Part shown: positions 1 to 64,000 of the stretch, piece after piece
How the letters are laid out: every line of letters starts with the position of its first letter
How positions within the stretch are numbered: the first letter of the stretch is position 1
NCBI GenBank assembly: GCA_029856045.1
Contig: JAHQWG010000016.1
Coordinates: forward strand, 192,001 to 256,000
Direction: 5' to 3'
DNA from: Promethearchaeia archaeon
Lineage (GTDB): Archaea > Asgardarchaeota > Lokiarchaeia > Sigyniarchaeales > SOKP01
DNA: 64,000 nt
Notes under the pieces: model-generated
Databases searched by the model: none
Seen by the model: the letters and a program-made list of their open reading frames with translations, nothing else
What the model was told of the DNA's origin: nothing
Made by a program: the position numbers and the translations under genes

Positions 1-275
1 GCATGATATCCAGAACCAGTTCCAATTTCAAGTAAATTGTTACCTTCTTTTAGATCTAAATATTCACACATCATAGCATTCATATGGGGGGCACTTATTG
101 TTTGTCCATAACCAATTGTTAAAGGGGTATCAATATAAGCCATTTTTTTATTATCCTCTGAAAGAAATAATTCTCGAGGAACATTTAACATCGCGTTTAT
201 TACCGATTTCTTATTTAAATACCTTCCTTTTTTTAATCCTTCGATTAATTCATACTTTTTCTGAATAATATCCAT
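1..275 (-). CDS. pcm: Protein-L-isoaspartate O-methyltransferase (runs off window start)
   Basis: Manual translation [17 protein letters not shown]...VPRELF...[20 protein letters not shown]...[12 protein letters not shown] has the PIMT motifs GQTISAPHM and LEIGTGSGY; not in ORF track. Confidence 0.93.
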
Positions 276-292
276 TTTTTTTACCCTTTATT

Positions 293-1234
293 TTAAAATA
301 AATTCTCATTCCTCTCTTCTAAAAAAGCTAAAATTTCTTTATGTGTTGGCATACCTGTTCGAGCCCCAAGCTTACCAATTTTAATTCCCGCTGCGGCATT
401 TGCATATTTACATGCTTTAACCAAATCCCATCCCTTAATCCAATAGGCAACTGAAAATGCACCGATAAAAGTATCACCAGCACCAGTAGTATCTATTACT
501 TTATTTATGTTATAGGATGAAATTACTTTTTGAAAATTCTCTGTCGATATTAATGCACCTTGACTCCCAAGTGTAATTATCACGAGAGGTATTCCTTTTT
601 TTGTAAGAAAACTCGCAGCTTCCTTGGGAGAATTTGTTTTTGTTATTGACATTGCCCCTTCTTTATTAGGTAATAAAACATCTACATTTTGAATTATTTT
701 TTTTAATTTGTTCCATCCCCTTACAGCAATCTGTGACTCAAGATCAAGAGAAATCTTTACGTTATTTTTCTTTGCAATTTTGATTGCTTCCTCTGTTAGT
801 TCATGATAAATTGCTGTAGTATGTAATAATTTTGAAGAAGCGATATAATCATTATCTAGATCCTTTATTGAGAGAGAATATTGCATATAAGGAGATTGAA
901 TTATTATTTTTTCTCCACTATTTGAAGCTACAATGATGAAATTAACTGGTGTTTTAAGATCTCCCTTTTTATAAGTATATTTTGTATCTACACCTTCATT
1001 TTTAAGATCTTTAATTAAAAACTCACCATTCTCATCTTGTCCTACAGCTCCAATAAATCCAGAAAATACACCTAATCTTGTTGTAGCAACTAAAAAGTTT
1101 GCCGTTACTCCACCACCAAATATTTCTTGGTGAAAAGAATCAATTTTCTCGTCTGGCTTAGGAAAATGAGGAATTTGGGCTACCCAGTCTACTACAATTT
1201 CTCCTAATCCTAATATTTCTGGTGAATTTAGCAT
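293..1234 (-). CDS. PfkB/ribokinase-family carbohydrate kinase
   Basis: N-terminal GG...N motif, PNKEG, C-terminal DTTGAGDTF PfkB signature. Confidence 0.9.
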   Translation of the reverse strand: MLNSPEILGLGEIVVDWVAQIPHFPKPDEKIDSFHQEIFGGGVTANFLVATTRLGVFSGFIGAVGQDENGEFLIKDLKNEGVDTKYTYKKGDLKTPVNFIIVASNSGEKIIIQSPYMQYSLSIKDLDNDYIASSKLLHTTAIYHELTEEAIKIAKKNNVKISLDLESQIAVRGWNKLKKIIQNVDVLLPNKEGAMSITKTNSPKEAASFLTKKGIPLVIITLGSQGALISTENFQKVISSYNINKVIDTTGAGDTFIGAFSVAYWIKGWDLVKACKYANAAAGIKIGKLGARTGMPTHKEILAFLEERNENLF

Positions 1235-1376
1235 ATTATTTAATTTAATGAACTATTGAATTACAATTAAATTGATTAGCTTAATTAGATTTTTATTTTA
1301 ATCTAATTATGTTTTCATTTATATTATTTGTGGAAAAAAAAAATCCAATTAATGAATTAAAATATAGATTATTGAA

Positions 1377-3098
1377 TTAACTTTCAATTTCTTTAACGAT
1401 GTGTTTCAATTCAAGTATTGGATCTACTTCTTTAAAATCATATACGTTTATTTCATAATTATTACTAAAATCATTAAACTTGCATTTTCCATTAATAATA
1501 ATTTCTTTACCTAATAATTTTTCAGAGATTTTTTTTAAATAATCTTCAAACTCAGGAGTTTCTTTTATAAGAACTAAATCAGAAGTTTTCACTCCTAAAA
1601 TTTTTTCTGCCAGATCTCCAATAAAACTCCCTCTTATTGTCCCAGATTCATCATCTAATATTAAATTCAAAATCATTCTGGGAATAAAATCTTTTTTTAT
1701 ATCACAGGTACAATTCTCAACTTTTTTGAAACAATCAGGACAAGAATTATAAACAGTAATATTAGAAATTTCTTTAGCAATAAAGCCCTTCACTTCGAAT
1801 CTCCCAGAAGAATTTATTTCTGAAATTTTTGTATATTTTCCCGAAAATTTAGTCTTATCTGTTCGTTGAGCTGAATAATCTTGGGAAATATTTTTAACAT
1901 CTTGAATTTCTAAATCAATTTTATCAATCTCTGATGTTGTCGTAAATGAAACCTCATTTCTTGAAGAAAATGAATTAAATTTAACTAAAACATTTTTTAA
2001 TGATACACCATCACCTAATTTAAGAATATCTGAAAATTTATCTGCTGTATCTCTCCATAATGATACTCTAATTGCGTCAGTATCATCACTCACGAAAAAA
2101 TTTAAAAGGGATATTTCTTCATTATTTTTTAATTTAACTTTTTTTAGATTATCAATTTGAGTAATAATTCCTTGAAAATTAACAAAACCTTGACTTTTTT
2201 GGAGCAGGTTAATTTTTAAAAATTTTTTCTCCATTTTTGTAATTTTCTCTTTTCTTATTTGTGAAGTTTTTCCAAAATATAAATCAATTTTTTCTGGATT
2301 TCTATTATTTTGTTTAGGATATAAATTTGAAATATTAACAAAATCTCCCATATTGTAATCAGATAATTTCTCCTCATCTTGATTCCAAAAAGTAACTGTG
2401 ATTATACCCGTAGAATCACCAATGATTAGAGAACGAACTTTTCCAATTTCACCATCATTCCTCTTAAATTCATGTTTTGGATATATTTGCGAGATTTCTC
2501 CAGCGATAGTAATTGATCTTAAATTTAAATTAATATCTTTAATAGAAATTACTTGTTCTTTAATTTCTGGATATTTCTTATAATCAACATCATCAGGAGA
2601 TAGAATAATTCTACTATTTCTACCTATATGGACTTCTTTTTCATTATATCTCCCTATTTTAACATTCGCATTAATGATTTTGACTAATTCATTTTTCTGA
2701 AAATAATCATTTTCAATTATTTTTGTTTTCTCATCCCAAAGAACAATACGTATATCTCCGGTTGGGTCATGAAGTAAAAAAGAACCAACCAAGCCTAAAG
2801 TTCCATCCTTTCTTGTAAAATTATTAACTGGATAAATTTCTCTTATTCTTCCGATCAATGAGAGATTTTTCAGATTTAACGAAATATCACTGATATTTAT
2901 TTCTATTTTCTCTGAAGTAATTTTATTTTTATTTTGTATTTCCACCCCCAATTCCTTGGCGACAATAAAAAGAGCTCCTTCATCAGAAATTAACCCCTTT
3001 AAGGCTATTTTTTTTTCTTCCATTCGTTTTTGTATTTCTTTCTTACTTAAACCCGTTTTTTGGATAATTTTATTTATATATTCTTCGTTTTCGCTCAT
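1377..3098 (-). CDS. Replication protein A large subunit (multiple OB folds, C-terminal Zn finger)
   Basis: Repeated D-x-T/S-G-x-I OB-fold motifs (DPTGDIRIVLW, DSTGIITVTFW, DDTDAIRVSLW, DESGTIR), CPDC...C Zn motif, N-terminal GLISDEGAL archaeal RPA motif. Confidence 0.88.
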   Translation of the reverse strand: MSENEEYINKIIQKTGLSKKEIQKRMEEKKIALKGLISDEGALFIVAKELGVEIQNKNKITSEKIEINISDISLNLKNLSLIGRIREIYPVNNFTRKDGTLGLVGSFLLHDPTGDIRIVLWDEKTKIIENDYFQKNELVKIINANVKIGRYNEKEVHIGRNSRIILSPDDVDYKKYPEIKEQVISIKDINLNLRSITIAGEISQIYPKHEFKRNDGEIGKVRSLIIGDSTGIITVTFWNQDEEKLSDYNMGDFVNISNLYPKQNNRNPEKIDLYFGKTSQIRKEKITKMEKKFLKINLLQKSQGFVNFQGIITQIDNLKKVKLKNNEEISLLNFFVSDDTDAIRVSLWRDTADKFSDILKLGDGVSLKNVLVKFNSFSSRNEVSFTTTSEIDKIDLEIQDVKNISQDYSAQRTDKTKFSGKYTKISEINSSGRFEVKGFIAKEISNITVYNSCPDCFKKVENCTCDIKKDFIPRMILNLILDDESGTIRGSFIGDLAEKILGVKTSDLVLIKETPEFEDYLKKISEKLLGKEIIINGKCKFNDFSNNYEINVYDFKEVDPILELKHIVKEIES

Positions 3099-3349
3099 AT
3101 CTCTTAAACATCCTTTTGATTATTATTTTCATTAAAAAAATGTATGATTTTAATAAAATTTCATTATTACAAATCTTTTAAAAGGTATTACTTCTGTAAA
3201 TTAATAATTTATTATTATTATCATAATAAGTAAAAAAATAACTTGAAAAAATTTAAAAAATAAAAAAAAATTGTCAATTTTTTTTTCCTACGATTTTATT
3301 AATTTTTCATTATTGATCTTTTTAAATTAAAAAGAGCTTTTTATTTCTA

Positions 3350-4105
3350 ATGAGAATTATACCTGTCATTGATCTCTTAAATTCAATGGTTGTACATGCC
3401 GTTGCTGGCAAAAGGGAAACTTATACTCCATTATTTTCAGTTTTAATAAAGGATTCTTCAGATCCCATTAAATTAATTGAAGCGTATATTGAAAAATTAT
3501 CAGTGTCCGAGATCTACATTGCAGATTTGGATTCTATAATAAAAAATACTCCAAATCTTGATATAATAAAAAATATCATTAATACTTTTGATGTAGATGT
3601 ATTATTAGATCCTGGAATAAAATCTGAGCAAGATATTTGGAAATTCTATGAATTAGGAATAAAAAAGTTAATTCTTGGAACGGAAACAATTCTATGTATG
3701 AAAATTATTGAAAATGCTCTTGATATATTCAAACAGAGAGATATTATTGTAAGTATTGATTTAAAAAATAATCTACTTTTAACAAATAGTCAAGAAATCA
3801 AAAATCTTAGCCCTTTTCAATTTATTAAGCAAATTCAAAAATTTGGGGTTTCAGAAGCTATTCTTTTAGATTTATCAAGAGTAGGCAAAAAAACAGGAAA
3901 TATTCCCAGAGAATTTCTCGAAATCCGTAATAACACAGAGATTTCTCTTTTAATAGGAGGGGGTATTAAAGATTTTGATGATATTCTTAAAATTGAAAAA
4001 TATAATTTTTCAGGAGTCTTACTTGCTACGGCAATTCATGAAGGATTAATTAAGCCTCAACAAATTAAAAATTATATATTATCTTCTCTAAGGTCGATTA
4101 AATAA
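3350..4105 (+). CDS. HisA/HisF-related TIM-barrel protein (type associated with methanofuran/H4MPT C1 pathways)
   Basis: IIPVIDL...VVHAVAG, YIADLD, LLDLSRVG, GGGI motifs; near mfnB. Confidence 0.75.
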   Translation: MRIIPVIDLLNSMVVHAVAGKRETYTPLFSVLIKDSSDPIKLIEAYIEKLSVSEIYIADLDSIIKNTPNLDIIKNIINTFDVDVLLDPGIKSEQDIWKFYELGIKKLILGTETILCMKIIENALDIFKQRDIIVSIDLKNNLLLTNSQEIKNLSPFQFIKQIQKFGVSEAILLDLSRVGKKTGNIPREFLEIRNNTEISLLIGGGIKDFDDILKIEKYNFSGVLLATAIHEGLIKPQQIKNYILSSLRSIK

Positions 4106-4639
4106 TTATTCTGTTATATAAATCTGGTTATCTTCAGATATTTCTAGTGCTTTTTTACATACTGGACAGGATTTTTTCATCTTTACCCATTCAAAGAAAT
4201 GATTTTTATGAGCCTTTGCACCACAAATTGGACAAATCACCTGTTCATCGAAGATTTCTATACTTTTTTCACAAACTGGGCATTTAATCCTGGATGTAGT
4301 TGATATTTTTATTAAATTTTTTCTTGGATCTAAAATTACCTTTTCTGTATTATCAGGTGTTGGAGTAATTGTTCTCATCTGACTACCTGTATCAAAACAA
4401 AATATACTACCCTCACTGGAATCTTTTCTGTTTCCCAACCACACAAGTTTTCCCTTTGCGAAAATATTACCATTTCGTTCTAATGCTAAATTTATATTTT
4501 GATTTTCTATAACATAGGTTTGAATAACTTTCGTAAACGTTATACTATCAAAATTCTCAGTCATTTGCTTTATTATTTCTAATGGCTCTTTAAATACTTC
4601 CTTTGATATTTCTAAAACTGCTTTTTCTTTTCCAGGCAT
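4106..4639 (-). CDS. RING-finger domain protein (putative E3 ligase-like)
   Basis: C-terminal CPVC..CPIC..HKNH..EW..CPVC RING-like pattern. Confidence 0.7.
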   Translation of the reverse strand: MPGKEKAVLEISKEVFKEPLEIIKQMTENFDSITFTKVIQTYVIENQNINLALERNGNIFAKGKLVWLGNRKDSSEGSIFCFDTGSQMRTITPTPDNTEKVILDPRKNLIKISTTSRIKCPVCEKSIEIFDEQVICPICGAKAHKNHFFEWVKMKKSCPVCKKALEISEDNQIYITE

Positions 4640-4903
4640 AAAATTAAATCACATTTCTTTTTTATAATAAGATAATCTAAATTTGGGTTTTTAATTATTT
4701 TTAATTTTTATTAATCTCTATTGATTTTTTTTAATGTTATTTAAGGGTTTTAAAAATAATGAAGTAAATAAGAAATAAAAAAATTTTATATTATTTTCAA
4801 TAAATTTTAAAATTAAGTAATAAAACAAAAATTAAATTAAGATTTTTATTATATTAATATTAAGTTGTAATTTATATTATAGATTCCTCTAACGGATTAA
4901 AAA

Positions 4904-5635
4904 ATGAAGAGTAATCGAATATTACTACTCGTGAGTCCACGGAATATTGAAGAAGCATTAGAAGTAATTAATTCCAATGCAGAATTTATTGATTGTAAAA
5001 ATCCATCTGAAGGATCTTTAGGAGCTAACACTCCAAAAATGATTCAGAGTATGAAAAGCATAATTCCTAAAAATAGTAACAAAATATTAAGTGCAACAAT
5101 TGGTGATTTTCCAAATTTACCTTGTTCAGCAGCATTAGCGGCACTAGGTGCTGCTTATTCTGGTGCAGATGTAATTAAGGTCGGAATAATGGGACCTAAA
5201 AACCTGCAAGAAGCAATTCTATTAATGAAAAGTGTTGTTAATGCAGTAAAAACTTATGATAAGAGAATTTTAGTGGTGGCTGCCGGATATGCTGATCAAA
5301 AAAGAATAAACACATCTCCTGATCCCATGTTAATTCCAGAAATTGCTGTAAGAACCGGGTGTGATATTGCAATGCTTGATACTGCTATAAAAGATGGAAA
5401 AGGATTATTTGATTTTTTAAGTATCGAATCTTTAATTAAATTTAAAAAAGAAGTAAAAAAGCATAATCTGTCTGTTGCTTTAGCAGGAAACCTAAAAATG
5501 AAAGATATTGATGATATTAAAAAAATCAAACCAGATATTATTGGGGTCCGTTCACTTGTGTGTACAAATAATGATCGTAATAATGGAAGTATTAAGAAAG
5601 ATCTTATCGAAAAATTGTGGAAAACATTAAATTAA
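4904..5635 (+). CDS. mfnB: (5-formylfuran-3-yl)methyl phosphate synthase (methanofuran biosynthesis)
   Basis: LLVSP..EA, IDCKNPSEGSLGAN, SATIGD, MLDTAIKDG, LAG, IIGVR motifs of the DUF556/MfnB family. Confidence 0.9.
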   Translation: MKSNRILLLVSPRNIEEALEVINSNAEFIDCKNPSEGSLGANTPKMIQSMKSIIPKNSNKILSATIGDFPNLPCSAALAALGAAYSGADVIKVGIMGPKNLQEAILLMKSVVNAVKTYDKRILVVAAGYADQKRINTSPDPMLIPEIAVRTGCDIAMLDTAIKDGKGLFDFLSIESLIKFKKEVKKHNLSVALAGNLKMKDIDDIKKIKPDIIGVRSLVCTNNDRNNGSIKKDLIEKLWKTLN

Positions 5636-6144
5636 TGAAGATAACAATGAATAATAACAGAACACATAAAAAAATCAAAGTAGCGGAAACTAGTGACTAT
5701 TTTTTTATAGAACTTTGTGCCAAAGAATATATTGATCTAATAAAGAATTTTAAGAAAAAATTTGAAAATAATGACTTTTTTATTCTAATTGGCTATTATG
5801 AAAATAATGTTGCAGGAGTTCTAGTAAGTGAAAGAAATAATGTAGTTAAATCTATTAAAGATATTTTACCGGCTATACAAATTCATTTTGTATATGTTAA
5901 TCCAGCATTTAGAGGGAAGAAAATAGGTCATAATTTACTAAATGAATTTGTTAATATTAAAAAAAGAAATAATATTGCTTTAATATTTGTAGAACTCTTT
6001 AAAAATAATAAAAAAGGAATGAAATTTTTTGAAAAATTTGGTTTTCAAAAAGTAAAAATTGATGCTGCTAAAGTTATTCTTACAAAGAATATTTGGGACG
6101 ACCTAGGAATAAGTTCTCAAGAATTCTTTGACATTTTTACATAA
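5617..6144 (+). CDS. GNAT-family N-acetyltransferase
   Basis: YVNPAFRGKKIG acetyl-CoA motif, N..GMKFFEKFGF; real start may be a downstream ATG. Confidence 0.8.
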   Translation: MENIKLMKITMNNNRTHKKIKVAETSDYFFIELCAKEYIDLIKNFKKKFENNDFFILIGYYENNVAGVLVSERNNVVKSIKDILPAIQIHFVYVNPAFRGKKIGHNLLNEFVNIKKRNNIALIFVELFKNNKKGMKFFEKFGFQKVKIDAAKVILTKNIWDDLGISSQEFFDIFT

Positions 6145-6267
6145 AATTCTCATTTTTCTTTGTACTTTTTCTAAAATCTTATTTTTATATCACTAAAAAT
6201 GGATAGAAAACCTTTTTTTGGATATTCCACTTAAATCAATTAAAAAAATATTTTATTCAAATTATAA

Positions 6268-7095
6268 TTGATATTGGATATGTTTAAAAAAGAATTGGGA
6301 ATTATTGGTACTGGCAATATTGGATTATCCTTATTAAATGGTATAATTAAATCAAAAATTATTGAAAAACAAAAAATTATAATATATGATATTAAAAAAG
6401 ATATTCTAAATCAATGTTCCAACCAGTTTAATGTAGAAATTGCACAAAATAATACCGATTTAGCTCATAAGAGTAAATATATATTAATCGCAGTTAAACC
6501 ACAAGTAATAAATACGGTTCTAGAAGAAATTGGATCTGTAGTTGATGAACAACAAATAATAATCTCTATTGTAGCAGGAATCCCAATTAAATATCTTTCT
6601 ACGTTTTTTAAAAAAGATGTAGGTTTATCAAGAGTAATGACTAATACACCTGCTTTAATTGGTTGTGGGGCATCTGCAATCTCTAATAATGGAAAAATGC
6701 ATGAAGAAAATCTTAATTTTGTAAAAAAAATTTTTAATGCAGTAGGGATAGTTGTAGAATTAGATGAAAGACATCTTGATGCTGTAACAGGATTATCAGG
6801 TAGCGGTCCTGCATATATATTTTTGATCATTGAGGCTTTAGCTGATGGTGGAGTTAAAATGGGGTTATCACGTGATGTATCTTTACAATTAGCTGCCCAG
6901 ACTGTTTTAGGTGCAGCAAAATTGGTTATAAAAACTGGAAAACACCCGGCACTTCTAAAAGACATGGTAGCTACTCCTGGAGGTACGACAATTGATGCAT
7001 TGCACATGTTAGAAATTGGAAATATTAGATCTATTTTAATTGATGCAGTCGAAACTGCAACCATCAAATCCCGAAAACTTGGTTCAAAGGAGTAA
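6268..7095 (+). CDS. proC: Pyrroline-5-carboxylate reductase
   Basis: GIIGTGNIG, AVKPQ, RVMTNTP, TGLSGSGPAY, TPGGTT; likely ATG start at 6280. Confidence 0.96.
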   Translation: MILDMFKKELGIIGTGNIGLSLLNGIIKSKIIEKQKIIIYDIKKDILNQCSNQFNVEIAQNNTDLAHKSKYILIAVKPQVINTVLEEIGSVVDEQQIIISIVAGIPIKYLSTFFKKDVGLSRVMTNTPALIGCGASAISNNGKMHEENLNFVKKIFNAVGIVVELDERHLDAVTGLSGSGPAYIFLIIEALADGGVKMGLSRDVSLQLAAQTVLGAAKLVIKTGKHPALLKDMVATPGGTTIDALHMLEIGNIRSILIDAVETATIKSRKLGSKE

Positions 7096-7388
7096 TTATA
7101 ATTTGATTGTAAATTGCAATCTTAAGCCCAATAATAAAATAAAAATATAGTTATTATCACTAATTTTCACATTATTTTATCTTCTTCATAAAAAATTTAA
7201 GATATAACAGATTAATATTTAAAAATATAACGGGAAAAAAATGGGCGTTAGTTCCCAAATACTAAAAGAAAAATTTATTAAGATTGTTATTCTAATCATA
7301 TTGTTATTTATTTTGTTCAGAAATGGTAAAAATTCACGTTCTTAATGCAATTAAAAAGTAAATTTAAAAGAAAAATTTAAATATTTAG

Positions 7389-9320
7389 TTGATAGTGATG
7401 GGAGGCACTTTAACAGAAAAGATTTTAAAAAAACACCTTGTTAATGGTAAATTAGAAAAAGGTAGTAATATTGGTATAAGGATCGACCAAACCCTAACTC
7501 AAGATGCTACCGGTACTATGGCTTATTTGCAATTCGAAGCTATGGGAGTACCTCACGTTCGAACAAAATTATCTGTTAGTTATGTGGATCACAACACTTT
7601 ACAAATAGACTTCAGAAATGCAGATGATCACAGATATCTACAAAGTATTGCAGCAAAATATGGAATCTACTTTTCTCGTCCAGGAAATGGTATATGTCAT
7701 CAGCTCCATCTCGAACGTTTTGCAGTACCTGGAAAGACTTTATTAGGAAGCGATAGTCATACACCAACTGGTGGTGGGGTGGGTATGATAGCAATAGGAG
7801 CAGGTGGTCTTGATGTTGCCGCTGCTATGGCTGGAGAACCTTTTTTTTTAAAGATGCCAAAGATCGTAAATGTTCATCTTACAGGGAAACTCCCTGATTT
7901 TGTATCAGCAAAAGATGTTATTTTGGAAGTTTTACGTAGAATTGGTATTAAAGGGGCTGTTAATAAAGTTTTGGAATATACAGGTCCGGGAATAAAAACT
8001 TTATCAGTTCCTGAAAGAGGAACCATTACAAACATGGGAACAGAAACAGGAGCGACAACTTCAATATTCCCTTCTGATGAAACGACGAAAAAGTTCTTAG
8101 AAGCCCAAGAGAGAGGAGATCAATGGAATCCTTTAAAACCCGATGATGATGCTACTTATGATGAGATTATTGAAATAAATTTGAATGAGATTGAACCACT
8201 TATTGCTTTACCGCATAGTCCGGGAAATGTAAAACTAGTAAAAGAATTTGAGGGGAAGTCTGTTGATCAAATTTGTATAGGAAGCTGTACCAACTCCTCA
8301 TTAAGAGATCTTAAAATAGTTGCCAATATTTTAAAAGGAAAAACAATCAATAATCATGTTAGCTTAACAATTTCGCCAGGATCTAGACAAGTCGTAGATC
8401 ATCTCGTGAACTCTGGTGAAATATCCAATTTAGTAAAAGCAGGAGCAAGGATACTTGAGAACACGTGCGGTCCTTGCATAGGAATGGGACAGGCACCATC
8501 AACTGATGCAATATCTCTTAGGACCTTTAATAGAAACTTCCTTGGAAGATCAGGAACAAAAAGTGCCAATGTTTATTTAGTTAGTCCTGAAACTGCTGCA
8601 GTGTCGAGTATATTTGGAAAAATAACAGATCCGAGAAAGTTTGGTGAGTATCCCAAAATAGAAATGCCAGATAAATTTATAGTTAACGATAATATGATTA
8701 TATCGCCTTTAGAGGATAGTGATTCAATTGAAATCATCCGAGGACCTAATATCAAACCTCTACCTGCATTCGAACCTTTACAAGATAAACTAACAGGAGA
8801 AGTTCTATTAAAAGTAGAGGATGACATAACTACTGATCATATTATGCCAGCAGGTGCAAAAATACTCCCATTACGAAGTAATATTCCTGAAATAAGCAAA
8901 TATGTTTTTAATATTATAGATCCCACATTTCCAGATAGATCTCTACAAAAAGAAGGGGGTTTTGTTATCGGAGGTGATAATTATGGACAGGGTTCAAGTA
9001 GAGAACATGCGGCTATCGCTCCTAAATACCTAGGGCTCAAAGCTGTGATAACAAAATCATTTGCTCGTATTCATCTAGCTAACCTTGTTAATTTTGGGAT
9101 TGCACCTTTTACTTTTATAAATAAGGAAGATTATAATAAGATTGATCAAGGTGATCAACTTGATATTAATTTAAAAACCCTGGAAAGTAAAAAGATCATC
9201 ATGAAAAATCTGACAAAGAATTTAGAAATCCCTCTTACCCATTCTCTTAGTGAGATGGAAATAATTGTATTAAAGGCTGGGGGAAAATTGCCATTTATAA
9301 AAAAAAGATATGCGAGTTAA
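7389..9320 (+). CDS. acnA: Aconitate hydratase
   Basis: QDATGTMA, DSHT, GSCTN, CGPCIG cluster ligands, TTDHI, NYGQGSSREHAA; likely ATG at 7398. Confidence 0.92.
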   Translation: MIVMGGTLTEKILKKHLVNGKLEKGSNIGIRIDQTLTQDATGTMAYLQFEAMGVPHVRTKLSVSYVDHNTLQIDFRNADDHRYLQSIAAKYGIYFSRPGNGICHQLHLERFAVPGKTLLGSDSHTPTGGGVGMIAIGAGGLDVAAAMAGEPFFLKMPKIVNVHLTGKLPDFVSAKDVILEVLRRIGIKGAVNKVLEYTGPGIKTLSVPERGTITNMGTETGATTSIFPSDETTKKFLEAQERGDQWNPLKPDDDATYDEIIEINLNEIEPLIALPHSPGNVKLVKEFEGKSVDQICIGSCTNSSLRDLKIVANILKGKTINNHVSLTISPGSRQVVDHLVNSGEISNLVKAGARILENTCGPCIGMGQAPSTDAISLRTFNRNFLGRSGTKSANVYLVSPETAAVSSIFGKITDPRKFGEYPKIEMPDKFIVNDNMIISPLEDSDSIEIIRGPNIKPLPAFEPLQDKLTGEVLLKVEDDITTDHIMPAGAKILPLRSNIPEISKYVFNIIDPTFPDRSLQKEGGFVIGGDNYGQGSSREHAAIAPKYLGLKAVITKSFARIHLANLVNFGIAPFTFINKEDYNKIDQGDQLDINLKTLESKKIIMKNLTKNLEIPLTHSLSEMEIIVLKAGGKLPFIKKRYAS

Positions 9321-10622
9321 TTGGATATGGCACAAAAAAATATATATGAATATGATGCAAAAAAACTTATAGCGAGTCAATTACCTAATTATTTTCCCGA
9401 ATTTAATTACCATGAAAAATTAGCGGTAATTACTCCTGAGAAATTGGCTAATTTTGATAGATTTGTAGCAGAAAATCCATGGTTAAAAACAGATAAATTA
9501 GTGGCAAAACCAGACCAACTTTTTGGAAAGAGGGGTAAAGCTAATCTAATATTACTAGACGCTAATTTAGAACAATTAAAGAAATTTGCTGAAGAAAAAT
9601 TAGATCAGCAAATCATAATAGGAAATGTTAAAGGTGTTCTCAATCGTTTATTAATAGAACCATACATTCCCCATGAAGCTGAATACTATATATCAATAAC
9701 ATCTGATCGGTATAATGATATAATTCATTTTAGTTTTGAAGGAGGTATTTTTGTAGAAGAAAACTGGGATAAAGTAATTCATATTTCAATTCCATTTGAG
9801 AAAAATATCGAATCTTTCGATTTGGAAACAAAACTTCCTAATTTAGGAAAATTTAATGATGTATTAATTCCTTTTATTAAAGGTCTTTTTCAAGTTTATT
9901 GTGCTCAAGATTTTGCTTTTTTAGAAATTAATCCTTTTGCAATTACTGAGGATAAAAAAATTGTTCCGCTAGATTTAAAAGCTAGATTAGATGATACTGC
10001 TGCATTCTTACATATGGATACTTGGGGGAATCCAAATAACCCAATTGAATTTCCAATTGGTATTGGGCAAAAATTGGCAAAAGAAGAAGCTCTTATTAAG
10101 GATTTAGATGAAAAAACAGGTGCTTCTCTTAAATTTCAGATTTTAAATAGAGATGGACAAATTTGGACTATGGTGGCAGGTGGGGGTGCATCAGTTGTAT
10201 ATACGGATACTATAGTTGATCTAGGATATGGAGATGATTTAGGTAATTATGGTGAATATTCTGGCAATCCTTCTCGTGAGCACACTGAAATTTATGCTCA
10301 AAATATAATTGATCTTATTTCAACCAACCCAGATCCCCAAGGAAGAGAGAAATATCTTATTATTGGTGGTGGAATTGCTAATTTTACAGATGTTAAGGCA
10401 ACCTTTACTGGAATTGTTAGCGCAATTAGAAAATCTGCTAATAAATTAAAAAATGCAAAAGTTAAAATATTTGTTCGTAGGGGTGGTCCTAATGAAAAAC
10501 AAGGTCTAGAACTCATGAAGCAAGTGGGAAAAGAAACTGGCGTTCCGATTGAAGTTTACGACCGATACACACATATGACTCGAGTTGTATCAATTGCACT
10601 TAATAAAAATTTGAAGAGGTAA
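9321..10622 (+). CDS. aclB: ATP-citrate lyase beta (ATP-grasp) subunit
   Basis: KPDQLFGKRGK, LEINP, ASLK, WTMVAGGGASVVY, NYGEYSG, GGGIANFT, VRRGGPN ACL motifs. Confidence 0.94.
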   Translation: MDMAQKNIYEYDAKKLIASQLPNYFPEFNYHEKLAVITPEKLANFDRFVAENPWLKTDKLVAKPDQLFGKRGKANLILLDANLEQLKKFAEEKLDQQIIIGNVKGVLNRLLIEPYIPHEAEYYISITSDRYNDIIHFSFEGGIFVEENWDKVIHISIPFEKNIESFDLETKLPNLGKFNDVLIPFIKGLFQVYCAQDFAFLEINPFAITEDKKIVPLDLKARLDDTAAFLHMDTWGNPNNPIEFPIGIGQKLAKEEALIKDLDEKTGASLKFQILNRDGQIWTMVAGGGASVVYTDTIVDLGYGDDLGNYGEYSGNPSREHTEIYAQNIIDLISTNPDPQGREKYLIIGGGIANFTDVKATFTGIVSAIRKSANKLKNAKVKIFVRRGGPNEKQGLELMKQVGKETGVPIEVYDRYTHMTRVVSIALNKNLKR

Positions 10623-10626
10623 TAAA

Positions 10627-12462
10627 ATGGAAAGTTATAAACTTTTTAATAAAAATACTCAAGCAATTATTTATGGTTTTCAAACAAGACCCGTCCAGCG
10701 CATGCTTGATTTTGATTTTGTTTGTAAAAGAAAAAAACCATCAGTTGCCGCAATAATTAGACCAACTCAGACGACAGCCATAGACTATCATAAAGTCTTT
10801 TGGGGCAATAAAGAAATTGTTATCCCCATTTATAAAACACTAGCATTAGCAACTAAAAAGCATCCAATAGCCGATGTGATGATCAATTTCTCTTCTTTTA
10901 GATCATCTTATCCCACTAGCAAGGAAGCTCTTGAGTCAGATACAATAAGAACAGTTGTTATAATTGCTGAAGGTATTCCAGAAAGACAAAGCCGCGATTT
11001 AATTAGAATCGCACGTGAAAGAAGTAAATTTATTATAGGTCCTGCAACAGTAGGTGGAATAGTAGCTGGTAATTTCAAAATTGGAAATACTGCTGGGACC
11101 CTTGAAAATATAATTCTTTCAAAACTCTATCGCCCAGGTTCAATTGGTTTTGTTTCTAAATCAGGTGGTATGAGTAATGAAATGAATTTTATGATTTCTC
11201 AATGCACTGATGGTATCTATGAAGGTATAGCTATAGGTGGTGACCGTTATCCGGGTTCGCGTTTAATAGATCACCTTTTACGTTATGAAACCAATCCCAA
11301 AATTAAAATGTTGGTAGCACTAGGAGAAATAGGAGGAACAGATGAGTATGCAATTGTAGAAGCATTGAAAAATGGATCTATTAAGAAACCATTGGTCATA
11401 TGGGTAACTGGGACCGCTGCAAAAATTTTACCTCAAGGATTACAATTTGGTCATGCCGGTGCTATGGCTGGAAGCGAGAAAGAAACTGCTGACGCGAAAA
11501 ACCAAGCTCTTAGAGAAGCTGGAGCAATTGTTCCTGATTCTTATGAAGATTTAGATAAAAAAATTAAAGAAACATTTGAAAAATTAAAAAAAGAAGGAAA
11601 AATCGTGCCGTTTGATGAATTTGAACCACCTAAAGTTCCAATGGACTTTTCCGAAGCCCAGCGTTTAGGCTTAGTAAGAAGACCTACAAACGTTATTGTT
11701 ACAATTTCGGACGATCGGGGTGATGTTCCCACTTTTGCTGGTGTAGGATTAGATAAAATTATTAGAGAAAATAAATCAATTGGATATGTAATTGGTCTTT
11801 TATGGTTTAAAAGAGAATTACCAGAATTTGCTCAACAATTTATTGAAATAGTAATTAAATTAACTGCAGATCACGGTCCAGCTGTAAGTGGGGCACATAA
11901 TGCGATTATCACTGCTCGAGCGGGTAAGGATCTTATGTCTTCACTTGCTTCTGGTATATTAACGATTGGACCTCGCTTCGGCGGTGCTATCTCGAACGCA
12001 GCGAAATATTTTAGAGAAGCTTTACAGAAAAGAATGTCTCCCTTAGAATTTATTAATTATATGAAAAATACGGCAAAAATAAATATACCAGGGATAGGTC
12101 ATAGAATTAAATCCGTTCAAAATCCCGATGTACGTGTTCAACTACTTAAAGAATTTGTATTTAAAAATTTCTCTAAACACCCACATCTTGATTATGCTTT
12201 AGATGTAGAAAAAATTACCACTTCAAAGAAAAATAATCTCATTTTAAATGTTGATGGATGTATTGGTATCTGTTTCTTAGACCTTCTTGAAAATTTAGAT
12301 TTTACTACTGAAGAAATTGAGGATGTAATATATAGTGAGACTTTAAATGGTCTTTTTGTCCTTGGAAGATCTATTGGTATGATGGGACATGTTTTCGATC
12401 AGAAACGTCAGCGAGCTGGGCTTTTTAGGGAACCTTGGGACCAAATATTATTCACAGATTAG
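10627..12462 (+). CDS. aclA: ATP-citrate lyase alpha subunit (CoA-binding, phospho-His and citryl-CoA lyase domains)
   Basis: QRMLDFDF, IGPATVGG, KSGGMSNE, QFGHAGA phospho-His loop, ADHGPAVSGAHN, PGIGHRIKS, LNVDG. Confidence 0.95.
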   Translation: MESYKLFNKNTQAIIYGFQTRPVQRMLDFDFVCKRKKPSVAAIIRPTQTTAIDYHKVFWGNKEIVIPIYKTLALATKKHPIADVMINFSSFRSSYPTSKEALESDTIRTVVIIAEGIPERQSRDLIRIARERSKFIIGPATVGGIVAGNFKIGNTAGTLENIILSKLYRPGSIGFVSKSGGMSNEMNFMISQCTDGIYEGIAIGGDRYPGSRLIDHLLRYETNPKIKMLVALGEIGGTDEYAIVEALKNGSIKKPLVIWVTGTAAKILPQGLQFGHAGAMAGSEKETADAKNQALREAGAIVPDSYEDLDKKIKETFEKLKKEGKIVPFDEFEPPKVPMDFSEAQRLGLVRRPTNVIVTISDDRGDVPTFAGVGLDKIIRENKSIGYVIGLLWFKRELPEFAQQFIEIVIKLTADHGPAVSGAHNAIITARAGKDLMSSLASGILTIGPRFGGAISNAAKYFREALQKRMSPLEFINYMKNTAKINIPGIGHRIKSVQNPDVRVQLLKEFVFKNFSKHPHLDYALDVEKITTSKKNNLILNVDGCIGICFLDLLENLDFTTEEIEDVIYSETLNGLFVLGRSIGMMGHVFDQKRQRAGLFREPWDQILFTD

Positions 12463-12578
12463 AATTATATTTTTATATATTTAATGCAAAGTTATTAAAA
12501 TTTCATTAAAATTGGAAATATCTTAAGTAAAAAATAAAAAAAAATATTAAATAAAATGATATCTGAGGTTTAAAGATA

Positions 12579-13769
12579 ATGGATGAAATTATAGAAAAAG
12601 CAAAAGAACATTTCGCAAAAATCGTAAAAGAGCAGTTAGAAAGAGTAGAAAAGTTAAAAAGTGAAAAAGATTGGATTGATTATTCAAAGTTAAAACCCAT
12701 TATTATAGGGATTGTTGGTGGAGATGGTATTGGTCCTGAAATTTCAAAGCATGCTAAAAAAATATTTGAATTTCTTTTACAAGACGAATTAAAAGAAGGA
12801 AAAGTTGAATTGAGAGAAATTGAAGGATTAACCATTGAAAATAGAGCAAAAGTAATGAAGGCAATACCAGAAGATATTCTTGAAGAAATTAAAAAATGTC
12901 ATGTTCTGTTAAAAGGTCCTACAACGACTCCTAGAAAGGGTGATAAATGGCCTAACATCGAAAGTGCTAATGTATCAATGCGCCGTGAATTAGATCTTTT
13001 TGCAAATGTACGCCCCGTGAAAGTTCCCGAACTTGGTATTGATTGGATGTTTTTCCGAGAAAATACTGAAGGAGCTTATGTTTTGGGCTCCAAAGGGGTA
13101 AACATTACTGAAGATCTCTCATTTGATTTTAAAGTAATTACAACACAAGGAGCAGATCGTATAATCAGGCTAGCTTTTGATTATGCTAAGAAGAATAATA
13201 TTAATAGAGTCACAGTTGTAACTAAAGCTAATGTAGTAAAAGCAACTGACGGGAAATTTCTTGACATAGCTGAAAAAATTGCTAAGGAATATCCCGAAAT
13301 TGAATGGGACGATTGGTATATTGACATTATGACTGCAAAATTAATAGACCCCGCTCGTCAATCTCAATTTAAGATTTTAGTAGCTCCTAATCTATATGGG
13401 GACATTATTACCGATGAGGCTGCACAAATCCAGGGTGGCGTTGGAACGGCAGGTAGTGCTAATATAGGTAAGAGATATTCCATGTTCGAAGCAATTCATG
13501 GATCAGCTCCACGTATGGTTGAAGAAGGTCGCTTAAAATATGCTGATCCCTCAAGTCTAATAAAAGCTTCAGCATTATTACTTAATCATATAGGTTTCAT
13601 AGAAAAGGCGAAAAAATTAGAAATGGCACTTGATATATGCGCAACATATGAGAAGAAGTTAGAAATAACGGGAAGATCAAATGGTGCAACTGGGGAAGAT
13701 TTCTCAAAATATATAATGGAAACTCTCCAACATCCAAATTTAGAGGAAAAATGGAAAAGTTATCAATAG
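12579..13769 (+). CDS. icd: Isocitrate dehydrogenase (isocitrate/isopropylmalate dehydrogenase family)
   Basis: GDGIGPEI, KGPTTTP, RENTEG, KANV, NLYGDI, FEAIHGSAP; follows acn-acl. Confidence 0.8.
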   Translation: MDEIIEKAKEHFAKIVKEQLERVEKLKSEKDWIDYSKLKPIIIGIVGGDGIGPEISKHAKKIFEFLLQDELKEGKVELREIEGLTIENRAKVMKAIPEDILEEIKKCHVLLKGPTTTPRKGDKWPNIESANVSMRRELDLFANVRPVKVPELGIDWMFFRENTEGAYVLGSKGVNITEDLSFDFKVITTQGADRIIRLAFDYAKKNNINRVTVVTKANVVKATDGKFLDIAEKIAKEYPEIEWDDWYIDIMTAKLIDPARQSQFKILVAPNLYGDIITDEAAQIQGGVGTAGSANIGKRYSMFEAIHGSAPRMVEEGRLKYADPSSLIKASALLLNHIGFIEKAKKLEMALDICATYEKKLEITGRSNGATGEDFSKYIMETLQHPNLEEKWKSYQ

Positions 13770-13879
13770 ATTAAGAAATATTTCAAGAATTATTATATTT
13801 TAAAAAATGTTTTTTTAATGAAAGTACTCTCTATTTAAAAATTTAAATATTTACGATAAGAAGAACAAGGAAAACAAAA

Positions 13880-15238
13880 ATGCCTAAAAAAAAAATAATT
13901 ATAATAGGAGCACTTGGAATGGATTTTCATGTTTTTAACACTATCTTTAAAGATAATGAGGAATATGAGGTGATTGCATTTACAATTGCGGGAGAACAGA
14001 ATATTGGAACAATTGAAGATGCAGAGAGAAAATATCCAGCTGAACTTGCAGGGAAATTATATCCTAATGGAATTCTAATGGTAACAGAGGCAAAATTGGA
14101 AGAATTAATTAAAAAACATAAAGTAGATGAGGTGGTTTTTGCATATTCTGATGTCTCACATGAAGAAGTCATGCATAAAGCTTCACGAGTTCTTGCTTCA
14201 GGAGGAGATTATCGTTTAATTTCAGGTAGAAATACTATGATTAAAGCTAATAAACCAATTATTTCAATTTGTGCAGTAAGGACTGGATGTGGAAAAAGTC
14301 AAGTATCTAGGGCTGTATATCGCTATTTAAAAAATAGAGGTTATAAAGTTGTTGCGATCCGCGAACCAATGCCTTATGGAAATTTAATTGAACAAAATGT
14401 AATGCGTTTTGAAACTTATGAGGACTTGGATAAATTTAAATGCACTATTGAAGAGCGAGAAGAATATGAACCGTATATTAAACAAAGTTTGGTAATTTAT
14501 TCTGGTGTTGATTATGAGAAAATTGTTCGGGAAGCAGAAAAAGAAGCAGATATAATTATTTTCGATGGAGGTAATAACGAAATATCTTTCTATATTCCAG
14601 ATTTACTTTTTGTTGTTGTAGATCCGCTAAGACCCGGCCATGAAACGAAATATTATCCAGGGGAAGTAAACGCACGGATGGCAGATGCATTTGTTATTAA
14701 CAAAATGAATAGTGCAAAAATAGAAGATGTTAAAAAAGTTGAGAAAAATCTCCAAGATTTAAATCCTGATGCGAAAAAGATTTTTACAAATTCTGTTGTT
14801 ATATTAGAAAATTCTTATAACTTAAAAGGTAAAAAAGTTATTGTAGTCGAAGATGGTCCCACTCTGACTCATGGAGGTATGTCTTATGGAGCAGGGTATG
14901 TCGCGGCAAAAAATAAAGGAGCTGTTATTATTGACCCAAAACCTTATCTCACGGGTACATTGATAGAAATTTTTAAAGAATTCCCCCAAATTAAAGAAAT
15001 TGTGCCTGCAATGGGATATAATGATCAACAAATAAAAGATATGGAAGAAACGCTTAATAAATCAAAATGTGATCTTATTATTAATGGGAGCCCAATTGAT
15101 CTTGCGAAGTTAATTAATAGTAACAAACCAATAGTTAGAGTCACTTATGATATAGAAGCGTTAAGTAGTCCTACAATTGAGGAAGTTCTTGATGAATTCA
15201 TTCAAAAGTTATTAAAAAAACAAAACGGTAAAAATTAA
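13880..15238 (+). CDS. cDPG-synthetase-like P-loop NTPase, probable arginine synthetase (ArcE-like)
   Basis: DFHVFN, AVRTGCGKSQ, R.PMPYG, TIEEREEYE, DGGNNE, VEDGPTLTHGGM motifs; clustered with OTC and carbamate kinase, with no arginine deiminase in the window. Confidence 0.75.
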   Translation: MPKKKIIIIGALGMDFHVFNTIFKDNEEYEVIAFTIAGEQNIGTIEDAERKYPAELAGKLYPNGILMVTEAKLEELIKKHKVDEVVFAYSDVSHEEVMHKASRVLASGGDYRLISGRNTMIKANKPIISICAVRTGCGKSQVSRAVYRYLKNRGYKVVAIREPMPYGNLIEQNVMRFETYEDLDKFKCTIEEREEYEPYIKQSLVIYSGVDYEKIVREAEKEADIIIFDGGNNEISFYIPDLLFVVVDPLRPGHETKYYPGEVNARMADAFVINKMNSAKIEDVKKVEKNLQDLNPDAKKIFTNSVVILENSYNLKGKKVIVVEDGPTLTHGGMSYGAGYVAAKNKGAVIIDPKPYLTGTLIEIFKEFPQIKEIVPAMGYNDQQIKDMEETLNKSKCDLIINGSPIDLAKLINSNKPIVRVTYDIEALSSPTIEEVLDEFIQKLLKKQNGKN

Positions 15239-15337
15239 AAAAAAAGAGAAAGAACAGAATTCAAATAGAAGTCCTATTGTTAATTAATAATTATTATTTT
15301 ATATTTTTTATAAGACAAATTTGAAGAAAATAATAGA

Positions 15338-17527
15338 ATGAAAATGTTGAATTTAGCAGAAAAAAAATATGAATTAAAAAAAATAGCAAGAGGTTATACA
15401 AATCGGACCCTTTATATCAATTTAACAAAAAATGAAATCTTAATTAAACCAGTTACCAATGAAATGAAAGATAAATTTATTGGTGGCAAAGGATTCGATC
15501 TCTGGCTTATGTGGAATGCTCTACCTAAAGATCGAATTGTAAAATGGGATGATCCAGAAAATGAAATTTGTATCTCATCTGGTCCGCTTGGAGGTAATAC
15601 ATTTTACCCAGGTTCTGGAAAATCAATAGTCACAACAATATCTCCATTAACAGGAATAATAATTGATAGTAATGTTGGTGGTTATTTTGGGCCATATTTG
15701 AAATTTTCTGGATTTGATGCACTGGAAATTCATGGAAAAGCAAAACAAGAAATTATAATTTTTATTGATGGAATAAATGGAATTATTCGCATTGAAGAAA
15801 TAAATGATTTTGAAAATCTTTCAAATGACTCTCATTTACTCACGCAACAATTAACGGAAAAATATGCAAAAGATGAAAATGAAAAAATTCAAATTTCTGT
15901 TGTAAGTACAGGTTCAGCTTCTAAACATACTAAATGGGGAATGTTAAATTTCTCTTGGTATAGTCGCAAACGTAAATGGGCTTCATGCAAACAAGCAGGA
16001 CGCGGTGGAGTTGGAACTGTCTTTGCTGATAAAAATCTCAAAGCTTTAATTTGTCGGTCTCCCAAAGTTGATTTAGAAATAAATAACCCAGCAGATTTTG
16101 ATACAGCTCGTAAGATCGGTAAAAAACATAACCAAGAGATTATTAAATATGATCCAATACAAAATGAAATGAGATCTGTGGGAACAGGACATCTCCCAGA
16201 GATCATGAATGTATATGATCTTCTCCCAACTGAAAATTTTCGTTTTGGGTCTCATAAGGTAATAAAAGATAATAAAATTCCTCTCAATCGAGAAGCATGG
16301 CGTAAAATTTTTTCTGGGGAATCTGGTAGTGATGGTTGTTGGTTTGGTTGTACACTCAGTTGTTCTCACTATTGTAGGGAACATAAAGTAATAACTGGTC
16401 CTTATAAAGATCAAAAAGTTATTGTAGATGGTCCGGATTATGAAACTATTGCAGGTTGTGGTCCAAATTGGGGTGTTTGGGACCCCAAATGGTTATTAGA
16501 AACAAATTTCTACTGTGATACATACGGTCTCGATACAATCTCTGTAGGAACAGGAATTGCTTTTGTTATGGAATGTTATGAAGCTGGAATTTTAAATAAA
16601 GAAATCACTAGTGGACTAGAACTTAATTTTGGTAATGCTTTTGCTGCTTTAGAACTAATCCATCAAATGGCTGAAGGGAAAGGGTTTGGTTTAATTGTAG
16701 GACAAGGTATTCATATAATGAAAAACATTTTTGCTGAGAAATATGGAGCAGATCCTAAATTTCTTCATGATATTGGTATGGAACATAAAGGTTTAGAATT
16801 CTCTGAATATGTTACCAAAGAATCATTGGCTCAACAAGGAGGATATGGACTTACTCTAAAAGGACCGCAACATGATGAGGCATGGTTAATATTTGAAGAT
16901 ATGGTTAGAAAATCTATTCCAACATTTGAAGACAAGGCTAAAGCATTATGTTGGTTTCCTTTCTGGAGAACATGGTTCTCATTAAATGGACTCTGTAAAT
17001 TACCATGGAATGATGTTCAACCTCCAAATAATGTTGAATATCCTGTTAGAGACCCAAAAACTAAAGAACTTCTCCGTGCAAGGATTCCAAACCATGTAGA
17101 GTGGTATTCACAATATTTCTCAGCTGTAACTGGTCGCAAATCTACTCCTAAGGATCTTATTAGAATGTCTGAGCGAGTGTATAACTTTCAAAGAATTTTT
17201 AATATCCGACAAGGTAAGGGTCTTCGAGAACATGATTCCAATTTACCCTATAGAGCTGTTGGTCCTGTAACGCCTACTGAATATGAGAGTCGTTTAGAGA
17301 GATATGATGATCAAATTAAAGATATTGGAATTAATATTAAGGGAAAAACAACAGAGGAAAAAATTAGGATTCTACGGGAGTATCGAGAAAAACAATATGA
17401 AATGCTTCAAGATGCTGTTTATAAACATCGTGGCTGGAATAATAAGGGTTGTCCAACGATTGAAAAAGCCAAAGAATTAGGAATTGCATTTGATGATGTT
17501 ATTTCTGTGATTCTTCCCTACCAATAA
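15338..17527 (+). CDS. Tungsten aldehyde:ferredoxin oxidoreductase family protein
   Basis: SNVGGYFG, AGRGGVG, CWFGCTLSC cluster motif, DYET, GLDTIS, ERVYNFQRIFN. Confidence 0.9.
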   Translation: MKMLNLAEKKYELKKIARGYTNRTLYINLTKNEILIKPVTNEMKDKFIGGKGFDLWLMWNALPKDRIVKWDDPENEICISSGPLGGNTFYPGSGKSIVTTISPLTGIIIDSNVGGYFGPYLKFSGFDALEIHGKAKQEIIIFIDGINGIIRIEEINDFENLSNDSHLLTQQLTEKYAKDENEKIQISVVSTGSASKHTKWGMLNFSWYSRKRKWASCKQAGRGGVGTVFADKNLKALICRSPKVDLEINNPADFDTARKIGKKHNQEIIKYDPIQNEMRSVGTGHLPEIMNVYDLLPTENFRFGSHKVIKDNKIPLNREAWRKIFSGESGSDGCWFGCTLSCSHYCREHKVITGPYKDQKVIVDGPDYETIAGCGPNWGVWDPKWLLETNFYCDTYGLDTISVGTGIAFVMECYEAGILNKEITSGLELNFGNAFAALELIHQMAEGKGFGLIVGQGIHIMKNIFAEKYGADPKFLHDIGMEHKGLEFSEYVTKESLAQQGGYGLTLKGPQHDEAWLIFEDMVRKSIPTFEDKAKALCWFPFWRTWFSLNGLCKLPWNDVQPPNNVEYPVRDPKTKELLRARIPNHVEWYSQYFSAVTGRKSTPKDLIRMSERVYNFQRIFNIRQGKGLREHDSNLPYRAVGPVTPTEYESRLERYDDQIKDIGINIKGKTTEEKIRILREYREKQYEMLQDAVYKHRGWNNKGCPTIEKAKELGIAFDDVISVILPYQ

Positions 17528-17565
17528 AATATATAGAATAAAAAATCTTATTAGAAAATTGAGTT

Positions 17566-19656
17566 TTGATGGAAAATATAACTAATCATCCCATCCTTAA
17601 GATACCTAAAAGAAAATTAGTTAATTTTAGTTTTAATGGAAAAAAAATAACGGGGTTTGAAGGAATGGTGATTTCCTCAGCTCTTTTTATGAATAAAATC
17701 AAAATTTTTGGTCATCATGCAAAAGATAACAGCCCTCAAGGTATTTTTTGTTCTAATGGGCAGTGTGCTCAATGCACAGTTATTGTCAATGGTAAACCTG
17801 TAAAATCTTGTATGACTCCACTTAATGATGGTATGATAATAGAAAGCTGTGAGGGTTTGCCGGAATTACCAGATGATGATAAACTGGTCTCAGTGGGAGA
17901 CCCACCAATAATAGAAACTCAATTGTTAATAATAGGTGCTGGACCTGCTGGTCTTTCAGCTTGTCAAATCCTTGGAGAAAAAGGGATTCAAGTAATTATA
18001 ATTGATGATAAAGACAGACCTGGTGGAAAATTAGTCCTTCAAACTCATAAATTTTTTGGCTCTCAAGAAGATGTATATGCAGGTAAACGAGGCATAGATA
18101 TTGCAGAAATTCTCAGTGAGGCAGTTCGCTCCTTATCTAATGTGGATATTTGGCTTAACAGTACTGCTTTAGCTGTTTTTAGCGATGGTTTAATTGGTAT
18201 CTTAAAAAATAATGAAGAATATGTTATAGTAAAACCAAAATATCTCTTAATTGCTACAGGAGCAAGAGAACAAATGCTAATATTTCCAGGTAATACCCTT
18301 CCAGGAGTATATGGTGCTGGTGCATTTCAGACCTTAGTTAATCGGGATTTAATTAAAGCTGCAGAACGTATCTTCATCGTAGGTGGCGGTAATGTGGGAT
18401 TAATTGCAGGATATCATGCACTCCAAGCTGGTATTGAAGTTATTGGTTTGATTGAAGCACTACCCCAATGTAGTGGATACAAGGTCCATGAAGATAAACT
18501 TAGATTTTTGGATGTTCCGATTTATACAAGTCATACTGTTTTATCAGCAAATGGAGATAATAAAGTAGAATCTATTACTATTGGACAAGTAGATAAAAAT
18601 TTTAATATACTTCCTGGAACCGAAATAACTTTTGCTGTTGATGCTATTTTAATTGCAGTTGGCTTAAACCCAGTAGATGAATTTTATCATAAAGCTAAGG
18701 AATATAAATTGAAAGTTTGGGTGGCTGGTGATGCTCAAGAGATAGCAGAGGCATCTGCAGCAATTTTTACGGGCAAAATTGAAGGAATTAAAATATTAAA
18801 GGAAATGGGACTTAATACAATAGATAATGTTGATGAACTTGAAGAAAAAGCAAGTATTATGAAATCAAAACCCCTTCCTCCTGTTCAATTAGATGTTCCA
18901 GATATAGAAGAAGGAATCTTTCCTGTTTTCCATTGCATTCAAGAAATCCCATGCAATCCTTGCACTTCTGTATGCCCTCAAAAGCAGATTGAAACGATTG
19001 ACGGTTCAATAATGCAATTACCATATTTTAAAGGGGAGAAAGAATGCACTGGTTGTGGACGATGTATAGCTGTATGCCCTGGTTTAGCAGTGACTTTAAT
19101 TGATTATCGTAAGGATAAAAACAATCCAATTGTTACTTTTCCATTTGAAATGACTACTGAAAAGTTAAAGATGGATCAAATAATTACAATAGTTGGTAAT
19201 CATGGCGAATTAGGCCAATTTAAAGTAATTAAATCTAGAATTATTAAAGATTTTCCACTCACTCAACTTGTATCCATCAAATTACCATCTAAAATTGCTA
19301 AACGTGCCGTGGGTATTAGATTACAACCATCAATTGTTAGAGAACCTTTAGAACTTTACTATAAACACCCTCTTGCTAATGATACCATTGTATGTCGATG
19401 TGAACGAGTAACGGTTGGTGAAATCAGAAAATGGATACGTAAAGGAATAACTGATTTTAATGAGCTTAAAGCTTTAACTCAAGTTGGAATGGGAGCATGT
19501 GGAGGCAAAACATGCACTCCTCTTATTTATCGCATCTTCAGTGAAGAAGGAGTATCTCTTGATGAAATTACCCCCGGAACATTACGTCCTTTATTAATAG
19601 AAGTCCCCATGGGTCTTTTTGCTCGAACAAAGGAGGAGGATAAATATCGAATATGA
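17566..19656 (+). CDS. Multidomain flavo-iron-sulfur oxidoreductase (proline dehydrogenase/sarcosine oxidase alpha-like, fused ferredoxin and BFD-like domains)
   Basis: N-terminal CSNGQCAQC 2Fe-2S, IGAGPAG FAD site, ATGA, GGGNVG, IPCNPC/CTGCGRCIAVCP ferredoxin, C-terminal CRCE..CGGKTC. Confidence 0.85.
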   Translation: MMENITNHPILKIPKRKLVNFSFNGKKITGFEGMVISSALFMNKIKIFGHHAKDNSPQGIFCSNGQCAQCTVIVNGKPVKSCMTPLNDGMIIESCEGLPELPDDDKLVSVGDPPIIETQLLIIGAGPAGLSACQILGEKGIQVIIIDDKDRPGGKLVLQTHKFFGSQEDVYAGKRGIDIAEILSEAVRSLSNVDIWLNSTALAVFSDGLIGILKNNEEYVIVKPKYLLIATGAREQMLIFPGNTLPGVYGAGAFQTLVNRDLIKAAERIFIVGGGNVGLIAGYHALQAGIEVIGLIEALPQCSGYKVHEDKLRFLDVPIYTSHTVLSANGDNKVESITIGQVDKNFNILPGTEITFAVDAILIAVGLNPVDEFYHKAKEYKLKVWVAGDAQEIAEASAAIFTGKIEGIKILKEMGLNTIDNVDELEEKASIMKSKPLPPVQLDVPDIEEGIFPVFHCIQEIPCNPCTSVCPQKQIETIDGSIMQLPYFKGEKECTGCGRCIAVCPGLAVTLIDYRKDKNNPIVTFPFEMTTEKLKMDQIITIVGNHGELGQFKVIKSRIIKDFPLTQLVSIKLPSKIAKRAVGIRLQPSIVREPLELYYKHPLANDTIVCRCERVTVGEIRKWIRKGITDFNELKALTQVGMGACGGKTCTPLIYRIFSEEGVSLDEITPGTLRPLLIEVPMGLFARTKEEDKYRI

Positions 19657-20809
19657 TGTAATCATAATCGGTTCGGGAAGTATTGGAGTTCCAACTGCAT
19701 TAGCCACAGCTCATGATGGACTTAAAACACTCGTTATTGAAGTATTACCTTCTCTTGCTCAAGGCGACAATAAACATGCAATTGGTGGAATTCGAGCAAC
19801 TCATTCACAAAAAAGTAAAATCTGGATTTGCCAAAGATCCATAGAAATCTTTTCTACTTGGAAAAAGAAGTACGGGGATGATATTTGGTGGGTTGAAGGG
19901 GGTTATGTTTTTATAGCAATTACAGAAGAACAAGAGAAATTGCTAAAAGACACTGTTGATCTTCAAAAGAAATATGGCTTAAACATTGAATATGTTGATG
20001 CGGAAAAAATTAAGGTACTTATACCTGGTATTAATGATCAAGGGTTATTGGGAGGAACTTTTAGCCCTAAAGATGGAAATGCTTCCCCTTTATTAGCCTT
20101 ACATTCCTTTTATCAGCAGTCAATAAATTGGGGGGCAGAATATAAATTTAAAGAAAAAGTTATTGATATTTTAATATATAATAAGAAAGTAACTGCTGTT
20201 AAAACTACAAAGGGCACCTATAAAACAAAAAATATAATTAATGCAGCTGGGGCTCTTGCAAAAAATATTGGTCAAATGGCTGGAATCGATATACCCGTGC
20301 AACCTGATTCTCACGAAGCTGGAATTACTGAACCTATTAAAAATTTTTTTTCACCTATGGTTGTTGATACACATCCCTGCTTAGATCCAAAATTTGGGAA
20401 TTCAAAAAATTATTATTTCTATCAGAATAAAGAAGGACAAATTATTTTCTGCCTTACTCCTGATCCAAGCAAATTTGGCACAGATCGAAGAGAAACAAGT
20501 TCCTTTTTACCGCAAATTTCAAAGAGGATGATTAAACTTTTACCTCGTTTGCGCAATATAAAAATAAGACGAACATGGCGAGGGTTATACCCAATGACTC
20601 TTGATGGAAATCCTATTATTGGACCTGTTAATAACCTTAAAGGATATATTAATGCTGTTGGGATGTGTGGACAAGGTTTTATGCTTGGTCCCGGGGTGGG
20701 GGAACTTCTAAGTCGTCTTTTAACTGGGAGAATTAACTCTCAAGATAATGAAATTTTTGAAGATCTTTCATTATATCGAAATTTTTATCAAGCAGAAGAT
20801 TTAAAGTAA
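19619..20809 (+). CDS. FAD-dependent amino-acid dehydrogenase (proline dehydrogenase/sarcosine oxidase beta-like)
   Basis: YDVIIIGSGSIG, GGIR, RTWRGLYPMT.DG.PIIG, GQGFMLGP DAO-family motifs; start codon uncertain. Confidence 0.85.
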   Translation: MLEQRRRINIEYDVIIIGSGSIGVPTALATAHDGLKTLVIEVLPSLAQGDNKHAIGGIRATHSQKSKIWICQRSIEIFSTWKKKYGDDIWWVEGGYVFIAITEEQEKLLKDTVDLQKKYGLNIEYVDAEKIKVLIPGINDQGLLGGTFSPKDGNASPLLALHSFYQQSINWGAEYKFKEKVIDILIYNKKVTAVKTTKGTYKTKNIINAAGALAKNIGQMAGIDIPVQPDSHEAGITEPIKNFFSPMVVDTHPCLDPKFGNSKNYYFYQNKEGQIIFCLTPDPSKFGTDRRETSSFLPQISKRMIKLLPRLRNIKIRRTWRGLYPMTLDGNPIIGPVNNLKGYINAVGMCGQGFMLGPGVGELLSRLLTGRINSQDNEIFEDLSLYRNFYQAEDLK

Positions 20810-20889
20810 AAATTTAAATAAAGAAATTATGGTATAAATCAAGTTAATAATCAAAGTGGAAAAATTATGATAATAAACATTCAAGATTA

Positions 20890-21843
20890 ATGAAATTAGA
20901 GGTGGATAAAATGATAAGACATTTATTAAAGATATCTGATTTCACAAAAGAGGAGTCCGAGAGAATTATTAACAAAGCAATTGAAATCAAGGCAAAGATG
21001 GAAAATTATAATACTATTTTGAAAAATAAAACCCTTTTAATGCTTTTTGAGAAACCATCTTTAAGAACTCGTGTTTCTTTTGAAACAGGAATGGAACAAC
21101 TTGGTGGTCATGCAATTTTTTATTCAATAAAAGATTCTCCTCTTGGAAAGAAAGAGAATATACATGATACAGCAAAAGTTACCTCAAGGTTTGTTGATTT
21201 GATTGCTGCTAGGGTTTTTAAAAGGGAGGATCTTCGAGAACTGGCAAAACACTCAGATGTTCCCGTTATAAATATGTTAGATGATTTTGCCCACCCTTGT
21301 CAAATCCTTAGCGATTTTCAAACTATTAAAGAGAAAAAAAATCGTCTTAAAAACTTGAAGATCTCATATTTTGGAGATGCTCATAATAACGTTACCTATG
21401 ACCTTATGAGGATGACTGCAATATTTGGTTTAAGAATGGATGTTGCATGTCCCAAGGGTGTAGAGTATTCCCCTGAGCAAGAAGTACTAGATGAGGTTGC
21501 AGAACTTTCAAGGAATACTGGAGCTGTAGTTAGGGTAATTGATAATGCCATAGAAGCCGCAAAGGAATCTGATATTGTATATACCGATTCATGGATGTCT
21601 TATGGAATTCCAGAAGAGCAAGAAGAAGAAAGAAAGAAAGATTTTATGCCCTATCAAGTAACCTCCATTATTATGTCAGCAGCAAAACCTGAAGCAATTT
21701 TCATGAATTGTCTACCTGCTATGCGAGGATATGAACAGACCGCCGAAATTATTGACGGTCCTCAATCTATAGTCTTTGATCAGGCAGAAAATCGCTTGCA
21801 TGCACAAAAAGCAATAATATTATTTTTACTTGACAAATTTTAA
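20890..21843 (+). CDS. argF: Ornithine carbamoyltransferase
   Basis: FEKPSLRTR, HPCQ, YTDSWMS, MNCLP, DQAENRLH. Confidence 0.95.
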   Translation: MKLEVDKMIRHLLKISDFTKEESERIINKAIEIKAKMENYNTILKNKTLLMLFEKPSLRTRVSFETGMEQLGGHAIFYSIKDSPLGKKENIHDTAKVTSRFVDLIAARVFKREDLRELAKHSDVPVINMLDDFAHPCQILSDFQTIKEKKNRLKNLKISYFGDAHNNVTYDLMRMTAIFGLRMDVACPKGVEYSPEQEVLDEVAELSRNTGAVVRVIDNAIEAAKESDIVYTDSWMSYGIPEEQEEERKKDFMPYQVTSIIMSAAKPEAIFMNCLPAMRGYEQTAEIIDGPQSIVFDQAENRLHAQKAIILFLLDKF

Positions 21844-21875
21844 AAAAAAATGCCTAGTTTTGGAGAAAAATTATT

Positions 21876-22781
21876 ATGAAAACTTTAATCGTTGCGCTTG
21901 GTGGAAACGCGCTAATTAAGTTTGGAGAAGAAGGAACTACTGAAGAACAATTTAGAAATTTACGAACTCCAATCAGACAAATTGCCGAATTATCAAAGGA
22001 ATATAATATCATTATAACACATGGAAATGGACCTCAAGTTGGAAACCTTCTACTGCAACAAGAGGCAACTAATGAAGTCACAAAAAGACCCTTGGGGATT
22101 TTAGTAGCTGAAACCCAAGGACAAATTGGATATATGATCGAATCAACCTTGGATGAGGAACTTATGCGCCTTAATATTGATGTTGAAAAACTATTTCTTA
22201 CTGTGTTGACATATGTACAAGTTGATCCTGAAGATCCAGCATTTAAACACCCAACTAAACCAATCGGACCTGCTTATTCAGAACCAGAACCTGGGTTTGT
22301 AAAAACTCCAAAAGGATGGCGACGAGTTGTTCCCTCTCCAAAACCCATCAAAATCTATCAATGGCGTGAAATTGAAAAATTAATCCAAGAAAATTTTATT
22401 GTAATTGCTTGCGGTGGTGGAGGAATTCCTGTGATAAAAGATGGTAGACGATTGCAAGGGGTTGAAGCTGTTATTGATAAAGATCTTGCTAGTGCAAAAT
22501 TGGGCCAACAAGTTGGTGCAGACATTCTGTTAATTGCAACTGATGTTGAATATGTTGCCTTGAATTATAAAAAACCAAATCAAAGGAATCTATTAAACCT
22601 TTCAATTTCAGATGTAAAAAAATATCTAAAGGAAGGACAGTTCCCAACTGGAAATATGGGCCCAAAAATGGAAGCTGTTATAAACTTTTTGGAATCTGGT
22701 GGAGAAAAAGCAATTATAACATCAATTGAAAATATCAAAGTAGCATTGCACGGAAAAACAGGAACTCAAATATATAAATAA
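21876..22781 (+). CDS. arcC: Carbamate kinase
   Basis: ALGGNAL, THGNGPQVG, PTKPIGP, RRVVPSPKP, GGGGIPV, EAVIDKD, MGPK. Confidence 0.96.
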   Translation: MKTLIVALGGNALIKFGEEGTTEEQFRNLRTPIRQIAELSKEYNIIITHGNGPQVGNLLLQQEATNEVTKRPLGILVAETQGQIGYMIESTLDEELMRLNIDVEKLFLTVLTYVQVDPEDPAFKHPTKPIGPAYSEPEPGFVKTPKGWRRVVPSPKPIKIYQWREIEKLIQENFIVIACGGGGIPVIKDGRRLQGVEAVIDKDLASAKLGQQVGADILLIATDVEYVALNYKKPNQRNLLNLSISDVKKYLKEGQFPTGNMGPKMEAVINFLESGGEKAIITSIENIKVALHGKTGTQIYK

Positions 22782-22842
22782 GTAATTAAATTTAATTATT
22801 ATTATCTATTGAAAAGAGAAAAATGATTGTATTATAGGACAT

Positions 22843-24102
22843 TTAATCAACAATTACATTTTCAATTATCTTCAAAGCCCAATCAATTTCTTTCTTGGTA
22901 ATTATTAAAGGTGGAGCGAAACGAATAGTTGTTGAATGAGTATCTTTGGCTAGAATTCCCTGTTCTTTTAGTTTCTCTACGAAATGTCTTGCCTCTCCCT
23001 CAAACTCAATGGCGATTAATAAACCCTTTCCCCTTACTTCTTTAACCGGGACTTTTGTTTTCTTATTTGTGATCTTTTTTAATCCATCAATAAAATAAGC
23101 ACCAATTTCTCTTGCTCGTTCTGCGAGATTTTCATTAATATGAACATCCAATGATTTCATAGCAACTGCAGCTGCTAGAGGGTTACCACCAAAGGTACTT
23201 CCATGGGTTCCTGGAGTTATTATCTCTGGACCAATTATCTCAGCTGTTGTTACAACTGCTGAAACTGGATATACTCCTCCTCCAAGCGCTTTACCAAGTA
23301 GAAACATATCTGGTTTGACATTTTCATGATCACACGCGAAAAGTTTTCCAGTCCTACAAAAACCCGTCTGTATTTCATCAACCATTAACAAAATATTATA
23401 TTTAGAACAAATCTTTCTTATCTTTCTTAAATATCCCTCTGGAGGGACTTTCACTCCCGCCTCTCCTTGGATTGGTTCAACTAAAAATGCTGCCACTTTT
23501 CCTGGACCAATTTCTAAGATTGTATTTTCCAATTTTTCTGCATCTCCATAAGGGATAATTGTAAACCCAGGCGTAAAAGGACCAAAATTATCGAAATATC
23601 TTGCATGTTGAATATCTGTACTTAATCCTACTAAAGTAATCGTTCTTCCGTGAAAATTATCATTACATACAATAATATTTGCCTCTCCTTTTGGTATCTT
23701 TTTCTTTATATAACTCCATGCTCTTGCTACTTTTAAACCTGTCTCCACTGCTTCTGCCCCCGTATTCATTGGCAAAGCCATTATCCCTGTTTTTTTTGGA
23801 TTATTCACATGTGGCCCAACAATATCACATAACTGTTTTAAATATGGTCCCATCATGTCATTATGGAATGCTCGAGAAGTTAGAGTTACTTTATCAGCTT
23901 GGTCTTTCAATGCTTTTATTATTTCAGGATGACAATGTCCAGTATTTTGACTTGAATATGCTGATAAACAGTCAAGATATTTTTTTCCTTCTGGATCATA
24001 TACCCAACACCCTTCTGCTTTTGATATAACTACAGAGATGGGATGATAATTATGAGCACCGTATTTTAAATCCATTTCAATGAATTCTTTTGAAGTTGGC
24101 AT
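22843..24102 (-). CDS. rocD: Ornithine--oxo-acid aminotransferase
   Basis: GAHNYHP, DCLSAYS, LTSRAF, PMNTGAEAVE, EPIQGEAG, DEIQTG, LGKALGGG, HGSTFGGNPL. Confidence 0.93.
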   Translation of the reverse strand: MPTSKEFIEMDLKYGAHNYHPISVVISKAEGCWVYDPEGKKYLDCLSAYSSQNTGHCHPEIIKALKDQADKVTLTSRAFHNDMMGPYLKQLCDIVGPHVNNPKKTGIMALPMNTGAEAVETGLKVARAWSYIKKKIPKGEANIIVCNDNFHGRTITLVGLSTDIQHARYFDNFGPFTPGFTIIPYGDAEKLENTILEIGPGKVAAFLVEPIQGEAGVKVPPEGYLRKIRKICSKYNILLMVDEIQTGFCRTGKLFACDHENVKPDMFLLGKALGGGVYPVSAVVTTAEIIGPEIITPGTHGSTFGGNPLAAAVAMKSLDVHINENLAERAREIGAYFIDGLKKITNKKTKVPVKEVRGKGLLIAIEFEGEARHFVEKLKEQGILAKDTHSTTIRFAPPLIITKKEIDWALKIIENVIVD

Positions 24103-24382
24103 AAGATTTCAACTTTTGACAAGAGTTTTTTATATCTATTTTTTTCTAATATAATTATTCTATTTTTATAAAATAATTAAATTTTATTATGATTTTATTG
24201 CTTATATAAACTTGAAGATTATATTTATCATTTTACAATCAGATTTTGAGTAATTTGAGAGGAAAAACCAAATAATAAATAAAAATGTACTCTTTAAATA
24301 CTTAAAACTAAGAAATATGGCATAGGTGGAATTTATTTATTGATCCATCTTTGGAATTATATTTTTAATTGGTGTTTTTATA

Positions 24383-25354
24383 TTGAATAAAGATCTAAAA
24401 TCTCTTCTGAAATCTGCCAAACTCCTCTTTATCGGAGGTAAAGGTGGCGTTGGTAAAACCACACTAGCATCTGCTTCAGCTATCTGGGCTGCAGAACATG
24501 GTAGAAAAACATTAATAATTAGTACTGATCCAGCACATTCTTTAGGTGATTCTTTAGATCAAAAATTACCACAAGGAGAAACCACTCAAGTGGAAAATGT
24601 TATCAATTTATTTGCTTTAGAAATTAATCCAAAAATCAATCTGGAAGAATATCAATCAGCTATGAATGTAAATCCACTTGATTCTATGCCTTTTGGAGAT
24701 TCTTTGCCTTTTATGGAAGATATTGGGAGTTTTGCGAGCATGAATCCTCCAGGAATAGATGAGGCAATGGCTTTTGGAAAAGTTTTGGAATTTATTGAGA
24801 CGGAATCAGATTTTGATTTGGTAGTTTTTGATACAGCTCCAACAGGGCATACTTTACGTCTTCTTTCGTTACCAGATCTTTTATCTGGCTGGATTGGAAA
24901 ATTAATATCTCTTCGTTTAAAATTAGGGAAAGTATTTGGTATGTTTAAAAAAATGTTCTCAAAAACTGAAGTGAAGGAGGAAGATCCATTTGAAATGTTT
25001 AAAAAATTAAAAAATTCAATAGTAAATGCTAAGGATGAATTAAAGGATCCGTCAAAAACATCATTTATAGTCGTCATGATCTCGGAAGCTATGGCTCTTT
25101 ATGAAACCGAGCGATTATTAAGGGGTCTTTATCAATATGAAATCCCTGTATCCAATATAATTATTAACCAATTATTTCCAGAATCTGTTGATTGTAAATT
25201 CTGCCAATCTCGACGTAATATGCAAATGAAAAACCTAAAAGAGATTAGATATATTTATGAGGAAGATTTTAATTTAATAGAAATCCCTTTATTTGATAAT
25301 GAAATTAAGGGCTATGAACAGTTAAAAAAATTAAGTAAATATTTATTTCAATAA
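24383..25354 (+). CDS. ArsA/Get3 (TRC40) family ATPase
   Basis: GKGGVGKTT, STDPAHSL, PGIDE, DTAPTGHTLRLL, C-terminal CKFC; single domain. Confidence 0.9.
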   Translation: MNKDLKSLLKSAKLLFIGGKGGVGKTTLASASAIWAAEHGRKTLIISTDPAHSLGDSLDQKLPQGETTQVENVINLFALEINPKINLEEYQSAMNVNPLDSMPFGDSLPFMEDIGSFASMNPPGIDEAMAFGKVLEFIETESDFDLVVFDTAPTGHTLRLLSLPDLLSGWIGKLISLRLKLGKVFGMFKKMFSKTEVKEEDPFEMFKKLKNSIVNAKDELKDPSKTSFIVVMISEAMALYETERLLRGLYQYEIPVSNIIINQLFPESVDCKFCQSRRNMQMKNLKEIRYIYEEDFNLIEIPLFDNEIKGYEQLKKLSKYLFQ

Positions 25355-26307
25355 GGAGCAATATTCTCCTTTATCTCACAAAAAAGGCAAATTTCTCTAT
25401 TTTTTCCACAAGGTTGATTACATATTTTACAAGTATTAAAATCCGATTCTTTGTCCTTTAATTGTTGATTATATCCCCATAAAATATCAGATAATTCTAT
25501 AAAACCTTTGAAGAGGTTGAATTTTATTTCAGGACTATATTCTTCACAATTATTTAGAAACGATTGCACTCTTTTACGTAAAATCGGATATTTTATTTTA
25601 TAAGGGCAAGGAACATTAACAAAATTTAATCCTTTGTTTTGCGCATACAGAAGAATTTCCTTTTCGGGAATTTTCATTAAAGGTTTTTCCTTTTTCATGT
25701 ATATTATATTATTTTCTTCAAGAAATGGATTCATTCTCGAAATTTTGTTAAAATCTTTTCTTAAAAAATTCATTAAGAATGTTTGAGAAACATCATCCAA
25801 GTTATGTCCTAGAACCAAAACGGTTCCACCTAATCTCTTTCCTTCGTCATTAAGCAATCGGCGTCTAATTGTTGCACATATATTACACGGATAAATTTCT
25901 CCATAATTATTTTTATAAATTTCCAAAATTTCTTCCATACTTTTTCCCAATTTCTCTTTAAATGAAATAATTTTATGCTCAACCTTATTTATTTTACAAT
26001 ATTCTTTAGATTTTATTATACACTTCTCTCTATATTCTGAAATACCTTCATTAATTGTTAATGCAATAATCGAAGGAGAATTAGGAATTTTTTTTTGTAT
26101 CGTAATTAAATTGCATAAAAGTACCATCGAATCCTTCCCACCAGATAAACCTAGGATTATTTTATCTTGTGGTTTCAACATTTTAAATTTAGAAATCGTT
26201 TTATAGATTTGGTGCTCAATAGATTTATTAAAACAATTACCGCATAAATTTTCACCAGAATGTTTTCTGTGATATATACTATTATTTTCGCAATAACTAC
26301 ATTTCAT
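25348..26307 (-). CDS. tRNA 2-thiolation protein (TtuA/Ncs6 family)
   Basis: N- and C-terminal Zn fingers, SGGKDS PP-loop, CNIC, GHNLDD, CPY. Confidence 0.88.
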   Translation of the reverse strand: MKCSYCENNSIYHRKHSGENLCGNCFNKSIEHQIYKTISKFKMLKPQDKIILGLSGGKDSMVLLCNLITIQKKIPNSPSIIALTINEGISEYREKCIIKSKEYCKINKVEHKIISFKEKLGKSMEEILEIYKNNYGEIYPCNICATIRRRLLNDEGKRLGGTVLVLGHNLDDVSQTFLMNFLRKDFNKISRMNPFLEENNIIYMKKEKPLMKIPEKEILLYAQNKGLNFVNVPCPYKIKYPILRKRVQSFLNNCEEYSPEIKFNLFKGFIELSDILWGYNQQLKDKESDFNTCKICNQPCGKNREICLFCEIKENIAPY

Positions 26308-26324
26308 ATTTTACTTATTTTACA

Positions 26325-28433
26325 TCAAAAATTAAATATACTTGAAATATCCCCAAATCTCATAAATGATAAAATAATATTAGCTAAAAAAGCTAATGTA
26401 ATAATCAACCTGATCGAATTTATTATTTTTTTCTTGATTGGACTCTTACTATCAAATTGATATTCATAATTAACTTCAAAAATTGACTTTTCTTTAATTT
26501 TTGATGTCTCTGGAAATGTTAAAGCCAAAACATCCTTAAAACCATCTCCAGTTCCATCAATTAAATGATAGTTATCTAAGCCAATAATTATTTCTCCTTC
26601 TTCAGATTTTAATTTTAATGAATTTATTTTGTTTATTCTATATTGATTTAATGGATACTCTTTTTTCTCTCTTTTATAGTAAAATTCTTCTATCTTCTTT
26701 TCTATAGAATCATATTTTTCACCAATTATTTTATTAATAATCTCGTTAATTATTCGATCTCCATCAAAAATTGGAATAGGCAACATATTAAATATGGTAA
26801 CACTAAAAGAAACCACAAAAAACCATAAAAGTTGTCTTAATAAATAAAAAGGAAAGTTGCCTGATAACCAAATTGATAAAAAATTTTTTGGTATCCAATA
26901 ATTCTTATTACTAAATATGCCAATTTTAACTGACTTAGTAGGAATTTCTAACGTATTTGTATTAATTTCTAAAATTTCTTGGTCTCGTTTAATTTTAAAA
27001 TTGATAGGTTCACTAGGATTTAAAGTTAAATTATCAATTATATTCTTAAAACTATGTTCGTTCGATTGTATACCAATCCCTTCTACCTCAAGGATTTGAT
27101 CACCTTCCTTAAGTATCCCCTCATTTATACCAGATTCAGTTAAATTATTAAAAACCTTTGAAATATGTATATCATTATTACCTAGATCTTCATAAAGGAT
27201 TCCCATATACAAATTTTCAAAAATAAATGCCCCGGGAACTAAAGGTACAGCATCAACATCCAATAAATAGGATACTCCGCTATCTGCTGTAAGATTTAGA
27301 TAATCACCTGGTTGGACTTGAGTTAAAATATAATCTATTGTTATGTTATTGGATACATCAACTTGAGTTCCATTAATCTTAGTAATGAGAGTCCCAATAG
27401 TTAGATTTTTATCGTAATTATTTCCTCCTTGAAGGGCGGAATATACTTGGTTTATTTTTAATTCTCCATTTGAAATATTCTCATAAGAAATTCCAATAAA
27501 ATTGTAGATCCCCAAATTAACAGACTTATATAAATATGAATTGGAATTTGCATTATAAATCGTAAAATTAAGAGAATCTCCAACTGAACATTTAATTTGA
27601 GTTTTATTTACTAATATATTGTCTAAATCAACACCATTGTCAACATCAATTAAAGTCTCGTTTATCGCTACTACAACATCTCCCTCGATTAAATTATTAT
27701 AATTATACCCTCCTTCATATGGCTGAGAAACGTAATCAATTTGAAACACTCTAGGTCCATAAGAAGGAGTAATTAAACCTGTAAAATTTAATATGAGTAA
27801 AATACCAATACCAGCCATTATTGCATTTGAATATGTGCCTGCTGCTGCAATTCTCAGACGGGTTTTCCATAAACTTGGTTTTGAATTTAAAGTGTGTTCA
27901 TCAACTTCACAATAGGCTCCAAAACCTAACAAATAAAATAACCCTCCTGCAAAAACTCCTGTTGATAAAACATTAATATTATCTGATCCTGCAGCCATTG
28001 CATGAGAAAATTCATGAATGGTAACAACGAATAGTATTGGAATTATTAAGTACGCAAATGTTGGAAGATCAATTGTTAACCCAGGAACCAATGGAATAAG
28101 AGCATTTTCAATCGATGGACTAATTAGTAATGATACTAGATTATAAAATATGAGCCAAATTCCATAAATCATAAAAAAAAAAGAAACAAAAAATCCACAA
28201 CTCCAAAATATACGCCAAAATTTTGGGTGCCATTGAGATACTCTCTTCAAAAATTTATTTAAACGTTTTGTTCCAACCATTGCAAATAATGGAATAAAAA
28301 TATACATCAATCCTTTTCTTTTTTTTCCGAATACTATGATAATGATGAGCATAATTATCCAAAATATTGAGGATATTATAAAAAAAGGATTTAACACTAT
28401 TTCTAATACAATTTCAATTAAATTTATTGACAT
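26325..28433 (-). CDS. Site-2 (M50) intramembrane metalloprotease with PDZ-like repeats
   Basis: HEFSH zinc motif, RIAAAG, FNMLPIPIFDG, multiple TM segments, three internal PDZ-like repeats. Confidence 0.88.
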   Translation of the reverse strand: MSINLIEIVLEIVLNPFFIISSIFWIIMLIIIIVFGKKRKGLMYIFIPLFAMVGTKRLNKFLKRVSQWHPKFWRIFWSCGFFVSFFFMIYGIWLIFYNLVSLLISPSIENALIPLVPGLTIDLPTFAYLIIPILFVVTIHEFSHAMAAGSDNINVLSTGVFAGGLFYLLGFGAYCEVDEHTLNSKPSLWKTRLRIAAAGTYSNAIMAGIGILLILNFTGLITPSYGPRVFQIDYVSQPYEGGYNYNNLIEGDVVVAINETLIDVDNGVDLDNILVNKTQIKCSVGDSLNFTIYNANSNSYLYKSVNLGIYNFIGISYENISNGELKINQVYSALQGGNNYDKNLTIGTLITKINGTQVDVSNNITIDYILTQVQPGDYLNLTADSGVSYLLDVDAVPLVPGAFIFENLYMGILYEDLGNNDIHISKVFNNLTESGINEGILKEGDQILEVEGIGIQSNEHSFKNIIDNLTLNPSEPINFKIKRDQEILEINTNTLEIPTKSVKIGIFSNKNYWIPKNFLSIWLSGNFPFYLLRQLLWFFVVSFSVTIFNMLPIPIFDGDRIINEIINKIIGEKYDSIEKKIEEFYYKREKKEYPLNQYRINKINSLKLKSEEGEIIIGLDNYHLIDGTGDGFKDVLALTFPETSKIKEKSIFEVNYEYQFDSKSPIKKKIINSIRLIITLAFLANIILSFMRFGDISSIFNF

Positions 28434-28556
28434 AATTTAAATTTATTTTAAAGCCTGTTGAAAAAACTAAATTAGTATATTTAAATATTAATTTCAAAAA
28501 AAGGCTTTTGTTAATATTTTTTTTTTCTCTCTTTTTTCATGAAAAATTGAAAATAA

Positions 28557-28656
28557 TGGTAGAGGGGGTTGGATTTGAACCAACGATCTCAGGGTTTCTT
28601 AATGGCAGATACCAATTATGAGCCCTGCAGCATAAACCAGGCTAGCCCACCCCTCT
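28557..28656 (-). tRNA. Initiator tRNA-Met(CAT) with 21-nt intron at 37/38 (28596-28616), CCA encoded
   Basis: Reverse complement AGAGGGG...CAGGG CT CAT A[intron]A CCCTG...GGTTCAAATCC..CCCCTCT ACCA; A1:U72 and three consecutive G-C pairs in the anticodon stem are initiator hallmarks. Confidence 0.92.
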
Positions 28657-29023
28657 ATTCTTAACTCTTTACTAATCTTCTCGTATTTATTTATATTAAA
28701 AATTATATTAATTTATGATTAAATGTTAATAAAGATAAATATTATATTAATTTTAATATTCGCTTTTTTATTTAAATAATCTCCTTGAAGCAGACCCCAA
28801 TATTGAGTAATGTATATTTTAAATCCAAATTAAATAGAAATCTTTTTGTTTTTTTCATGATTGAAATAAATTGAATCAAGAAAAAATTTTTAATATTAGT
28901 AATTTTAAAGTAAAATATTATGTTATTAATGGGGAAAATATATATTTGAAACTTCCAAAAAAAATAATAAAAATTAGGATTTTTTCTAAATATTAATAAT
29001 ATTTATTAAATTTAAGAATTAAG

Positions 29024-29749
29024 ATGAGTAATAATACTCAAAGATTAATAAGGTACCCGGCATTAAGATGCTGGATAAAACATATTCTTGAAGGAACATA
29101 CTTACCCAACGAGAAAATACTATTTACAATTTTTGGAAAATATAAACGAGTTAGGATCTACGCAACGGTTTTGGATAAGAAGGAAATTATTAGTCAAAAA
29201 ATTGAAGAAAAATCAGATTTAGACAAAACCGATTTTAATTCAAGGTTAGAATTCGATTTGGATGATGGAACTGGCATAATAAGGGCGATTCTTTGGGGTG
29301 TTGTTGCTGAACAGTATTCCCATATTGTGAAAGGAGATTTGGTTGATGTAATGGGCATTATAAGACAGTGGAAAAATTATTTTTCTATTTCTCCCGAAAT
29401 GATTAAGCATATTGAAAATCCCAATTTTGTACTGTTAAGAGACGCAGAAATAATCAAAAAACTTAAAACCACTGTTCTAATGGAAATTCCAAAGAAAATT
29501 GAAGATGATTTTCCTATTGATGAGCTTTCTGAAGAATATGAAATGAATCATTTATTTAAAAGTGATGATGAAAAAGAACAAGTTCTAGAAAAAATTAAAG
29601 AATTAGGCGGTGAAATTAAAGGGATTCCGTTTGAAGAATTACAGAAATCATTAGTTTTTAATGAAAATGATTTAAAAAAATATCTTAAAGAATTGGAAAT
29701 TGAATCAAGAATATATCAAGTTGAAGAAAATAATTATCAATTGATATAA
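29024..29749 (+). CDS. RPA2/RPA32-like subunit (OB fold plus C-terminal winged helix)
   Basis: RVRIYATV, LDDGTGIIRAILW OB fold, acidic linker, C-terminal L.ELE.E.RIYQ wHTH-like segment. Confidence 0.75.
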   Translation: MSNNTQRLIRYPALRCWIKHILEGTYLPNEKILFTIFGKYKRVRIYATVLDKKEIISQKIEEKSDLDKTDFNSRLEFDLDDGTGIIRAILWGVVAEQYSHIVKGDLVDVMGIIRQWKNYFSISPEMIKHIENPNFVLLRDAEIIKKLKTTVLMEIPKKIEDDFPIDELSEEYEMNHLFKSDDEKEQVLEKIKELGGEIKGIPFEELQKSLVFNENDLKKYLKELEIESRIYQVEENNYQLI

Positions 29750-29896
29750 TAGACATTTTAGACATATTTTATATCAAGTTGTAAAAACTACAAAATTGAG
29801 AGCAAATCGAAAAATTTTTTTTTTTCTGAGAATTAAAATATTTAAGGAGTATTTAAAGAATTAAAAAAAAAAAAATAATGTAAGGGAAATATAAAG

Positions 29897-30307
29897 TTGG
29901 AGTTTGAACAATATAAAAAATATTTAAAACAAGCAATGGATCAAATTCCCGATGGGGCTAAACAAAAAGAGCGATTTATCATTCCAGATGTTGAAATAAG
30001 GCCTGAAGGAAAAAATACTATAATTTTAAATTTTTCTAAAATTATTCAAAAGATAAATAGAGATGCAAAACAGTTTCTACCAATTTTTTTGAAAAATATT
30101 GGCATGATGGGCGAAGATCGAGGAGGTCAATTGTTTTTAAAAGGACGACCTAAAAAAGATGTTCTAAATCGTCAAATAAATGAATATATTAATAGATATG
30201 TTTTATGCAAAATATGTAATAAACCTGATACTAGTATAGCTAAAGAGGATAAGAAATTGTATTTAGTCTGCCAAGCATGTGGAGCACGAACTCCAATTAT
30301 TGAATAA
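29897..30307 (+). CDS. eif2b: Translation initiation factor aIF-2 beta subunit
   Basis: ERFIIP, TIILNF, YVLCKICNKPDT...CQACGA Zn ribbon. Confidence 0.93.
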   Translation: MEFEQYKKYLKQAMDQIPDGAKQKERFIIPDVEIRPEGKNTIILNFSKIIQKINRDAKQFLPIFLKNIGMMGEDRGGQLFLKGRPKKDVLNRQINEYINRYVLCKICNKPDTSIAKEDKKLYLVCQACGARTPIIE

Positions 30308-30324
30308 AATTAGGTGTACTATAG

Positions 30325-30621
30325 TTGCAAGTTTATCTTAAAGTTCATACTCAGGGAACTACTGAGATCATTGCAGTTTGTGACGACGATCTTCTTAATA
30401 AAGAGTTATATGAAGATAATTTTAAATTAAAGATTTCTAATGACTTCTATGGAGGAAAACTAATTGATATAGATGAAGCGATAAATAGATTATCTATAAC
30501 TTCGAATTTTAATATTATTGGTAATAATATCATTAGAAAAGCAATTAAAAGTGGAATTATTCTTGAATCAAGTATTAAAAAAATTGATAATATACCTATG
30601 GCATTAAAGATGATATTTTAA
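30325..30621 (+). CDS. DUF424 family protein
   Basis: IIAVCDDDLL, FYGG, NIIG motifs; usual position next to aIF2-beta and nmd3. Confidence 0.85.
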   Translation: MQVYLKVHTQGTTEIIAVCDDDLLNKELYEDNFKLKISNDFYGGKLIDIDEAINRLSITSNFNIIGNNIIRKAIKSGIILESSIKKIDNIPMALKMIF

Positions 30622-30622
30622 T

Positions 30623-31564
30623 ATGCCACTAACCCATCCAACCCGTTTTTGCTCCCTTTGTGGAAAAGAATTTTCTACAAATGAAAAAATTTACGAAAAA
30701 TTTACTTGTCTGCGATGTTATCTTAAAAATAAGCCATTATTTCAATTTCAAGATATATTTTATTTAAATATATGTTTAGAGTGTGGTAGTTTTTCTAAGG
30801 ACTCTAAAGTAAAAATTTGGTTACCTACTTCTACAGAAAATGTATTAGAGATTGTTAAATCAGCTATTAAATATTATTTATTAGAGCCATATGGGAAAAA
30901 GGATAATATTAAATTCATTATTAAAATTTTGGAAGAAAAAATTTCTCCAAGTGCTAAAGTTATCGAGGATATTTATCTTTTAATCACAGGAGTTCATAGA
31001 TATGATAAAAATTTAATTTATACTCAAGAAATCAAAATAAAATTAAAATATGGTCACTGTGACAACTGTATTAGTATAAAACAAAAAAAAATTAATGCAA
31101 TTATTCAGTTAAGGGTGATTTTCGTCGAACAATTGGATCTAATTGAAATTGTAAAAGAAAAGATTAAAAATTATATTGAACAAGCATCAAAAAAAGATTC
31201 TACTGAATATATTACTAAAATCGATTATGTTAAAAATGGTGTTGATATTTTTTTAAGCACACAAAATCAAACCAATAAAATCATTCGATTATTAAAACCA
31301 GAATATAATTTTTTAATAAAATCTTCTAAAAAGTTGATGAGTAGAGATGTTCAACGCGGTAAAAACATATATAGAATAAAAACTTTAATAAAATTTTTAC
31401 CTATTGAAAAGGAAGATGAAGTAATTACCAAAAACATTAAATATATAGTAGATAAAATAGGCAAAAATAAAATACATTTAATAGATATCCATGGAAATAG
31501 AATAATAAAGAACTATCAATTTTTTTTCAGCAAAAAAGTTAAAATACAAAAAAAAGATTCATAA
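30623..31564 (+). CDS. Nmd3-family large-subunit biogenesis factor
   Basis: Four CxxC pairs, AIIQLR, GVDIFL, KLMSRD...G..IYR. Confidence 0.85.
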   Translation: MPLTHPTRFCSLCGKEFSTNEKIYEKFTCLRCYLKNKPLFQFQDIFYLNICLECGSFSKDSKVKIWLPTSTENVLEIVKSAIKYYLLEPYGKKDNIKFIIKILEEKISPSAKVIEDIYLLITGVHRYDKNLIYTQEIKIKLKYGHCDNCISIKQKKINAIIQLRVIFVEQLDLIEIVKEKIKNYIEQASKKDSTEYITKIDYVKNGVDIFLSTQNQTNKIIRLLKPEYNFLIKSSKKLMSRDVQRGKNIYRIKTLIKFLPIEKEDEVITKNIKYIVDKIGKNKIHLIDIHGNRIIKNYQFFFSKKVKIQKKDS

Positions 31565-31574
31565 ATTTTTAGAC

Positions 31575-32405
31575 ATGGAAGAAAATAACACAGATTTTGA
31601 AGAAATAGAAGATGATTTTATCGAAGAATATGATATGGAAGAATCAAAAGATTTGGAAATAAAAAAAATCGATAAAAGACGAATTAAAAAGAAAAACCAA
31701 TCAGCAATTAGGTTAGCGGTGGATAGTGTTTTTGATGAGAGAACTGTCTTTTTATTAAGAAAATTATTAGATAAACAGATAATAGGGGAATTTGTTGGAA
31801 TTATAAATGCAGGTAAAGAGGCAAATGTTTATTTAGCTTATGATAAAGAAGGAAAGGAAATCGCAATAAAAATTTATAAAATTGATAGTAATACTTCTCG
31901 GTGGATGAAAAATTATATTATTGGGGATCCGCGTTTTAAGAAAGTGGGTAAAAATCCTTCCCAGATTATATTTTTATGGGCTCAAAAAGAATTTAAAAAT
32001 TTAAAACAAGCATATCGTGCAGGATTATCTGTCCCTCGACCAATTTATGTTAAAAATAATGTTTTAATTATAGAATATATTGGAAAAGGTCCAACACCGG
32101 CTCCATTATTGAAAAATACAAAAAAGATTAATGATCCACAAGCATTATTTAATGAGATCTATCAATTTATAAAGAGGTTATTTAAAGCTAGACTTGTTCA
32201 TGGAGATTTAAGTGAATTTAATATTTTAATGCTTAAACAAAAACCCGTTGTAATCGACATTTCACAAGCTGTTTCAATAGATCATCCAAAATCTGATGAT
32301 TATTTAATTCGGGATCTTAAAAATATAATAAATTTTTTCTCAAAATTTGGAATAGAAACTCCCACATTAAAAGAAGCATTCTATGATATTGTTGAAAATA
32401 ATTAA
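31575..32405 (+). CDS. rio1: RIO1 serine kinase/ATPase
   Basis: GKEANVY, AIKIY, GDPRF, WAQKEFKNL, LVHGDLSEFNIL, IDISQAV. Confidence 0.93.
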   Translation: MEENNTDFEEIEDDFIEEYDMEESKDLEIKKIDKRRIKKKNQSAIRLAVDSVFDERTVFLLRKLLDKQIIGEFVGIINAGKEANVYLAYDKEGKEIAIKIYKIDSNTSRWMKNYIIGDPRFKKVGKNPSQIIFLWAQKEFKNLKQAYRAGLSVPRPIYVKNNVLIIEYIGKGPTPAPLLKNTKKINDPQALFNEIYQFIKRLFKARLVHGDLSEFNILMLKQKPVVIDISQAVSIDHPKSDDYLIRDLKNIINFFSKFGIETPTLKEAFYDIVENN

Positions 32406-32452
32406 TAGTTATAAAAAGATTTATTTTTATTAGTTAAAGAATTTGATATAAT

Positions 32453-33016
32453 ATGAAAATCCCTGAGGCTCGCATTCCCATCCTTATTGGACATAACGGA
32501 GAAATTAAAAAGGAAATAGAAAATTTAACAGGTACGAAATTAAATATTGATAGTAAGACGGGAGAAGTTGATATAATTCAAAATTTTGATCCAAATGATG
32601 AAAATTATAATCCTCTTAATTTTTTATTAACTGAAAAAATAGTCTCCGCAATAGGTCGAGGGTTTAATCCTAAAAAGGCTTTAAAATTAATAAAAGAAGA
32701 TGTATTCTTAGAAGTAATAAATTTGGAGGAGAAAATTGGTAAATCTCCAAAAAAACTTAAACGTATGAAAGGTAGAATTATTGGTCGAAATGGAGAAATG
32801 AGAAAATCAATTGAAAAATTTTCTGGTGCATCAATGTCCGTTTATGGGAGAACAGTGAGTTTAATTGGAGGATTTGAAGAAGTTAAAATTGCTAGAAAAG
32901 CACTCTCAATGATAATCTCTGGAGCTCCACTAAATGTAGTGTTAAGCTTTCTAGAAAAGAAATATAGGGAGTTGAAAAAAGAAGAATTTCGCAAAATATA
33001 TAAACCCGAATTTTAG
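32453..33016 (+). CDS. KH-domain pre-rRNA processing protein (Dim2/Pno1)
   Basis: LIGHNG, AIGRGF, GRIIGRNG; follows rio1. Confidence 0.9.
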   Translation: MKIPEARIPILIGHNGEIKKEIENLTGTKLNIDSKTGEVDIIQNFDPNDENYNPLNFLLTEKIVSAIGRGFNPKKALKLIKEDVFLEVINLEEKIGKSPKKLKRMKGRIIGRNGEMRKSIEKFSGASMSVYGRTVSLIGGFEEVKIARKALSMIISGAPLNVVLSFLEKKYRELKKEEFRKIYKPEF

Positions 33017-33022
33017 TGAGTT

Positions 33023-33394
33023 TTATAAAAATCCTTTTAAATCTTTTTGAGACGCATAACTTAATATATCAATGCCACAGAATATTTTCTTTAAATTTTT
33101 TAATAAATCCTCTCCGTTCTCAATTTCTTTAATTGAATAAAGTTCAATAAATTTCTCTTTACACTCCTCAATATTAAATGTTCTTTCATAAGAATAAATT
33201 GAGAAATTATTATTATTGTATTTTTTGTGAATAACAATTAAACGAGGATAAATTTTATCTTGCTCTTCTAAAAACAATGTATATCCCTCTAAAAAGAATT
33301 CTTTTTTTATTTTGAAAATATAATTCCAAATACTTAAATTAGATATGATATATTCAATTTCAGCTTGAATATTATCACTATTTTCCGTATCCAT
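33023..33394 (-). CDS. Hypothetical protein
   Basis: 123-aa ATG ORF filling an intergenic gap; no motif recognised. Confidence 0.55.
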   Translation of the reverse strand: MDTENSDNIQAEIEYIISNLSIWNYIFKIKKEFFLEGYTLFLEEQDKIYPRLIVIHKKYNNNNFSIYSYERTFNIEECKEKFIELYSIKEIENGEDLLKNLKKIFCGIDILSYASQKDLKGFL

Positions 33395-33494
33395 ACATTA
33401 GAACTATAAAAAGAACAATATTTAAACTCAACAAAAATATTTTATGAAGAATAATTCTTATTTTTAAGAATTATTAAATTAAAAATTGATTGAT

Positions 33495-34601
33495 TTATTC
33501 AGTAGAAACTTCATTTAATTTAAACATTGCATCACTTAGTGTAGGTCGTGATCTAGGAATTTTAGGATCCAATATAGCTGGTCTTGGATTATAACCAGTT
33601 CCTGTTATTTGAGGTGATTTAATACCAGTTAGTAATAACATAACTCGAATATATCCTTCAAGATCATCTGCAATCCGAGCTCCCCAAATTACTAACGCAT
33701 CTTTTGAATCCATTTTTTCTGAAATTATTTCAGCAACTTTATTTACTTCCCCTAATGTCATATCGGGACCACCACTTACATGTATTAATGCCCCTTTTGC
33801 ACCTTGAATATCCAAATCTAATAAGGGGGAATTTAATGCATCGTTAATCGCTTCATCAACTCTGTTTTCAGGATTATTTGATTCTCCTACCCCCACTATG
33901 GTTACACCACCAGCACACAATATAGTTCTAACATCTGCGAAATCTAAATTAATCAAAGACGGTAATGAAATAGTCTCCGTAATTCCTTTTACGATCGTAG
34001 CTAAAACCTCATCCGCAACGCTAAATGCCTCTAGTAAAGGTAAATCTGGAGCGATTTCTAATAAATTATTATTATCAATAACGATTAAAGTATCTACATA
34101 TTGTCTTAATATGTTAAGTCCCTTTAGGGCTTTTTCCATTCTTCCTCTTTCAGATTTAAATGGTAAAGTGACAACACTAACTACAATTGCTCCTTCTAAC
34201 TTTGCAATTTCTGCAATTACAGGAGCACTTCCAGTTCCTGTTCCACCACCCTCCCCACAGGCAATAAAAACGAGATCTGAATCTCTTAATGCATGAGTTA
34301 ATTCTTTTCTTGATTCCTCCGCAGCTGCTTTTCCTATTGATGGATTTCCCCCAGCACCCAACCCTCTCGTTAAATTTCTGCCAATTAATATTTTTTGATG
34401 AGAATCTACCGCGTCTAGATGTTGTTTATCGGTGTTAATTGTTATACATGAAGCGCCCCTAATCCCAATTTTCATAAGACGATGTATTGTATTATTTCCA
34501 GCCCCTCCAGTGCCTATAATCTTTATATTGGCTGAACATAGTGTTTGAGCTTTAGGTTTTACCAATTCTCTCTTTTTTGCTGCTTTAATGAAACTTTCCA
34601 T
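33495..34601 (-). CDS. ftsZ: Cell division protein FtsZ
   Basis: GTGGAGNN, TRGLGAGG, GGGTGTG signature, NLDFADV, IWGA; ATG at 34601 preferred over the track start 34646. Confidence 0.95.
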   Translation of the reverse strand: MESFIKAAKKRELVKPKAQTLCSANIKIIGTGGAGNNTIHRLMKIGIRGASCITINTDKQHLDAVDSHQKILIGRNLTRGLGAGGNPSIGKAAAEESRKELTHALRDSDLVFIACGEGGGTGTGSAPVIAEIAKLEGAIVVSVVTLPFKSERGRMEKALKGLNILRQYVDTLIVIDNNNLLEIAPDLPLLEAFSVADEVLATIVKGITETISLPSLINLDFADVRTILCAGGVTIVGVGESNNPENRVDEAINDALNSPLLDLDIQGAKGALIHVSGGPDMTLGEVNKVAEIISEKMDSKDALVIWGARIADDLEGYIRVMLLLTGIKSPQITGTGYNPRPAILDPKIPRSRPTLSDAMFKLNEVSTE

Positions 34602-34690
34602 AAAAAATTCACTTAATATTATATATCTGGTTATAAAAAAAATCAAAAAACAAAAATTTGAAATAATATATTACGTGGATGGTACCAGAA

Positions 34691-35911
34691 TTAAAGTGAA
34701 AAGTCTTGGTGTTTTGTGGGATTAAATATTGTTTTATATTCTTTACCTTTAACTAGTAAAATAGGAGGTAATTTATATGGAAATCTATTAGAAAACGTCA
34801 AACAATAAGCACCTACATTAGAAATAAGAACTTTATCTCCAATCTTTAAAGTAGGAGTAAAATAATAATCTTTTGCTAGGACATCTTGATCAGAAGGAAT
34901 TATACCCGCGATAGATGTTTTAACATTATAAGATTCGTTTAAATTATTCAAATTATAAAACCTTAAATTGCAACGTGCAAATTTAGGAACTATATGATTT
35001 CCTATATTAAGAAAAATCCATCTATTATCAGTAATATTTATTATTTTAGAAATTATAATACCTGCATCACCAACTAGAAAGCGTCCTGGCTCAAAATAAA
35101 CGTTTAAATGAGAAAAATTAAATTCTTGTAATATTTTCTTTACACTTAGTGCAAAATCTTCAAGTCTTTCCTTTTTAAATACGACAGCTTCAGGAAACCC
35201 TCCACCAAAATTTATGTTTTTTATATCAATAAGGAATTTTTTTCGTAATTTCTTTAAACTTGTTAATAAAGAAATACAATTTTTTTTCAAGAGATCGATA
35301 CTATTCATCTGAGTACTAAAATGAGAAAGAACTGTTGTTAATTCTATATTTTTGCACTCAGATAAAATTAGATATAATTTTTCTATTGTACTTTCATTAA
35401 TTTCAACACCTAAACGTGCATCATATTTCCCCGAATTGATTCTTAAACATATTTTTTGAGTTTTATTACAACTCTTTGCAAGTTCATTAATTCTTTTTAT
35501 ATCTGAGAGACTATAGGCTATAATTTCTTTTATATTATTCTCTAGACATTTTAAAATTAACTGATCGGTTAAATATACCCCCCCTACAATTATTTTGTTA
35601 GGAGAAAAATTAAGATTTAATGCTAATTCTAATTCAGGTAGACTAATAATTTCAGCGCCAAAATTTCCCTCTTTAATAATTCTACAAATTTCATGCAAGT
35701 AATTTGCTTTAAATGAATAAAACCCTTCATATCTTTCAAAATGTGAAGAAAATACATCATTAAAACTTTTTATATTATCTTTAATCCGGTTTTCTAAAAA
35801 CACAAAATAAGGTGTCCTAAAATCTTTTTTCAAAATAGAGTATTCTAATTCATCAAAATAAAATTTACCTTGATCTTTCTTTAAATACGGATTTCCAGCT
35901 ATAGTTTTCAT
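34691..35911 (-). CDS. Divergent fold-type III PLP enzyme (diaminopimelate decarboxylase family)
   Basis: YSFKAN PLP lysine, NFGGGFP, FEPGRFLV, VGAY; altered HFSTQ and PSDQD motifs. Confidence 0.75.
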   Translation of the reverse strand: MKTIAGNPYLKKDQGKFYFDELEYSILKKDFRTPYFVFLENRIKDNIKSFNDVFSSHFERYEGFYSFKANYLHEICRIIKEGNFGAEIISLPELELALNLNFSPNKIIVGGVYLTDQLILKCLENNIKEIIAYSLSDIKRINELAKSCNKTQKICLRINSGKYDARLGVEINESTIEKLYLILSECKNIELTTVLSHFSTQMNSIDLLKKNCISLLTSLKKLRKKFLIDIKNINFGGGFPEAVVFKKERLEDFALSVKKILQEFNFSHLNVYFEPGRFLVGDAGIIISKIINITDNRWIFLNIGNHIVPKFARCNLRFYNLNNLNESYNVKTSIAGIIPSDQDVLAKDYYFTPTLKIGDKVLISNVGAYCLTFSNRFPYKLPPILLVKGKEYKTIFNPTKHQDFSL

Positions 35912-35936
35912 AATCTCATTTTCATTAAAAATTATT

Positions 35937-37211
35937 TTATTCGATTAATTTATTATAGATTTTAAATATTTTTTCAGATACATGACTCCATAAATACTTC
36001 TTATCCTTTATTTTCTGATATCCTGCTTTGCCAATTTGTCTAGCATATTTTTTATTTTTCAAAAGATATAATATTTTACTGCAAATTTCTTCAGTATTAT
36101 CAAATTCTACTAATAACCCATTTTTTCCATTATCAATAACCTCTGGAGTGCTTCCAATATTGGCACCTATAACAGGTTTCTTGAATACCCAAGCTTCTAA
36201 AAATGATATGCCAAAAGCATCTGAGCGGGAAGGCATAACATAGATATCACATTCTCTAAATGCAGATATTTTTTTTGTATCAAAATAACCTTTCAAATTT
36301 GAAGGTGTCAAATTAACGATAAATTTATTTTTAAGTTTTTTAACCTTTTTTAACTCTCTATTAAAAGCCTCAGTGCTGGGACCAATAAATGTAAAAATTA
36401 TATTTTTCTTTTTTTTTAAAATTAATGGAATTGCTTTAAGAAGAGAGATTGCTCCTTTTTCAAAATTTTTATTCCCGCAAAAAAAAATCATTGGAAATTT
36501 TTGTTGGTTATTACCAAAAAAAGTCCTTTTAAAATTAATTTTTTTACACTTTTCATAATATTTCAAATCTATACCCATAGGAACAACTTCAATTTTATCC
36601 GATTTTATCCTCTTTTCTATTAAATACTTTCTTTCTAAATAAGTGCAGCAAATAATCAAATCAAATTTCTTTAGAAGTTCAATAAAATTTGAATTTTGAT
36701 ATCTAGGATTTTTAAAGTGAAAAAATGGAGTGCATATTGTTGGAATACTCCACATTTTACCCAAAATAAGACTTAATACAATATTAGAATATGGAAAATA
36801 AGTAGTGTGTATCAATTCATAATAATATTTAATTTCGTTTTCACAAAAATCTAAAACTTGGCAAATATTAGGACCATTATTAAGAAAAGTTTTCAATACA
36901 TCTCGAGAGATGTTTAAATCTTGATAATATTTGTTCTTCTCTATGATGTCGATTTGTTTTTCGATTATTAAATCATAAGTAATAGGAAAACGCTTAATCT
37001 TCAAACCATTTATGTTGTTATAATCTCGATTATTTCGAGATATTTTCTTTCCTTTTGGATTTTTTAAAGCTGAAAAATCAAGAGCATCTGAACATAATAT
37101 ATCGATTTCACAACCGAAATTTTTAATTAAAATCTCAGAAATCCTTTTAAAGTATAATTCTGCACCTGAAATCGCCGGAAAATATCTCGTTGGCAAATGT
37201 AAAACACGCAC
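35937..37211 (-). CDS. GT4 glycosyltransferase
   Basis: YFPAISGAE, KG, PSRSDAFGISFLEAW, PVIG, NGLLV. Confidence 0.9.
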   Translation of the reverse strand: MRVLHLPTRYFPAISGAELYFKRISEILIKNFGCEIDILCSDALDFSALKNPKGKKISRNNRDYNNINGLKIKRFPITYDLIIEKQIDIIEKNKYYQDLNISRDVLKTFLNNGPNICQVLDFCENEIKYYYELIHTTYFPYSNIVLSLILGKMWSIPTICTPFFHFKNPRYQNSNFIELLKKFDLIICCTYLERKYLIEKRIKSDKIEVVPMGIDLKYYEKCKKINFKRTFFGNNQQKFPMIFFCGNKNFEKGAISLLKAIPLILKKKKNIIFTFIGPSTEAFNRELKKVKKLKNKFIVNLTPSNLKGYFDTKKISAFRECDIYVMPSRSDAFGISFLEAWVFKKPVIGANIGSTPEVIDNGKNGLLVEFDNTEEICSKILYLLKNKKYARQIGKAGYQKIKDKKYLWSHVSEKIFKIYNKLIE

Positions 37212-37331
37212 TATTAATAAACATCCGCAATTTTTAATAATCTGATTAATAATTAATTTTCTTTCTTGAGATTAAAATTTATTTTACTAAAAAACTATGG
37301 ACTTTTTAAGACTTTTTAAAATTAAAATGTT

Positions 37332-39128
37332 GTGAAAGCAAAAAAACTTGGATCAGATGAGATAATTCAAGCAGAAAGTTTGAAGTTTGCAAAATATTTA
37401 TCGAACAATATGAATCAAGAACAAATAAATCATACTATAAGAGATTCCCCATTCCAAGAGTTTAAATCATTACCAAAATTATTTAAAGATAAATCAAATC
37501 ATCCTAATAATACGATCCTTCGAATTTATTCTATACTTTTATCTTCCTTCAAAAATTCTTCGTTTAAAATTATACAATTTCCTTTTATTAAAACCCCATC
37601 TTTCATTTTTATTATTCATGGCAAGATTTTCCATAAAAACAGGATAATATTTAGAGCTTTTGGAAAAGGATTAACAATTGCGTTATCAATGGCTAGTCTT
37701 TACGGAGAATTTATTGAAAGAATTCAAGCAGGGTTTTTTTTTTCCCAAAATCCTTACAAACCTCGGGTTATCCCTTATTATGAACCAAGTAATTCTAAAA
37801 TAATTACAGAGCAAATGAAAAAACTCAATTTTCAAGATTTTTTACCTCTTTTTAAAGAAAAATGCTATCCATTTGTAGAGAAATTACTACCTTCTGAAAA
37901 AGAATTATTATATTACTGCCCTTATCAAGATTTAACCTCTAAAAAAATTACCTGGATAATGACTAGGGTGAATAGATTCACTACTGGATTTGCAAGCGGA
38001 AATTCCTACGAGGAAGCACTTGTACAAGCATTTTGTGAAATTATTGAACGTTATTCTTCATTTATGGTTTTAAAAAATCAAATTAAATTGCCAACAATTC
38101 CTAACCATAAATTATCTTCACAGATTCAAAATATCATTAAAAAATTCGAGCAAGAAGGCATACAGATTATAATTAAAGATGCTTCTCTTGATTTGAATAT
38201 TCCTTCCGTTGCAGTATTATTTATTTTTGAAAAAAGAAAATCAAAAAGATTCTTAATTACTTTTGGCGTCGCTTCTTCTCTAGATGTTGCAGTAGAACGA
38301 TGCCTCGGCGAAGCTGAACAAGATGCAAATAGTATAACAACACGTAGTATATTTAATCACCAATATTGTCGTTCAATTATTAACCTATACAACACATTTC
38401 CGCATTTAAAGAAGATTTTACCTCTTAGGGATTATTTTGGTGAATCTTACGCACAAAATAACTTTTACCCTTCTGAATATGTAGAATTTTTAAAAGAGGA
38501 TTATGGAGCCCCTGAATATGAAGAATTTTATAAAATTGATTTATTGGATGAAATTAATTATATTTTTCATTTCCTAGGTAAAAAGGGTTATCGAATTTAC
38601 ATGAAAGATTGTAACTGGTTAGGTTTTCCTTGCATAAAACTTTTTATACCAGAATTAAATGTTGGTTACGGCCAATTGATTAAATATTCTAATTTTAAGT
38701 TCGAGAAATTTAAACAGAAATTATTAACTAACTTTTCTGATATTACTAAGGATGATTTAAAAATTTTGGATACTCCTGAATTCATCTTATTGCTTTCTCA
38801 TTTAAAAACTTTAAATAGTTTTTTTCAGATTGATTGTGAAAGTTTAGAGCGATATAGTTCGTGGAAGTTTTTTGGACTATTGGCATTTGCACTAAATCGT
38901 GAAAAATTAGCAATAAAATATCTCAAACAGGTTGCACTTTCAGTTCCAAAATCTAAAAATAAAAAGGAAATACTTTCTGAATTAGGAATAATTCTTCCAA
39001 ATTGCCAACAAAAATCATGTGAATCTTGTAGATTTAAAAGAGAATGCAAATTTCCTATTCTAAAAGATTTTGAATCAACGGTTGTAAAGGAATTTCCAAA
39101 TCATTTACGCAGATTAGAAGAAATATAG
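37332..39128 (+). CDS. YcaO-family ATP-dependent backbone-modifying enzyme
   Basis: GKG...ASLYGEFIER, TTGFASGN..EEA...EIIER, KDASL, ERCLGEAEQ; C-terminal four-Cys cluster. Confidence 0.85.
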   Translation: MKAKKLGSDEIIQAESLKFAKYLSNNMNQEQINHTIRDSPFQEFKSLPKLFKDKSNHPNNTILRIYSILLSSFKNSSFKIIQFPFIKTPSFIFIIHGKIFHKNRIIFRAFGKGLTIALSMASLYGEFIERIQAGFFFSQNPYKPRVIPYYEPSNSKIITEQMKKLNFQDFLPLFKEKCYPFVEKLLPSEKELLYYCPYQDLTSKKITWIMTRVNRFTTGFASGNSYEEALVQAFCEIIERYSSFMVLKNQIKLPTIPNHKLSSQIQNIIKKFEQEGIQIIIKDASLDLNIPSVAVLFIFEKRKSKRFLITFGVASSLDVAVERCLGEAEQDANSITTRSIFNHQYCRSIINLYNTFPHLKKILPLRDYFGESYAQNNFYPSEYVEFLKEDYGAPEYEEFYKIDLLDEINYIFHFLGKKGYRIYMKDCNWLGFPCIKLFIPELNVGYGQLIKYSNFKFEKFKQKLLTNFSDITKDDLKILDTPEFILLLSHLKTLNSFFQIDCESLERYSSWKFFGLLAFALNREKLAIKYLKQVALSVPKSKNKKEILSELGIILPNCQQKSCESCRFKRECKFPILKDFESTVVKEFPNHLRRLEEI

Positions 39129-39159
39129 TTGGAGAAGCAATCTTAAAATTTCAATAATT

Positions 39160-39591
39160 ATGAAAAAATTTTTAAATTTTATCTACCCGATATTTTTAAT
39201 GAGATATACTTTTAATTCCCTTTTAAAAAAAATTGAAGAAAAGAGTGAATTAACGGCGGATATAATAGAGGAATTAAAAGAACTTTTTCCAGATAAAATC
39301 GAAAAAACCTTAGAAATTTTGAAAAAAGGAATAATCCAATATACTTTTTCCCCTTCGGGAAGAAAAATATGGGCAGTAGTTGGTAGTAAAAATGATTTAC
39401 ATCTCATTTATCCTAGTTTATATTGCGACTGCATCGATTTCTACAAGAGTGTAGTTATAACTAGAAGAAATACTTTATGTAAACACATCTTAGCACAATT
39501 AATCTCCTTCAGTTTGAAAAATTTTGAGTTAGTTTCTTTAAATGATAAGGATTTCAGTAAATTTTTAAAACAATTTAAAGTTAAGATTTAA
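39160..39591 (+). CDS. SWIM zinc-finger protein
   Basis: IWAVVG, YCDCIDF...CKHILA. Confidence 0.85.
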   Translation: MKKFLNFIYPIFLMRYTFNSLLKKIEEKSELTADIIEELKELFPDKIEKTLEILKKGIIQYTFSPSGRKIWAVVGSKNDLHLIYPSLYCDCIDFYKSVVITRRNTLCKHILAQLISFSLKNFELVSLNDKDFSKFLKQFKVKI

Positions 39592-40223
39592 ATCTCTAAT
39601 ATCTCTGCTTCCTTTATTGATTTATTAATTAATGATAAAATTGGAATATTTTTTTCTGATTCCTCAATTACTGGAACTTTGGCATGGGTTTCGGGGAATT
39701 CTGGAAAATATGTGCAAAAATCTGATTTCTCTGAGCAAATTTCATATAAACCTATCTTTCTACTAATTTTCATTACTTCTAATTTATCAAAACCAATTAG
39801 TGGTCTTAAAATAGTAGTGTTTCTCACTATTGATTGATAAGAAAAAATATTATCAAGGGTTTGACTCGCTTGTTCTCCTAAAATATCACCCGTAACTAGT
39901 AAGTTTGTTCCTTCTATTTGACCAATCTTAGAACCTACTCGATACATAAATCGTTTGCATAAAATACATGTGAGTTTTCTTTCACAATTTTCTTTAAATA
40001 ATATTAAATTTGAATTTTGATCAATAAAATAGACTTTTAAATTTTTTTCGATATAAGTGGAAAGGATTTTGACAATTTTAAGTATTTTTTCTTTAAATTT
40101 ATCAATATTTTCATAATTTGTAATAAATGAAACACAAACTGGGAGAAAGCCTTGTTTTATCATCAAATAGGTTGCAACAGGAGAATCAAATCCTCCGGAG
40201 ATTAAACTGATAATTTTTTTCAT
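39588..40223 (-). CDS. ThiI-like PP-loop sulfurtransferase catalytic domain (no THUMP domain)
   Basis: LISGGFDSPVA, CILCKR, TGD.LG..ASQTL.N, RPLIGFDK; only 211 aa. Confidence 0.82.
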   Translation of the reverse strand: MKKIISLISGGFDSPVATYLMIKQGFLPVCVSFITNYENIDKFKEKILKIVKILSTYIEKNLKVYFIDQNSNLILFKENCERKLTCILCKRFMYRVGSKIGQIEGTNLLVTGDILGEQASQTLDNIFSYQSIVRNTTILRPLIGFDKLEVMKISRKIGLYEICSEKSDFCTYFPEFPETHAKVPVIEESEKNIPILSLINKSIKEAEILEI

Positions 40224-40825
40224 ACTCTAATTTCAACCCTTTCCCATTGTTTTAGATATTTATTGAAATTTATGTTTGAAATTTTCCTAAATATTTTAAT
40301 CTTATTTGAACTCTCTAATTCTTTTAATTTTAACATAATACTCTTGTTTCTATTTAGATGTTCTTGTGCATATATATATTCGTGAGGAAAGATTTTTTTA
40401 ATTTGCTCAAAATCAATATTGCATAAATTATCATAGTTTTCAATGACCCATTTACATAAAGGATCTATGCTAATTTTAAAATTAAACGCATCTTCTTGCT
40501 TAATCGCCAATGGATATGCCCGACACGTCAAAGGTTTTACATCATGGACTTGGCATTTATTATCAATATGAAAGGGACATTGCTTTCTTTCATTATCTAA
40601 CCTAATTCTCCATGTAACCACTAAAATTTTTTGATTTTTTTCATCAGGAAAAACTAAATCTTCAATTATCTTAAAAGAAGCATTATTCTTTTTTGCAATT
40701 TCAATTAATTTATCTGCTTCATCTGGATAAAGTGGAATCCTTTTATAAGTAGGATATTCGATTATCCCAGGTACCTCTGAGCAACAAGTACCGCAATTTT
40801 TGCATCTATACTTTAACTCTTTCAT
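40220..40825 (-). CDS. YkgJ-family Cys-cluster protein
   Basis: CKNCGTCC, CPF..C..H..KP..CRAYP. Confidence 0.85.
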   Translation of the reverse strand: MKELKYRCKNCGTCCSEVPGIIEYPTYKRIPLYPDEADKLIEIAKKNNASFKIIEDLVFPDEKNQKILVVTWRIRLDNERKQCPFHIDNKCQVHDVKPLTCRAYPLAIKQEDAFNFKISIDPLCKWVIENYDNLCNIDFEQIKKIFPHEYIYAQEHLNRNKSIMLKLKELESSNKIKIFRKISNINFNKYLKQWERVEIRV

Positions 40826-40996
40826 TAAATATCATCTTAGAAACATTATTTTGCATACTTAAATATTATGTTGGTATTTTTGTAAAGTTATTTTAAATCT
40901 TATCTGAATACTCTCTTCGATATTACATCATTTAAATAAGAATAGTTATAGCATTAATTTTAGATAGAATCGTTTTTTTAAAGGTAAAATAAAAAT

Positions 40997-41803
40997 ATGA
41001 GAGATTTTAGAATTATTCAGCATATCAACCTCTCACTGGATTCATTAAAAGATCCTATTTGTCTCCTCGGTATGCCTGGCATAGCCGATGTAGGCAAGTT
41101 CGCAATCGATCAAATCATTGGTCTCTTAAAGGCAAAACCATATTTAGAAATTATATTTAATGATTATCCAGCAGGAGCTATCGTTGATGATAGTATATTA
41201 TCTGCCCCTAAAGCAGAAATAATGTTTTGGAAGGATCCAAACAATATAAGAGATCTTTTGTTAATTACTGCTGATTCCCAAGCACTTAATCCCAAGGGAA
41301 TTTATAAAATATCAGATTTTATAGCAAGTCTAATGTATAAATTTAGAATAAAATTAATAATTTCTCTCGGAGCTTTTCCAACTAATAGTCCATCAAAATC
41401 TCCTTCGATATTTTTTAGTACAACAAATAAAGATTTTATTGATCAATTTATCAAGGACGGAAAATGTAAAAAGATTAAAAAAGGAGTTATCGTTGGAGCG
41501 AATGGTTTAATTCCCACATTAGTAAAAGCCAGATTTAATATTGATGGAATTGTATTTTTAGCAGAAACCGATAATATTGCGGTAATTAATGATGAGATTA
41601 CAGACTTGAAGGCGTCTATTACTTTAATTAATTTATTAAAAGATAACTTTAATTTACCAATTGAAAGAAAATATACATTAGAAAAAATTGATGAGATTAC
41701 TAAAAATCTACAAATCAAGAAAGAGAAATTAGAGCGTGATTTAGATAATTTCCACCTAATGGATAAAAATTCCGAAGAAAAAAGGAAATCATTATATATT
41801 TAA
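40997..41803 (+). CDS. PAC2-family proteasome assembly chaperone
   Basis: GMPGIADVGK, IISLGA, GANGL, LAET, C-terminal LYI (HbYX). Confidence 0.85.
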   Translation: MRDFRIIQHINLSLDSLKDPICLLGMPGIADVGKFAIDQIIGLLKAKPYLEIIFNDYPAGAIVDDSILSAPKAEIMFWKDPNNIRDLLLITADSQALNPKGIYKISDFIASLMYKFRIKLIISLGAFPTNSPSKSPSIFFSTTNKDFIDQFIKDGKCKKIKKGVIVGANGLIPTLVKARFNIDGIVFLAETDNIAVINDEITDLKASITLINLLKDNFNLPIERKYTLEKIDEITKNLQIKKEKLERDLDNFHLMDKNSEEKRKSLYI

Positions 41804-41879
41804 AATATTTATAGAATTTCTTATTTCTAAATCCAATAGAGTAAAATTTTTTAATAATAAATTATTATTGAATTTAGTT

Positions 41880-42026
41880 ATGTATTATTGTGCAAGAAAA
41901 GGTTGCAATAAAGAAGTTACTCCTGATGAATTAAAGGCATTGCCTGGCATTAAATGTTCTCACTGTGGATATAGAATCCTTTATAAAAAAAGACCTGGGG
42001 TAATTAAACGAATCAAGGCTAATTAA
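41880..42026 (+). CDS. rpoP: RNA polymerase subunit P (Rpo12)
   Basis: Manual translation MYYCARKGCNKEVTPDELKALPGIKCSHCGYRILYKKRPGVIKRIKAN (48 aa; not in ORF track). Confidence 0.92.
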   Translation: MYYCARKGCNKEVTPDELKALPGIKCSHCGYRILYKKRPGVIKRIKAN

Positions 42027-42041
42027 AAATATTAGGATGAT

Positions 42042-42977
42042 TTAATGTTCAATATTAAAATTTAATTTTAATATTAGCTCTTTATACCGAGTTCTTACGG
42101 TTGCTTCTGTTATTCCAGCAATATCTGCAATTGCTTTTTGGGTGCGACGTTCATCAGTTTGAATTGCAGCGATGTAAAGTGAAGCTGCAGCTAAACCTGT
42201 AGGCGCTTTTCCTACAGTAATATAATGTTTTTGAGCTAACTGTAGGATTTTTGCAGCTTTATTTTGAGTTCTACCTGATAAACTCAAATCCGCACAAAAT
42301 CTTGGAATAAAGTCGATTGGTGATGATACTCTCATATTTCTTATTTTTAATTCTTTTAATATTAATCTATAGCAACGCCCCAACTCTTTTTTTGTAATAG
42401 AAGAAAATTCGATAAAATCGTCTAAAGTCTTTGGTAAACCCTTTATTCTACAAGTAGTGAATAAGGAAGCTGCTAACATAGCTTCAATCGATCGACCCCT
42501 TATTAAATTCTTATAAGCCATCTTTCTATATACTATCGCAGCCGATTCTTTAATAGAACCTGGCAGATTTAATTGAGAACAATATCTATCTAGTTCATTC
42601 ATAGCATTTGCCAAATTTCTATCAATTGATTTATGTATCCGTGATCTAGTATGCCATTTTCTTAATCTATGAACTTCTGCTTTCATTTTTGGACTAATTT
42701 TTTTGCCATGTGCATCTTTATCTTTCCAATCTATTGTTGTACTTAATCCTTTATCGTGTAGTGTAAATGTAGAAGGAGCTCCAACTCGAATTTTTTTAGC
42801 TTTCTCTTCTGATGAAAACGCTCTCCAATCTGGTCCGGAATCAATAATTCTTTGATTAATTACTAATCCACAAGTGTTACAAATGATTTCCCCTCTAGAT
42901 AAATCTGAAATAATCGAGAAATTACCACATTCCGGACATTTCTCAAAATTTATCTCGTTTTCATCTTTAGTAGTCAC
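42042..42977 (-). CDS. tfb: Transcription initiation factor B
   Basis: CPECG..C..CG Zn ribbon, ID.GPDWRAF, HDKGLST, cyclin repeats GRSIE and GKAP.GLAAA. Confidence 0.96.
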   Translation of the reverse strand: MTTKDENEINFEKCPECGNFSIISDLSRGEIICNTCGLVINQRIIDSGPDWRAFSSEEKAKKIRVGAPSTFTLHDKGLSTTIDWKDKDAHGKKISPKMKAEVHRLRKWHTRSRIHKSIDRNLANAMNELDRYCSQLNLPGSIKESAAIVYRKMAYKNLIRGRSIEAMLAASLFTTCRIKGLPKTLDDFIEFSSITKKELGRCYRLILKELKIRNMRVSSPIDFIPRFCADLSLSGRTQNKAAKILQLAQKHYITVGKAPTGLAAASLYIAAIQTDERRTQKAIADIAGITEATVRTRYKELILKLNFNIEH

Positions 42978-43148
42978 AAAAAGTTAACCCTCAAACCAAG
43001 AAATCAACCTATTATTACAAAAAAAAGAAATAAACACTTTTAAATGTTTGGCTTTTGTTATTGTGTAAATTAATAATTTTCTTTAAAGATTTTGAAGATT
43101 TAATATCGACAAAAAATTTAAATAACTTTTATAGTTTTTAAATATTGA

Positions 43149-43637
43149 ATGACATTAAATTTTTTTAATCGTATTCATGGAAAGCATTGTTTATTAAGGG
43201 CTTTTAAAACTGTTTGTCCTAGATGTAAAAATGATGTGTTCTATTGGGAATGTTCTCATGGATCTAAGGTATTTTTTGAATATCCAATATATGGGCGATT
43301 AATCCGACATAAATGTAAAAAACACTTAAATATAGAAAACTTAAAAAAAAAAAATCATATTGAGGTAAAAATCCCTTTTTTTATAGAAAAAGATAATTTT
43401 GGTTGCCCAATTTGCGGAAAAATTTTTAATAAAAAAAATCAACTTGTTGATCACATAAAACAGTTAAAAAAAAGTGATGAAGCTCATCATAGCTTCTATA
43501 ATAATAAACTTAATTTTAAGACGGAGTCAGAAATATTCAATTATAATTTAACCAAAAATTTAAATGAAAATGATAATAAAAATCATTATAAACCGACTTT
43601 CGGTAAGATTACAATTATCAATAAAAAATCAAGTTAA
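43149..43637 (+). CDS. Zinc-finger protein (C2H2-like)
   Basis: CPRC...C.HGSKVFF and CPICGKIF....L..H. Confidence 0.65.
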   Translation: MTLNFFNRIHGKHCLLRAFKTVCPRCKNDVFYWECSHGSKVFFEYPIYGRLIRHKCKKHLNIENLKKKNHIEVKIPFFIEKDNFGCPICGKIFNKKNQLVDHIKQLKKSDEAHHSFYNNKLNFKTESEIFNYNLTKNLNENDNKNHYKPTFGKITIINKKSS

Positions 43638-43727
43638 TATAAAAATAATTACATTAAAAAATTAAAAATTTAATATATTTTAACAAATTTATTTTTAATA
43701 CAAACAAAAAAATAATTATTGATTTTT

Positions 43728-44333
43728 ATGTCTATTGATTATGAAGGAATTATATCTGAATTGATGCAAAGAGATCCATCTATAATTGCCATTGCGGTTA
43801 TAACAGGAGCTCGAGATATTGTTTATTCAACAGATAATTGGGATATTAGCTCAGATATTAGTAAAGTTTCATCTGCATGGAGTTCAATGAATGCTCAGTT
43901 TGTAATGATTTCTGGTGTAAAATACTCCATGTTACAATGTACTATTGAAAGAATGGTATGTACTAACATAAAAGGGCAGGGACACATTGTTGGGGCTAAG
44001 GATGATGAGCATAAAATTATTGCATATGTCGAACCCGAAGCGGATATAAATGGTGCTTATATGGATACAGCTCGAACCTTATCTAAACTAAGTTCAAAAA
44101 CCCCCTATTTGGAAGAAAATGCCCGATTAGGAACTTCCCAACCAGTAGCTCCCGTTTCTGGAGGAGAAACTATTGATCCTCAACTAAAAAGTGAAATTAC
44201 GGCTTTTCTTGATTGGATAAAAGCCGAAGATGGGCTTTCGGGATATCTAAGTTATTATCTTCAACAAAATAATGCAAATATCATGAGCGAATTGGCAAAA
44301 ATTTATAATGATTTACGCAATATTTGTCAATAA
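43728..44333 (+). CDS. Asgard profilin with C-terminal extension
   Basis: STDNWDIS, ISGVKYSMLQ, ER...TNIKGQGH, AYVEP resemble Lokiarchaeal profilin motifs as recalled; ~80 extra C-terminal residues. Confidence 0.75.
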   Translation: MSIDYEGIISELMQRDPSIIAIAVITGARDIVYSTDNWDISSDISKVSSAWSSMNAQFVMISGVKYSMLQCTIERMVCTNIKGQGHIVGAKDDEHKIIAYVEPEADINGAYMDTARTLSKLSSKTPYLEENARLGTSQPVAPVSGGETIDPQLKSEITAFLDWIKAEDGLSGYLSYYLQQNNANIMSELAKIYNDLRNICQ

Positions 44334-44558
44334 TTGGTATTTAACACAATTTTTTAAGTGAATATACTTGTATTTTCTTTTTTCCTTTAAAATTCTTTTT
44401 TAACAATTTCTAATTTTAAATTTTTATTATGAAAATAAAAAATTATTTTAATCTCAATGTTTCTTAAATTAAATAAATAGTAATGAAAACAAATTAAGTG
44501 GTGAAATCAAATAAAGCTATATATAATTCAAGATAATAAAATCATATCTTCTAAAAAA

Positions 44559-45692
44559 TTGTCTTATGATAATTTTATATTTATATTTGATGCTCAAAAT
44601 GAAATTGGGGGTTTTTGGAAAGGTGAATTTGCTGAAGAATTTGATGAAATTTTTGCTAAGGAAATTATAGAAAAAATTATTAAGAAATTTGGTGAATTAG
44701 ATTTTAGGATTTTCGATACATTAGATCCAAAAAATGAAGAAGATAATAATAACAAAATCTTAAAAATTGAAATCTTAAAAAGATTACCTAATAAGACCCT
44801 TTGGAAAATTAAAAGAAGAATTTCGTCCTTATTTGTATCTAAAAAAATTATATCTAAAATTGGAGAATTTCGTACATTTGATAGTTCATGGAAATGGCGT
44901 AGAGACTTATTAAATTTAGATAATATTAATAAATTGTCAATTACAAATATATTAATTATGTTTTTTACCATATTCTTTATTTATAATATAGGAATTTTAC
45001 AATTGTATGATGGAACTCTTTCTTTTTTGTTTATTATTTTTATTTTATTAGCTTTAACTATAGTTAACTTAATATTTGTTTTATTTCCAATGAGATTTCC
45101 TGGAATTATAAAAAAAATAATTAATTTAGAAGATAAGGAACATGAAGAGGAAGAAGTCCAGACAAGAAAAATTGAAGAAATAAAGGTCATTAAAGAACCT
45201 CTTAAACCATCTGTCCCTATCTTACCTTCAGAGCAGAAATTCGAAGTATCGTCAAAACTTCTATCTTTAATTAAATCTAATACTTCATCAAAAAAAAATG
45301 AAAAGGAAAAAACAAAAAAAGAAAAAGAAAAATCATTAGAATCTCTTAAAGATGGAAAATCTGACCTAAAAATCCCAGAAGTTCCAGTAGCTCCTCCAAA
45401 ACAGATAGTAAAACTCGATTCCCCCGAAATTTCTCCCGAACTCTTAAAAAAAATAACTAAAGGAGAAACTAAAGAAATAAAATATATGCTTGTTAAATGT
45501 GATAGATGTAATAAAATAATTGCATTTCCTGTTCCAAAGAAAAAAGTTCTTAAATCAGAATTACCTGTTGTTCCCATTTCATATATTCATGGAAAGGGAA
45601 AGGAAAGACACTGTTTAACAGCTCATGTTGATCATGATTTTGATATTAGACGACGGCGGGTTTCTGATGTTGTATTTGAAGAATTGGAGTAA
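44559..45692 (+). CDS. Membrane protein with probable N-terminal gelsolin-like domain and C-terminal Zn-binding domain
   Basis: Two hydrophobic helices, Pro/Lys-rich linker, CDRC..H..HC domain; frame is open upstream to an ATA at 44511. Confidence 0.6.
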   Translation: MSYDNFIFIFDAQNEIGGFWKGEFAEEFDEIFAKEIIEKIIKKFGELDFRIFDTLDPKNEEDNNNKILKIEILKRLPNKTLWKIKRRISSLFVSKKIISKIGEFRTFDSSWKWRRDLLNLDNINKLSITNILIMFFTIFFIYNIGILQLYDGTLSFLFIIFILLALTIVNLIFVLFPMRFPGIIKKIINLEDKEHEEEEVQTRKIEEIKVIKEPLKPSVPILPSEQKFEVSSKLLSLIKSNTSSKKNEKEKTKKEKEKSLESLKDGKSDLKIPEVPVAPPKQIVKLDSPEISPELLKKITKGETKEIKYMLVKCDRCNKIIAFPVPKKKVLKSELPVVPISYIHGKGKERHCLTAHVDHDFDIRRRRVSDVVFEELE

Positions 45693-45727
45693 TTATGGAT
45701 AATATATTATACCTTTTAATTCCTTCT

Positions 45728-45943
45728 CTATAAGAAGTAAATAAATATTAATGCAATTGAAATCGGTACAATACATAAAATAAGAAGAAATAATAACCAA
45801 CTCTTGGTCCAATTTATAAAACTATTTGGATATAAAATTGCGTTACATTCTGGGCATCGCTGAATACTCTTATCAATAATTTCTAATTTACAATTCCAAC
45901 AAAGAGTCTTTTTAAAATATTCTTCTTTTTTCAATGAAAACAA
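45728..45943 (-). CDS. Small Zn-ribbon protein with C-terminal TM anchor
   Basis: CWNC..CPEC followed by a hydrophobic C-terminus. Confidence 0.65.
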   Translation of the reverse strand: MFSLKKEEYFKKTLCWNCKLEIIDKSIQRCPECNAILYPNSFINWTKSWLLFLLILCIVPISIALIFIYFL

Positions 45944-46028
45944 TCTTAATTTTATTGAATATTAATTAAAACCAATAAACATTAATACTTATATTATTGG
46001 AATAAAATATTTTATATAAAAAATTTAG

Positions 46029-46859
46029 TTGTTGATAATGTCTGGTTATATAGGTAAATCAATTAGACTTGAAAGAATTATGGATAGAAATACCAGAAAA
46101 ACAATCATTATACCCTTAGATCACGGCTTAACTGTTGGACCTGTTAAAGGATTAGAGAATAATTTAGGAGAAATAGTTAATAAAATTGCTGAGGGTGGTG
46201 CAAATGCTGTTTTAGGTCATATAGGCATACCATTATATGCCCACAGGAAATATGGTCAAGATATTGGTTTAATACTTCATTTATCAGGTTCAACTAATTT
46301 AAGTCCTAATCCAAATTATAAGGTTTTGACTAATAATGTTAATGATGCCTTGAAAATGGGTGCTGATTGTGTTTCAATTCATATTAATTTGGGAACAGAT
46401 ACAGATCCAGAGATGCTTCAAACTTTGGGCTCTCTCTCAAGAGAATGCAGAGAATGGGGAATGCCACTTTTAGCAATGATGTATCCTAGAGGTGAAAAAA
46501 TCATAAAAGATGGCAAAGATGAATATGATGTTGATGTGGTTAAAATTGCCGCAAGAGTTGCTGCTGAACTCGGTGCAGATATTGTAAAAACAAACTGGAC
46601 TGGTGATATTGATTCTTTCAAAGAAGTTGTGAAAGGATGTATGGCTCCCGTGATTATTGCTGGAGGTGAAAAGCGAGGTCTTTGGGGGATTTTAGAGATA
46701 ACTAAAGCATCAATAGACGCAGGAGGTTCAGGTGTTGCTTATGGTAGGAACGTGTTTCAAGCAGATGATCCAACGGCAGTTGTAAAAGCATTAGCCCTTA
46801 TCGTTCATCAAGGGTACGAAGTGGAAGAAGCGGTAAGAGAAGTAAATCTTTCAGTATAA
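46029..46859 (+). CDS. DhnA-type class I aldolase (ADH synthase AroA'/FBP aldolase family)
   Basis: [38 protein letters not shown]. Confidence 0.88.
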
Positions 46860-46891
46860 ATTTAAATAGAAATGAGAAGAGAATAGTAAAG

Positions 46892-47257
46892 ATGAATATA
46901 ATTGCTGAAAAGAAGGTTCAAATAGATAATATTACTATTTATCTTACTTTACTAAAATTATATCGAGGCTATGTTCTTTTTATATCTGATCAAGAAAATT
47001 TTGGATTAGGTTCTATTACTTTAAGCACACCACCTTTAAATGATGTTCTAAAATCAACATCTGTTTCGTATCAACTGTTTGGAATGGAACATAACTTATT
47101 ATCTAAAATGATTGTAGAAAAAGCAGCGAGTAATTTAAAAGAACCAGTTATATTATTATTTTTTTTAAAGGAAAAAGAAAAGGAGAAGGAACTCATTAAG
47201 CCAATTATAACATTGCTCAATCAAATTTTAGAGGAATATGAGAATTTTAAAAAATAA
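46892..47257 (+). CDS. Proteasome assembly chaperone 4-like protein
   Basis: beta-rich N-terminus, LGSITLSTP, S..LFG....LS..I.EK.A..L..PV pattern recalled for PAC4-like proteins. Confidence 0.5.
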   Translation: MNIIAEKKVQIDNITIYLTLLKLYRGYVLFISDQENFGLGSITLSTPPLNDVLKSTSVSYQLFGMEHNLLSKMIVEKAASNLKEPVILLFFLKEKEKEKELIKPIITLLNQILEEYENFKK

Positions 47258-47358
47258 TGACAATAGGAATAAATTAGTATGATACTTCAAATTCCTCCTT
47301 CAAAATTTCTTTGAATTTAATAAATATCATCCAAAAAATCTAGAAAGTAGGGATATAA

Positions 47359-47574
47359 ATGAGTATTGATTGGATTCCAGCAAGAAAAATTACTCCAAAA
47401 GAAAGGGGGAATAGAGGAATTTTTCCATCACATAAAGTTCCAAGCGGATTTGCGGGATATGAGTCGTGCTTAGAACGGGATATCATACTATTGTTACATC
47501 ACGCTCCTGATGTTAAGAGATTCCAACATCAACCTAAAACAATAGTCTATAAGAATAGCAAAGGTTGGTTCTAA
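47359..47574 (+). pseudogene. Truncated TnsA-like (Tn7-type) endonuclease fragment
   Basis: RK..G.FPS.K...YESCLERD..LL.....V..F..QP..I.Y TnsA N-terminal motif; stops before the expected PD..ExK catalytic residues. Confidence 0.72.
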
Positions 47575-47609
47575 AAAGGTAGAAGAAAAAGCATAAAGAA
47601 AGATAAAGG

Positions 47610-48581
47610 TTAAGGCCTAAGCAGTCTCACCGTGGAGGATCCACCCCAACTCCTAGTGCAAAGCCTATTGCCTGGACGGTGCGAATCCAAACGAGCCCGC
47701 CCAAAGTCTCGATGCCACCACCCAGTCGGCACAAGGTCACTTTTTACACGTTTTACATATTTTACATATTGACCAAGAAACCATAAGGCATTGTTATCAT
47801 ACCTGTCATTACTTACTTCATTGGTTGTTTCGAGGTGGAAAAGAAATTTTGTAATAAAATCTTCAAGTGTTTTTCCTGTTTCTCCTTGATAAGCTTGCGT
47901 CTGTAATGTTCGTAAGTAATCACGAGGAGAAGAGCCTATTTCTAATTGTCTTCTGCCTCCTAATGTCTTTCCTCGGCCTTGTTGAGGCATAATGGGTAAA
48001 CTTTCAACTAATCCCACAGACCAGCCTGGAACGGCACAAATACGTCCATTATTGACTACTTCTAATTTGGTCTGTCCCCGATGATTGCTTGAATATTCTT
48101 GAGGAAAATATACAAGCTCGTCTGTATCTAGTGCCTGTCTTAAGGTATCCCATATCCAGACATGTTTTTCGGTATTGACACGAACAGGTATTAAAGGATC
48201 AGAAGGAGAATGTCTGGTTTGATAAATCTTTCCTTCTGCTGCGTGTTTAAGAATAGCTGCTTTCATTCGATCAATAAGAAGGGATGTTGGCATTGTCATG
48301 GGTGTTAGCTCTAAACGATCAAACCCTTGTGGAACTTTTCTACCTACAAGCTCTCTATTATGATCAAATAGTTCTACAACCTGTTCTTGGGTTGGTATTG
48401 GATACTCTTTTCCATCTATTCCAATCACCCCAATGCTTTCTGATTTCGGAAGAAGCGTGAGAATGCCGGTGCGGTTTAAGGCGGTAACGCAACGGGCATA
48501 TTCCCTTTCAACAGGAAATAACTGTTCTGATTGAGGATCTCCTTCCATGTGCGCTGATGCGTCTATAGGTTGTTTTGACAT
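47610..48581 (-). CDS. Hypothetical protein of probable foreign origin
   Basis: 323-aa ORF visibly richer in G+C than its neighbours, with different amino-acid bias. Confidence 0.7.
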   Translation of the reverse strand: MSKQPIDASAHMEGDPQSEQLFPVEREYARCVTALNRTGILTLLPKSESIGVIGIDGKEYPIPTQEQVVELFDHNRELVGRKVPQGFDRLELTPMTMPTSLLIDRMKAAILKHAAEGKIYQTRHSPSDPLIPVRVNTEKHVWIWDTLRQALDTDELVYFPQEYSSNHRGQTKLEVVNNGRICAVPGWSVGLVESLPIMPQQGRGKTLGGRRQLEIGSSPRDYLRTLQTQAYQGETGKTLEDFITKFLFHLETTNEVSNDRYDNNALWFLGQYVKYVKRVKSDLVPTGWWHRDFGRARLDSHRPGNRLCTRSWGGSSTVRLLRP

Positions 48582-48891
48582 ACCCTATTATACCATTTTT
48601 TAGTTAGATTGTCATAACTAACTAATATATTTAAAGATTATTATAAAGTGTTAGTTGTGTCAATAAGTTTCGATTATAAACATACAGGAAATGACAAAAA
48701 GTTTATTGAAGTTAAGTATTTGTATTGATTAGTATAAAACTATTAGGAAGTTGGATATTTAAATTCATTACTAAAATTTGGACATTCATTGCCAATAATT
48801 ACCAAGTGCATTGCTATTATTATTTAAAATAATCAGAATATAAAAGTAAAAAAAAATTAATAAATTTATTATATTACGAGGATTTCCTGAA

Positions 48892-49200
48892 TTGAAAAAA
48901 TTCATTCTTACAAATATCTTTGGAAATACGGTTCGAATTAAAATTCTTGAACTTCTTCTCGATAATATTTTAAAAAAAGAGGTTGAATGGGAGTTTATCT
49001 CTAAAATTGCTAAAGAAGCCGGAATATCTACTTCATCTTCAAAGCGGGTTATTGATTCACTCATAGAATCTAATATTGTCGATGAATTACCAATTAAAAC
49101 TCATGCAAAAAATCCAAAAAGAAGCATTCGATTAAATTTAGACAATAAAATCGTTAACGAGCTAATCTTTTTTTACCGGAAAATCCGAGCCTTTAAATAA
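48892..49200 (+). CDS. Winged helix-turn-helix regulator
   Basis: IFGNTVRIKILE, ISKIAKEAGISTSS..RVI..L HTH. Confidence 0.75.
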   Translation: MKKFILTNIFGNTVRIKILELLLDNILKKEVEWEFISKIAKEAGISTSSSKRVIDSLIESNIVDELPIKTHAKNPKRSIRLNLDNKIVNELIFFYRKIRAFK

Positions 49201-49216
49201 ATATTCATTTTTTAAA

Positions 49217-49381
49217 TGCAGGGAGTGGGATTCGAACCCACGAAGAGCTATCTCACCGGATATCCCATCTGAAATTAGTAAGATCAACGGAAATCATATT
49301 AATTAGATCTTGAGTCCAGCTAATGAGAAAGTTTTTTTCCCAAAAGAGTCCGGCACCGTTGACCAACTTGGTTATCCCTGC
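49217..49381 (-). tRNA. tRNA-Leu(CAA) with two introns (49314-49347 at 32/33; 49262-49308 at 37/38)
   Basis: Acceptor GCAGGGA/TCCCTGC, D-arm, anticodon stem CCGGA/TCCGG, long variable arm, T-arm GTGGG TTCGAAT CCCAC; removing 34+47 nt leaves an 84-nt tRNA with loop CT-CAA-GA; both introns fit BHB geometry. Confidence 0.88.
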
Positions 49382-49681
49382 TTGAAGAATTTTTAAATAA
49401 AATAATATTTCAATAAATAAAAATTATTTTATAATCACTTTTAACAGTCTTAGTCATAACACCTTATTCATAGGATTTATATTTACTAAGCTTGGTTATC
49501 TCTGCACTTTTTTAAATAGTATAATTTATTTTCATTAAAAATTCTTACGAATAATTATTAGTTTAACATAGTTTTAAATTCAAGATCAATCGAAAAAAGA
49601 AGATAACCTGTGACGTACGCCTACGGGGGTTGGAATCCCTCATATTGCATATTTTAAATAATCTTTTCTTTTGATTTAGAA

Positions 49682-49903
49682 CTATTGTAAAAGGAACATG
49701 ACAATGAAGATAACTACCATCATACCAATTAAAAAATACATCTGAATTTTGGATTTTTTTTTCTTTTTTTTCTCATAAGATTTTGCAGAATCCTTACATC
49801 CTTGACCACAATATTGCTTACCTTCTGGTATAGCCCTTCCACAGACAATACAATGTTCATGGGGACCGTATTTTTTTTGTATTTTTTCTTTCCAACTTGA
49901 CAA
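49682..49903 (-). CDS. DUF2116-family Zn-ribbon tail-anchored protein
   Basis: PHEHCIVCG.AIP....C...C, poly-Lys, C-terminal TM. Confidence 0.85.
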   Translation of the reverse strand: MSSWKEKIQKKYGPHEHCIVCGRAIPEGKQYCGQGCKDSAKSYEKKKKKKSKIQMYFLIGMMVVIFIVMFLLQ

Positions 49904-49963
49904 TAACTTAGACTCCTAATAATAATTATAGATAAATAATAAAATAAAATTAAAAAGGTTTGT

Positions 49964-50680
49964 TCAATTATAACCAGGTTTAATAACCGTACCAATTCCA
50001 GATGGATTTCCATCTAAAATGTTTTTTAGCTGGGTTAAATCCTTCCCCGAAAAAATTCTTACATTTAAATTACTTCTTTTTAATATTTGCAAGGATACAG
50101 CATCAAATATGCGATATTCACCAGCTGCTGCTTGATTATTGCTAGATGATTCCAGAATAAGATTTTGAAGTTCAGTTTTTGTTAATTCATCAAACTTTGT
50201 AGCATCTGGGAATTTCTTTGGATCTTTATTAAAAATGCCTTCAACATCGGTCATAATTAAAAGCTCATCTGCATTTAAAAATTCTGAGACTTCTAATGCA
50301 ACTGAAGTAGTAGATTGACCCGGTTGTAATCCGCCAAGCACCAAAATTTTATTAAATAACATATTTTTTGCTAAATCTTCTATTGTTTCTAATACTATAG
50401 GAAAAGATGCATTTCCCAGTCCTTCAATTATCAATTTAGCATTTAACCTTGAGATGTAAATACCCATTAAATCACATTTTGATTCATTTACGCCAAATTC
50501 CTTGAGTGTTTGAATATATTTTCTAGCAATATTTCCCCCCCCACAAACAATGGCTAAAATATTATCTTTAGATCTGATCAAATCGCAAAACTTTTTAATT
50601 TTTATAGAATTAATATTATCTCCTTTAAATAAAAGGGATCCTCCAATTTTTATAACTCTTTTAAGAGACATTAATTTCAC
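49964..50680 (-). CDS. pyrH: Uridylate kinase
   Basis: KIGGS, CGGGNIARKYI, GG..PGQST, TDVEGIFNKDP. Confidence 0.93.
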   Translation of the reverse strand: MKLMSLKRVIKIGGSLLFKGDNINSIKIKKFCDLIRSKDNILAIVCGGGNIARKYIQTLKEFGVNESKCDLMGIYISRLNAKLIIEGLGNASFPIVLETIEDLAKNMLFNKILVLGGLQPGQSTTSVALEVSEFLNADELLIMTDVEGIFNKDPKKFPDATKFDELTKTELQNLILESSSNNQAAAGEYRIFDAVSLQILKRSNLNVRIFSGKDLTQLKNILDGNPSGIGTVIKPGYN

Positions 50681-50749
50681 AATAACTTATTTAGATTATT
50701 AAAACCTTGTAATATTAATTAGAAAATATATAAAAAAAGCTTTCTATAT

Positions 50750-51709
50750 ATGTCAGTAAATAAATCAGAAATTTTAGTTAAAGTACCTCTCAGAATTTCT
50801 GGGTTTTTTCAAATTGTTGATGAAATTAATGGAGTTAAAATTAAAAACCCAGAGAAAATCGGTTCTCGAGGAGCAGGTTTTTGTTTAACTGCATTTGGAT
50901 ATACAAGAATCTCAATCCAAGATATAGAATCTTCTAAAGAAAATAAAGTTGAAATTTTTATTAATGGACAAGAGCAAACTGAGAATGCACAGACTACATA
51001 CTATATATACTCATATCTAAGGGATTTTTTTAAAAAAAACGTGAAATTGAGAATTGATCACAAATTTGACCTTCCTGTTGGTTGTGGTTATGGAGCAAGC
51101 GGTTCAGGAGCCATTGGTACAGCATTAGGAATTAATTTTCTTATGGATTTAAATTTACCCTATGATGATCTTGGAAAAATTGCTCATATTGCAGAAGTAG
51201 AGAATAAAACTGGATTAGGTACTGTAGCAGGTCTATGGCATGGAGGATTTAGTATAATTTTAAAAGCAGGATTTCCATTTTTTGTAAAAAAAATTTCTTA
51301 TCCTCAAAACTTAAAGATAATATGTGGTACATTTGGTGAAATACAAACCAAATCAATTTTATCAGATCCTTTATTAAGTTCAAAAATAAAAGAGGTTGGA
51401 AAGAAAGCTATGAAAAATATATTAAAATCTCCTGATATTTTCACTTTTTTGGATGAATCCATTAATTTTGTAAAGAAAACAGATTTTTTAAATCTTCTAA
51501 ATCTTTCTGAATGTCAAGAATTAATGAATTCTCTAAATAAACTGAAAAATGTGAAAGCAAGTATGAATCAATTAGGAAAATCAATATTTACTATATGTTT
51601 TCCTGAAGAATTCATTGATATTATTGAAATTTATGAATCCTACAAACCACAAGTTAAAATTTTCGATTTAGAAATAAATCCTAGTGGACCGGTAATTTTA
51701 AATCAGTAA
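50750..51709 (+). CDS. Pantoate kinase (GHMP family)
   Basis: ISGFF, GSRGAG, PVGCGYGASG, AHIAEV...TGLGTV, SMNQLG. Confidence 0.9.
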   Translation: MSVNKSEILVKVPLRISGFFQIVDEINGVKIKNPEKIGSRGAGFCLTAFGYTRISIQDIESSKENKVEIFINGQEQTENAQTTYYIYSYLRDFFKKNVKLRIDHKFDLPVGCGYGASGSGAIGTALGINFLMDLNLPYDDLGKIAHIAEVENKTGLGTVAGLWHGGFSIILKAGFPFFVKKISYPQNLKIICGTFGEIQTKSILSDPLLSSKIKEVGKKAMKNILKSPDIFTFLDESINFVKKTDFLNLLNLSECQELMNSLNKLKNVKASMNQLGKSIFTICFPEEFIDIIEIYESYKPQVKIFDLEINPSGPVILNQ

Positions 51710-51739
51710 TTACTGTAATTTGATTTAAAAATTATATTT

Positions 51740-53011
51740 TTAAAAATCAATTATAAATCTTAATATTCCTACAACCCCACCAAAAGTGTGTAGTATCATC
51801 TCCCCATCTTCTGTGTTTGTAGATATAATTTCAATATTTGTTCCTGAAGTCTCAGCCAATTCGCCTAATTCTTCTATTAATGATTCTTCTTTAGTAATAT
51901 TAAACAAACTAGAATGGCATTTTGGACATGAAGTATTTTGAATTTCTTCCTTTACTTTTTTTAACTTTTCTAATTTCACAGTTCTTGTTTCTGAATATTT
52001 ACATGCCTGGCATTCAATTTTTAAATTAATAAGATCTAAATCCTCTGAGAATATTAAATATTCTAATGATCCATAATTTAAAGCTTTTCTAATCTCCTCT
52101 TCACCATAAACTGCTTTACCTGTTTCTCTTGCTAATTCCCCCAAAAATCTTTGAACAATTTCTTTTTCGCGTATATATTTTACATTTTTAATATCATCTT
52201 TTATTTTTAAAACTAAAGGTCTTATTCCTTCCTTACCACCATAGCCGAGATCAACGGTATTTATAATTTCTTCTCTTAGTCGATAATCTAAACTCCCATC
52301 CTTTACAAATTCATTTTTTGTAAAACCTGGACCACCAATAAAGATCCCTTTTAATTCATCAATATTTAAAAAAACCTCGTTGCAATAATTAGCAACGCGT
52401 CTAATAAATCTTATTTTTCCTTCTTCTATAAGCCGAGAGAATCTTACCGATGATTGACCTCCAGCTCTATGTTTACTATGTGTTCCAGAGGTAAAATCCT
52501 TTAAAATTTTTATATAACTTCCTTTCAAATATCCAACGGCTGCTTCCCCTCTATCAATAACAATCAAACCATATACATCATGTTCCTCTACCATATATTC
52601 TAAAGGTTCTAAAAAAAATTCACTAGCACAATGATACTTGAAGATAGTAACTTTTTCAGGAGGCTCTAATAAATAGATCTCATTTTTTTCCGTACCTGGA
52701 GCATTTCCTTGTGGTATTGCTCCAGAAAACATTATAAATCCATTTTCAGGAATTTCTTTAAAATTTTTTAACTGCCCTTGTAAACTTGCAATGCTATCTA
52801 AAACATTCTTTCGAGTTAATTTTGACTTGATATTTTGACTTTCAGCAATCTCGTTTTTAAGATAATTGGTAACGTCTGAAAGTTTTCGATCATGGGGGAT
52901 GTATAAACTAATTAATTCTGTATGAAAGCCTTTCTTTTTACGTAAAAAATCTAATAATTTTTTTGTCTTAAATCTCTTTAAGTCTTGACTCTTTATTGAT
53001 CTTTCTGACAT
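51740..53011 (-). CDS. prf1: Peptide chain release factor aRF1
   Basis: TELISLYIP, NIKS, YHC, GGQS, GPG..K. Confidence 0.96.
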   Translation of the reverse strand: MSERSIKSQDLKRFKTKKLLDFLRKKKGFHTELISLYIPHDRKLSDVTNYLKNEIAESQNIKSKLTRKNVLDSIASLQGQLKNFKEIPENGFIMFSGAIPQGNAPGTEKNEIYLLEPPEKVTIFKYHCASEFFLEPLEYMVEEHDVYGLIVIDRGEAAVGYLKGSYIKILKDFTSGTHSKHRAGGQSSVRFSRLIEEGKIRFIRRVANYCNEVFLNIDELKGIFIGGPGFTKNEFVKDGSLDYRLREEIINTVDLGYGGKEGIRPLVLKIKDDIKNVKYIREKEIVQRFLGELARETGKAVYGEEEIRKALNYGSLEYLIFSEDLDLINLKIECQACKYSETRTVKLEKLKKVKEEIQNTSCPKCHSSLFNITKEESLIEELGELAETSGTNIEIISTNTEDGEMILHTFGGVVGILRFIIDF

Positions 53012-53078
53012 TTAATAACCTTACTAAAAAAATATCTGTAATAAAATTAATATTTTTTTATATTTTATTATATTTAAG

Positions 53079-53882
53079 ATGAACCAACCGAATGAAGATA
53101 TTGACTTCATCCCAGATTCACATCCTCGTGCAAAATCTCTTAGAGAAAGACACAAAATAATAAAAGGAATGAAAAATTCAGTAGTTGCAGAAGCCGGATT
53201 AATTGCTCATGGTAGAGGTGAAGCTTTTGATTACATTCTTGGAGAAAAAACAAATCCACCGGCGGTAAAAGCAATGAATGCTGCTATAGCTATGTTAATA
53301 CTTGCAAAAAATCCTATAATAAGTGTAAATGGAAATACAGCAGTATTAATTTCTAAGGAATTAGTTAAGTTATCCAAAATGCTCAATTCTAAATTAGAAA
53401 TAAATTTATTTTATCGAAAAGAAGGACGAGTTGAAGCGATTAAAAATATGTTAGTAAAGGCAGGTGCAGAAGAAATTTTAGGAATAAACGAAACCGAAAT
53501 GGTCGAGATTGAAGAATTGATGAGTAATCGTAGAAGAGTTGACCCTAATGGAATAAAAATCGCAGATGTGGTATTTGTTCCCTTAGAAGATGGTGATAGA
53601 ACAGAAGCATTGAAGAAATTAGGAAAAAAAGTGATTGCAGTTGATCTTAATCCATTAAGTCGAACATCCATTAATGCTGATATAACTATTGTAGATAACA
53701 TAATCCGAGTAGTACCTAAAATGATTGAGATCGCCAAGAAATTAAAGGAGTATACCAAAAAAAGATTAAATGAAATAATATTAAAATTTAATAATAAAAA
53801 AAATATTAACACTATGTTAAATTTAATAAAAGAATATCTAGAAAAACAAAAAGAAGATACTTTCAAAATATTAGAGTATTAG
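53079..53882 (+). CDS. 4-phosphopantoate--beta-alanine ligase (PPS)
   Basis: SHPRA.SL..R, GLIAHGRGEAFDY, SVNGN, VPLEDGDR, DLNPLSRT. Confidence 0.94.
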   Translation: MNQPNEDIDFIPDSHPRAKSLRERHKIIKGMKNSVVAEAGLIAHGRGEAFDYILGEKTNPPAVKAMNAAIAMLILAKNPIISVNGNTAVLISKELVKLSKMLNSKLEINLFYRKEGRVEAIKNMLVKAGAEEILGINETEMVEIEELMSNRRRVDPNGIKIADVVFVPLEDGDRTEALKKLGKKVIAVDLNPLSRTSINADITIVDNIIRVVPKMIEIAKKLKEYTKKRLNEIILKFNNKKNINTMLNLIKEYLEKQKEDTFKILEY

Positions 53883-53968
53883 CCTAATATTATGGAAATA
53901 AAAAAAAAATCATTATTTAAATTAAAAAAAAAATTTATATCTAGTAAATCTTTAAATATATTAAGAAC

Positions 53969-54517
53969 ATGGTTATTGATAATAAATTTTATTTGCACAC
54001 ATTATATCACGATAAAGAAGATAACTTCTTTGAAGTAGTTCCATGTCAAATAAATGATATAAATAAAGTAGAAAAAATAAATAAGGAGACATTACCAGAA
54101 AATTATCCTTATTTTTTCTATAAAAGTATTTTAGACTCATTTTCGAATACCTTTTTAGTAGCTAAGTTAAAAGGAGAGATAAATAAAATCATTGGATATA
54201 TTATGTGGCGTATCGAAAAAGGAATTTCTAATTTTGGACTTAAGGTTGTAAGGAAAGGACATTTAGTTTCTATAGCAGTTGACAAAAAATTTCAAGGAAG
54301 AGGAGTCGGAACGGTATTATTAGCAAAAAGTTTACTTCAAGTAAAAAAATTTGATGTTCAAGAATTTGTTCTTGAAGTGAGATTATCAAACTTTAAAGCC
54401 ATAAATCTTTATCAGAGAAAACTACATTTTGAAAAACAAAGAATATTAAAAAATTATTACAAAGATGGGGAAAACGCATACTTTATGGCTCTTCAAGCAG
54501 ATTTAATTGAAGAATAA
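53969..54517 (+). CDS. Ard1/RimI-type N-terminal acetyltransferase
   Basis: LPENYPY.F, GHLVSIAV, LEVRLSN..AI.LY, YYKDGENA. Confidence 0.9.
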   Translation: MVIDNKFYLHTLYHDKEDNFFEVVPCQINDINKVEKINKETLPENYPYFFYKSILDSFSNTFLVAKLKGEINKIIGYIMWRIEKGISNFGLKVVRKGHLVSIAVDKKFQGRGVGTVLLAKSLLQVKKFDVQEFVLEVRLSNFKAINLYQRKLHFEKQRILKNYYKDGENAYFMALQADLIEE

Positions 54518-54525
54518 ATTAATAA

Positions 54526-55551
54526 TTAATCATTAGCTTTTTCTAATCCATGAATCAAATATGACACAACTTCATTAATACTAACATCCACACCCAATTG
54601 TTTTCCATAAGATACTATTTTTTCATTAATAAAAGAGATTTCAGTTTTATTCTTACCACTTAAGATATCCTGAAGCATAGAATTTTTATTCATTGCAGTT
54701 TTTTTAGCAATCTCTAACATAATTTTAACATAATTTTTTGCCTTAAGTTCAATCCCCTTTTTCTTAGCGACTTTCACTGCTTCTATAACGGCTCGTTCCA
54801 TAATATCCCTTAACCCTTTAATTTTAAGTAAATCTCCATTTCTTAAACCAGTTAAAGCTCCAAATGAATTAATTCCAACATTGATAAAAATCTTTTCCCA
54901 ACAGACACTTTCTATATTATCAACTATTTCTGTTTCTAAATTAGCTAAACTTAGAATAGTTTTCAAGGTTTCAAGGTTTTTCTTATCTTCTTTATTTATT
55001 TTAACCGTTTCTTTTTCCGAATTCTCTATTTTTATAAAACCAATTTTGGTGATACCTTCCCCTGTACGCATTACATAGCCATCTCTTTCCATTAATGCAC
55101 CATTACTTGTGACTGCTCTCAAAATTTTAAGATGTGAGATTTTTTTTTTAACTATTTCTTCGTTTCCTATCCCATTTTGAAGTATTATAAAATATTTAGA
55201 ATTTTTTATAATCTCATAATATTCATCTATTACAGATTCAAGATCATAAGTTTTAGTTGTTAAAAAGAGATACTGAAATGGAAATTTATCATCAATATTT
55301 AGATGATTTGGATATTTTGGTTTAGTATAAATATTTAGGTTTAATAGGTTCTCTTTTTTACCGTCTTGTTCGATTATTAAACCATGATCTCTAATTGCTT
55401 TTTTATATCTTTCACGTGTATATAAATACACATTTATTGTGACATTATTATATTTTACTTTAGAAATATTCCCTCCGAAAAGACATCCAATTGCTCCAGC
55501 TCCAATAATTCCAATATTAATACCATCTGTCATGAAAAACAGTCTTTCCAA
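54526..55551 (-). CDS. panE: 2-dehydropantoate 2-reductase
   Basis: IGAGAIG, TK, LQNGIG, WEK...N, SMLQD, TEI..IN. Confidence 0.92.
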   Translation of the reverse strand: MERLFFMTDGINIGIIGAGAIGCLFGGNISKVKYNNVTINVYLYTRERYKKAIRDHGLIIEQDGKKENLLNLNIYTKPKYPNHLNIDDKFPFQYLFLTTKTYDLESVIDEYYEIIKNSKYFIILQNGIGNEEIVKKKISHLKILRAVTSNGALMERDGYVMRTGEGITKIGFIKIENSEKETVKINKEDKKNLETLKTILSLANLETEIVDNIESVCWEKIFINVGINSFGALTGLRNGDLLKIKGLRDIMERAVIEAVKVAKKKGIELKAKNYVKIMLEIAKKTAMNKNSMLQDILSGKNKTEISFINEKIVSYGKQLGVDVSINEVVSYLIHGLEKAND

Positions 55552-55570
55552 CTTTTATAATCTTTTTTTT

Positions 55571-56431
55571 TTAAAAAAATTTCTCTAAATCTGTTTGACT
55601 TTTAGGAATAGCTCCTGATTTTTTTTTAATTTTAGTCAATTTAATACTCCCGAGAGAATTTCTGGGATTAATTTTCAGCTCCTTCATAAATACCAATGAA
55701 TTTTTAGGTGCATATCCTGAAAAGTGGTTATTAAAATAAATACCAATTTGTTTAACCTTGCCAAATAATTTCTTAATTTCTTTAGCCCATTTTTCAATCT
55801 CTGTATTCGAAAAATTATAATTAAACCATGGTTTAGTCCCATATCCATGAAATCTAATATAAGACAAATTTGGATTTGTTATATCCATTCTAGGAGGTAA
55901 AAGTGGTTCTATCACTCCACAATAGGTTATTTGGTTTTCTTTTAAAAATGAAAAAATTTCATCATCCATCCAAGATTTATGCCTAAATTCGATTACTCGT
56001 TCGTATTTTTCTGAACGATTCCAATACTCAATAAAATCTTTTAAATCTTTAAAATTATCCTCTTTATTAAATGAAGGGGGTAATTGTAATAAAAGTGCTA
56101 AAAGTCTATTTGAATCAATTAATGGTTCTATAACATCTAAAAATTTTTTTAATATAGATGAACATTTATCCAAATTTAACTTAAATTGATGTGTAACGTC
56201 TCGGGGAATTTTTGCAGAAAAAATAAAATCATCAGGTGTATTTTTAACCCATTTTTTGATTGTTTTTTGAAGGGGGATTTGATAAAACGTAGTATTAATT
56301 TCAGTTGTATAATATATTTCAGAATAATATAATAAAAACTCATTTGGTTCTAATATACGAGGATAAAAAACCCCTTTCCATTCTGAGTAACCCCATCCTG
56401 AAGTTCCAACATAAATTTTGTCCATAATCAT
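55571..56431 (-). CDS. DUF72 family protein
   Basis: GTSGWGY..W...FYP, EINTTFY, QLPPSF, EFRH.SW, YIRFHG, YFNN. Confidence 0.92.
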   Translation of the reverse strand: MIMDKIYVGTSGWGYSEWKGVFYPRILEPNEFLLYYSEIYYTTEINTTFYQIPLQKTIKKWVKNTPDDFIFSAKIPRDVTHQFKLNLDKCSSILKKFLDVIEPLIDSNRLLALLLQLPPSFNKEDNFKDLKDFIEYWNRSEKYERVIEFRHKSWMDDEIFSFLKENQITYCGVIEPLLPPRMDITNPNLSYIRFHGYGTKPWFNYNFSNTEIEKWAKEIKKLFGKVKQIGIYFNNHFSGYAPKNSLVFMKELKINPRNSLGSIKLTKIKKKSGAIPKSQTDLEKFF

Positions 56432-56531
56432 TAAAACCTAATTAATATTTATTATCTCTTTAAGAATATAAAAAACATAAAATTTATAATTTCAAAGATC
56501 TTTTAATACTATGTTAGTATTAAATTTATAA

Positions 56532-56895
56532 GTTATTGGGAGCAAACTATTTCATCCTCGCCCCAAAAAGGGATGCAATATCCTAATAACTAGCACAAAT
56601 ATCATGGAAGAAAATCAAAAATCTCGGGGCATTTGATTTATCGGGAAATGATGTTTAAGCTAGGCACAAGGAATTTAAAATTTTTATAATTACATAATAA
56701 TTAACTTGGAAATACACTTTAGAATATTAAGAATTTTGATAATTATTGATTTTTTTAACTCCAAGCTTTCCATATATCTCTTAATCTTGTGCTCATAGGA
56801 ATATATTCTTCCAAACAGGTAATCGTCTTAGGTATTAAAAATATTTAAGAAATTAAATAAAACAAACTAATCCTAAATATAAGCACTCTAAATCT
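56532..56895 (+). other. Structured 5' leader and 5' arm of the 23S processing stem
   Basis: Nested inverted repeats; 56796-56814 pairs with 60126-60144; 56867-56895 pairs with 60075-60103, forming a BHB. Confidence 0.7.
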
Positions 56896-56907
56896 TCCTC
56901 TGAGTAT

Positions 56908-60059
<3,152 letters not shown>

Positions 60060-60370
60060 TGAAAGGTGGATCATAGATTTAGGCTTAGAATATTTAGGAT
60101 TAGAAATGGTGTAAAGATGATTCTGTTGGAAGAATATATTCCTAAATTTATTTTTTATTTCTATTTTAGTATTCCAATAATCATCTTTTTTCCAAAAAAT
60201 TTAATTATAATCCCAAAATAATTGTTCTAAATAATAAATTTCAAGAAAACATCAAATTTTTTTAAGTAATATCATAAATGCCAACCGACAAAAAACTTTT
60301 ATACTAATCTTTTGGGGACATTTCAATATTATAATAGGAAAAATTAGAAATAATTGAGGATTCAATTTTT

Positions 60371-61135
60371 ATGGCAGATGTTCACAATAAAAGTTTTTTT
60401 GGTCAAAAGGTTGGAATGATATTATCTAGTAGATCGAAAACAGATCCATTTATCTTTCTTAAGTTTCTGAAGAAAAAGGCAAATAATGAATGGGAAAAAC
60501 CATCAAAGGGAGAAGGAAAGACAATAAAAATCTCAATCGAAGAAATGATTACAATTATAAGCGTACTTTACAGGAAACTTCCTAAATGGAGTGGTTTTCA
60601 TTCATTTAAACAAGGGAAGACTTCAATAAACTTTAATTGGGATGAAAAGGATGAATTATTGTGGATTAGAGTTGATGAATATGCAAAAAGTTTAAGATTT
60701 CCACAAACTGAATTTTTAAAATTATTAATTGAACATTTAATAAAAGAAAAAATTTCATTTGCAACTTCTGGAAATACGACTTTAAACAAAAAAGAATCAT
60801 CAGATAAGAATTCTGAAGATTATCATGAATCTTTTGAAAGTCAATCTTTTTTTGAAAATATTAATGATTTAAATAATAACGAAAACAAGAAAGCTACTGT
60901 CGAGCAATACATGATTAATGGCAATAATGATAAAAAAAAGAATACTCCTAAACAAATAATTAAAGCAAGAGTTAAAAAAGTGACAGATAAAGCAGTGTTA
61001 CTTATATTTGTGAATGGAAAAGAAGTTTGGCTCCCCAAGAGTACAATTTATTGCGATTTCGATCCCAAATTAAATACACATGAGCAAGAGTTTCTTATTG
61101 AAAATTGGATTTTGGAGAAAAATCTTATCGTTTAA
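60371..61135 (+). CDS. Hypothetical protein (two domains)
   Basis: Long ORF; C-terminal TDKAVLL...EVWLPKS small beta domain after an Asn/Ser-rich linker. Confidence 0.65.
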   Translation: MADVHNKSFFGQKVGMILSSRSKTDPFIFLKFLKKKANNEWEKPSKGEGKTIKISIEEMITIISVLYRKLPKWSGFHSFKQGKTSINFNWDEKDELLWIRVDEYAKSLRFPQTEFLKLLIEHLIKEKISFATSGNTTLNKKESSDKNSEDYHESFESQSFFENINDLNNNENKKATVEQYMINGNNDKKKNTPKQIIKARVKKVTDKAVLLIFVNGKEVWLPKSTIYCDFDPKLNTHEQEFLIENWILEKNLIV

Positions 61136-61181
61136 TAATTAAATCAAAATCTTTTTTTTTTTAATTTGCAATACATTATTT

Positions 61182-61976
61182 ATGAAGAAATTAGTTTGTC
61201 TCAAACCATCTCAAAGTAAAAGATTAATTGCGATATTAATAGCACGTCTTCCAATGATTCAAGAAAAAATGCAAAAGGGAAATATTTTTGTAACAAAAGG
61301 AACAACTCAAGGATATATACTAGAGGAGTTAATAAAAATTTCAAAGAGTGAATATTCTTTTAAAAAACCCGATTTTGTTGCAGGACAAATAATTCCAACT
61401 GAAGATCATAACGGTATTGGATCACTTTCAGTAAATCCCATATCATGGCCAGAAATTCATTTTAAAGATGGGGAAATAAGGGAAGCTACAGATCGTGTAA
61501 AATGTATTCAACGTTTCAAGAAAGGAGATATTATCCTCAAAGGTGGTAATGCATTAGATTATAATGGTCTAGTTGGTGTGTTTTTAGGAAGTAAAACTGG
61601 AGGATCAATTGGAAGCCTAATAGGATTAATAAAAGCACTCGGACTGAAACTTTTAATTCCAATAACACTTGAAAAATTAATAGATGGTGATGTTGTTGAA
61701 TTATCTGAAATTTTGGGTATGCACGAGATTGATGATCCAGGAAAAAACAGTCTAAAAATTGGTATGATGCCAATATCTGGTACAATAATGAATGAAGTCA
61801 CTGTTTTGGAGTCAATTTTTAATATTAATGCTTATCATGTAGGGAGTGGTGGAGTAGGAGGAATGGAAGGCGCAATCACTTTATTACTTGAAGGAAGTGA
61901 AAGTATAATCGAAGAAATTTCAATTATTTTAGAAAAATTAGAGAATGAGCCAGATTTTAAACCAAATCGACCTTAA
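61182..61976 (+). CDS. Conserved hypothetical protein
   Basis: P..SKRLIA, GTT.GY, KGGNALD, GGSIG, LEKLI, GSGGVGGMEGA. Confidence 0.7.
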   Translation: MKKLVCLKPSQSKRLIAILIARLPMIQEKMQKGNIFVTKGTTQGYILEELIKISKSEYSFKKPDFVAGQIIPTEDHNGIGSLSVNPISWPEIHFKDGEIREATDRVKCIQRFKKGDIILKGGNALDYNGLVGVFLGSKTGGSIGSLIGLIKALGLKLLIPITLEKLIDGDVVELSEILGMHEIDDPGKNSLKIGMMPISGTIMNEVTVLESIFNINAYHVGSGGVGGMEGAITLLLEGSESIIEEISIILEKLENEPDFKPNRP

Positions 61977-62064
61977 ATACAGCAAATTTTTATTTCTTTT
62001 TTTTTCTAAGTTTACTTCAACAAACATCTAAAAAAAAAAGGACTTTATAATTGTAGCTATAGAT

Positions 62065-62580
62065 TTGATAATAATTTTGTCAATAACAGAAAACTTAGAT
62101 CATTCTAATTGGTGGGAGGCCGTATTTTTTAATCAAAAAGTAAAGGTTAGAAGTATTATTAGAAATGAAGAAATAGAATATATGAAATTTTTTATGTCTA
62201 AAACCAAAATATATTGTCAAAATATAATTCATTATAAAAATTATATCTTTTTTTTTGTTAAGCCTTATCTTTTTCAGAAAGCAAATAAATATTTAGCACA
62301 ATTAAGATATGCTCTGATCGGAAAAAAGGTTCTTATTATTAAACAAAAAAGACGAATTATTGATTTAATTTATACTTTCTTTCCAAATGTAAATATTCGA
62401 AAACTAGAATTATTAATAAAAAACAATACTGGAGACTTAGAATTGCTCATATTTATCCCCCACTTTAAAGAGAGAGGCATTGCTGTTGGCAAAGCAGGAA
62501 ATTATATAAAAATTGTTAATGAGATATTTGAAGAATTTATTTACCCAGTTAAAATCTCTTGTTTATATTTAAGGGAATAG
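62065..62580 (+). CDS. NusA-like KH-domain protein
   Basis: RGIAVGKAGNYIK KH GxxG loop; size and layout resemble archaeal NusA. Confidence 0.6.
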   Translation: MIIILSITENLDHSNWWEAVFFNQKVKVRSIIRNEEIEYMKFFMSKTKIYCQNIIHYKNYIFFFVKPYLFQKANKYLAQLRYALIGKKVLIIKQKRRIIDLIYTFFPNVNIRKLELLIKNNTGDLELLIFIPHFKERGIAVGKAGNYIKIVNEIFEEFIYPVKISCLYLRE

Positions 62581-62599
62581 AAATTTTTTTACAAAGCGT

Positions 62600-63388
62600 T
62601 TACCAAGGAACGTTCTTTAAACCGATTAAATAAGCTATTGTATTGGCTAATATTGCTACAGATGGAGTTAAGATAAGTAAAAAACTTATTATTAAAATAT
62701 CTAACGGCAAAAAGATTTCTGGCAAAATAAACGAAGGAATAGACGCCATAATCATAGCAAAAATCGCAAAATCAAGTTGGTCTATAATCCATAATGGATT
62801 TCCTCTACTGACATTTAATCTTCTTTTAATAAAAGAACCAATTAAATCTCCAAAAGCTGCACCATAAGCACACAAAAAAATTCTTATAATTATAGTTAAA
62901 TAACCAAAAATTAAATTATCATCAGGTCTAACACCAATAAAATAATATCTATAATAAATCATACTATTATAATATTTATATACACCATTAGCAATTCCTT
63001 CAGAAGGAATGGGCTCAATAAAAGCCCATAAAACAATAAAAAGAAGAAAGATTGCTGCAGAAATTGGAATTCCTATTAAAATTGGTCCTCTAATAAATCC
63101 CTTCCAAGTTTTTCCAGGTCCAAAAATTCGTCTTCCATCAATAAAATTTTTTCCTCCATCAATTGGCTTTCCTCCGCCTATTAAAACCATGCCTGCATTT
63201 GCTAAATAAGCGGGAACTATAAATAATAAAGAAAAAATTAATAATGCAACCCAATCAGTCCATGAAAAAATTAATGAAATTATTAAAAAATCGATAAAAA
63301 TTAAAAAAATGCACACTAAAGCAAGTATAAATGCGATTTTCTTGTTTATTTTTTCCTTCTCATTTAGTTCATTTCTTTTATTTCGCAT
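62600..63388 (-). CDS. carS: CDP-archaeol synthase
   Basis: PAYLANA, PIDGG..F.DGRRIFG.GKTW.G, GDLIGSFIKRR, DQLDF, LK.VPW. Confidence 0.93.
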   Translation of the reverse strand: MRNKRNELNEKEKINKKIAFILALVCIFLIFIDFLIISLIFSWTDWVALLIFSLLFIVPAYLANAGMVLIGGGKPIDGGKNFIDGRRIFGPGKTWKGFIRGPILIGIPISAAIFLLFIVLWAFIEPIPSEGIANGVYKYYNSMIYYRYYFIGVRPDDNLIFGYLTIIIRIFLCAYGAAFGDLIGSFIKRRLNVSRGNPLWIIDQLDFAIFAMIMASIPSFILPEIFLPLDILIISFLLILTPSVAILANTIAYLIGLKNVPW

Positions 63389-63608
63389 AAAATTACTTCT
63401 ATGAGATGATTGATTAAATTTAATTTAATATTAATAAATGTTTTAATTAACATAAATTAATAAATTGTCAATATTGAAAAATATCAAATAATTTTCGATT
63501 TAATATTTCTTTTGTTAATTACATAATCGTTGTTTAATAATATCTCTTTATAACCAATTGCCGACAAAAATATAATTATTGTTTATTGATAATTCTTTCT
63601 TACTAAAT

Positions 63609-63804
63609 ATTTCCTTTGGAGTAAAAAACAAAAATTAAAATTCATTAAGATTTCACGATTTTGGAAAATAATAATCAATTAATAAAAAATATTAAAAATC
63701 TATTAAAAGATATTAATGAGTTCTTAATTTTTTTTTGATTAATAGGAAGATTTAAATATTCTCTCCAGATGAAATTTTTTATTGAGCTTAATTTCAACTG
63801 GAAC
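63609..63804. promoter_or_regulatory. ORB/mini-ORB-like Cdc6/Orc1 binding sites; probable replication origin
   Basis: ACTCCAAAGGAAAT (-, 63609-63622), TCCAGATGAAAT (+, 63764-63775), GTTCCAGTTGAAAT (-, 63791-63804) in the AT-rich intergenic region upstream of cdc6. Confidence 0.65.
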
Positions 63805-63840
63805 TCAATCTTAGAATTTATATTAGCTAGGGGAAAAGTT

Positions 63841-64000
63841 TTGAAAGAAAATAATGAATTGAATTATAAATTTGATATTTCACAATTTTATACGGATTTT
63901 TTGAAAAGTCCTAAAATATTTAAGAATAGGGATGCTTTAAATCCAACTTATATTCCAAATAACCTACCTCATCGTGATATACAGATAAAAAGAATTGCTG
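63841..64000 (+). CDS. cdc6: Cdc6/Orc1 replication initiator (5' part, runs off window end)
   Basis: Manual translation from TTG: MKENNELNYKFDISQFYTDFLKSPKIFKNRDALNPTYIPNNLPHRDIQIKRIA, matching the IF.NR..L...Y.P..LPHR motif. Confidence 0.88.
   Translation, partial: MKENNELNYKFDISQFYTDFLKSPKIFKNRDALNPTYIPNNLPHRDIQIKRIA

Follow-up and report, generated by a model that had tools for sequence, protein, structure and literature searches.

In Thermococcus kodakarensis, the reaction of the arginine synthetase ArcE (TK2200; Michimori et al. 2024, PMC11032458) and a pathway composed of ArcE, ArcB and ArcC have been established (PMC11032458, PMC13260591). The standard free energy of the ArcE reaction is -6.8 kJ/mol, thus near equilibrium, and homologues of TK2200 have been reported in Lokiarchaeota (PMC11032458). 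A reductive TCA cycle has been proposed for Lokiarchaeia (Bulzu et al., bioRxiv 10.1101/385732), and cultured relatives are described as peptide-feeding auxotrophs and amino-acid fermenters (PMC7015854).

The stretch of Lokiarchaeial DNA analysed here (the window, 64,000 nucleotides) contains genes of the arginine and of the citrate branch side by side: eleven ORFs are co-oriented on the + strand between positions 6268 and 22781, with intergenic gaps of -38 to 293 nt, and rocD is the sole convergent gene of the twelve (Table 1). A first-pass annotation had named these genes and had proposed that arginine/proline catabolism and the citrate branch are one route. All twelve ORFs lie exactly where, and in the orientation in which, it had placed them, and its family calls hold in Pfam, NCBIfam and PDB matches; judged from these matches, the naming of the genes and their assignment to two modules, acn-aclB-aclA-icd (module 1) and arcE-aor-pdhAB-otc-arcC with rocD (module 2), are very probably correct. 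The arrangement is no assembly artefact, as independent metagenome contigs from other studies cover positions 5500-13736 (run X7) and, across icd, arcE and aor, 13326-16822 (run X8), and a separate MAG (L009) has the identical gene order with 87-97% protein identity. The AT-rich gaps of about 100 nt could each hold a promoter, which counts against a single route.

Table 1. Predicted genes of the two modules and of proC, with their positions in the window
Gene	Predicted product	Position	Strand	Basis
proC	pyrroline-5-carboxylate reductase	6268..7095	+	TIGR00112, 285 bits (cutoff 197)
acn	aconitate hydratase, fused large and small subunit	7389..9320	+	NF005558, 991 bits (cutoff 612)
aclB	ATP-citrate lyase beta subunit, ATP-grasp and citrate-binding	9321..10622	+	PF16114, 261 bits; PF24948, 221 bits
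aclA	ATP-citrate lyase alpha subunit, CoA-ligase and citryl-CoA-lyase domain	10627..12462	+	PF00549; C-terminal part of PF00285
icd	isocitrate dehydrogenase, probably NADP-linked	12579..13769	+	PF00180 (Iso_dh), 230 bits
arcE-like	candidate arginine synthetase	13880..15238	+	cDPG-synthetase-like P-loop protein
aor	tungsten/molybdopterin aldehyde:ferredoxin oxidoreductase	15338..17527	+	AFOR_N and AFOR_C
pdhA-like	fusion of 2Fe-2S, FAD/NAD(P), 4Fe-4S and BFD-like 2Fe-2S	17566..19656	+	Pfam domains
pdhB	L-proline dehydrogenase, beta-type FAD subunit	19619..20809	+	DAO, 188 bits
otc/arcB	ornithine carbamoyltransferase	20890..21843	+	TIGR00658, 366 bits (cutoff 281)
arcC	carbamate kinase	21876..22781	+	TIGR00746, 379 bits (cutoff 358)
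rocD	ornithine--oxo-acid aminotransferase	22843..24102	-	TIGR01885, 529 bits (cutoff 378)

The arginine branch has much in common with the pathway of T. kodakarensis (PMC11032458): a 'GTPase' resembling cDPG synthetase replaces arginine deiminase, ornithine carbamoyltransferase (OTC) and carbamate kinase are present, arcA is absent and P5C and proline would be formed from ornithine. The arcE-like product is a soluble P-loop protein with distant likeness to cyclic 2,3-diphosphoglycerate synthetase, and its family label ('putative GTPase / cDPG synthetase') matches the published description of TK2200 homologues; judged by this label, the gene is a candidate of the TK2200 type, for the reaction Arg + ADP + Pi <-> citrulline + NH3 + ATP. 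It is present in 164 of the 201 genomes of the phylum. On the same strand, otc and arcC follow 5.6-6.6 kb downstream. A classical arginine deiminase (arcABC) pathway was rejected: arcC is accompanied by no arcA, and the genome, which is estimated to be 100% complete, has no match to PF02274 (ADI). In contrast to T. kodakarensis, the Lokiarchaeial genes are clustered with an aldehyde:ferredoxin oxidoreductase (AOR), a proline dehydrogenase, rocD and an upstream ATP-citrate lyase (ACL) operon, and the genome, unlike that of T. kodakarensis, encodes CPS; the Lokiarchaeial ArcE is a predicted enzyme.

The proline dehydrogenase is of the Thermococcales type, with a 1Y56_B-type beta subunit (181 bits, next PDB match 86 bits) encoded beside a PH1363-type alpha subunit (best PDB match 1Y56_A, 85 bits); the two ORFs overlap by 38 nt. 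While the beta subunit is clearly of the same type as that of Pyrococcus horikoshii PDH1 (1Y56), and the alpha subunit has the FAD/NAD fold in common with it, the Lokiarchaeial alpha subunit differs in being a 696-aa fusion with an N-terminal 2Fe-2S domain, a 4Fe-4S dicluster and a BFD-like 2Fe-2S domain. Four-subunit Thermococcales proline dehydrogenases carry these Fe-S domains on separate small subunits. A further proline gene, proC, is a variable accessory gene that is present or absent among near-identical genomes: in the twin locus L009, about 50 bp take the place of the 1.07-kb segment that contains it (6158-7227), and it was not found in G144 and G174 (each 100% complete), while G125 carries it upstream of acn.

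The AOR is one of about 10 paralogues in the genome and belongs to a distinct clade of ~700-740 aa. Its PDB matches include 1AOR (165 bits) and the FOR 1B25 (149 bits), but it matches none of the named subfamilies (AOR, FOR, GAPOR, WOR), with 95 bits for NF007354 (cutoff 868) and 44 for GAPOR (cutoff 1300). In 24 relatives a flavodoxin gene is directly upstream of aor. Proline dehydrogenase and an aldehyde-oxidising enzyme would together provide both activities of PutA; unlike the PutA/P5C dehydrogenase route, the Lokiarchaeial genome has no NAD-dependent P5C dehydrogenase. The FOR of Pyrococcus furiosus is said to have once been suggested to use C4-C6 semialdehydes from basic amino acids. Compared to AOR and FOR of P. 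furiosus, the Lokiarchaeial enzyme sits in a clade of its own with longer proteins (about 729 aa), has a candidate substrate only, and has orthologues where no source of P5C was found: single orthologues per genome (56-72% identity) accompany neither a RocD nor a proline dehydrogenase orthologue in family f7 (aor in 34/43 genomes, pdhB and rocD in 0/43 each), in genera g3 and g6 of family f1 and in genome G180. Outside the window's order, the AOR neighbourhoods contain no arginine or proline genes. These orthologues, present in 40 or more genomes that lack both RocD and proline dehydrogenase, weaken the case for glutamate semialdehyde as the substrate, and we consider this role doubtful.

Module 1 encodes a two-subunit ACL, as indicated by the domain sets of AclB (Citrate_bind and ATP-citrate-synthase ATP-grasp) and AclA and by the phospho-His GHAGA motif (GLQFGHAGAMA at residue 275 of AclA, kept in 12 orthologues); AclA is the only PF00285 match of the genome. 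The gene acn adjoins aclB/aclA in genus g1 and in families f2 (G083, G089), f7 (G046, G185, G194, G103), f21 (G044, G061) and f22 (G130, with the genes in the window's order), and every locus with ACL has icd directly 3' of aclA. The four genes acn-aclB-aclA-icd form an operon that several Asgard families share. The presence of ACL is patchy, even inside single genera, and icd and acn occur without it in some relatives.

That the icd product could be an isopropylmalate or homoisocitrate dehydrogenase, which would have undone the proposed link, was rejected, based on its motif and its structural relatives. Isocitrate dehydrogenases (IDHs) bind the gamma-carboxylate of isocitrate with a Ser-x-Asn pair (S113/N115 in E. 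coli); the ESANV of the icd product aligns with S-x-N of three solved IDHs and of yeast IDH2, whereas Thermus homoisocitrate dehydrogenase (HICDH) reads G-A-I-R at this position, and the motif is present in 14 of 16 orthologues. The NAD-IDHs 6m3s, 6ltf and 6lky (196, 196 and 189 bits) rank above HICDH (161) and IPMDH (134) among PDB matches; the NCBIfam scores are 265 bits for the best model, NF006673 (cutoff 509), and 244 for LEU3_arch (cutoff 410). At the cofactor position all 16 orthologues read HGSAPRM, with Arg in the place of Asp (NAD enzymes) or Lys (E. coli NADP-IDH); the enzyme is probably NADP-linked. The second Iso_dh protein of the genome is LeuB-like.

In the remainder of the genome, searches found no ArgG, ArgC, ProA, ProB, citrate synthase or SucCD-type succinyl-CoA synthetase, and also no P5C dehydrogenase (the one Aldedh gene is neither P5C dehydrogenase nor ProA). 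Citrate synthase, arcA and P5C dehydrogenase were the three genes that the first-pass annotation had wanted checked in the genome, and all three are missing. With these absences, the cluster contains the only recognisable enzymes that link arginine, ornithine, proline and glutamate. KOR-like 2-oxoacid oxidoreductases are present, giving 2-oxoglutarate another outlet, which counts against a single route. As noted before, the window has no glutamate dehydrogenase (GDH); three copies are on other contigs. Among relatives, g3, G180 and G192 have citrate synthase without ACL and five g4 genomes have both; acn and icd can thus run oxidatively in the family, which counts against a reductive direction.

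Conservation of the locus was examined in 67 related loci and across the phylum (201 genomes). The arcE-aor-pdhAB-otc(-arcC/rocD) cluster is specific to the window's order: around arcE, the neighbours are aor (after arcE in 51/56 loci), pdhA (45/48), pdhB (42/46), otc (36/45), arcC (14/42) and rocD (10/40). Partial sets exist, namely aor alone (g3, g6), arcE-otc-arcC-rocD without aor and pdhAB (L046) and aor-pdhAB-otc-arcC-rocD without arcE (G192). Throughout the order, the ACL module and the arginine module run collinearly on a single strand, 1.4 to 26 kb apart, with aclA-to-arcE distances of 1.4 kb in G000 and G144, 2.0 kb in G162 (family f2), 5 kb in G077, 6.5 kb in G174, 12 kb in G109, 19.5 kb in G171 and 26 kb in G104; in most relatives, 5-26 kb of unrelated genes lie between icd and arcE. 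Module order and strand are kept in all same-contig cases (four genera of two families, about 75% protein identity), and acn and proC are beside arginine genes only in the window's genus. Families f7, f21 and f22 possess both ACL and arcE but carry them on different contigs, also in the well-assembled genomes G130, G139 and G103. The linkage of the modules, which the first-pass annotation had made a touchstone of its proposal, thus holds throughout the window's order and fails in these three families. Within family f1 (n=40), 18 genomes have both ACL and arcE, 13 have neither and 9 have only one, these genomes being kin and not independent.

As a whole, the locus is best explained as two separable modules that are long-standing neighbours, with arginine/proline catabolism possibly feeding the citrate branch; we give this reading a probability of about 0.5. 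Their proximity would date back to the ancestor of the Lokiarchaeial order. Module 2 is probably catabolic and would break arginine down by the arginine synthetase route: ArcE would form citrulline, NH3 and ATP from Arg, ADP and Pi, OTC and carbamate kinase would provide a second ATP, RocD would convert ornithine to glutamate semialdehyde/P5C and proline dehydrogenase would deliver the same intermediate from proline. AOR may oxidise glutamate semialdehyde to glutamate, replacing the missing P5C dehydrogenase and reducing ferredoxin or flavodoxin, and the GDH copies elsewhere in the genome may yield 2-oxoglutarate and NADPH. Module 1 would interconvert 2-oxoglutarate and acetyl-CoA plus oxaloacetate via isocitrate and citrate. 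For this module the reductive direction is tentative, at somewhat less than even odds: the probably NADP-linked IDH would carboxylate 2-oxoglutarate, using up the NADPH from GDH, and ACL would split citrate to acetyl-CoA and oxaloacetate. That the two modules form a single pathway is plausible. Of the proposed one route, the gene identities and the collinearity within the order stand; the step from glutamate semialdehyde to glutamate, by which the modules would be joined and for which AOR is a candidate, is putative, AOR orthologues being common in genomes without RocD and proline dehydrogenase. For the further suggestion, that the citrate branch runs oxidatively to supply RocD with 2-oxoglutarate, there is no stoichiometric need, as GDH regenerates 2-oxoglutarate.

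Instead of a catabolic route, the array could be a hub in which members of the glutamate family are made and interconverted, which we regard as unlikely. ACL would work toward citrate, as is reportedly the case in Desulfobacter postgatei, and acn and icd would then give 2-oxoglutarate and glutamate; ACL is indeed the sole citrate-forming candidate of the genome, and acn and icd are oxidative in relatives that have only citrate synthase. P5C/glutamate semialdehyde would come from proline via proline dehydrogenase, or from glutamate via a reversed AOR, but this reduction is thermodynamically steep and without precedent, and biosynthesis has no need of proline dehydrogenase. RocD would make ornithine; OTC, supplied with carbamoyl phosphate by CPS or carbamate kinase, would turn this into citrulline, and ArcE citrulline into arginine; ProC would make proline. 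The near-equilibrium ArcE reaction allows this direction, and the combination of CPS, OTC and ArcE in a genome without ArgG, ArgC, ProA and ProB is of a kind that, according to the ArcE authors, may indicate an anabolic ArcE (PMC11032458); with CPS present and ArgG absent, ArcE could make arginine, which counts against catabolism. However, carbamate kinase beside OTC marks the ATP-yielding direction; proC heads the array, but near-identical genomes lack it; and the absence of both ACL and arcE from 13/40 family members indicates a dispensable set, which fits peptide-feeding auxotrophs.

Alternatively, the modules may be neighbours by descent only, without metabolic coupling: an ancient Asgard citrate operon and an arginine/proline set came together in the ancestor of the order and their separation is still incomplete. 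The unlinked modules in f7, f21 and f22, the long spacers of unrelated genes in most f1 genomes and the occurrence of each sub-unit alone (g3, g6, L046, G192; icd and acn without ACL) all favour this, and a shared regulatory motif was looked for at the cluster and none was found. Nonetheless, it is quite unlikely, given the constant order and strand, the reappearance of the compact form in a second family (G162) and the co-variation of ACL and arcE among the related f1 genomes. Far less probable still is that module 1 is part of an autotrophic reductive TCA cycle unrelated to amino acids. Like bacteria with this cycle, and as in the Lokiarchaeial proposal (10.1101/385732), the genome encodes aconitase, IDH, KOR-like enzymes and an ACL of two subunits that keeps the catalytic His motif, but a complete cycle was rejected with no SucCD homologue found; moreover, ACL is patchy within genera, the operon corresponds exactly to the segment from 2-oxoglutarate to acetyl-CoA and oxaloacetate, and cultured relatives ferment amino acids (PMC7015854).

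If arginine/proline catabolism does feed the citrate branch, the three-enzyme logic leading from 2-oxoglutarate to acetyl-CoA would be that by which hypoxic mammalian cells carboxylate glutamine/glutamate reductively (IDH1/2 -> aconitase -> ACLY). This is pure analogy; in the Lokiarchaeial host the route would serve energy and redox balance and not lipogenesis. That host probably lives by fermenting peptides, and its electrons would then exit only as reduced ferredoxin, which would suit a hydrogen- or formate-releasing syntroph.

In the ORF listing, open reading frames lie exactly where the first-pass annotation had named the genes of an arginine/proline cluster joined to an aconitase-ATP-citrate lyase (ACL)-isocitrate dehydrogenase (IDH) module, eleven of them in one orientation and rocD convergent. 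The genome is 3.34 Mb in 55 contigs with a completeness estimate of 100%, the window (C27:192001-256000) has about 28% G+C, and the closest public relatives are metagenome-assembled genomes (MAGs) labelled Promethearchaeota or Promethearchaeia, i.e. Lokiarchaeia-type Asgard archaea. ProC, aconitase, OTC, carbamate kinase and ornithine aminotransferase (RocD) score above the cutoffs of curated models; Pfam domains identify a two-subunit ACL, an Iso_dh protein (icd), a protein of the aldehyde:ferredoxin oxidoreductase (AOR) family and a 696-aa fusion (2Fe-2S, FAD/NAD, 4Fe-4S and BFD-like domains) preceding a DAO-type flavoprotein. For the latter pair the best match is, chain by chain, the L-proline dehydrogenase (PDH) complex of Pyrococcus horikoshii: 85 bits to 1Y56_A for the fusion and 181 bits to 1Y56_B for the flavoprotein, whose next match has 86 bits. 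The arrangement is not caused by mis-assembly, as contigs from other studies span two overlapping stretches at about 99% identity and the gene order is repeated in a separate MAG locus, L009. The ten intergenic gaps of the array share no regulatory motif, only AT-rich words.

Genes of the array in window order, with gap to the preceding gene (nt), neighbour counts around arcE (only loci whose DNA extends far enough on that side) and number of genomes with an ortholog among the 201 compared from the phylum
Gene	Gap	Side of arcE	Loci	Genomes of 201
proC		upstream	0/32	
acn	293	upstream	1/32	59
aclB	0	upstream	11/38 (aclA/aclB)	about 45 (true ACL)
aclA	4	upstream	11/38 (aclA/aclB)	about 45 (true ACL)
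icd	about 100-116	upstream	15/38	39
arcE	about 100-116			164
aor	about 100-116	downstream	51/56	95
pdhA	38	downstream	45/48	
pdhB	-38 (overlap)	downstream	42/46	45
otc	80	downstream	36/45	
arcC	32	downstream	14/42	
rocD		downstream	10/40	65

Coordinates of features (window positions unless a contig or locus is named)
Feature	Position	Remark
Prokaryotic RING-finger protein	4106-4639 (-)	cluster flank
MfnB-type 4-HFC-P synthase	4904-5635	methanofuran-pathway enzyme
Stretch covered by contigs of other studies	5500-13736	
Stretch covered by contigs of other studies	13326-16822	
Variant joint	6015 to 7410	metagenome run X8
proC present/absent segment	6158-7227	1.07 kb
Eleven co-oriented genes	6268-22781	
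Cluster	8001-24000	G+C 0.31-0.36; flanks 0.25-0.29
rocD	22843-24102	convergent
Get3/TRC40/ArsA-family ATPase	24383-25354	cluster flank
Rfam tRNA match	28560-28656 (-)	97 nt, 48.5 bits
Archaeal LSU rRNA, complete	56908-60060	about 50% G+C; genome 28%
Second MfnB-type copy	G000:C3:50289-50981	right beside next entry
AOR paralog	C3:51326-52561	
Flavodoxin-domain gene, example	L060:4091-4654	related locus

Both flanking families, Get3/TRC40/ArsA and RING-finger, have eukaryote-like associations. The 64-kb window holds the LSU rRNA and no SSU rRNA, so the rRNA genes appear unlinked. ARAGORN finds no tRNA at the Rfam match, which may be an intron-containing tRNA.

Because it is soluble and has a P-loop, the 'ArcE-like' protein is no longer read as the membrane arginine/ornithine exchanger ArcE; it bears no more than a distant resemblance to cyclic 2,3-diphosphoglycerate synthetases. 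The same description applies to TK2200, which is the arginine synthetase (ArcE) of Thermococcus kodakarensis. Its discoverers point to homologs that carry GTPase annotations and often have arcB/arcC nearby, and to their occurrence in Lokiarchaeota (PMC11032458). For the family, the ESM Atlas returned nothing beyond automatic names.

Whether the Iso_dh protein is an IDH or an isopropylmalate or homoisocitrate dehydrogenase had been set as a refutation test, and the evidence points to IDH. The protein stays below every NCBIfam equivalog cutoff. Among solved structures, three homodimeric NAD-IDHs score highest (196, 196 and 189 bits); homoisocitrate dehydrogenase has 161 bits and isopropylmalate dehydrogenase 134. 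In a residue alignment it has E-S-A-N-V at the Ser-x-Asn pair with which IDHs grip the gamma-carboxylate of isocitrate, where the Thermus homoisocitrate dehydrogenase has G-A-I-R; the motif is seen in 14 of 16 orthologs. The only other Iso_dh protein of the genome is LeuB-like. We therefore accept the window protein as a predicted IDH. All 16 orthologs read HGSAPRM at the cofactor-specificity position, which is Asp-Ile in NAD enzymes and Lys-Tyr in the E. coli NADP-IDH; the Arg suggests NADP(H) as cofactor.

The genome was also searched for citrate synthase, arginine deiminase (arcA) and P5C dehydrogenase (P5CDH), as the first-pass annotation had proposed, and has none of the three: arginine deiminase has no match, there is no citrate synthase besides AclA, and neither ProA nor P5CDH is present (the lone Aldedh gene scores 156 versus 648 for P5CDH). 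Argininosuccinate synthetase (24 bits, under cutoff), ArgC/LysY (46 versus a cutoff of 234), ProB (36 versus 186) and SucCD are likewise absent from the genome, which does hold CPS, three GDH genes, about ten AOR paralogs and KOR-like 2-oxoacid oxidoreductases. Thus, the cluster encodes the sole recognisable enzymes joining arginine, ornithine, proline and glutamate, and the genome has no canonical way of making or breaking the first three except via cluster genes.

One scan with the ArcE-like protein returned 67 Promethearchaeota-type loci (71-96% identity) and 13 distant ones. The window has the compact form of the cluster, whereas clusters of the relatives have further conserved genes interleaved: a flavodoxin-domain gene lies immediately 5' of aor in 24 relatives (among L010-L075), aor and pdhA are separated by a radical-SAM gene of the ThiC family in five loci, and an amidohydrolase gene lies between pdhB and otc in seven; a 4Fe-4S protein gene and sensor kinase/response regulator pairs are found too. 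The flavodoxin is absent from the window cluster, and the sole homolog in the genome (contig C51) is 32% identical. proC is a present/absent segment: the window, genome G125 and several metagenomes carry it, the 92-96% identical locus L009 has about 50 bp in its place, and G144 and G174, both 100% complete, were searched for it without a find.

The acn, aclB and aclA genes are neighbours in genus g1 and in families f2, f7, f21 and f22, and icd comes after aclA wherever ACL and an icd of the window type co-occur, with an order identical to the window's in G130 (f22); the module is therefore an old, conserved operon. Genome G139 has an Iso_dh-like ORF close to aor, which was rejected because it is only distantly paralogous; the true icd of this genome adjoins aclA. 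Genera g3, g5 and g6 have acn and icd without ACL. Inside one family, genomes form a mosaic of ACL only, both ACL and citrate synthase (the latter close to acn), citrate synthase only and neither; acn and icd are retained in all four states.

The proposed linkage of this operon to the arginine/proline genes holds throughout the taxonomic order of the window (f1 and f2) but not beyond. Only there are ACL and arcE found on one contig, every time in one order and on one strand with 1.4 to 26 kb between them, and in G162 (f2) as compactly as in the window; in f7, f21 and f22 they are on separate contigs, well-assembled genomes included. Of the f1 genomes, 18 carry ACL together with arcE, 9 just one of them and 13 neither, many of the last group being 98-100% complete: presence co-varies, but the genomes are kin. 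The arginine/proline genes also occur in parts: arcE-otc-arcC-rocD (L046) and aor-pdhAB-otc-arcC-rocD (G192) as stand-alone sets, and aor alone in g3 and g6.

By established family functions, ArcE, OTC and carbamate kinase would convert arginine to ornithine, CO2 and two NH3 with a yield of two ATP, RocD and PDH would both supply glutamate semialdehyde (GSA)/P5C, and ProC, where present, would reduce P5C to proline. AOR might then oxidise the semialdehyde to glutamate and pass the electrons to ferredoxin or flavodoxin, GDH might yield 2-oxoglutarate and NADPH, and IDH, aconitase and ACL could lead to acetyl-CoA and oxaloacetate, re-oxidising NADPH on the way. To this reading, namely that Lokiarchaeia of the order have a fully anaerobic, ferredoxin-linked equivalent of PutA/RocD with a dedicated tungsten AOR acting on GSA that stems from arginine and proline, reductive carboxylation of 2-oxoglutarate by an NADP-IDH and cleavage by ACL, we assign a probability of roughly 0.2. 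The AOR step is tentative and somewhat doubtful. For it speak the fixed slot between arcE and pdhA in the order, the missing P5CDH and the flavodoxin neighbour in relatives; it is weakened because AOR orthologs, one per genome, are frequent in genomes in which no RocD and no PDH is found, as in g3, g6, G180 and family f7 (aor 34/43, pdhB 0/43, rocD 0/43). It is weakened further because distant orthologs occupy unrelated gene contexts. Ortholog P0122 has a MoaD-like gene and genes for an FAD oxidase and a dehydratase of the IlvD/Edd type beside it, and P0125 a MoaD-like gene and a small reductase, both sets being uninformative for Arg/Pro. In 16 genomes of other genera and families no Arg/Pro genes are near AOR; there, f7 has an NfnB/HdrA-like flavoprotein as neighbour and f5 an Ldh_2 gene. 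A homologous-protein search with AOR returned Lokiarchaeial orthologs only, all with at least 72% identity. At three f7 loci (L093, L098, L101) the flavoprotein adjoining AOR has 928 aa (Pyr_redox_2 and Fer4_20) and may be an alternative electron partner of AOR.

The array could also be anabolic, or serve interconversion, rather than catabolic: the joint lack of ArgG, ArgC and ProAB fits this, and an anabolic ArcE in such genomes was raised by the ArcE authors themselves (PMC11032458). The direction of the acn-aclBA-icd module cannot be read from gene content; KOR-like enzymes are another exit for 2-oxoglutarate and relatives have citrate synthase replacing or alongside ACL. The interpretation of the cluster as one route is partly supported: IDH identity and order-wide collinearity favour it, the weakened AOR step and the missing linkage in f7, f21 and f22 do not.

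The locus is built from known parts: ArcE in Lokiarchaeota (PMC11032458), PDH in Thermococcales (1Y56) and ACL in Lokiarchaeia (bioRxiv 10.1101/385732) are in the literature. The literature searched describes neither the combined array, nor its collinearity across the order, nor acn-aclBA-icd as a single operon, nor the missing canonical Arg/Pro enzymes, and it pairs neither AOR with GSA nor, in Lokiarchaeota, ACL with arginine. Asgard archaea serve to model the metabolism of the archaeal ancestor from which eukaryotes arose; their cultured members live on amino acids and in syntrophy. Judged by the candidate arcE gene (164/201 genomes sampled), the ATP-conserving arginine synthetase route, a recent discovery, is probably widespread in the phylum, and in one order it is part of a larger arginine/proline unit that has a predicted tungsten enzyme of its own. 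Lokiarchaeial ACL belongs to a three-step operon that spans exactly 2-oxoglutarate to acetyl-CoA and is patchy even inside genera, and caution is therefore needed with ACL as evidence for rTCA autotrophy in Asgard archaea. The locus offers testable enzyme assignments: the AOR substrate, IDH direction and cofactor, and ArcE direction. If the proposed route is true, arginine would yield three or more substrate-level ATP with all surplus electrons leaving as reduced ferredoxin, and the reductive glutamine metabolism of eukaryotes would have a prokaryotic counterpart in the archaeal lineage closest to them.

Follow-up and report, generated by a model that had tools for sequence, protein, structure and literature searches.

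Which substrate is oxidised by an aldehyde oxidoreductase of the AOR/WOR family (AOR) that is encoded among genes for arginine and proline metabolism? This question is raised by a locus of Promethearchaeia archaeon (Asgardarchaeota; Lokiarchaeia; Sigyniarchaeales; SOKP01; GCA_029856045.1) on contig JAHQWG010000016.1, positions 192,001-256,000 of the forward strand. This whole stretch of 64,000 nucleotides, called the window here, is archaeal according to its 23S rRNA, and all coordinates are counted from its first letter. AORs are numerous in Asgard archaea and are treated in published work as generic, unclassified aldehyde oxidisers (PMC11291895). The original prediction for this AOR was that it oxidises glutamate-5-semialdehyde (GSA), which is in equilibrium with pyrroline-5-carboxylate (P5C), to glutamate and thereby reduces ferredoxin. 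In the searchable literature we found no prior statement that assigns GSA or P5C to an AOR, and the MK-D1 papers say nothing in their main text about arginine, proline, ornithine or aldehyde.

The AOR protein and its gene cluster

The AOR gene lies, as originally described, between an ArcE-like gene and a proline dehydrogenase-like gene pair, and all four genes have the same orientation (Table 1). The pdhA gene starts 38 bp past the AOR stop codon and is overlapped by pdhB by 38 bp; rocD is convergent with the carbamate kinase gene and is found at that position in many AOR-linked loci.

Table 1. Features of the AOR locus; positions refer to the window, and bit scores are given with the cut-off of the respective model.
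Feature	Position	Strand	Remarks
Pyrroline-5-carboxylate reductase ProC	6268..7095	+	Peripheral; TIGR00112, 285 bits (cut-off 197)
acn-aclB-aclA-icd module	7389..13769	+	Context only
ArcE-like P-loop protein, putative arginine synthetase	13880..15238	+	452 aa; Arg + ADP + Pi <-> citrulline + NH3 + ATP
AOR/WOR-family tungstopterin (or Mo-pterin) aldehyde oxidoreductase, large subunit	15338..17527	+	729 aa, intact ORF; candidate glutamate-5-semialdehyde oxidoreductase
PdhA-like flavo-iron-sulfur subunit	17566..19656	+	696-aa fusion: 2Fe-2S, FAD/NAD(P), 2x[4Fe-4S], BFD-like 2Fe-2S (Pfam)
PdhB-like DAO-family FAD dehydrogenase, putative L-proline dehydrogenase catalytic subunit	19619..20809	+	PF01266
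Ornithine carbamoyltransferase (OTC)	20890..21843	+	TIGR00658, 366 bits (cut-off 281)
Carbamate kinase (CK)	21876..22781	+	TIGR00746, 379 bits (cut-off 358)
Ornithine--oxo-acid (delta) aminotransferase RocD, GSA source	22843..24102	-	TIGR01885, 529 bits (cut-off 378)

The ArcE-like protein matched no Pfam family and is weakly related to cDPG synthetase; its relatives carry the annotations "GTPase" or "cyclic 2,3-diphosphoglycerate synthase". These are the labels under which arcE homologs are annotated, and such homologs have been reported in Lokiarchaeota (PMC11032458). The identity as ArcE is putative and follows from the annotation class of the relatives. For PdhA the best PDB match is 1Y56_A (PH1363; 2.5e-23), for PdhB it is 1Y56_B (2.3e-52), and the next beta-like match reaches only 2e-23. 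The 1Y56 entry is titled "hypothetical protein PH1363" / "sarcosine oxidase"; we take its chains A and B to be the L-proline dehydrogenase PDH1 of Pyrococcus horikoshii. With RocD identified at the equivalog level and the dehydrogenase pair closest to PDH1, both would be expected to yield GSA/P5C, in agreement with the prediction. The reported lack of an NAD-dependent P5C dehydrogenase also proved correct, as the cluster contains no gene of the aldehyde dehydrogenase (ALDH) family and the AOR is the sole aldehyde-oxidising enzyme encoded in it.

Membership in the AOR family is well founded. The protein matches PF02730 (AFOR_N, 1.4e-45) and PF01314 (AFOR_C, 8.6e-90), and among solved structures the best match by sequence is PfAOR (1aor, 1.4e-47), followed by PfFOR (1b25). 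The ligands of the [4Fe-4S] cluster are kept: Cys334, Cys338, Cys342 and Cys553 align with C288, C291, C295 and C494 of PfAOR and are invariant across 29 members of the clade to which the AOR belongs. Four second-shell residues, Thr243, Glu313, Tyr427 and His448 of PfAOR, distinguish the aldehyde-oxidising clades from YdhV and BamB (PMC13328260, PMC12096430). This set is complete here in Thr283, Glu369, Tyr491 and His512; in the clade alignment (A2) Glu369 is at least 90% conserved and the other three are invariant. Judged by these residues, the gene product is a catalytically competent aldehyde oxidoreductase of the AOR family, presumably with tungsten, or else molybdenum, at the pterin site.

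The AF2 model of the AOR, made without cofactor, has a pLDDT of 82 and a pTM of 0.89; for residues 482-512, among them Tyr491 and His512, the pLDDT drops below 50. In a fold search with this model 1b25, 1aor, 9mqx, 8c0z, 6x1o and 4z3w were all found with probability 1.00, and the top PDB match was PfFOR 1b25 (TM 0.85 on target). Since all TM values on target lie between 0.76 and 0.88, the search cannot separate FOR, AOR and WOR1 as a model for this protein. It scores below the cut-offs of the curated models for GAPOR (NF040818, 43.9 bits, cut-off 1300) and YdhV (NF007354, 94.6 bits from the N-terminal domain only, cut-off 868). Because the AOR has no PF00171 match, it could be a functional analogue of an ALDH-type P5C/GSA dehydrogenase, never a member of that family. 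A complex prediction for the AOR with PdhA residues 432-696, both given as alignments, had a score of 0.00 and was counted neither way.

The genome, 100% complete in 55 contigs, contains a single PF00171 match, a generic ALDH that is encoded beside lipid genes on another contig. It stays far below every curated cut-off (156 bits against 648 for the P5C dehydrogenase model NF002852); conceivably it might nevertheless act as a P5C dehydrogenase. ProA, ProB, ArgC, ArgG, ArcA and a PutA-type proline dehydrogenase (ProDH) were not found in the genome, which encodes three glutamate dehydrogenases and, apart from ProC, no other route for the use of GSA. It has ten AOR paralogs, only one of which, a single-copy ortholog, is located in the cluster.

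Relatives, gene order and distribution

The closest relatives of the AOR are all from Promethearchaeota/Asgard. Placement in the family tree had been proposed as a check, and it gave a distinct position: in a FastTree phylogeny of 112 AOR-family sequences (PfAOR, FOR, GAPOR, WOR4/5, YdhV and BamB are not among its rows) the protein falls into a clade of 63 "long" AORs (700-740 aa) with a support of 100. The nine remaining paralogs of the genome are in the other clade (49 rows) together with the classic AORs of 600-640 aa, and the AOR does not group with these classic-length, PfAOR/FOR-like proteins. In the fold search its structure-aligned identity to characterised or solved AORs is only about 22-26%, and none of them is closer than about 26%. 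Bacterial members of its clade are 42-60% identical; they have no arginine or proline genes as neighbours and are located beside genes for ThiS-like proteins, ferredoxin, another AOR, or ILVD/FAD-oxidase proteins.

Gene order was compared in 61 species-representative AOR loci; smaller denominators below are the linked loci with enough flanking sequence. The pdhA gene follows the AOR gene in 35 of the 61, with a gap of at most 120 bp in 29 of these. Linked loci have arcE upstream of the AOR gene (23/25), and pdhB (28/28) and otc (22/22) are always present. The outer upstream genes are poorly kept in those linked loci for which 8 kb or more of upstream sequence is available (icd 5/15, aclA 4/15, proC 0/15), and proC is missing at the same position in a relative with 97% identity (L057). 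In the 35 Lokiarchaeial loci the AOR gene is linked more tightly to arcE, pdhAB, otc, ck and rocD than to any other flank. Its position is unchanged even where unrelated genes (ThiC, ABC transporters, a TPR protein, an amidohydrolase) are inserted in the cluster. Seven linked loci carry a flavodoxin gene directly upstream of the AOR gene, and this flavodoxin is a plausible electron acceptor of the AOR. In two linked loci (L006 and L025) otc and ck are separated by a gene for an SSADH-like ALDH, and this ALDH could be the GSA dehydrogenase of those loci.

Conservation of the neighbourhood with rocD and pdh, the second check proposed, is seen in 35 Lokiarchaeial species; orthologs without such linkage, named beforehand as a refutation, were found as well, so that the refutation applies by half. 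Outside these loci, the orthologs of other Asgard families and of three Loki genera (g3, g6, g8) are 56-73% identical and not linked to arginine or proline genes, as is also the case for the bacterial relatives. AOR, rocD and pdhA are all present but unlinked in f5 and f21 and in some of f2 (families are labelled f, Loki genera g). In unlinked loci labelled Heimdall, Thor or Hod and in those of f5, f7 and f21, the only neighbours that recur are genes for ThiS-like proteins, Arf-family GTPases, LeuB/LeuC-like proteins and unknown small ORFs, which gave no functional lead. A conserved neighbour was found in five Heimdall-, Thor- and Hod-labelled loci, namely a ThiS-like gene upstream, with no WorS. 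This would fit the Class I WOR layout, in which WorL stands alone and is ferredoxin-linked, without an adjacent polyferredoxin (WorS) or FAD subunit (WorN) and with an optional ThiS-like WorX (PMC13328260). In the linked loci the 2x[4Fe-4S] and FAD/NAD modules of PdhA could in principle serve as WorS/WorN.

In a set of 201 Asgard genomes, the occurrence of the AOR follows that of P5C-producing enzymes at the family level. It is present in 52 of the 54 genomes with pdhA. In the Loki genera g2 and g4 AOR, pdhA and rocD are jointly present or jointly missing, and five genomes of these genera with 95-99% completeness have none of the three. The AOR is present in those families that have RocD or PDH and where P5C dehydrogenase-like ALDHs are few (f1, f2, f5, f21, f25). 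For f21 this means a PutA-type ProDH in six genomes and PdhA in five others, a P5C dehydrogenase-like ALDH in 1/12 and the AOR in 10/12. Two families with canonical ProDH and full-length P5C dehydrogenase-like ALDHs are without the AOR (f14, 7/7 for both enzymes; f23, 3/3 and 2/3, respectively). The tracking breaks down in two lineages: f7 has the AOR in 41/48 genomes, yet RocD orthologs, PdhA and PutA-type ProDH are each found in 0/48, and g3, g6 and g8 have the AOR in 8/8, RocD and PdhA in 0/8, and a PutA-type ProDH was not found there either. In these lineages, for which searches revealed no source of GSA, the AOR retains 56-72% identity and unchanged catalytic residues, so the clade serves a different function, whether instead of GSA oxidation or alongside it. 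Ser93 and Thr339 are kept in lineages with P5C producers and altered in both AOR-only lineages, which show additional changes (Q275M, E277Q, H285Y and R580Q in the g3/g6/g8 clade; W378I and W381F in f7). These positions may be candidate specificity residues and serve as leads only.

Possible roles of the AOR

The conserved position among genes for arginine, ornithine and proline degradation, together with a genome that is without the usual enzyme, makes the AOR a credible candidate stand-in for the oxidation of GSA to glutamate. We give a probability of about 0.45 to the reading that it is a glutamate-5-semialdehyde:ferredoxin/flavodoxin oxidoreductase and as such the missing last enzyme of arginine, ornithine and proline catabolism; substrate, direction, acceptor and the choice of W or Mo are inferred, while gene content, intact catalytic residues, gene order, absence of the canonical enzymes and distribution are observed. 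ArcE, OTC and carbamate kinase would convert arginine to ornithine with a gain of ATP, and GSA, equilibrating with P5C, would be formed by RocD from ornithine and by PdhAB from proline. The AOR would then oxidise the aldehyde (as hydrate) to glutamate at its pterin-bound metal, and the two low-potential electrons would leave through its [4Fe-4S] cluster, reduce ferredoxin or flavodoxin and, in syntrophy, end up in H2 or formate. The resulting glutamate would be a substrate for glutamate dehydrogenase. The original prediction on GSA is partly supported: the 35 linked loci and the family-level tracking speak for it, and f7 and g3/g6/g8, which keep the AOR although no GSA source was found in them, speak against it. 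It also counts against it that in solution the cyclic imine P5C prevails and little free aldehyde is present. In addition, a broad substrate range and a scavenging role are common among characterised AORs (PMC13328260, PMC12096430).

Such scavenging, as in PfAOR, is the content of another reading, which we regard as doubtful: a broad-specificity aldehyde:ferredoxin oxidoreductase, which clears reactive aldehydes arising from amino-acid fermentation and possibly takes GSA too, would merely be co-transcribed with the amino-acid operon in Lokiarchaeales. It would account for the single-copy orthologs that are kept in f7 and g3, g6 and g8, where searches for RocD or PdhA orthologs and for PutA-type ProDH found none, for the unlinked genes of f5 and f21, and for the four generic aldehyde-oxidising residues. 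It also fits the five unlinked loci with an upstream ThiS-like gene, since this resembles the Class I layout and the Class I WORs characterised so far mostly detoxify (PMC13328260). On the other hand, nine classic-type paralogs are already available in the genome for scavenging, and only the clustered one occupies a constant place in 35 species, even where insertions and turnover of the flanks have occurred. Its loss together with pdhA and rocD in g2 and g4, and a genome in which ProC alone would otherwise use GSA, likewise speak against this reading.

The reaction could also run backwards, which appears improbable to us. The AOR would then use reduced ferredoxin or flavodoxin to convert glutamate to GSA, so that ProB/ProA and ArgB/ArgC would be bypassed without ATP; ProC would lead to proline, and RocD, OTC, carbamate kinase and ArcE, working backwards, to ornithine and arginine. 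The missing ProB, ProA, ArgC and ArgG would be explained, AORs are capable of acid reduction in acetogens, and cyclisation of GSA to P5C followed by the exergonic ProC step might pull the reaction. In the window, proC and the 2-oxoglutarate-forming acn-acl-icd module are located upstream in the same orientation, and ArcE is reversible and able to support arginine synthesis in vivo (PMC11032458). However, proC and acn-acl-icd are not consistently kept beside the AOR gene, and the proline dehydrogenase pair right after the AOR gene has no biosynthetic role. Acid reduction at about -580 mV is thermodynamically unfavourable. Moreover, cultured relatives grow on amino acids and peptides (PMC7015854). 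We see similarly little chance that PdhAB acts on some amine different from proline (for example pipecolate, a D-amino acid, a polyamine derivative, or an N-methyl amine such as sarcosine) and the AOR on its product (formaldehyde, 2-aminoadipate semialdehyde or an amino-aldehyde). PdhB is only a distant relative of the PDH1 beta subunit (181 bits), with further matches to glycine and sarcosine oxidases and to dimethylglycine dehydrogenases; the sarcosine oxidase alpha subunit is likewise among the matches of PdhA, and pairs of DAO and aldehyde dehydrogenase occur in other amine pathways such as Puu. Nevertheless, 1Y56_B leads all other solved DAO enzymes by about 30 orders of magnitude in E-value, PdhA has no folate-binding or demethylase module in Pfam, and the ArcE-like protein, OTC, carbamate kinase and the equivalog RocD converge on the C5 semialdehyde.

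If the AOR is indeed the GSA oxidoreductase, a pathway-specific AOR would take the place of P5C dehydrogenase, which would be a new physiological substrate class for the family, and the route from arginine, ornithine and proline to glutamate would be closed in Lokiarchaeia, which are without the canonical enzymes. The newly found arginine synthetase pathway (PMC11032458) would thereby be extended past ornithine. The GSA step would feed ferredoxin/flavodoxin and not NADH; this favours release of H2 or formate and thus bears on the syntrophic lifestyle invoked in eukaryogenesis models. We hold out only slight hope for a more elaborate version, in which the AOR, the fused PdhA and PdhB (with the adjacent flavodoxin where present) form a PutA-like module for the four-electron oxidation of proline to glutamate without quinone or O2. 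Here, the aldehyde pair (about -580 mV) would be joined by electron confurcation with the high-potential proline pair to reduce NAD(P)+ and/or ferredoxin, and proline and arginine would become fermentable by an H2-evolving syntrophic Asgard archaeon.

Comparison with known systems

The Pyrococcus furiosus FOR (1B25/1B4N) has the AOR/WOR fold, a single [4Fe-4S] cluster and all four second-shell residues in common with the AOR. Glutaric semialdehyde has been proposed as its likely substrate, and glutarate was bound in the crystal (PMC12096430). This proposed substrate is a C5 acid semialdehyde and the deamino analogue of GSA. In contrast to FOR, the AOR is about 120 aa longer, has 26% structure-aligned identity to it and belongs to a separate, strongly supported clade. 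We know of no linkage of FOR to arginine or proline genes; C4-C6 semialdehydes from arginine, lysine and proline metabolism were reportedly suggested as its substrates by Roy et al. in 1999. A conceptual precedent is GAPOR of P. furiosus, a substrate-specific Class I WOR that stands in a central pathway in place of an NAD(P)-dependent aldehyde dehydrogenase, with ferredoxin as the recipient of the electrons (PMC13328260); its pathway and substrate differ from those proposed here.

P5C dehydrogenase and PutA (ALDH superfamily, EC 1.2.1.88) catalyse the reaction proposed for the AOR, and the proposed pairing of the AOR with a proline dehydrogenase mirrors ProDH-P5CDH and the bifunctional PutA. 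The folds are unrelated: pterin-bound W/Mo and Fe-S replace NAD+ and the catalytic cysteine, and electrons would leave at the potential of ferredoxin/flavodoxin. The best solved relatives of PdhA and PdhB belong to P. horikoshii PDH1 (1Y56), which, like the alpha-beta-gamma-delta PDH of Thermococcales, converts proline to P5C. In contrast to these enzymes, a single chain of 696 aa combines here the alpha-type subunit with the 2Fe-2S, 2x[4Fe-4S] and BFD modules. An AOR partner of the Thermococcales PDH is, to our knowledge, not on record. The upper genes of the cluster are the same as in the arginine synthetase pathway of Thermococcus kodakarensis (ArcE-OTC-CK, ornithine aminotransferase, ProC). 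There, GSA/P5C is used for proline biosynthesis, and no enzyme from GSA to glutamate has been described (PMC11032458, PMC13260591), whereas the cluster of the Lokiarchaeon carries an inserted AOR together with the PDH pair.

Organisation of the arginine/proline gene cluster

The source organism is a low-GC archaeon with an archaeal 23S rRNA, and its genome (3.34 Mb, 55 contigs) is 100% complete. The closest relatives of the tungsten-type aldehyde oxidoreductase (AOR) all belong to the Promethearchaeota/Asgard archaea. The original prediction described AOR as lying between an ArcE-like gene and a proline-dehydrogenase-like pair, in a cluster lacking an NAD-dependent P5C dehydrogenase; this description is correct in every particular.

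Features of the window, with the evidence for their assignment
Feature	Position	Strand	Remarks
proC	6268-7095	+	
aconitase, aclB, aclA, icd	7389-13769	+	
ArcE-like P-loop protein, 452 aa	13880-15238	+	annotation of relatives; without Pfam family
AOR, 729 aa	15338-17527	+	AFOR_N and AFOR_C domains
PdhA-like fusion, 696 aa	17566-19656	+	2Fe-2S, FAD/NAD, 2x[4Fe-4S] and BFD modules; best solved relative 1Y56 chain A
PdhB-like DAO-family dehydrogenase	19619-20809	+	38-bp overlap with pdhA; best solved relative 1Y56 chain B
OTC	20890-21843	+	above curated equivalog cut-off
carbamate kinase (ck)	21876-22781	+	above curated equivalog cut-off
ornithine--oxo-acid transaminase (RocD)	22843-24102	-	convergent; above curated equivalog cut-off
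tRNA gene	28560-28656	-	
23S rRNA gene	56908-60060		

The match of the PdhB-like subunit to 1Y56, which we take to be the P. horikoshii L-proline dehydrogenase PDH1, exceeds those to glycine and sarcosine oxidases by about 30 orders of magnitude. The ArcE-like protein shows a weak relationship to cDPG synthetase, and sequences related to it bear the annotation "GTPase" or "cDPG synthase", under which arcE homologs went until ArcE proved to be arginine synthetase; arcE homologs have been reported in Lokiarchaeota (PMC11032458). Just upstream of the Arg/Pro genes, aconitase, the two-subunit ATP-citrate lyase (aclB, aclA) and icd are encoded in the same orientation and nearly without gaps. Elsewhere in the window, the tRNA gene probably contains an intron, since it spans 97 nt. 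The 23S rRNA gene is complete, no 16S or 5S rRNA gene was detected in the 64 kb, and the rRNA genes appear to be unlinked.

The AOR protein and its family

Residues were checked in an alignment to PfAOR and in an alignment of 29 clade members. All four [4Fe-4S] cysteines (Cys334/338/342/553) are present, as are Thr283, Glu369, Tyr491 and His512, the equivalents of PfAOR T243/E313/Y427/H448, the four second-shell residues that mark aldehyde-oxidising members (PMC13328260, PMC12096430). The AF2 model (pLDDT 82, pTM 0.89) is confident except for the cofactor-dependent loop 482-512, and in a fold search it matched all solved structures of the AOR family, the best hit being P. furiosus FOR.

AOR exceeds the classic enzymes in length by about 120 aa and is one of ten paralogs in the source genome. 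A tree of 112 sequences places it with 100% support in a clade of long AORs (700-740 aa), to which Asgard genomes contribute one ortholog each and bacteria some sequences of 42-60% identity. The other nine paralogs fall into a second clade together with the classic 600-640-aa representatives. AOR misses both the curated GAPOR and YdhV models by a wide margin. The long clade is thus distinct and uncharacterised. According to the 2026 WOR classification, the physiological role is defined for only five of 92 clades; the classification makes no mention of Asgard archaea, proline or semialdehydes, and arginine occurs only in the Tat signal.

Conservation of the neighbourhood and distribution among Asgard archaea

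Using the window's own proteins, we surveyed 61 species-representative genome loci with an ortholog. pdhA follows AOR in 35, with a gap of at most 120 bp in 29 of these, and of the 25 loci whose flank is long enough, 23 have arcE upstream of AOR. In the linked loci pdhB (28/28) and otc (22/22) are always found downstream. Unrelated genes (ThiC, ABC transporters, TPR protein, amidohydrolase) are inserted at several junctions, and the position of AOR is kept. This conserved linkage is the pattern produced by selection for co-regulation, and it is specific to one paralog of ten. Conservation does not extend to the outer flanks (icd 5/15, aclA 4/15, proC 0/15); the acn-acl-icd block keeps its linkage to the AOR core in only four to five of 15 related loci that have sufficient flank, and therefore probably forms a module of its own. 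In the window, proC lies between the GNAT gene and aconitase; in L057, a locus whose AOR is 97% identical, it is missing from the corresponding 228-bp intergenic spot (L057:1822-2050), suggesting that proC was gained or lost recently.

Among the inserted genes, ThiC (radical-SAM thiamine pyrimidine synthase, about 420 aa) separates AOR from pdhA in four species (L008, L010, L016, L059), and an amidohydrolase of about 540 aa separates pdhB from otc in L009, L011 and L055. A flavodoxin gene (about 190 aa) is inserted between arcE and AOR, directly upstream of the latter, in L012, L016, L018, L021, L023, L058 and L063, preceded by a TetR-like regulator gene in four of the seven. The flavodoxin is a plausible electron acceptor and the TetR-like protein a candidate regulator of the module. 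That AOR, PdhAB and flavodoxin form a PutA-like, electron-confurcating module is a long shot.

The Arg/Pro linkage holds in 35 loci but not in 21 others with adequate flanks, in which no arc, pdh or rocD gene was found near the ortholog. These stem from Hod-, Heimdall-, Thor- and Hermod-labelled MAGs, some Promethearchaeota and one bacterium. The only neighbour that recurs among them and may be functionally relevant is an upstream ThiS-like gene (5/21), the Class I WOR layout (PMC13328260). Bacterial clade members adjoin ThiS, ferredoxin, a second AOR or ILVD/FAD-oxidase genes. One unlinked Hodarchaeales ortholog directly follows an Amidohydro_3 gene (L062:7676-9241) and directly precedes a 104-aa ORF that weakly matches AFOR_C (L062:12423-12737) and may be what is left of an AOR that was duplicated or truncated. 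Arf-family small GTPase genes, encoding Asgard eukaryote-signature proteins, adjoin unlinked orthologs in family f5 and genus g6 (L074:7330-7893, L075:10347-10901, L076), probably by coincidence.

Altogether, 114 of 201 Asgard genomes with a completeness of at least 80% carry the AOR ortholog (families f1 34/45, f2 4/4, f5 22/24, f7 41/48, f21 10/12, f25 2/3; 19 further families lack it). pdhA occurs in 54 genomes, 52 of which also have AOR, and rocD in 73 (f1, f2, f5, f14, f21, f25). PutA-type ProDH was found in 21 (f14 7/7, f23 3/3, f21 6/12, f5 3/24, f17 1/1, f4 1/2). Full-length P5CDH-like ALDHs, a class set by score and length alone (length about 545 aa; NF002852 scores of 360-400 bits, all below the cut-off), occur throughout f14 (7/7) and in 2/3 of the f23 genomes; these two families combine canonical ProDH with a lack of AOR. 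Within f21 (n=12), six genomes have ProDH and five PdhA with zero overlap, so that the two types appear mutually exclusive; a P5CDH-like ALDH is present in 1/12 and AOR in 10/12. In the Loki genera g2 and g4, AOR, pdhA and rocD occur or are lacking together, and all three are gone in five genomes that are 95-99% complete. These patterns, counted in related and non-independent genomes, fit a non-orthologous displacement of P5C dehydrogenase by AOR.

Physiological role of AOR

The source genome encodes three GDHs, one OCD-family protein and a single ALDH, which is generic and adjoins lipid genes. ArgG, ArgC and ProB have no match at the curated cut-off, and PutA-type ProDH and ArcA no match whatsoever. 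Owing to these gaps, glutamate-5-semialdehyde (GSA)/P5C from RocD or PdhAB would have only two exits, to proline via ProC or, if the proposed role of AOR is right, to glutamate via AOR. The same gaps permit the reverse, in which glutamate is reduced to GSA with reduced ferredoxin and converted to proline, ornithine and arginine. This biosynthetic direction has no place for the adjoining proline dehydrogenase pair, the linkage of proC and acn-acl-icd is not conserved, and cultured relatives grow on amino acids (PMC7015854); we therefore consider it improbable. An SSADH-like NAD(P) ALDH is encoded between otc and ck in two of the linked Lokiarchaeial clusters (L006:12018-13517, L025:18470-19972; 425 and 420 bits to NF006916, cut-off 521), both of which keep AOR. 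An aldehyde-oxidation step thus belongs to the pathway, and the ALDH is a candidate alternative catalyst in those genomes.

The proposal that AOR oxidises GSA from RocD and PDH to glutamate and reduces ferredoxin is partly supported, by the linkage in 35 loci and the family profile, but weakened by the unlinked loci and by lineages that retain AOR alone. f7 (41/48, 56-61% identity) and the Loki genera g3, g6 and g8 (8/8, about 70%) keep the ortholog, and no RocD ortholog, PdhA ortholog or PutA-type ProDH was found in them. The AORs of these genera are nested within the linked Loki clade of the gene tree; the genera have therefore lost the pathway genes and kept AOR. The AOR clade therefore has, or also has, a GSA-independent role. 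Some residues that are conserved in producer lineages differ in both AOR-only lineages (Ser93 and Thr339) or in one of them (Q275M, E277Q, H285Y and R580Q in g3/g6/g8; W378I and W381F in f7); these substitutions are leads, not evidence. A broad aldehyde scavenger that is merely co-regulated with the cluster is unlikely, though a serious contender, and we give little credence to another specific aldehyde as substrate. We estimate a probability of roughly 45% that the physiological role of AOR in the source organism is to oxidise GSA to glutamate. If true, an uncharacterised AOR clade would gain a physiological substrate and a place in a pathway that are both new for it.

In the searchable literature we found neither a paper that links an AOR to GSA/P5C nor one that discusses this Arg/Pro-AOR cluster in Asgard archaea. 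Roy et al. reportedly speculated in 1999 that FOR might serve semialdehydes derived from Arg, Lys and Pro; if so, the GSA idea would have an old, likewise speculative forerunner in another AOR clade. The arginine synthetase papers end the pathway at ornithine-to-proline (PMC11032458, PMC13260591). P. furiosus FOR is the nearest mechanistic precedent: it acts best on C4-C6 semi- and dialdehydes, glutarate was bound in the crystal, and action on glutaric semialdehyde has been proposed (PMC12096430). For a main pathway in which an AOR stands in for an NAD(P)-dependent dehydrogenase, GAPOR is the precedent (PMC13328260). In the proposed role AOR would be a functional analogue of P5CDH/PutA, to which it is unrelated.

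Follow-up and report, generated by a model that had tools for sequence, protein, structure and literature searches.

How actin could be fastened to the cell membrane of an archaeon, or assembled there, is the question raised by two neighbouring genes in a 64,000-nucleotide stretch of Promethearchaeia archaeon DNA (the window). Cultured Loki-type archaea form actin-filled protrusions and crawl, and to our knowledge no protein is known to fasten Lokiactin to the membrane or to localise its assembly there. Published surveys list soluble gelsolins and profilins only, and the authors note that co-immunoprecipitations under-sample membrane proteins (bioRxiv 10.1101/2025.11.30.690169). An initial annotation had read the first gene (ORF A) as a profilin and the second (gene B) as a membrane-anchored protein with a gelsolin-like repeat, and had suggested that the pair could regulate actin at membranes. 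In the present study this interpretation is partly supported as a whole, and we describe below which of its elements carry it. The features of the locus are collected in Table 1.

Table 1. Features of the profilin-gene B locus, in positions of the window
Feature	Position	Strand	Basis or remark
C2H2 / zinc-ribbon protein, 162 aa	43149-43637	+	weak Pfam zf-C2H2 matches
Long profilin gene (ORF A), 201 aa + stop	43728-44333	+	phmmer vs PDB
Profilin domain of ORF A	about 43728-44102	+	followed by a variable Gly/Ser linker
C-terminal extension of ORF A, conserved	about 44169-44330	+	
GGTGA, putative Shine-Dalgarno-like element	44500-44504	+	6 nt upstream of ATA 44511
Gene B: gelsolin head, TM hairpin, proline arm, C-domain	44511-45692	+	393 codons from ATA 44511
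Predicted gelsolin-fold domain (head), residues 3-95 of P0002	44511-44789	+	AF2, Foldseek, profile vs PDB, hhalign
Basic juxtamembrane helices, residues 96-137, Lys/Arg- and Trp-rich	44790-44915	+	AF2, alignment
Two-helix TM hairpin	44916-45086	+	hydropathy, AF2, alignment
Disordered Lys/Glu/Ser/Pro arm, residues 195-310	45087-45434	+	AF2, composition
Two conserved PxxPxxP motifs in the arm	45207-45236 and 45366-45401	+	
C-domain, helix and five-stranded beta domain	45435-45689	+	AF2

Results

ORF A is a long profilin

The assignment of ORF A to the profilins was borne out by phmmer searches of the PDB, in which residues 12-122 match the Asgard profilin 5zza_P (E 2.5e-14), with further matches to 5yed (4e-11), 5zzb (6e-11) and 7pbh (3e-10). 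Its residues 1-125 align along the entire fold of the solved Asgard profilins (Odin 5ZZA, Loki-1 5YED/5YEE, Loki-2 5ZZB and Heimdall 7PBH; E 1e-10 to 1e-14), and the Pfam Profilin model (PF00235) gives 16.7 bits, under its cut-off of 25. Judged by this whole-fold similarity to proteins established as profilins, ORF A is a profilin. Compared with the solved proteins it adds a C-terminal extension of ~55 residues beyond the profilin domain, strongly conserved and rich in aromatic residues, and 597 clusters of ~200 aa match ORF A at roughly 60% identity with the extension included. The source genome carries four profilin paralogues; ORF A is the sole long one and is only ~28% identical to the three short ones. 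It is a special long paralogue, not a canonical profilin. Among 121 genomes sampled from the phylum the full-length form is confined to the window's order, where it is present in all 15 sampled genomes of the window's family and also in the sister family. No usable match to the tail was found among structural look-alikes in the ESM Atlas, and NCBIfam gave no match for ORF A or gene B.

In L. ossiferum the profilin B35_Pro1 (22.82 kDa) is expressed, and in the Lokiactin co-immunoprecipitation it is not significantly enriched (log2 fold change 0.31, p 0.17; bioRxiv 10.1101/2025.11.30.690169). It is probably the L. ossiferum orthologue of the long profilin; its mass fits the long form, which in genome G137 has 207 aa and 22.83 kDa. 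B35_Pro2, which co-purified with Lokiactin in L. ossiferum, was also considered as the long profilin and rejected because its mass of 14.47 kDa makes it a short profilin.

The reading frame of gene B extends upstream of its canonical start codon

The peptide quoted in the initial annotation, and the upstream extension of the frame from which it was read, are found exactly as described: the frame is open from 44505 to the stop codon at 45690-45692 and is preceded directly by an in-frame TGA (44502-44504). The earliest table 11 start codon in this frame is ATA 44511, and a start there would require this rare codon. Homologues of gene B amount to 26 close ones and 124 representative clusters.

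Upstream of TTG 44559 the open frame holds no ATG, GTG or TTG. Gene callers would begin the gene at that codon, giving 377 aa, and they place the start of the 95%-identical homologue P0004 there; the sister genome G139 has ATG at the equivalent codon. These observations are what would be expected if translation began at TTG 44559, in which case the first two strands of the domain would be absent and the remainder would be a decayed gelsolin fragment acting as a mere cytoplasmic spacer. We regard this as very unlikely, since the 16 upstream codons (44511-44556), which supply those two strands, evolve as coding sequence and show stronger conservation than the spacer: between the window and genome L005 they show 4 synonymous and 2 conservative changes at 87.5% nucleotide identity, against ~69% in the intergenic spacer. 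Furthermore, ATA 44511 and the preceding GGTGA are kept in three genomes (G139 has GGTGA and L005 GGGTGA), this strand begins at a canonical codon in more distant relatives (TTG in L022, ATG in G083), and in hhalign it aligns with the MQLY start of the canonical single-domain gelsolins of the source genome. By this pattern of conservation the 16 codons are coding sequence.

The head of gene B has a predicted gelsolin fold

The resemblance to gelsolin had been noted by eye only, and profile and fold comparisons now give it a firmer footing. In a search of the PDB with the family profile (A2), the top 27 matches are all chains of gelsolin, villin, adseverin, CapG or fragmin, together with Thor ProGel (best E 5e-7), and hhalign matches the head to the canonical gelsolin domains of the source genome (E 2.6e-5, probability 75%). 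The AF2 model of the extended N-terminus (pLDDT 69-87) is of the gelsolin type and runs from four strands through a long helix and one more strand to a short helix (E3-9, E12-15, E24-29, E34-39, H48-62, E66-70, H81-93). The best 50 Foldseek matches of this model in the PDB are all of the gelsolin family, headed by 7C2F_B, Thor ProGel bound to actin (E 2.5e-4, TM 0.68 by target). By sequence, the head belongs to the gelsolin superfamily, with a likeness far above chance, and it is modelled with the gelsolin fold, a mixed beta sheet between a long and a short helix. The domain is divergent: it is ~14% identical to solved gelsolins, the single sequence of gene B gives no match to Pfam Gelsolin (PF00626) at E up to 1, and the same model matches weakly in 2 of 10 family members (E 0.013). 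The residues of the gelsolin signature, D29, G35, W38, G40, A43 and E48, are invariant across the family, and their invariance together with the good model confidence of the head speaks for a functional domain under purifying selection. Roughly where the acidic calcium-site residues of gelsolins would align, ahead of the core strand and where the long helix begins, D22 and D47/E48 are conserved, in an uncertain register.

From this homology we infer that the head may bind or tether actin. For the gelsolin-like domain of Sec23/24 the ligand is not actin, and a head with a non-actin ligand in a cluster serving another membrane process would be compatible with a fold that alone leaves the ligand undefined and with the low sequence identity to actin-binding gelsolins. 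We consider such a ligand improbable: the listed matches are all actin-binding gelsolin, villin, adseverin, CapG and fragmin, with the actin-bound Asgard ProGel at the top, no Sec23/24 chain occurs among the profile and fold matches listed, and the neighbouring gene is a profilin.

A membrane hairpin and a proline-containing arm follow the head

The two transmembrane helices, the Lys/Glu/Pro linker and the CxxC/His C-terminal domain that had been described downstream of the head were all recovered. The head is followed by juxtamembrane AF2 helices (97-110, 113-120 and 125-136) whose motif is conserved in the alignment and whose positive charge points to the cytoplasmic side. The hydropathy scan places TM1 at about residues 144-162 and TM2 at about 175-193, separated by a short loop with an invariant Gly170, and AF2 places the helices at 138-160 and 171-193; the charge distribution suggests an N-in/C-in topology. 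The arm has a pLDDT <50 over residues 197-288 and is composed of K (20%), E (16%) and P (9%) among others, and in it P235, P238 and P241 as well as L288, P291, P294, P297 and K299 are invariant. Throughout the family proline is enriched upstream of the C-domain (11.9% vs 5.7%), and PxxPxxP is carried by 52 of 95 proteins. In genome G135 the arm-C gene beside the long profilin contains three PPPPKLPGSVSA repeats, which give a compositional Pfam FH1 score of 37.4 bits, below the cut-off of 40.

The C-domain is an undescribed domain

The C-terminal ~70 residues contain a CxxC motif (C332, C335), conserved histidines (H362, H369) and a terminal DHDFD.RR motif. The AF2 model, built from 107 sequences, is confident (pLDDT 85, pTM 0.72) and places the invariant or nearly invariant C332, C335, H362 and H369 where strands 1 and 3 end and strand 4 begins. 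The zinc-binding label given to this domain by the initial annotation is drawn solely from these cysteines and histidines and is best kept as putative. The C-domain has no sequence match in Pfam or the PDB, with all zinc-ribbon Pfam models below cut-off, and reaches an E of 0.2 at best in Foldseek against the PDB and a Z of 3.5 at best in VIA wide. Two actin-capping-protein rows in the latter search (Z 3.5 and 2.9) lie within the noise and were discarded. In the ESM Atlas the models nearest to the C-domain (TM by query 0.61-0.81) belong to Promethearchaeota clusters without a name, and the one row that has a name, a bacterial zinc-ribbon family, reaches a TM of 0.46. The C-domain matches no known family or solved fold and is an undescribed domain.

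The arm and C-domain might also be read as a portable docking tag, a general adaptor tail grafted onto many Loki-type proteins, with a spare head that no longer binds actin and an adjacency to profilin that is simply inherited. Several features of the domain's distribution favour this reading: the C-domain is also found alone, in tandem and with TM hairpins, a quarter of the members of one look-alike cluster in the ESM Atlas (TM by query 0.61) contain ubiquitin domains, and other Asgard families that lack the long profilin also give weak C-domain matches. The C-domain is, on the other hand, repeatedly joined to gelsolin repeats and proline-rich tracts, as in the soluble proteins P0124 and P0115, which combine a gelsolin repeat (in P0124 at 23.2 bits, above the Pfam cut-off), a proline linker and the C-domain. 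RHH-like N-termini were also considered in some soluble arm-C proteins; Pfam gave no support for them.

The profilin adjacency is conserved across the order

Conservation of the gene pair, which the initial annotation had put forward as a check, was found in relatives at 35-50% identity and across the order. The interpretation has in this way passed both tests by which that annotation proposed to refute it, the predicted fold of the head and the conserved adjacency. Four arrangements are seen next to the long profilin in the sampled relatives. The fused protein occurs in the window's own genus, G139, L001 and L022, and a form made of TM, arm and C-domain in L002-L004. A soluble arm-C gene is present in 11 genomes from two genera, and in G083, G089, G126, G132, G136 and G137 the gelsolin-TM and arm-C portions are separate genes on either side of the profilin. 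Because these two portions are encoded apart in some genomes and as one protein in others, they are linked by a Rosetta-stone pattern. The head is not what stays constant, and many relatives keep only the arm and C-domain or split head and tail; because the modules vary in this way, the long profilin with the proline arm and C-domain is taken as the core and the gelsolin anchor as an add-on. Among the genomes sampled, no gelsolin-TM module turned up beyond the window's order. A zinc-finger homologue of 152-164 aa lies directly 5' of the long profilin in L001, ROoop31x, L002, L005, L022, G083, G137 and G126.

The loss of the head in many lineages also favours the docking tag, as does the position of the cluster among housekeeping genes, in a neighbourhood whose synteny extends over the order (PAC2, RpoP, TFB, zinc finger, profilin, gene B, aldolase). 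Inherited gene order may indeed account for some of the adjacency, since the neighbourhood is syntenic and all cluster-bearing genomes belong to one order. Against this, the block of zinc finger, profilin and gelsolin-TM genes stays intact though its orientation relative to TFB differs between two families, and a spare head is difficult to reconcile with a well-modelled domain whose signature residues are invariant. We hold the docking tag to be a possible but rather doubtful explanation.

The source genome contains the presumed partner of the head and the other parts of an actin system, namely a Lokiactin-type actin (443 bits), four to five canonical gelsolin ORFs and the three short profilins. 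It also encodes separate gelsolin-plus-helical proteins of 197 and 201 aa without TM helices.

Discussion

Our preferred reading, on which we are evenly divided between acceptance and doubt, is that the fused gene B encodes a membrane scaffold with an actin-binding head and a profilin-docking arm and C-domain, which couples actin assembly to the membrane. The protein would be an integral membrane scaffold in which the two-helix hairpin keeps both ends in the cytoplasm. The head would bind a Lokiactin monomer or the barbed end or side of a filament, as single-domain Asgard gelsolins do, and could thereby bring a capping, severing or nucleating activity to the inner membrane surface. Together with the adjacent long profilin, the proline arm and the C-domain would act as a docking module, and the locus would in this way couple actin assembly to the membrane or regulate it locally there. 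The long profilin and the arm/C-domain would be the conserved core, onto which the gelsolin-TM anchor was presumably fused in the window's genus. This reading is favoured by the gelsolin homology and predicted fold of the head, by the linkage to the long profilin with its Rosetta-stone pattern, and by the joining of the C-domain to gelsolin repeats and, in G135, to FH1-like repeats. Against it stand the divergence of the head and its absence from many relatives, the syntenic neighbourhood shared within one order, the rare ATA that translation would have to use, and, if B35_Pro1 is the long profilin of L. ossiferum, its lack of significant enrichment with Lokiactin. Akil and Robinson (2018) reportedly found that Loki profilins do not bind polyproline, which also counts against it. 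A complex prediction of the long profilin with the arm/C-domain returned 'no answer' (score 0.00, mark 0.32) and counts neither way.

The closest known relatives of the head are Thor ProGel and the other single-domain Asgard gelsolins (7C2F; Akil et al. 2020, PMC7444086), which likewise consist of one gelsolin/cofilin-type domain of ~90 residues and share with it the D..G..W.G..A...E signature and the strand at the N-terminus. ProGel is soluble and stands by itself, whereas the head of gene B continues into basic helices, the TM hairpin, the proline arm and the C-domain. Thor 1DGelX and L. ossiferum B35_GelX resemble gene B in joining a single gelsolin domain to non-gelsolin sequence (domain X). 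Domain X of Thor 1DGelX is described as a predicted coiled coil, and GFP-1DGelX in human cells was concentrated at ER and nuclear-membrane regions (PMC7444086). Compared by description only, 1DGelX fits the 197- and 201-aa gelsolin-plus-helical proteins of the source genome better than gene B. The architecture of gelsolin domain, TM hairpin, proline arm and C-domain was not found described in the literature searched.

Eukaryotic formins and Ena/VASP, in which a proline-rich tract recruits profilin-actin beside a domain that binds filament ends, offer an analogy rather than a family. Gene B shares with them only the logic of combining a domain of the actin-end-binding type with a flexible arm rich in proline and a profilin encoded next to it. 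Taken further, the protein would be a formin-like, membrane-embedded actin assembly machine, in which the head holds or nucleates a filament end, the PxxPxxP arm, or the FH1-like repeats in relatives, delivers profilin-actin by way of the long profilin, and the Cys/His C-domain docks the aromatic-rich tail of that profilin. We think this more elaborate scheme unlikely. Unlike formins and Ena/VASP, gene B is without FH2, EVH1 and WH2 and would be anchored in the membrane through TM helices, and its motifs are short PxxPxxP stretches, not the long polyproline runs of the formin or Ena/VASP type. No FH2 match was obtained with Pfam in gene B or its relatives, and an FH1-like repeat, under the cut-off, was seen in one relative only.

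The gelsolin-fold head on a TM hairpin provides a concrete, expressible candidate that is tied genetically to a dedicated and highly conserved profilin paralogue and to an undescribed domain. The same cluster occurs in closed genomes of the order, so that cultivable organisms could serve to test the idea. The locus shows a eukaryote-style shuffling of modules, namely head, anchor, proline arm and tail domain, among close relatives. If the formin-like scheme were true, gene B would represent the first actin nucleator or elongator that is an integral membrane protein, and would offer a prokaryotic means of driving protrusions. With or without that scheme, the gene pair is a testable candidate for the coupling of archaeal actin to the cell membrane.

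The gelsolin head and start of gene B

Gene B, which adjoins the long profilin gene ORF A, encodes a divergent member of the gelsolin family at its N-terminus (the head). The initial annotation had recognised the resemblance by eye, and profile, alignment and structural comparisons agree with it. In a PDB search with a ten-member family profile all 27 best matches were gelsolin-superfamily chains only, headed by villin (5e-7) and followed by gelsolins, adseverin, CapG and fragmin, with the Thor ProGel chain 7C2F_B among them; hhalign of the head against the gelsolin domains of the own genome gave an E-value of 2.6e-5. In the AF2 model (16-sequence alignment) the extended N-terminus has a gelsolin-type fold at pLDDT 69-87, with four strands followed by a long helix, a further strand and a short helix, and the 50 Foldseek matches listed are all gelsolin-family, the best being actin-bound Thor ProGel (E 2.5e-4, TM 0.68 by target). 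The single sequence of gene B does not reach the Pfam Gelsolin model and the head is thus a divergent member, one which might be truncated or might bind a ligand other than actin; we regard each of these two possibilities as improbable.

The upstream extension of the frame, also claimed initially, holds as well. The frame is open from 44505, directly after an in-frame TGA, and its first canonical start codon is TTG 44559. The stretch between ATA 44511 and 44556, 16 codons long, evolves like coding sequence, with four synonymous and two conservative changes between the window and the relative's record L005, and 87.5% nucleotide identity against ~69% in the upstream spacer. Three genomes retain both ATA 44511 and the GGTGA located six bases ahead of it, the first beta strand opens with TTG (L022) or ATG (G083) in more distant relatives, and this N-terminal strand can be aligned to the MQLY start of the own genome's canonical single-domain gelsolins. 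Taken together, these observations make 44511 the likely start, with ATA, permitted by table 11, as a rare initiator.

Membrane hairpin, arm and C-domain

With ATA 44511 as residue 3, basic helices containing Trp (96-137) are followed by two hydrophobic helices (~144-162 and ~175-193), which form a hairpin whose short connecting loop holds an invariant Gly, and then by an arm (195-310; K 20%, E 16%, P 9%) modelled as disordered and bearing two invariant PxxPxxP motifs; the two TM helices and Pro/Lys-rich linker of the initial annotation are thereby recovered. From the charge distribution, both ends of the protein would be cytoplasmic. The last 85 residues form the C-domain, a single helix with a beta domain of five strands (pLDDT 85, 107 aligned sequences). 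Its CxxC is invariant, two His are conserved and it carries the motif DHDFD.RR; zinc binding is plausible. This domain has no match in Pfam or PDB sequences, nor among solved folds (lowest Foldseek E-value 0.2, highest VIA Z 3.5). The models nearest to it in the ESM Atlas are Promethearchaeota clusters without a name, and only one row has a name, that of a bacterial zinc-ribbon family (TM 0.46).

Domain HMMs and a hydropathy scan on 124 representative clusters revealed a modular family: head, TM hairpin, arm and C-domain; head and TM hairpin with nothing further; TM hairpin, arm and C-domain; a soluble arm and C-domain; C-domains in tandem; and a single variant without the TM hairpin (P0007). 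The shortened L005 variant, found on one contig only, could be a true deletion or an assembly artefact. A proline-rich stretch ahead of the C-domain is the rule, with 11.9% proline against 5.7% elsewhere and PxxPxxP in 52 of 95 proteins, sequences whose relatedness overstates the statistical significance. Further links to actin components come from two soluble C-domain proteins, P0124 and P0115, which both combine a proline-rich linker with a gelsolin repeat of more canonical type (23.2 bits in P0124, above the Pfam cut-off; 19.5 bits in P0115). The PPPPKLPGSVSA repeats of the G135 arm/C-domain gene, which adjoins a long profilin, score 37.4 bits on Pfam formin FH1, just under the cut-off of 40, a compositional match. 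Among the genomes sampled, only those of the order yielded the gelsolin-TM module; the C-domain gave weak matches in four other families.

Features of the locus and of related loci (window positions unless a record is named)
Feature	Position	Strand	Length (aa)	Remarks
PAC2-family proteasome assembly chaperone	40997-41803	+		E 4e-24; flanks locus
Zinc-finger protein	43149-43637	+	162	N-terminal Cys/His ribbon, C2H2 finger
Long profilin (ORF A)	43728-44333	+	201	Whole-fold match to solved Asgard profilins
Gene B	44511-45692	+		Likely start; stop 45690-45692
ORF convergent with gene B	45728-45943	-	71	CxxC...CxxC zinc-ribbon head, one C-terminal TM helix
PAC4-like ORF, weak	46892-47257	+		E 0.009; flanks locus
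Gelsolin-plus-helical protein, own genome (C30)	L012:1138-1740	-	~200	Single canonical gelsolin domain
Gelsolin-plus-helical protein, own genome (C51)	L013:1447-2037	+	~200	Single canonical gelsolin domain
Gene B variant	L005:5001-5669	+	222	Head, second proline motif, C-domain; lacks TM hairpin and most of arm
Arm/C-domain gene, G135	L025:2710-3441	-		Three exact repeats
Second long-profilin paralogue, example	G008:C27:1387-2025			
Second long-profilin paralogue, example	G099:C5:41140-41766			
Profilin fusion, G094	L026:494-1696	+		Profilin-type N-terminal domain, putative TrmB-type winged-helix regulator (latter by eye only)

The long profilin and its neighbourhood

The profilin call is upheld by PDB matches over the whole fold (5ZZA, E 2.5e-14; 5YED, 5ZZB and 7PBH, ~1e-10), the Pfam Profilin score being under the cut-off at 16.7 bits. 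A variable Gly/Ser linker joins the profilin domain to a ~55-residue extension with many invariant Trp and Tyr. This form comprises at least 597 clusters at ~60% identity including the tail, and only ~28% identity relates it to the three short paralogues of the own genome. In a sample of 121 genomes from across the phylum, the full-length protein occurs in 15 of 15 of the window's family and in its sister family, and was not found outside these two. Many relatives in families f1 and f2 hold a second, more divergent long-profilin paralogue (210-232 aa, E ~1e-45); at E 1e-20 the window's genome showed none. ORFs of 400-445 aa similar to that of G094 occur in G049, G117, G071, G109, G065 and G030, which suggests that transcription factors also use profilin folds as sensor or partner domains; in the window's own genome no profilin/TrmB-like fusion turned up.

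The adjacency of profilin and gene B proved to be conserved. Zinc-finger gene, long profilin and gene B recur as a block in relatives at 35-50% identity (L001, ROoop31x, L002-L005, L022), and the block persists although its orientation relative to TFB changes between the two families. PAC2 is separated by RpoP and TFB from the zinc-finger gene; in relatives a gene of this zinc-finger type invariably stands before the long profilin, and it may be a fourth cluster member. Classing the gene adjoining the long profilin in 41 genomes of the order gave four forms. In the own genus and G139 the protein is fused; 11 genomes of two genera have a soluble arm/C-domain gene; in G083, G089, G126, G132, G136 and G137 the parts are separate genes, gelsolin-TM lying downstream and arm/C-domain lying upstream in divergent orientation; and G131 and G135 combine a fused protein of 426-445 aa with an additional arm/C-domain gene. 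Since certain genomes have the parts as separate genes and others have them as one protein, a Rosetta-stone argument suggests that head-anchor and arm-tail would act together. What ties gene B to the profilin is solely this neighbourhood, and a generic docking-tail adaptor, for which head and neighbourhood would say little about actin, is an alternative we hold possible, at rather less than even odds.

The window is AT-rich (GC 25-35%), with GC rising to 0.50 at 58001-60000 against 0.25-0.35 in the remainder, and belongs to an assembly of 3.34 Mb in 55 contigs. The same genome carries a Lokiactin-type actin (443 bits, Pfam Actin model), two more actin-like genes, four to five canonical gelsolin ORFs and four profilin paralogues. 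The L012 and L013 proteins, whose C-terminal halves are helical with repeated ELC.LL.EL motifs, probably correspond to the published 1DGelX type.

Discussion

The closed genome G137 (6,035,313 bp), which from its size may be that of L. ossiferum, encodes a long profilin of 207 aa and 22.83 kDa; from this presumed identity and a nearly equal mass, we infer that it corresponds to the B35_Pro1 of a 2025 preprint on crawling Lokiarchaeum. In that study B35_Pro1 (22.82 kDa) is well expressed (mean log2 19.5) and shows no significant enrichment with Lokiactin (log2 fold change 0.31, p 0.17), and membrane proteins are, by its own account, under-represented in the co-IP (10.1101/2025.11.30.690169). 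If B35_Pro1 is the long profilin, the missing enrichment speaks mildly against strong actin binding in those conditions. The preprint describes five soluble gelsolin-homology proteins and two profilins, and detects in proteomes GNAMCCOK_02670, whose tag neighbours that of B35_Pro1 (10.1101/2025.11.30.690169); as a lead only, this is possibly the gelsolin-TM protein. ProGel, 1DGelX and 2DGel have been described, a transmembrane form not being reported, and GFP-1DGelX gathered at ER-like membranes of human cells (Akil et al. 2020, PMC7444086). Full-text literature searches on Asgard gelsolins in transmembrane or membrane-anchored form revealed no account of the gene B architecture.

The initial observation of a profilin beside a membrane-anchored gelsolin-like protein is confirmed, both checks that could have refuted it, on the predicted fold and on the conserved adjacency, having come out in its favour. 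As to function, the reading we favour, at about even odds, is that gene B encodes a membrane-anchored actin-binding scaffold which would work with the long profilin.
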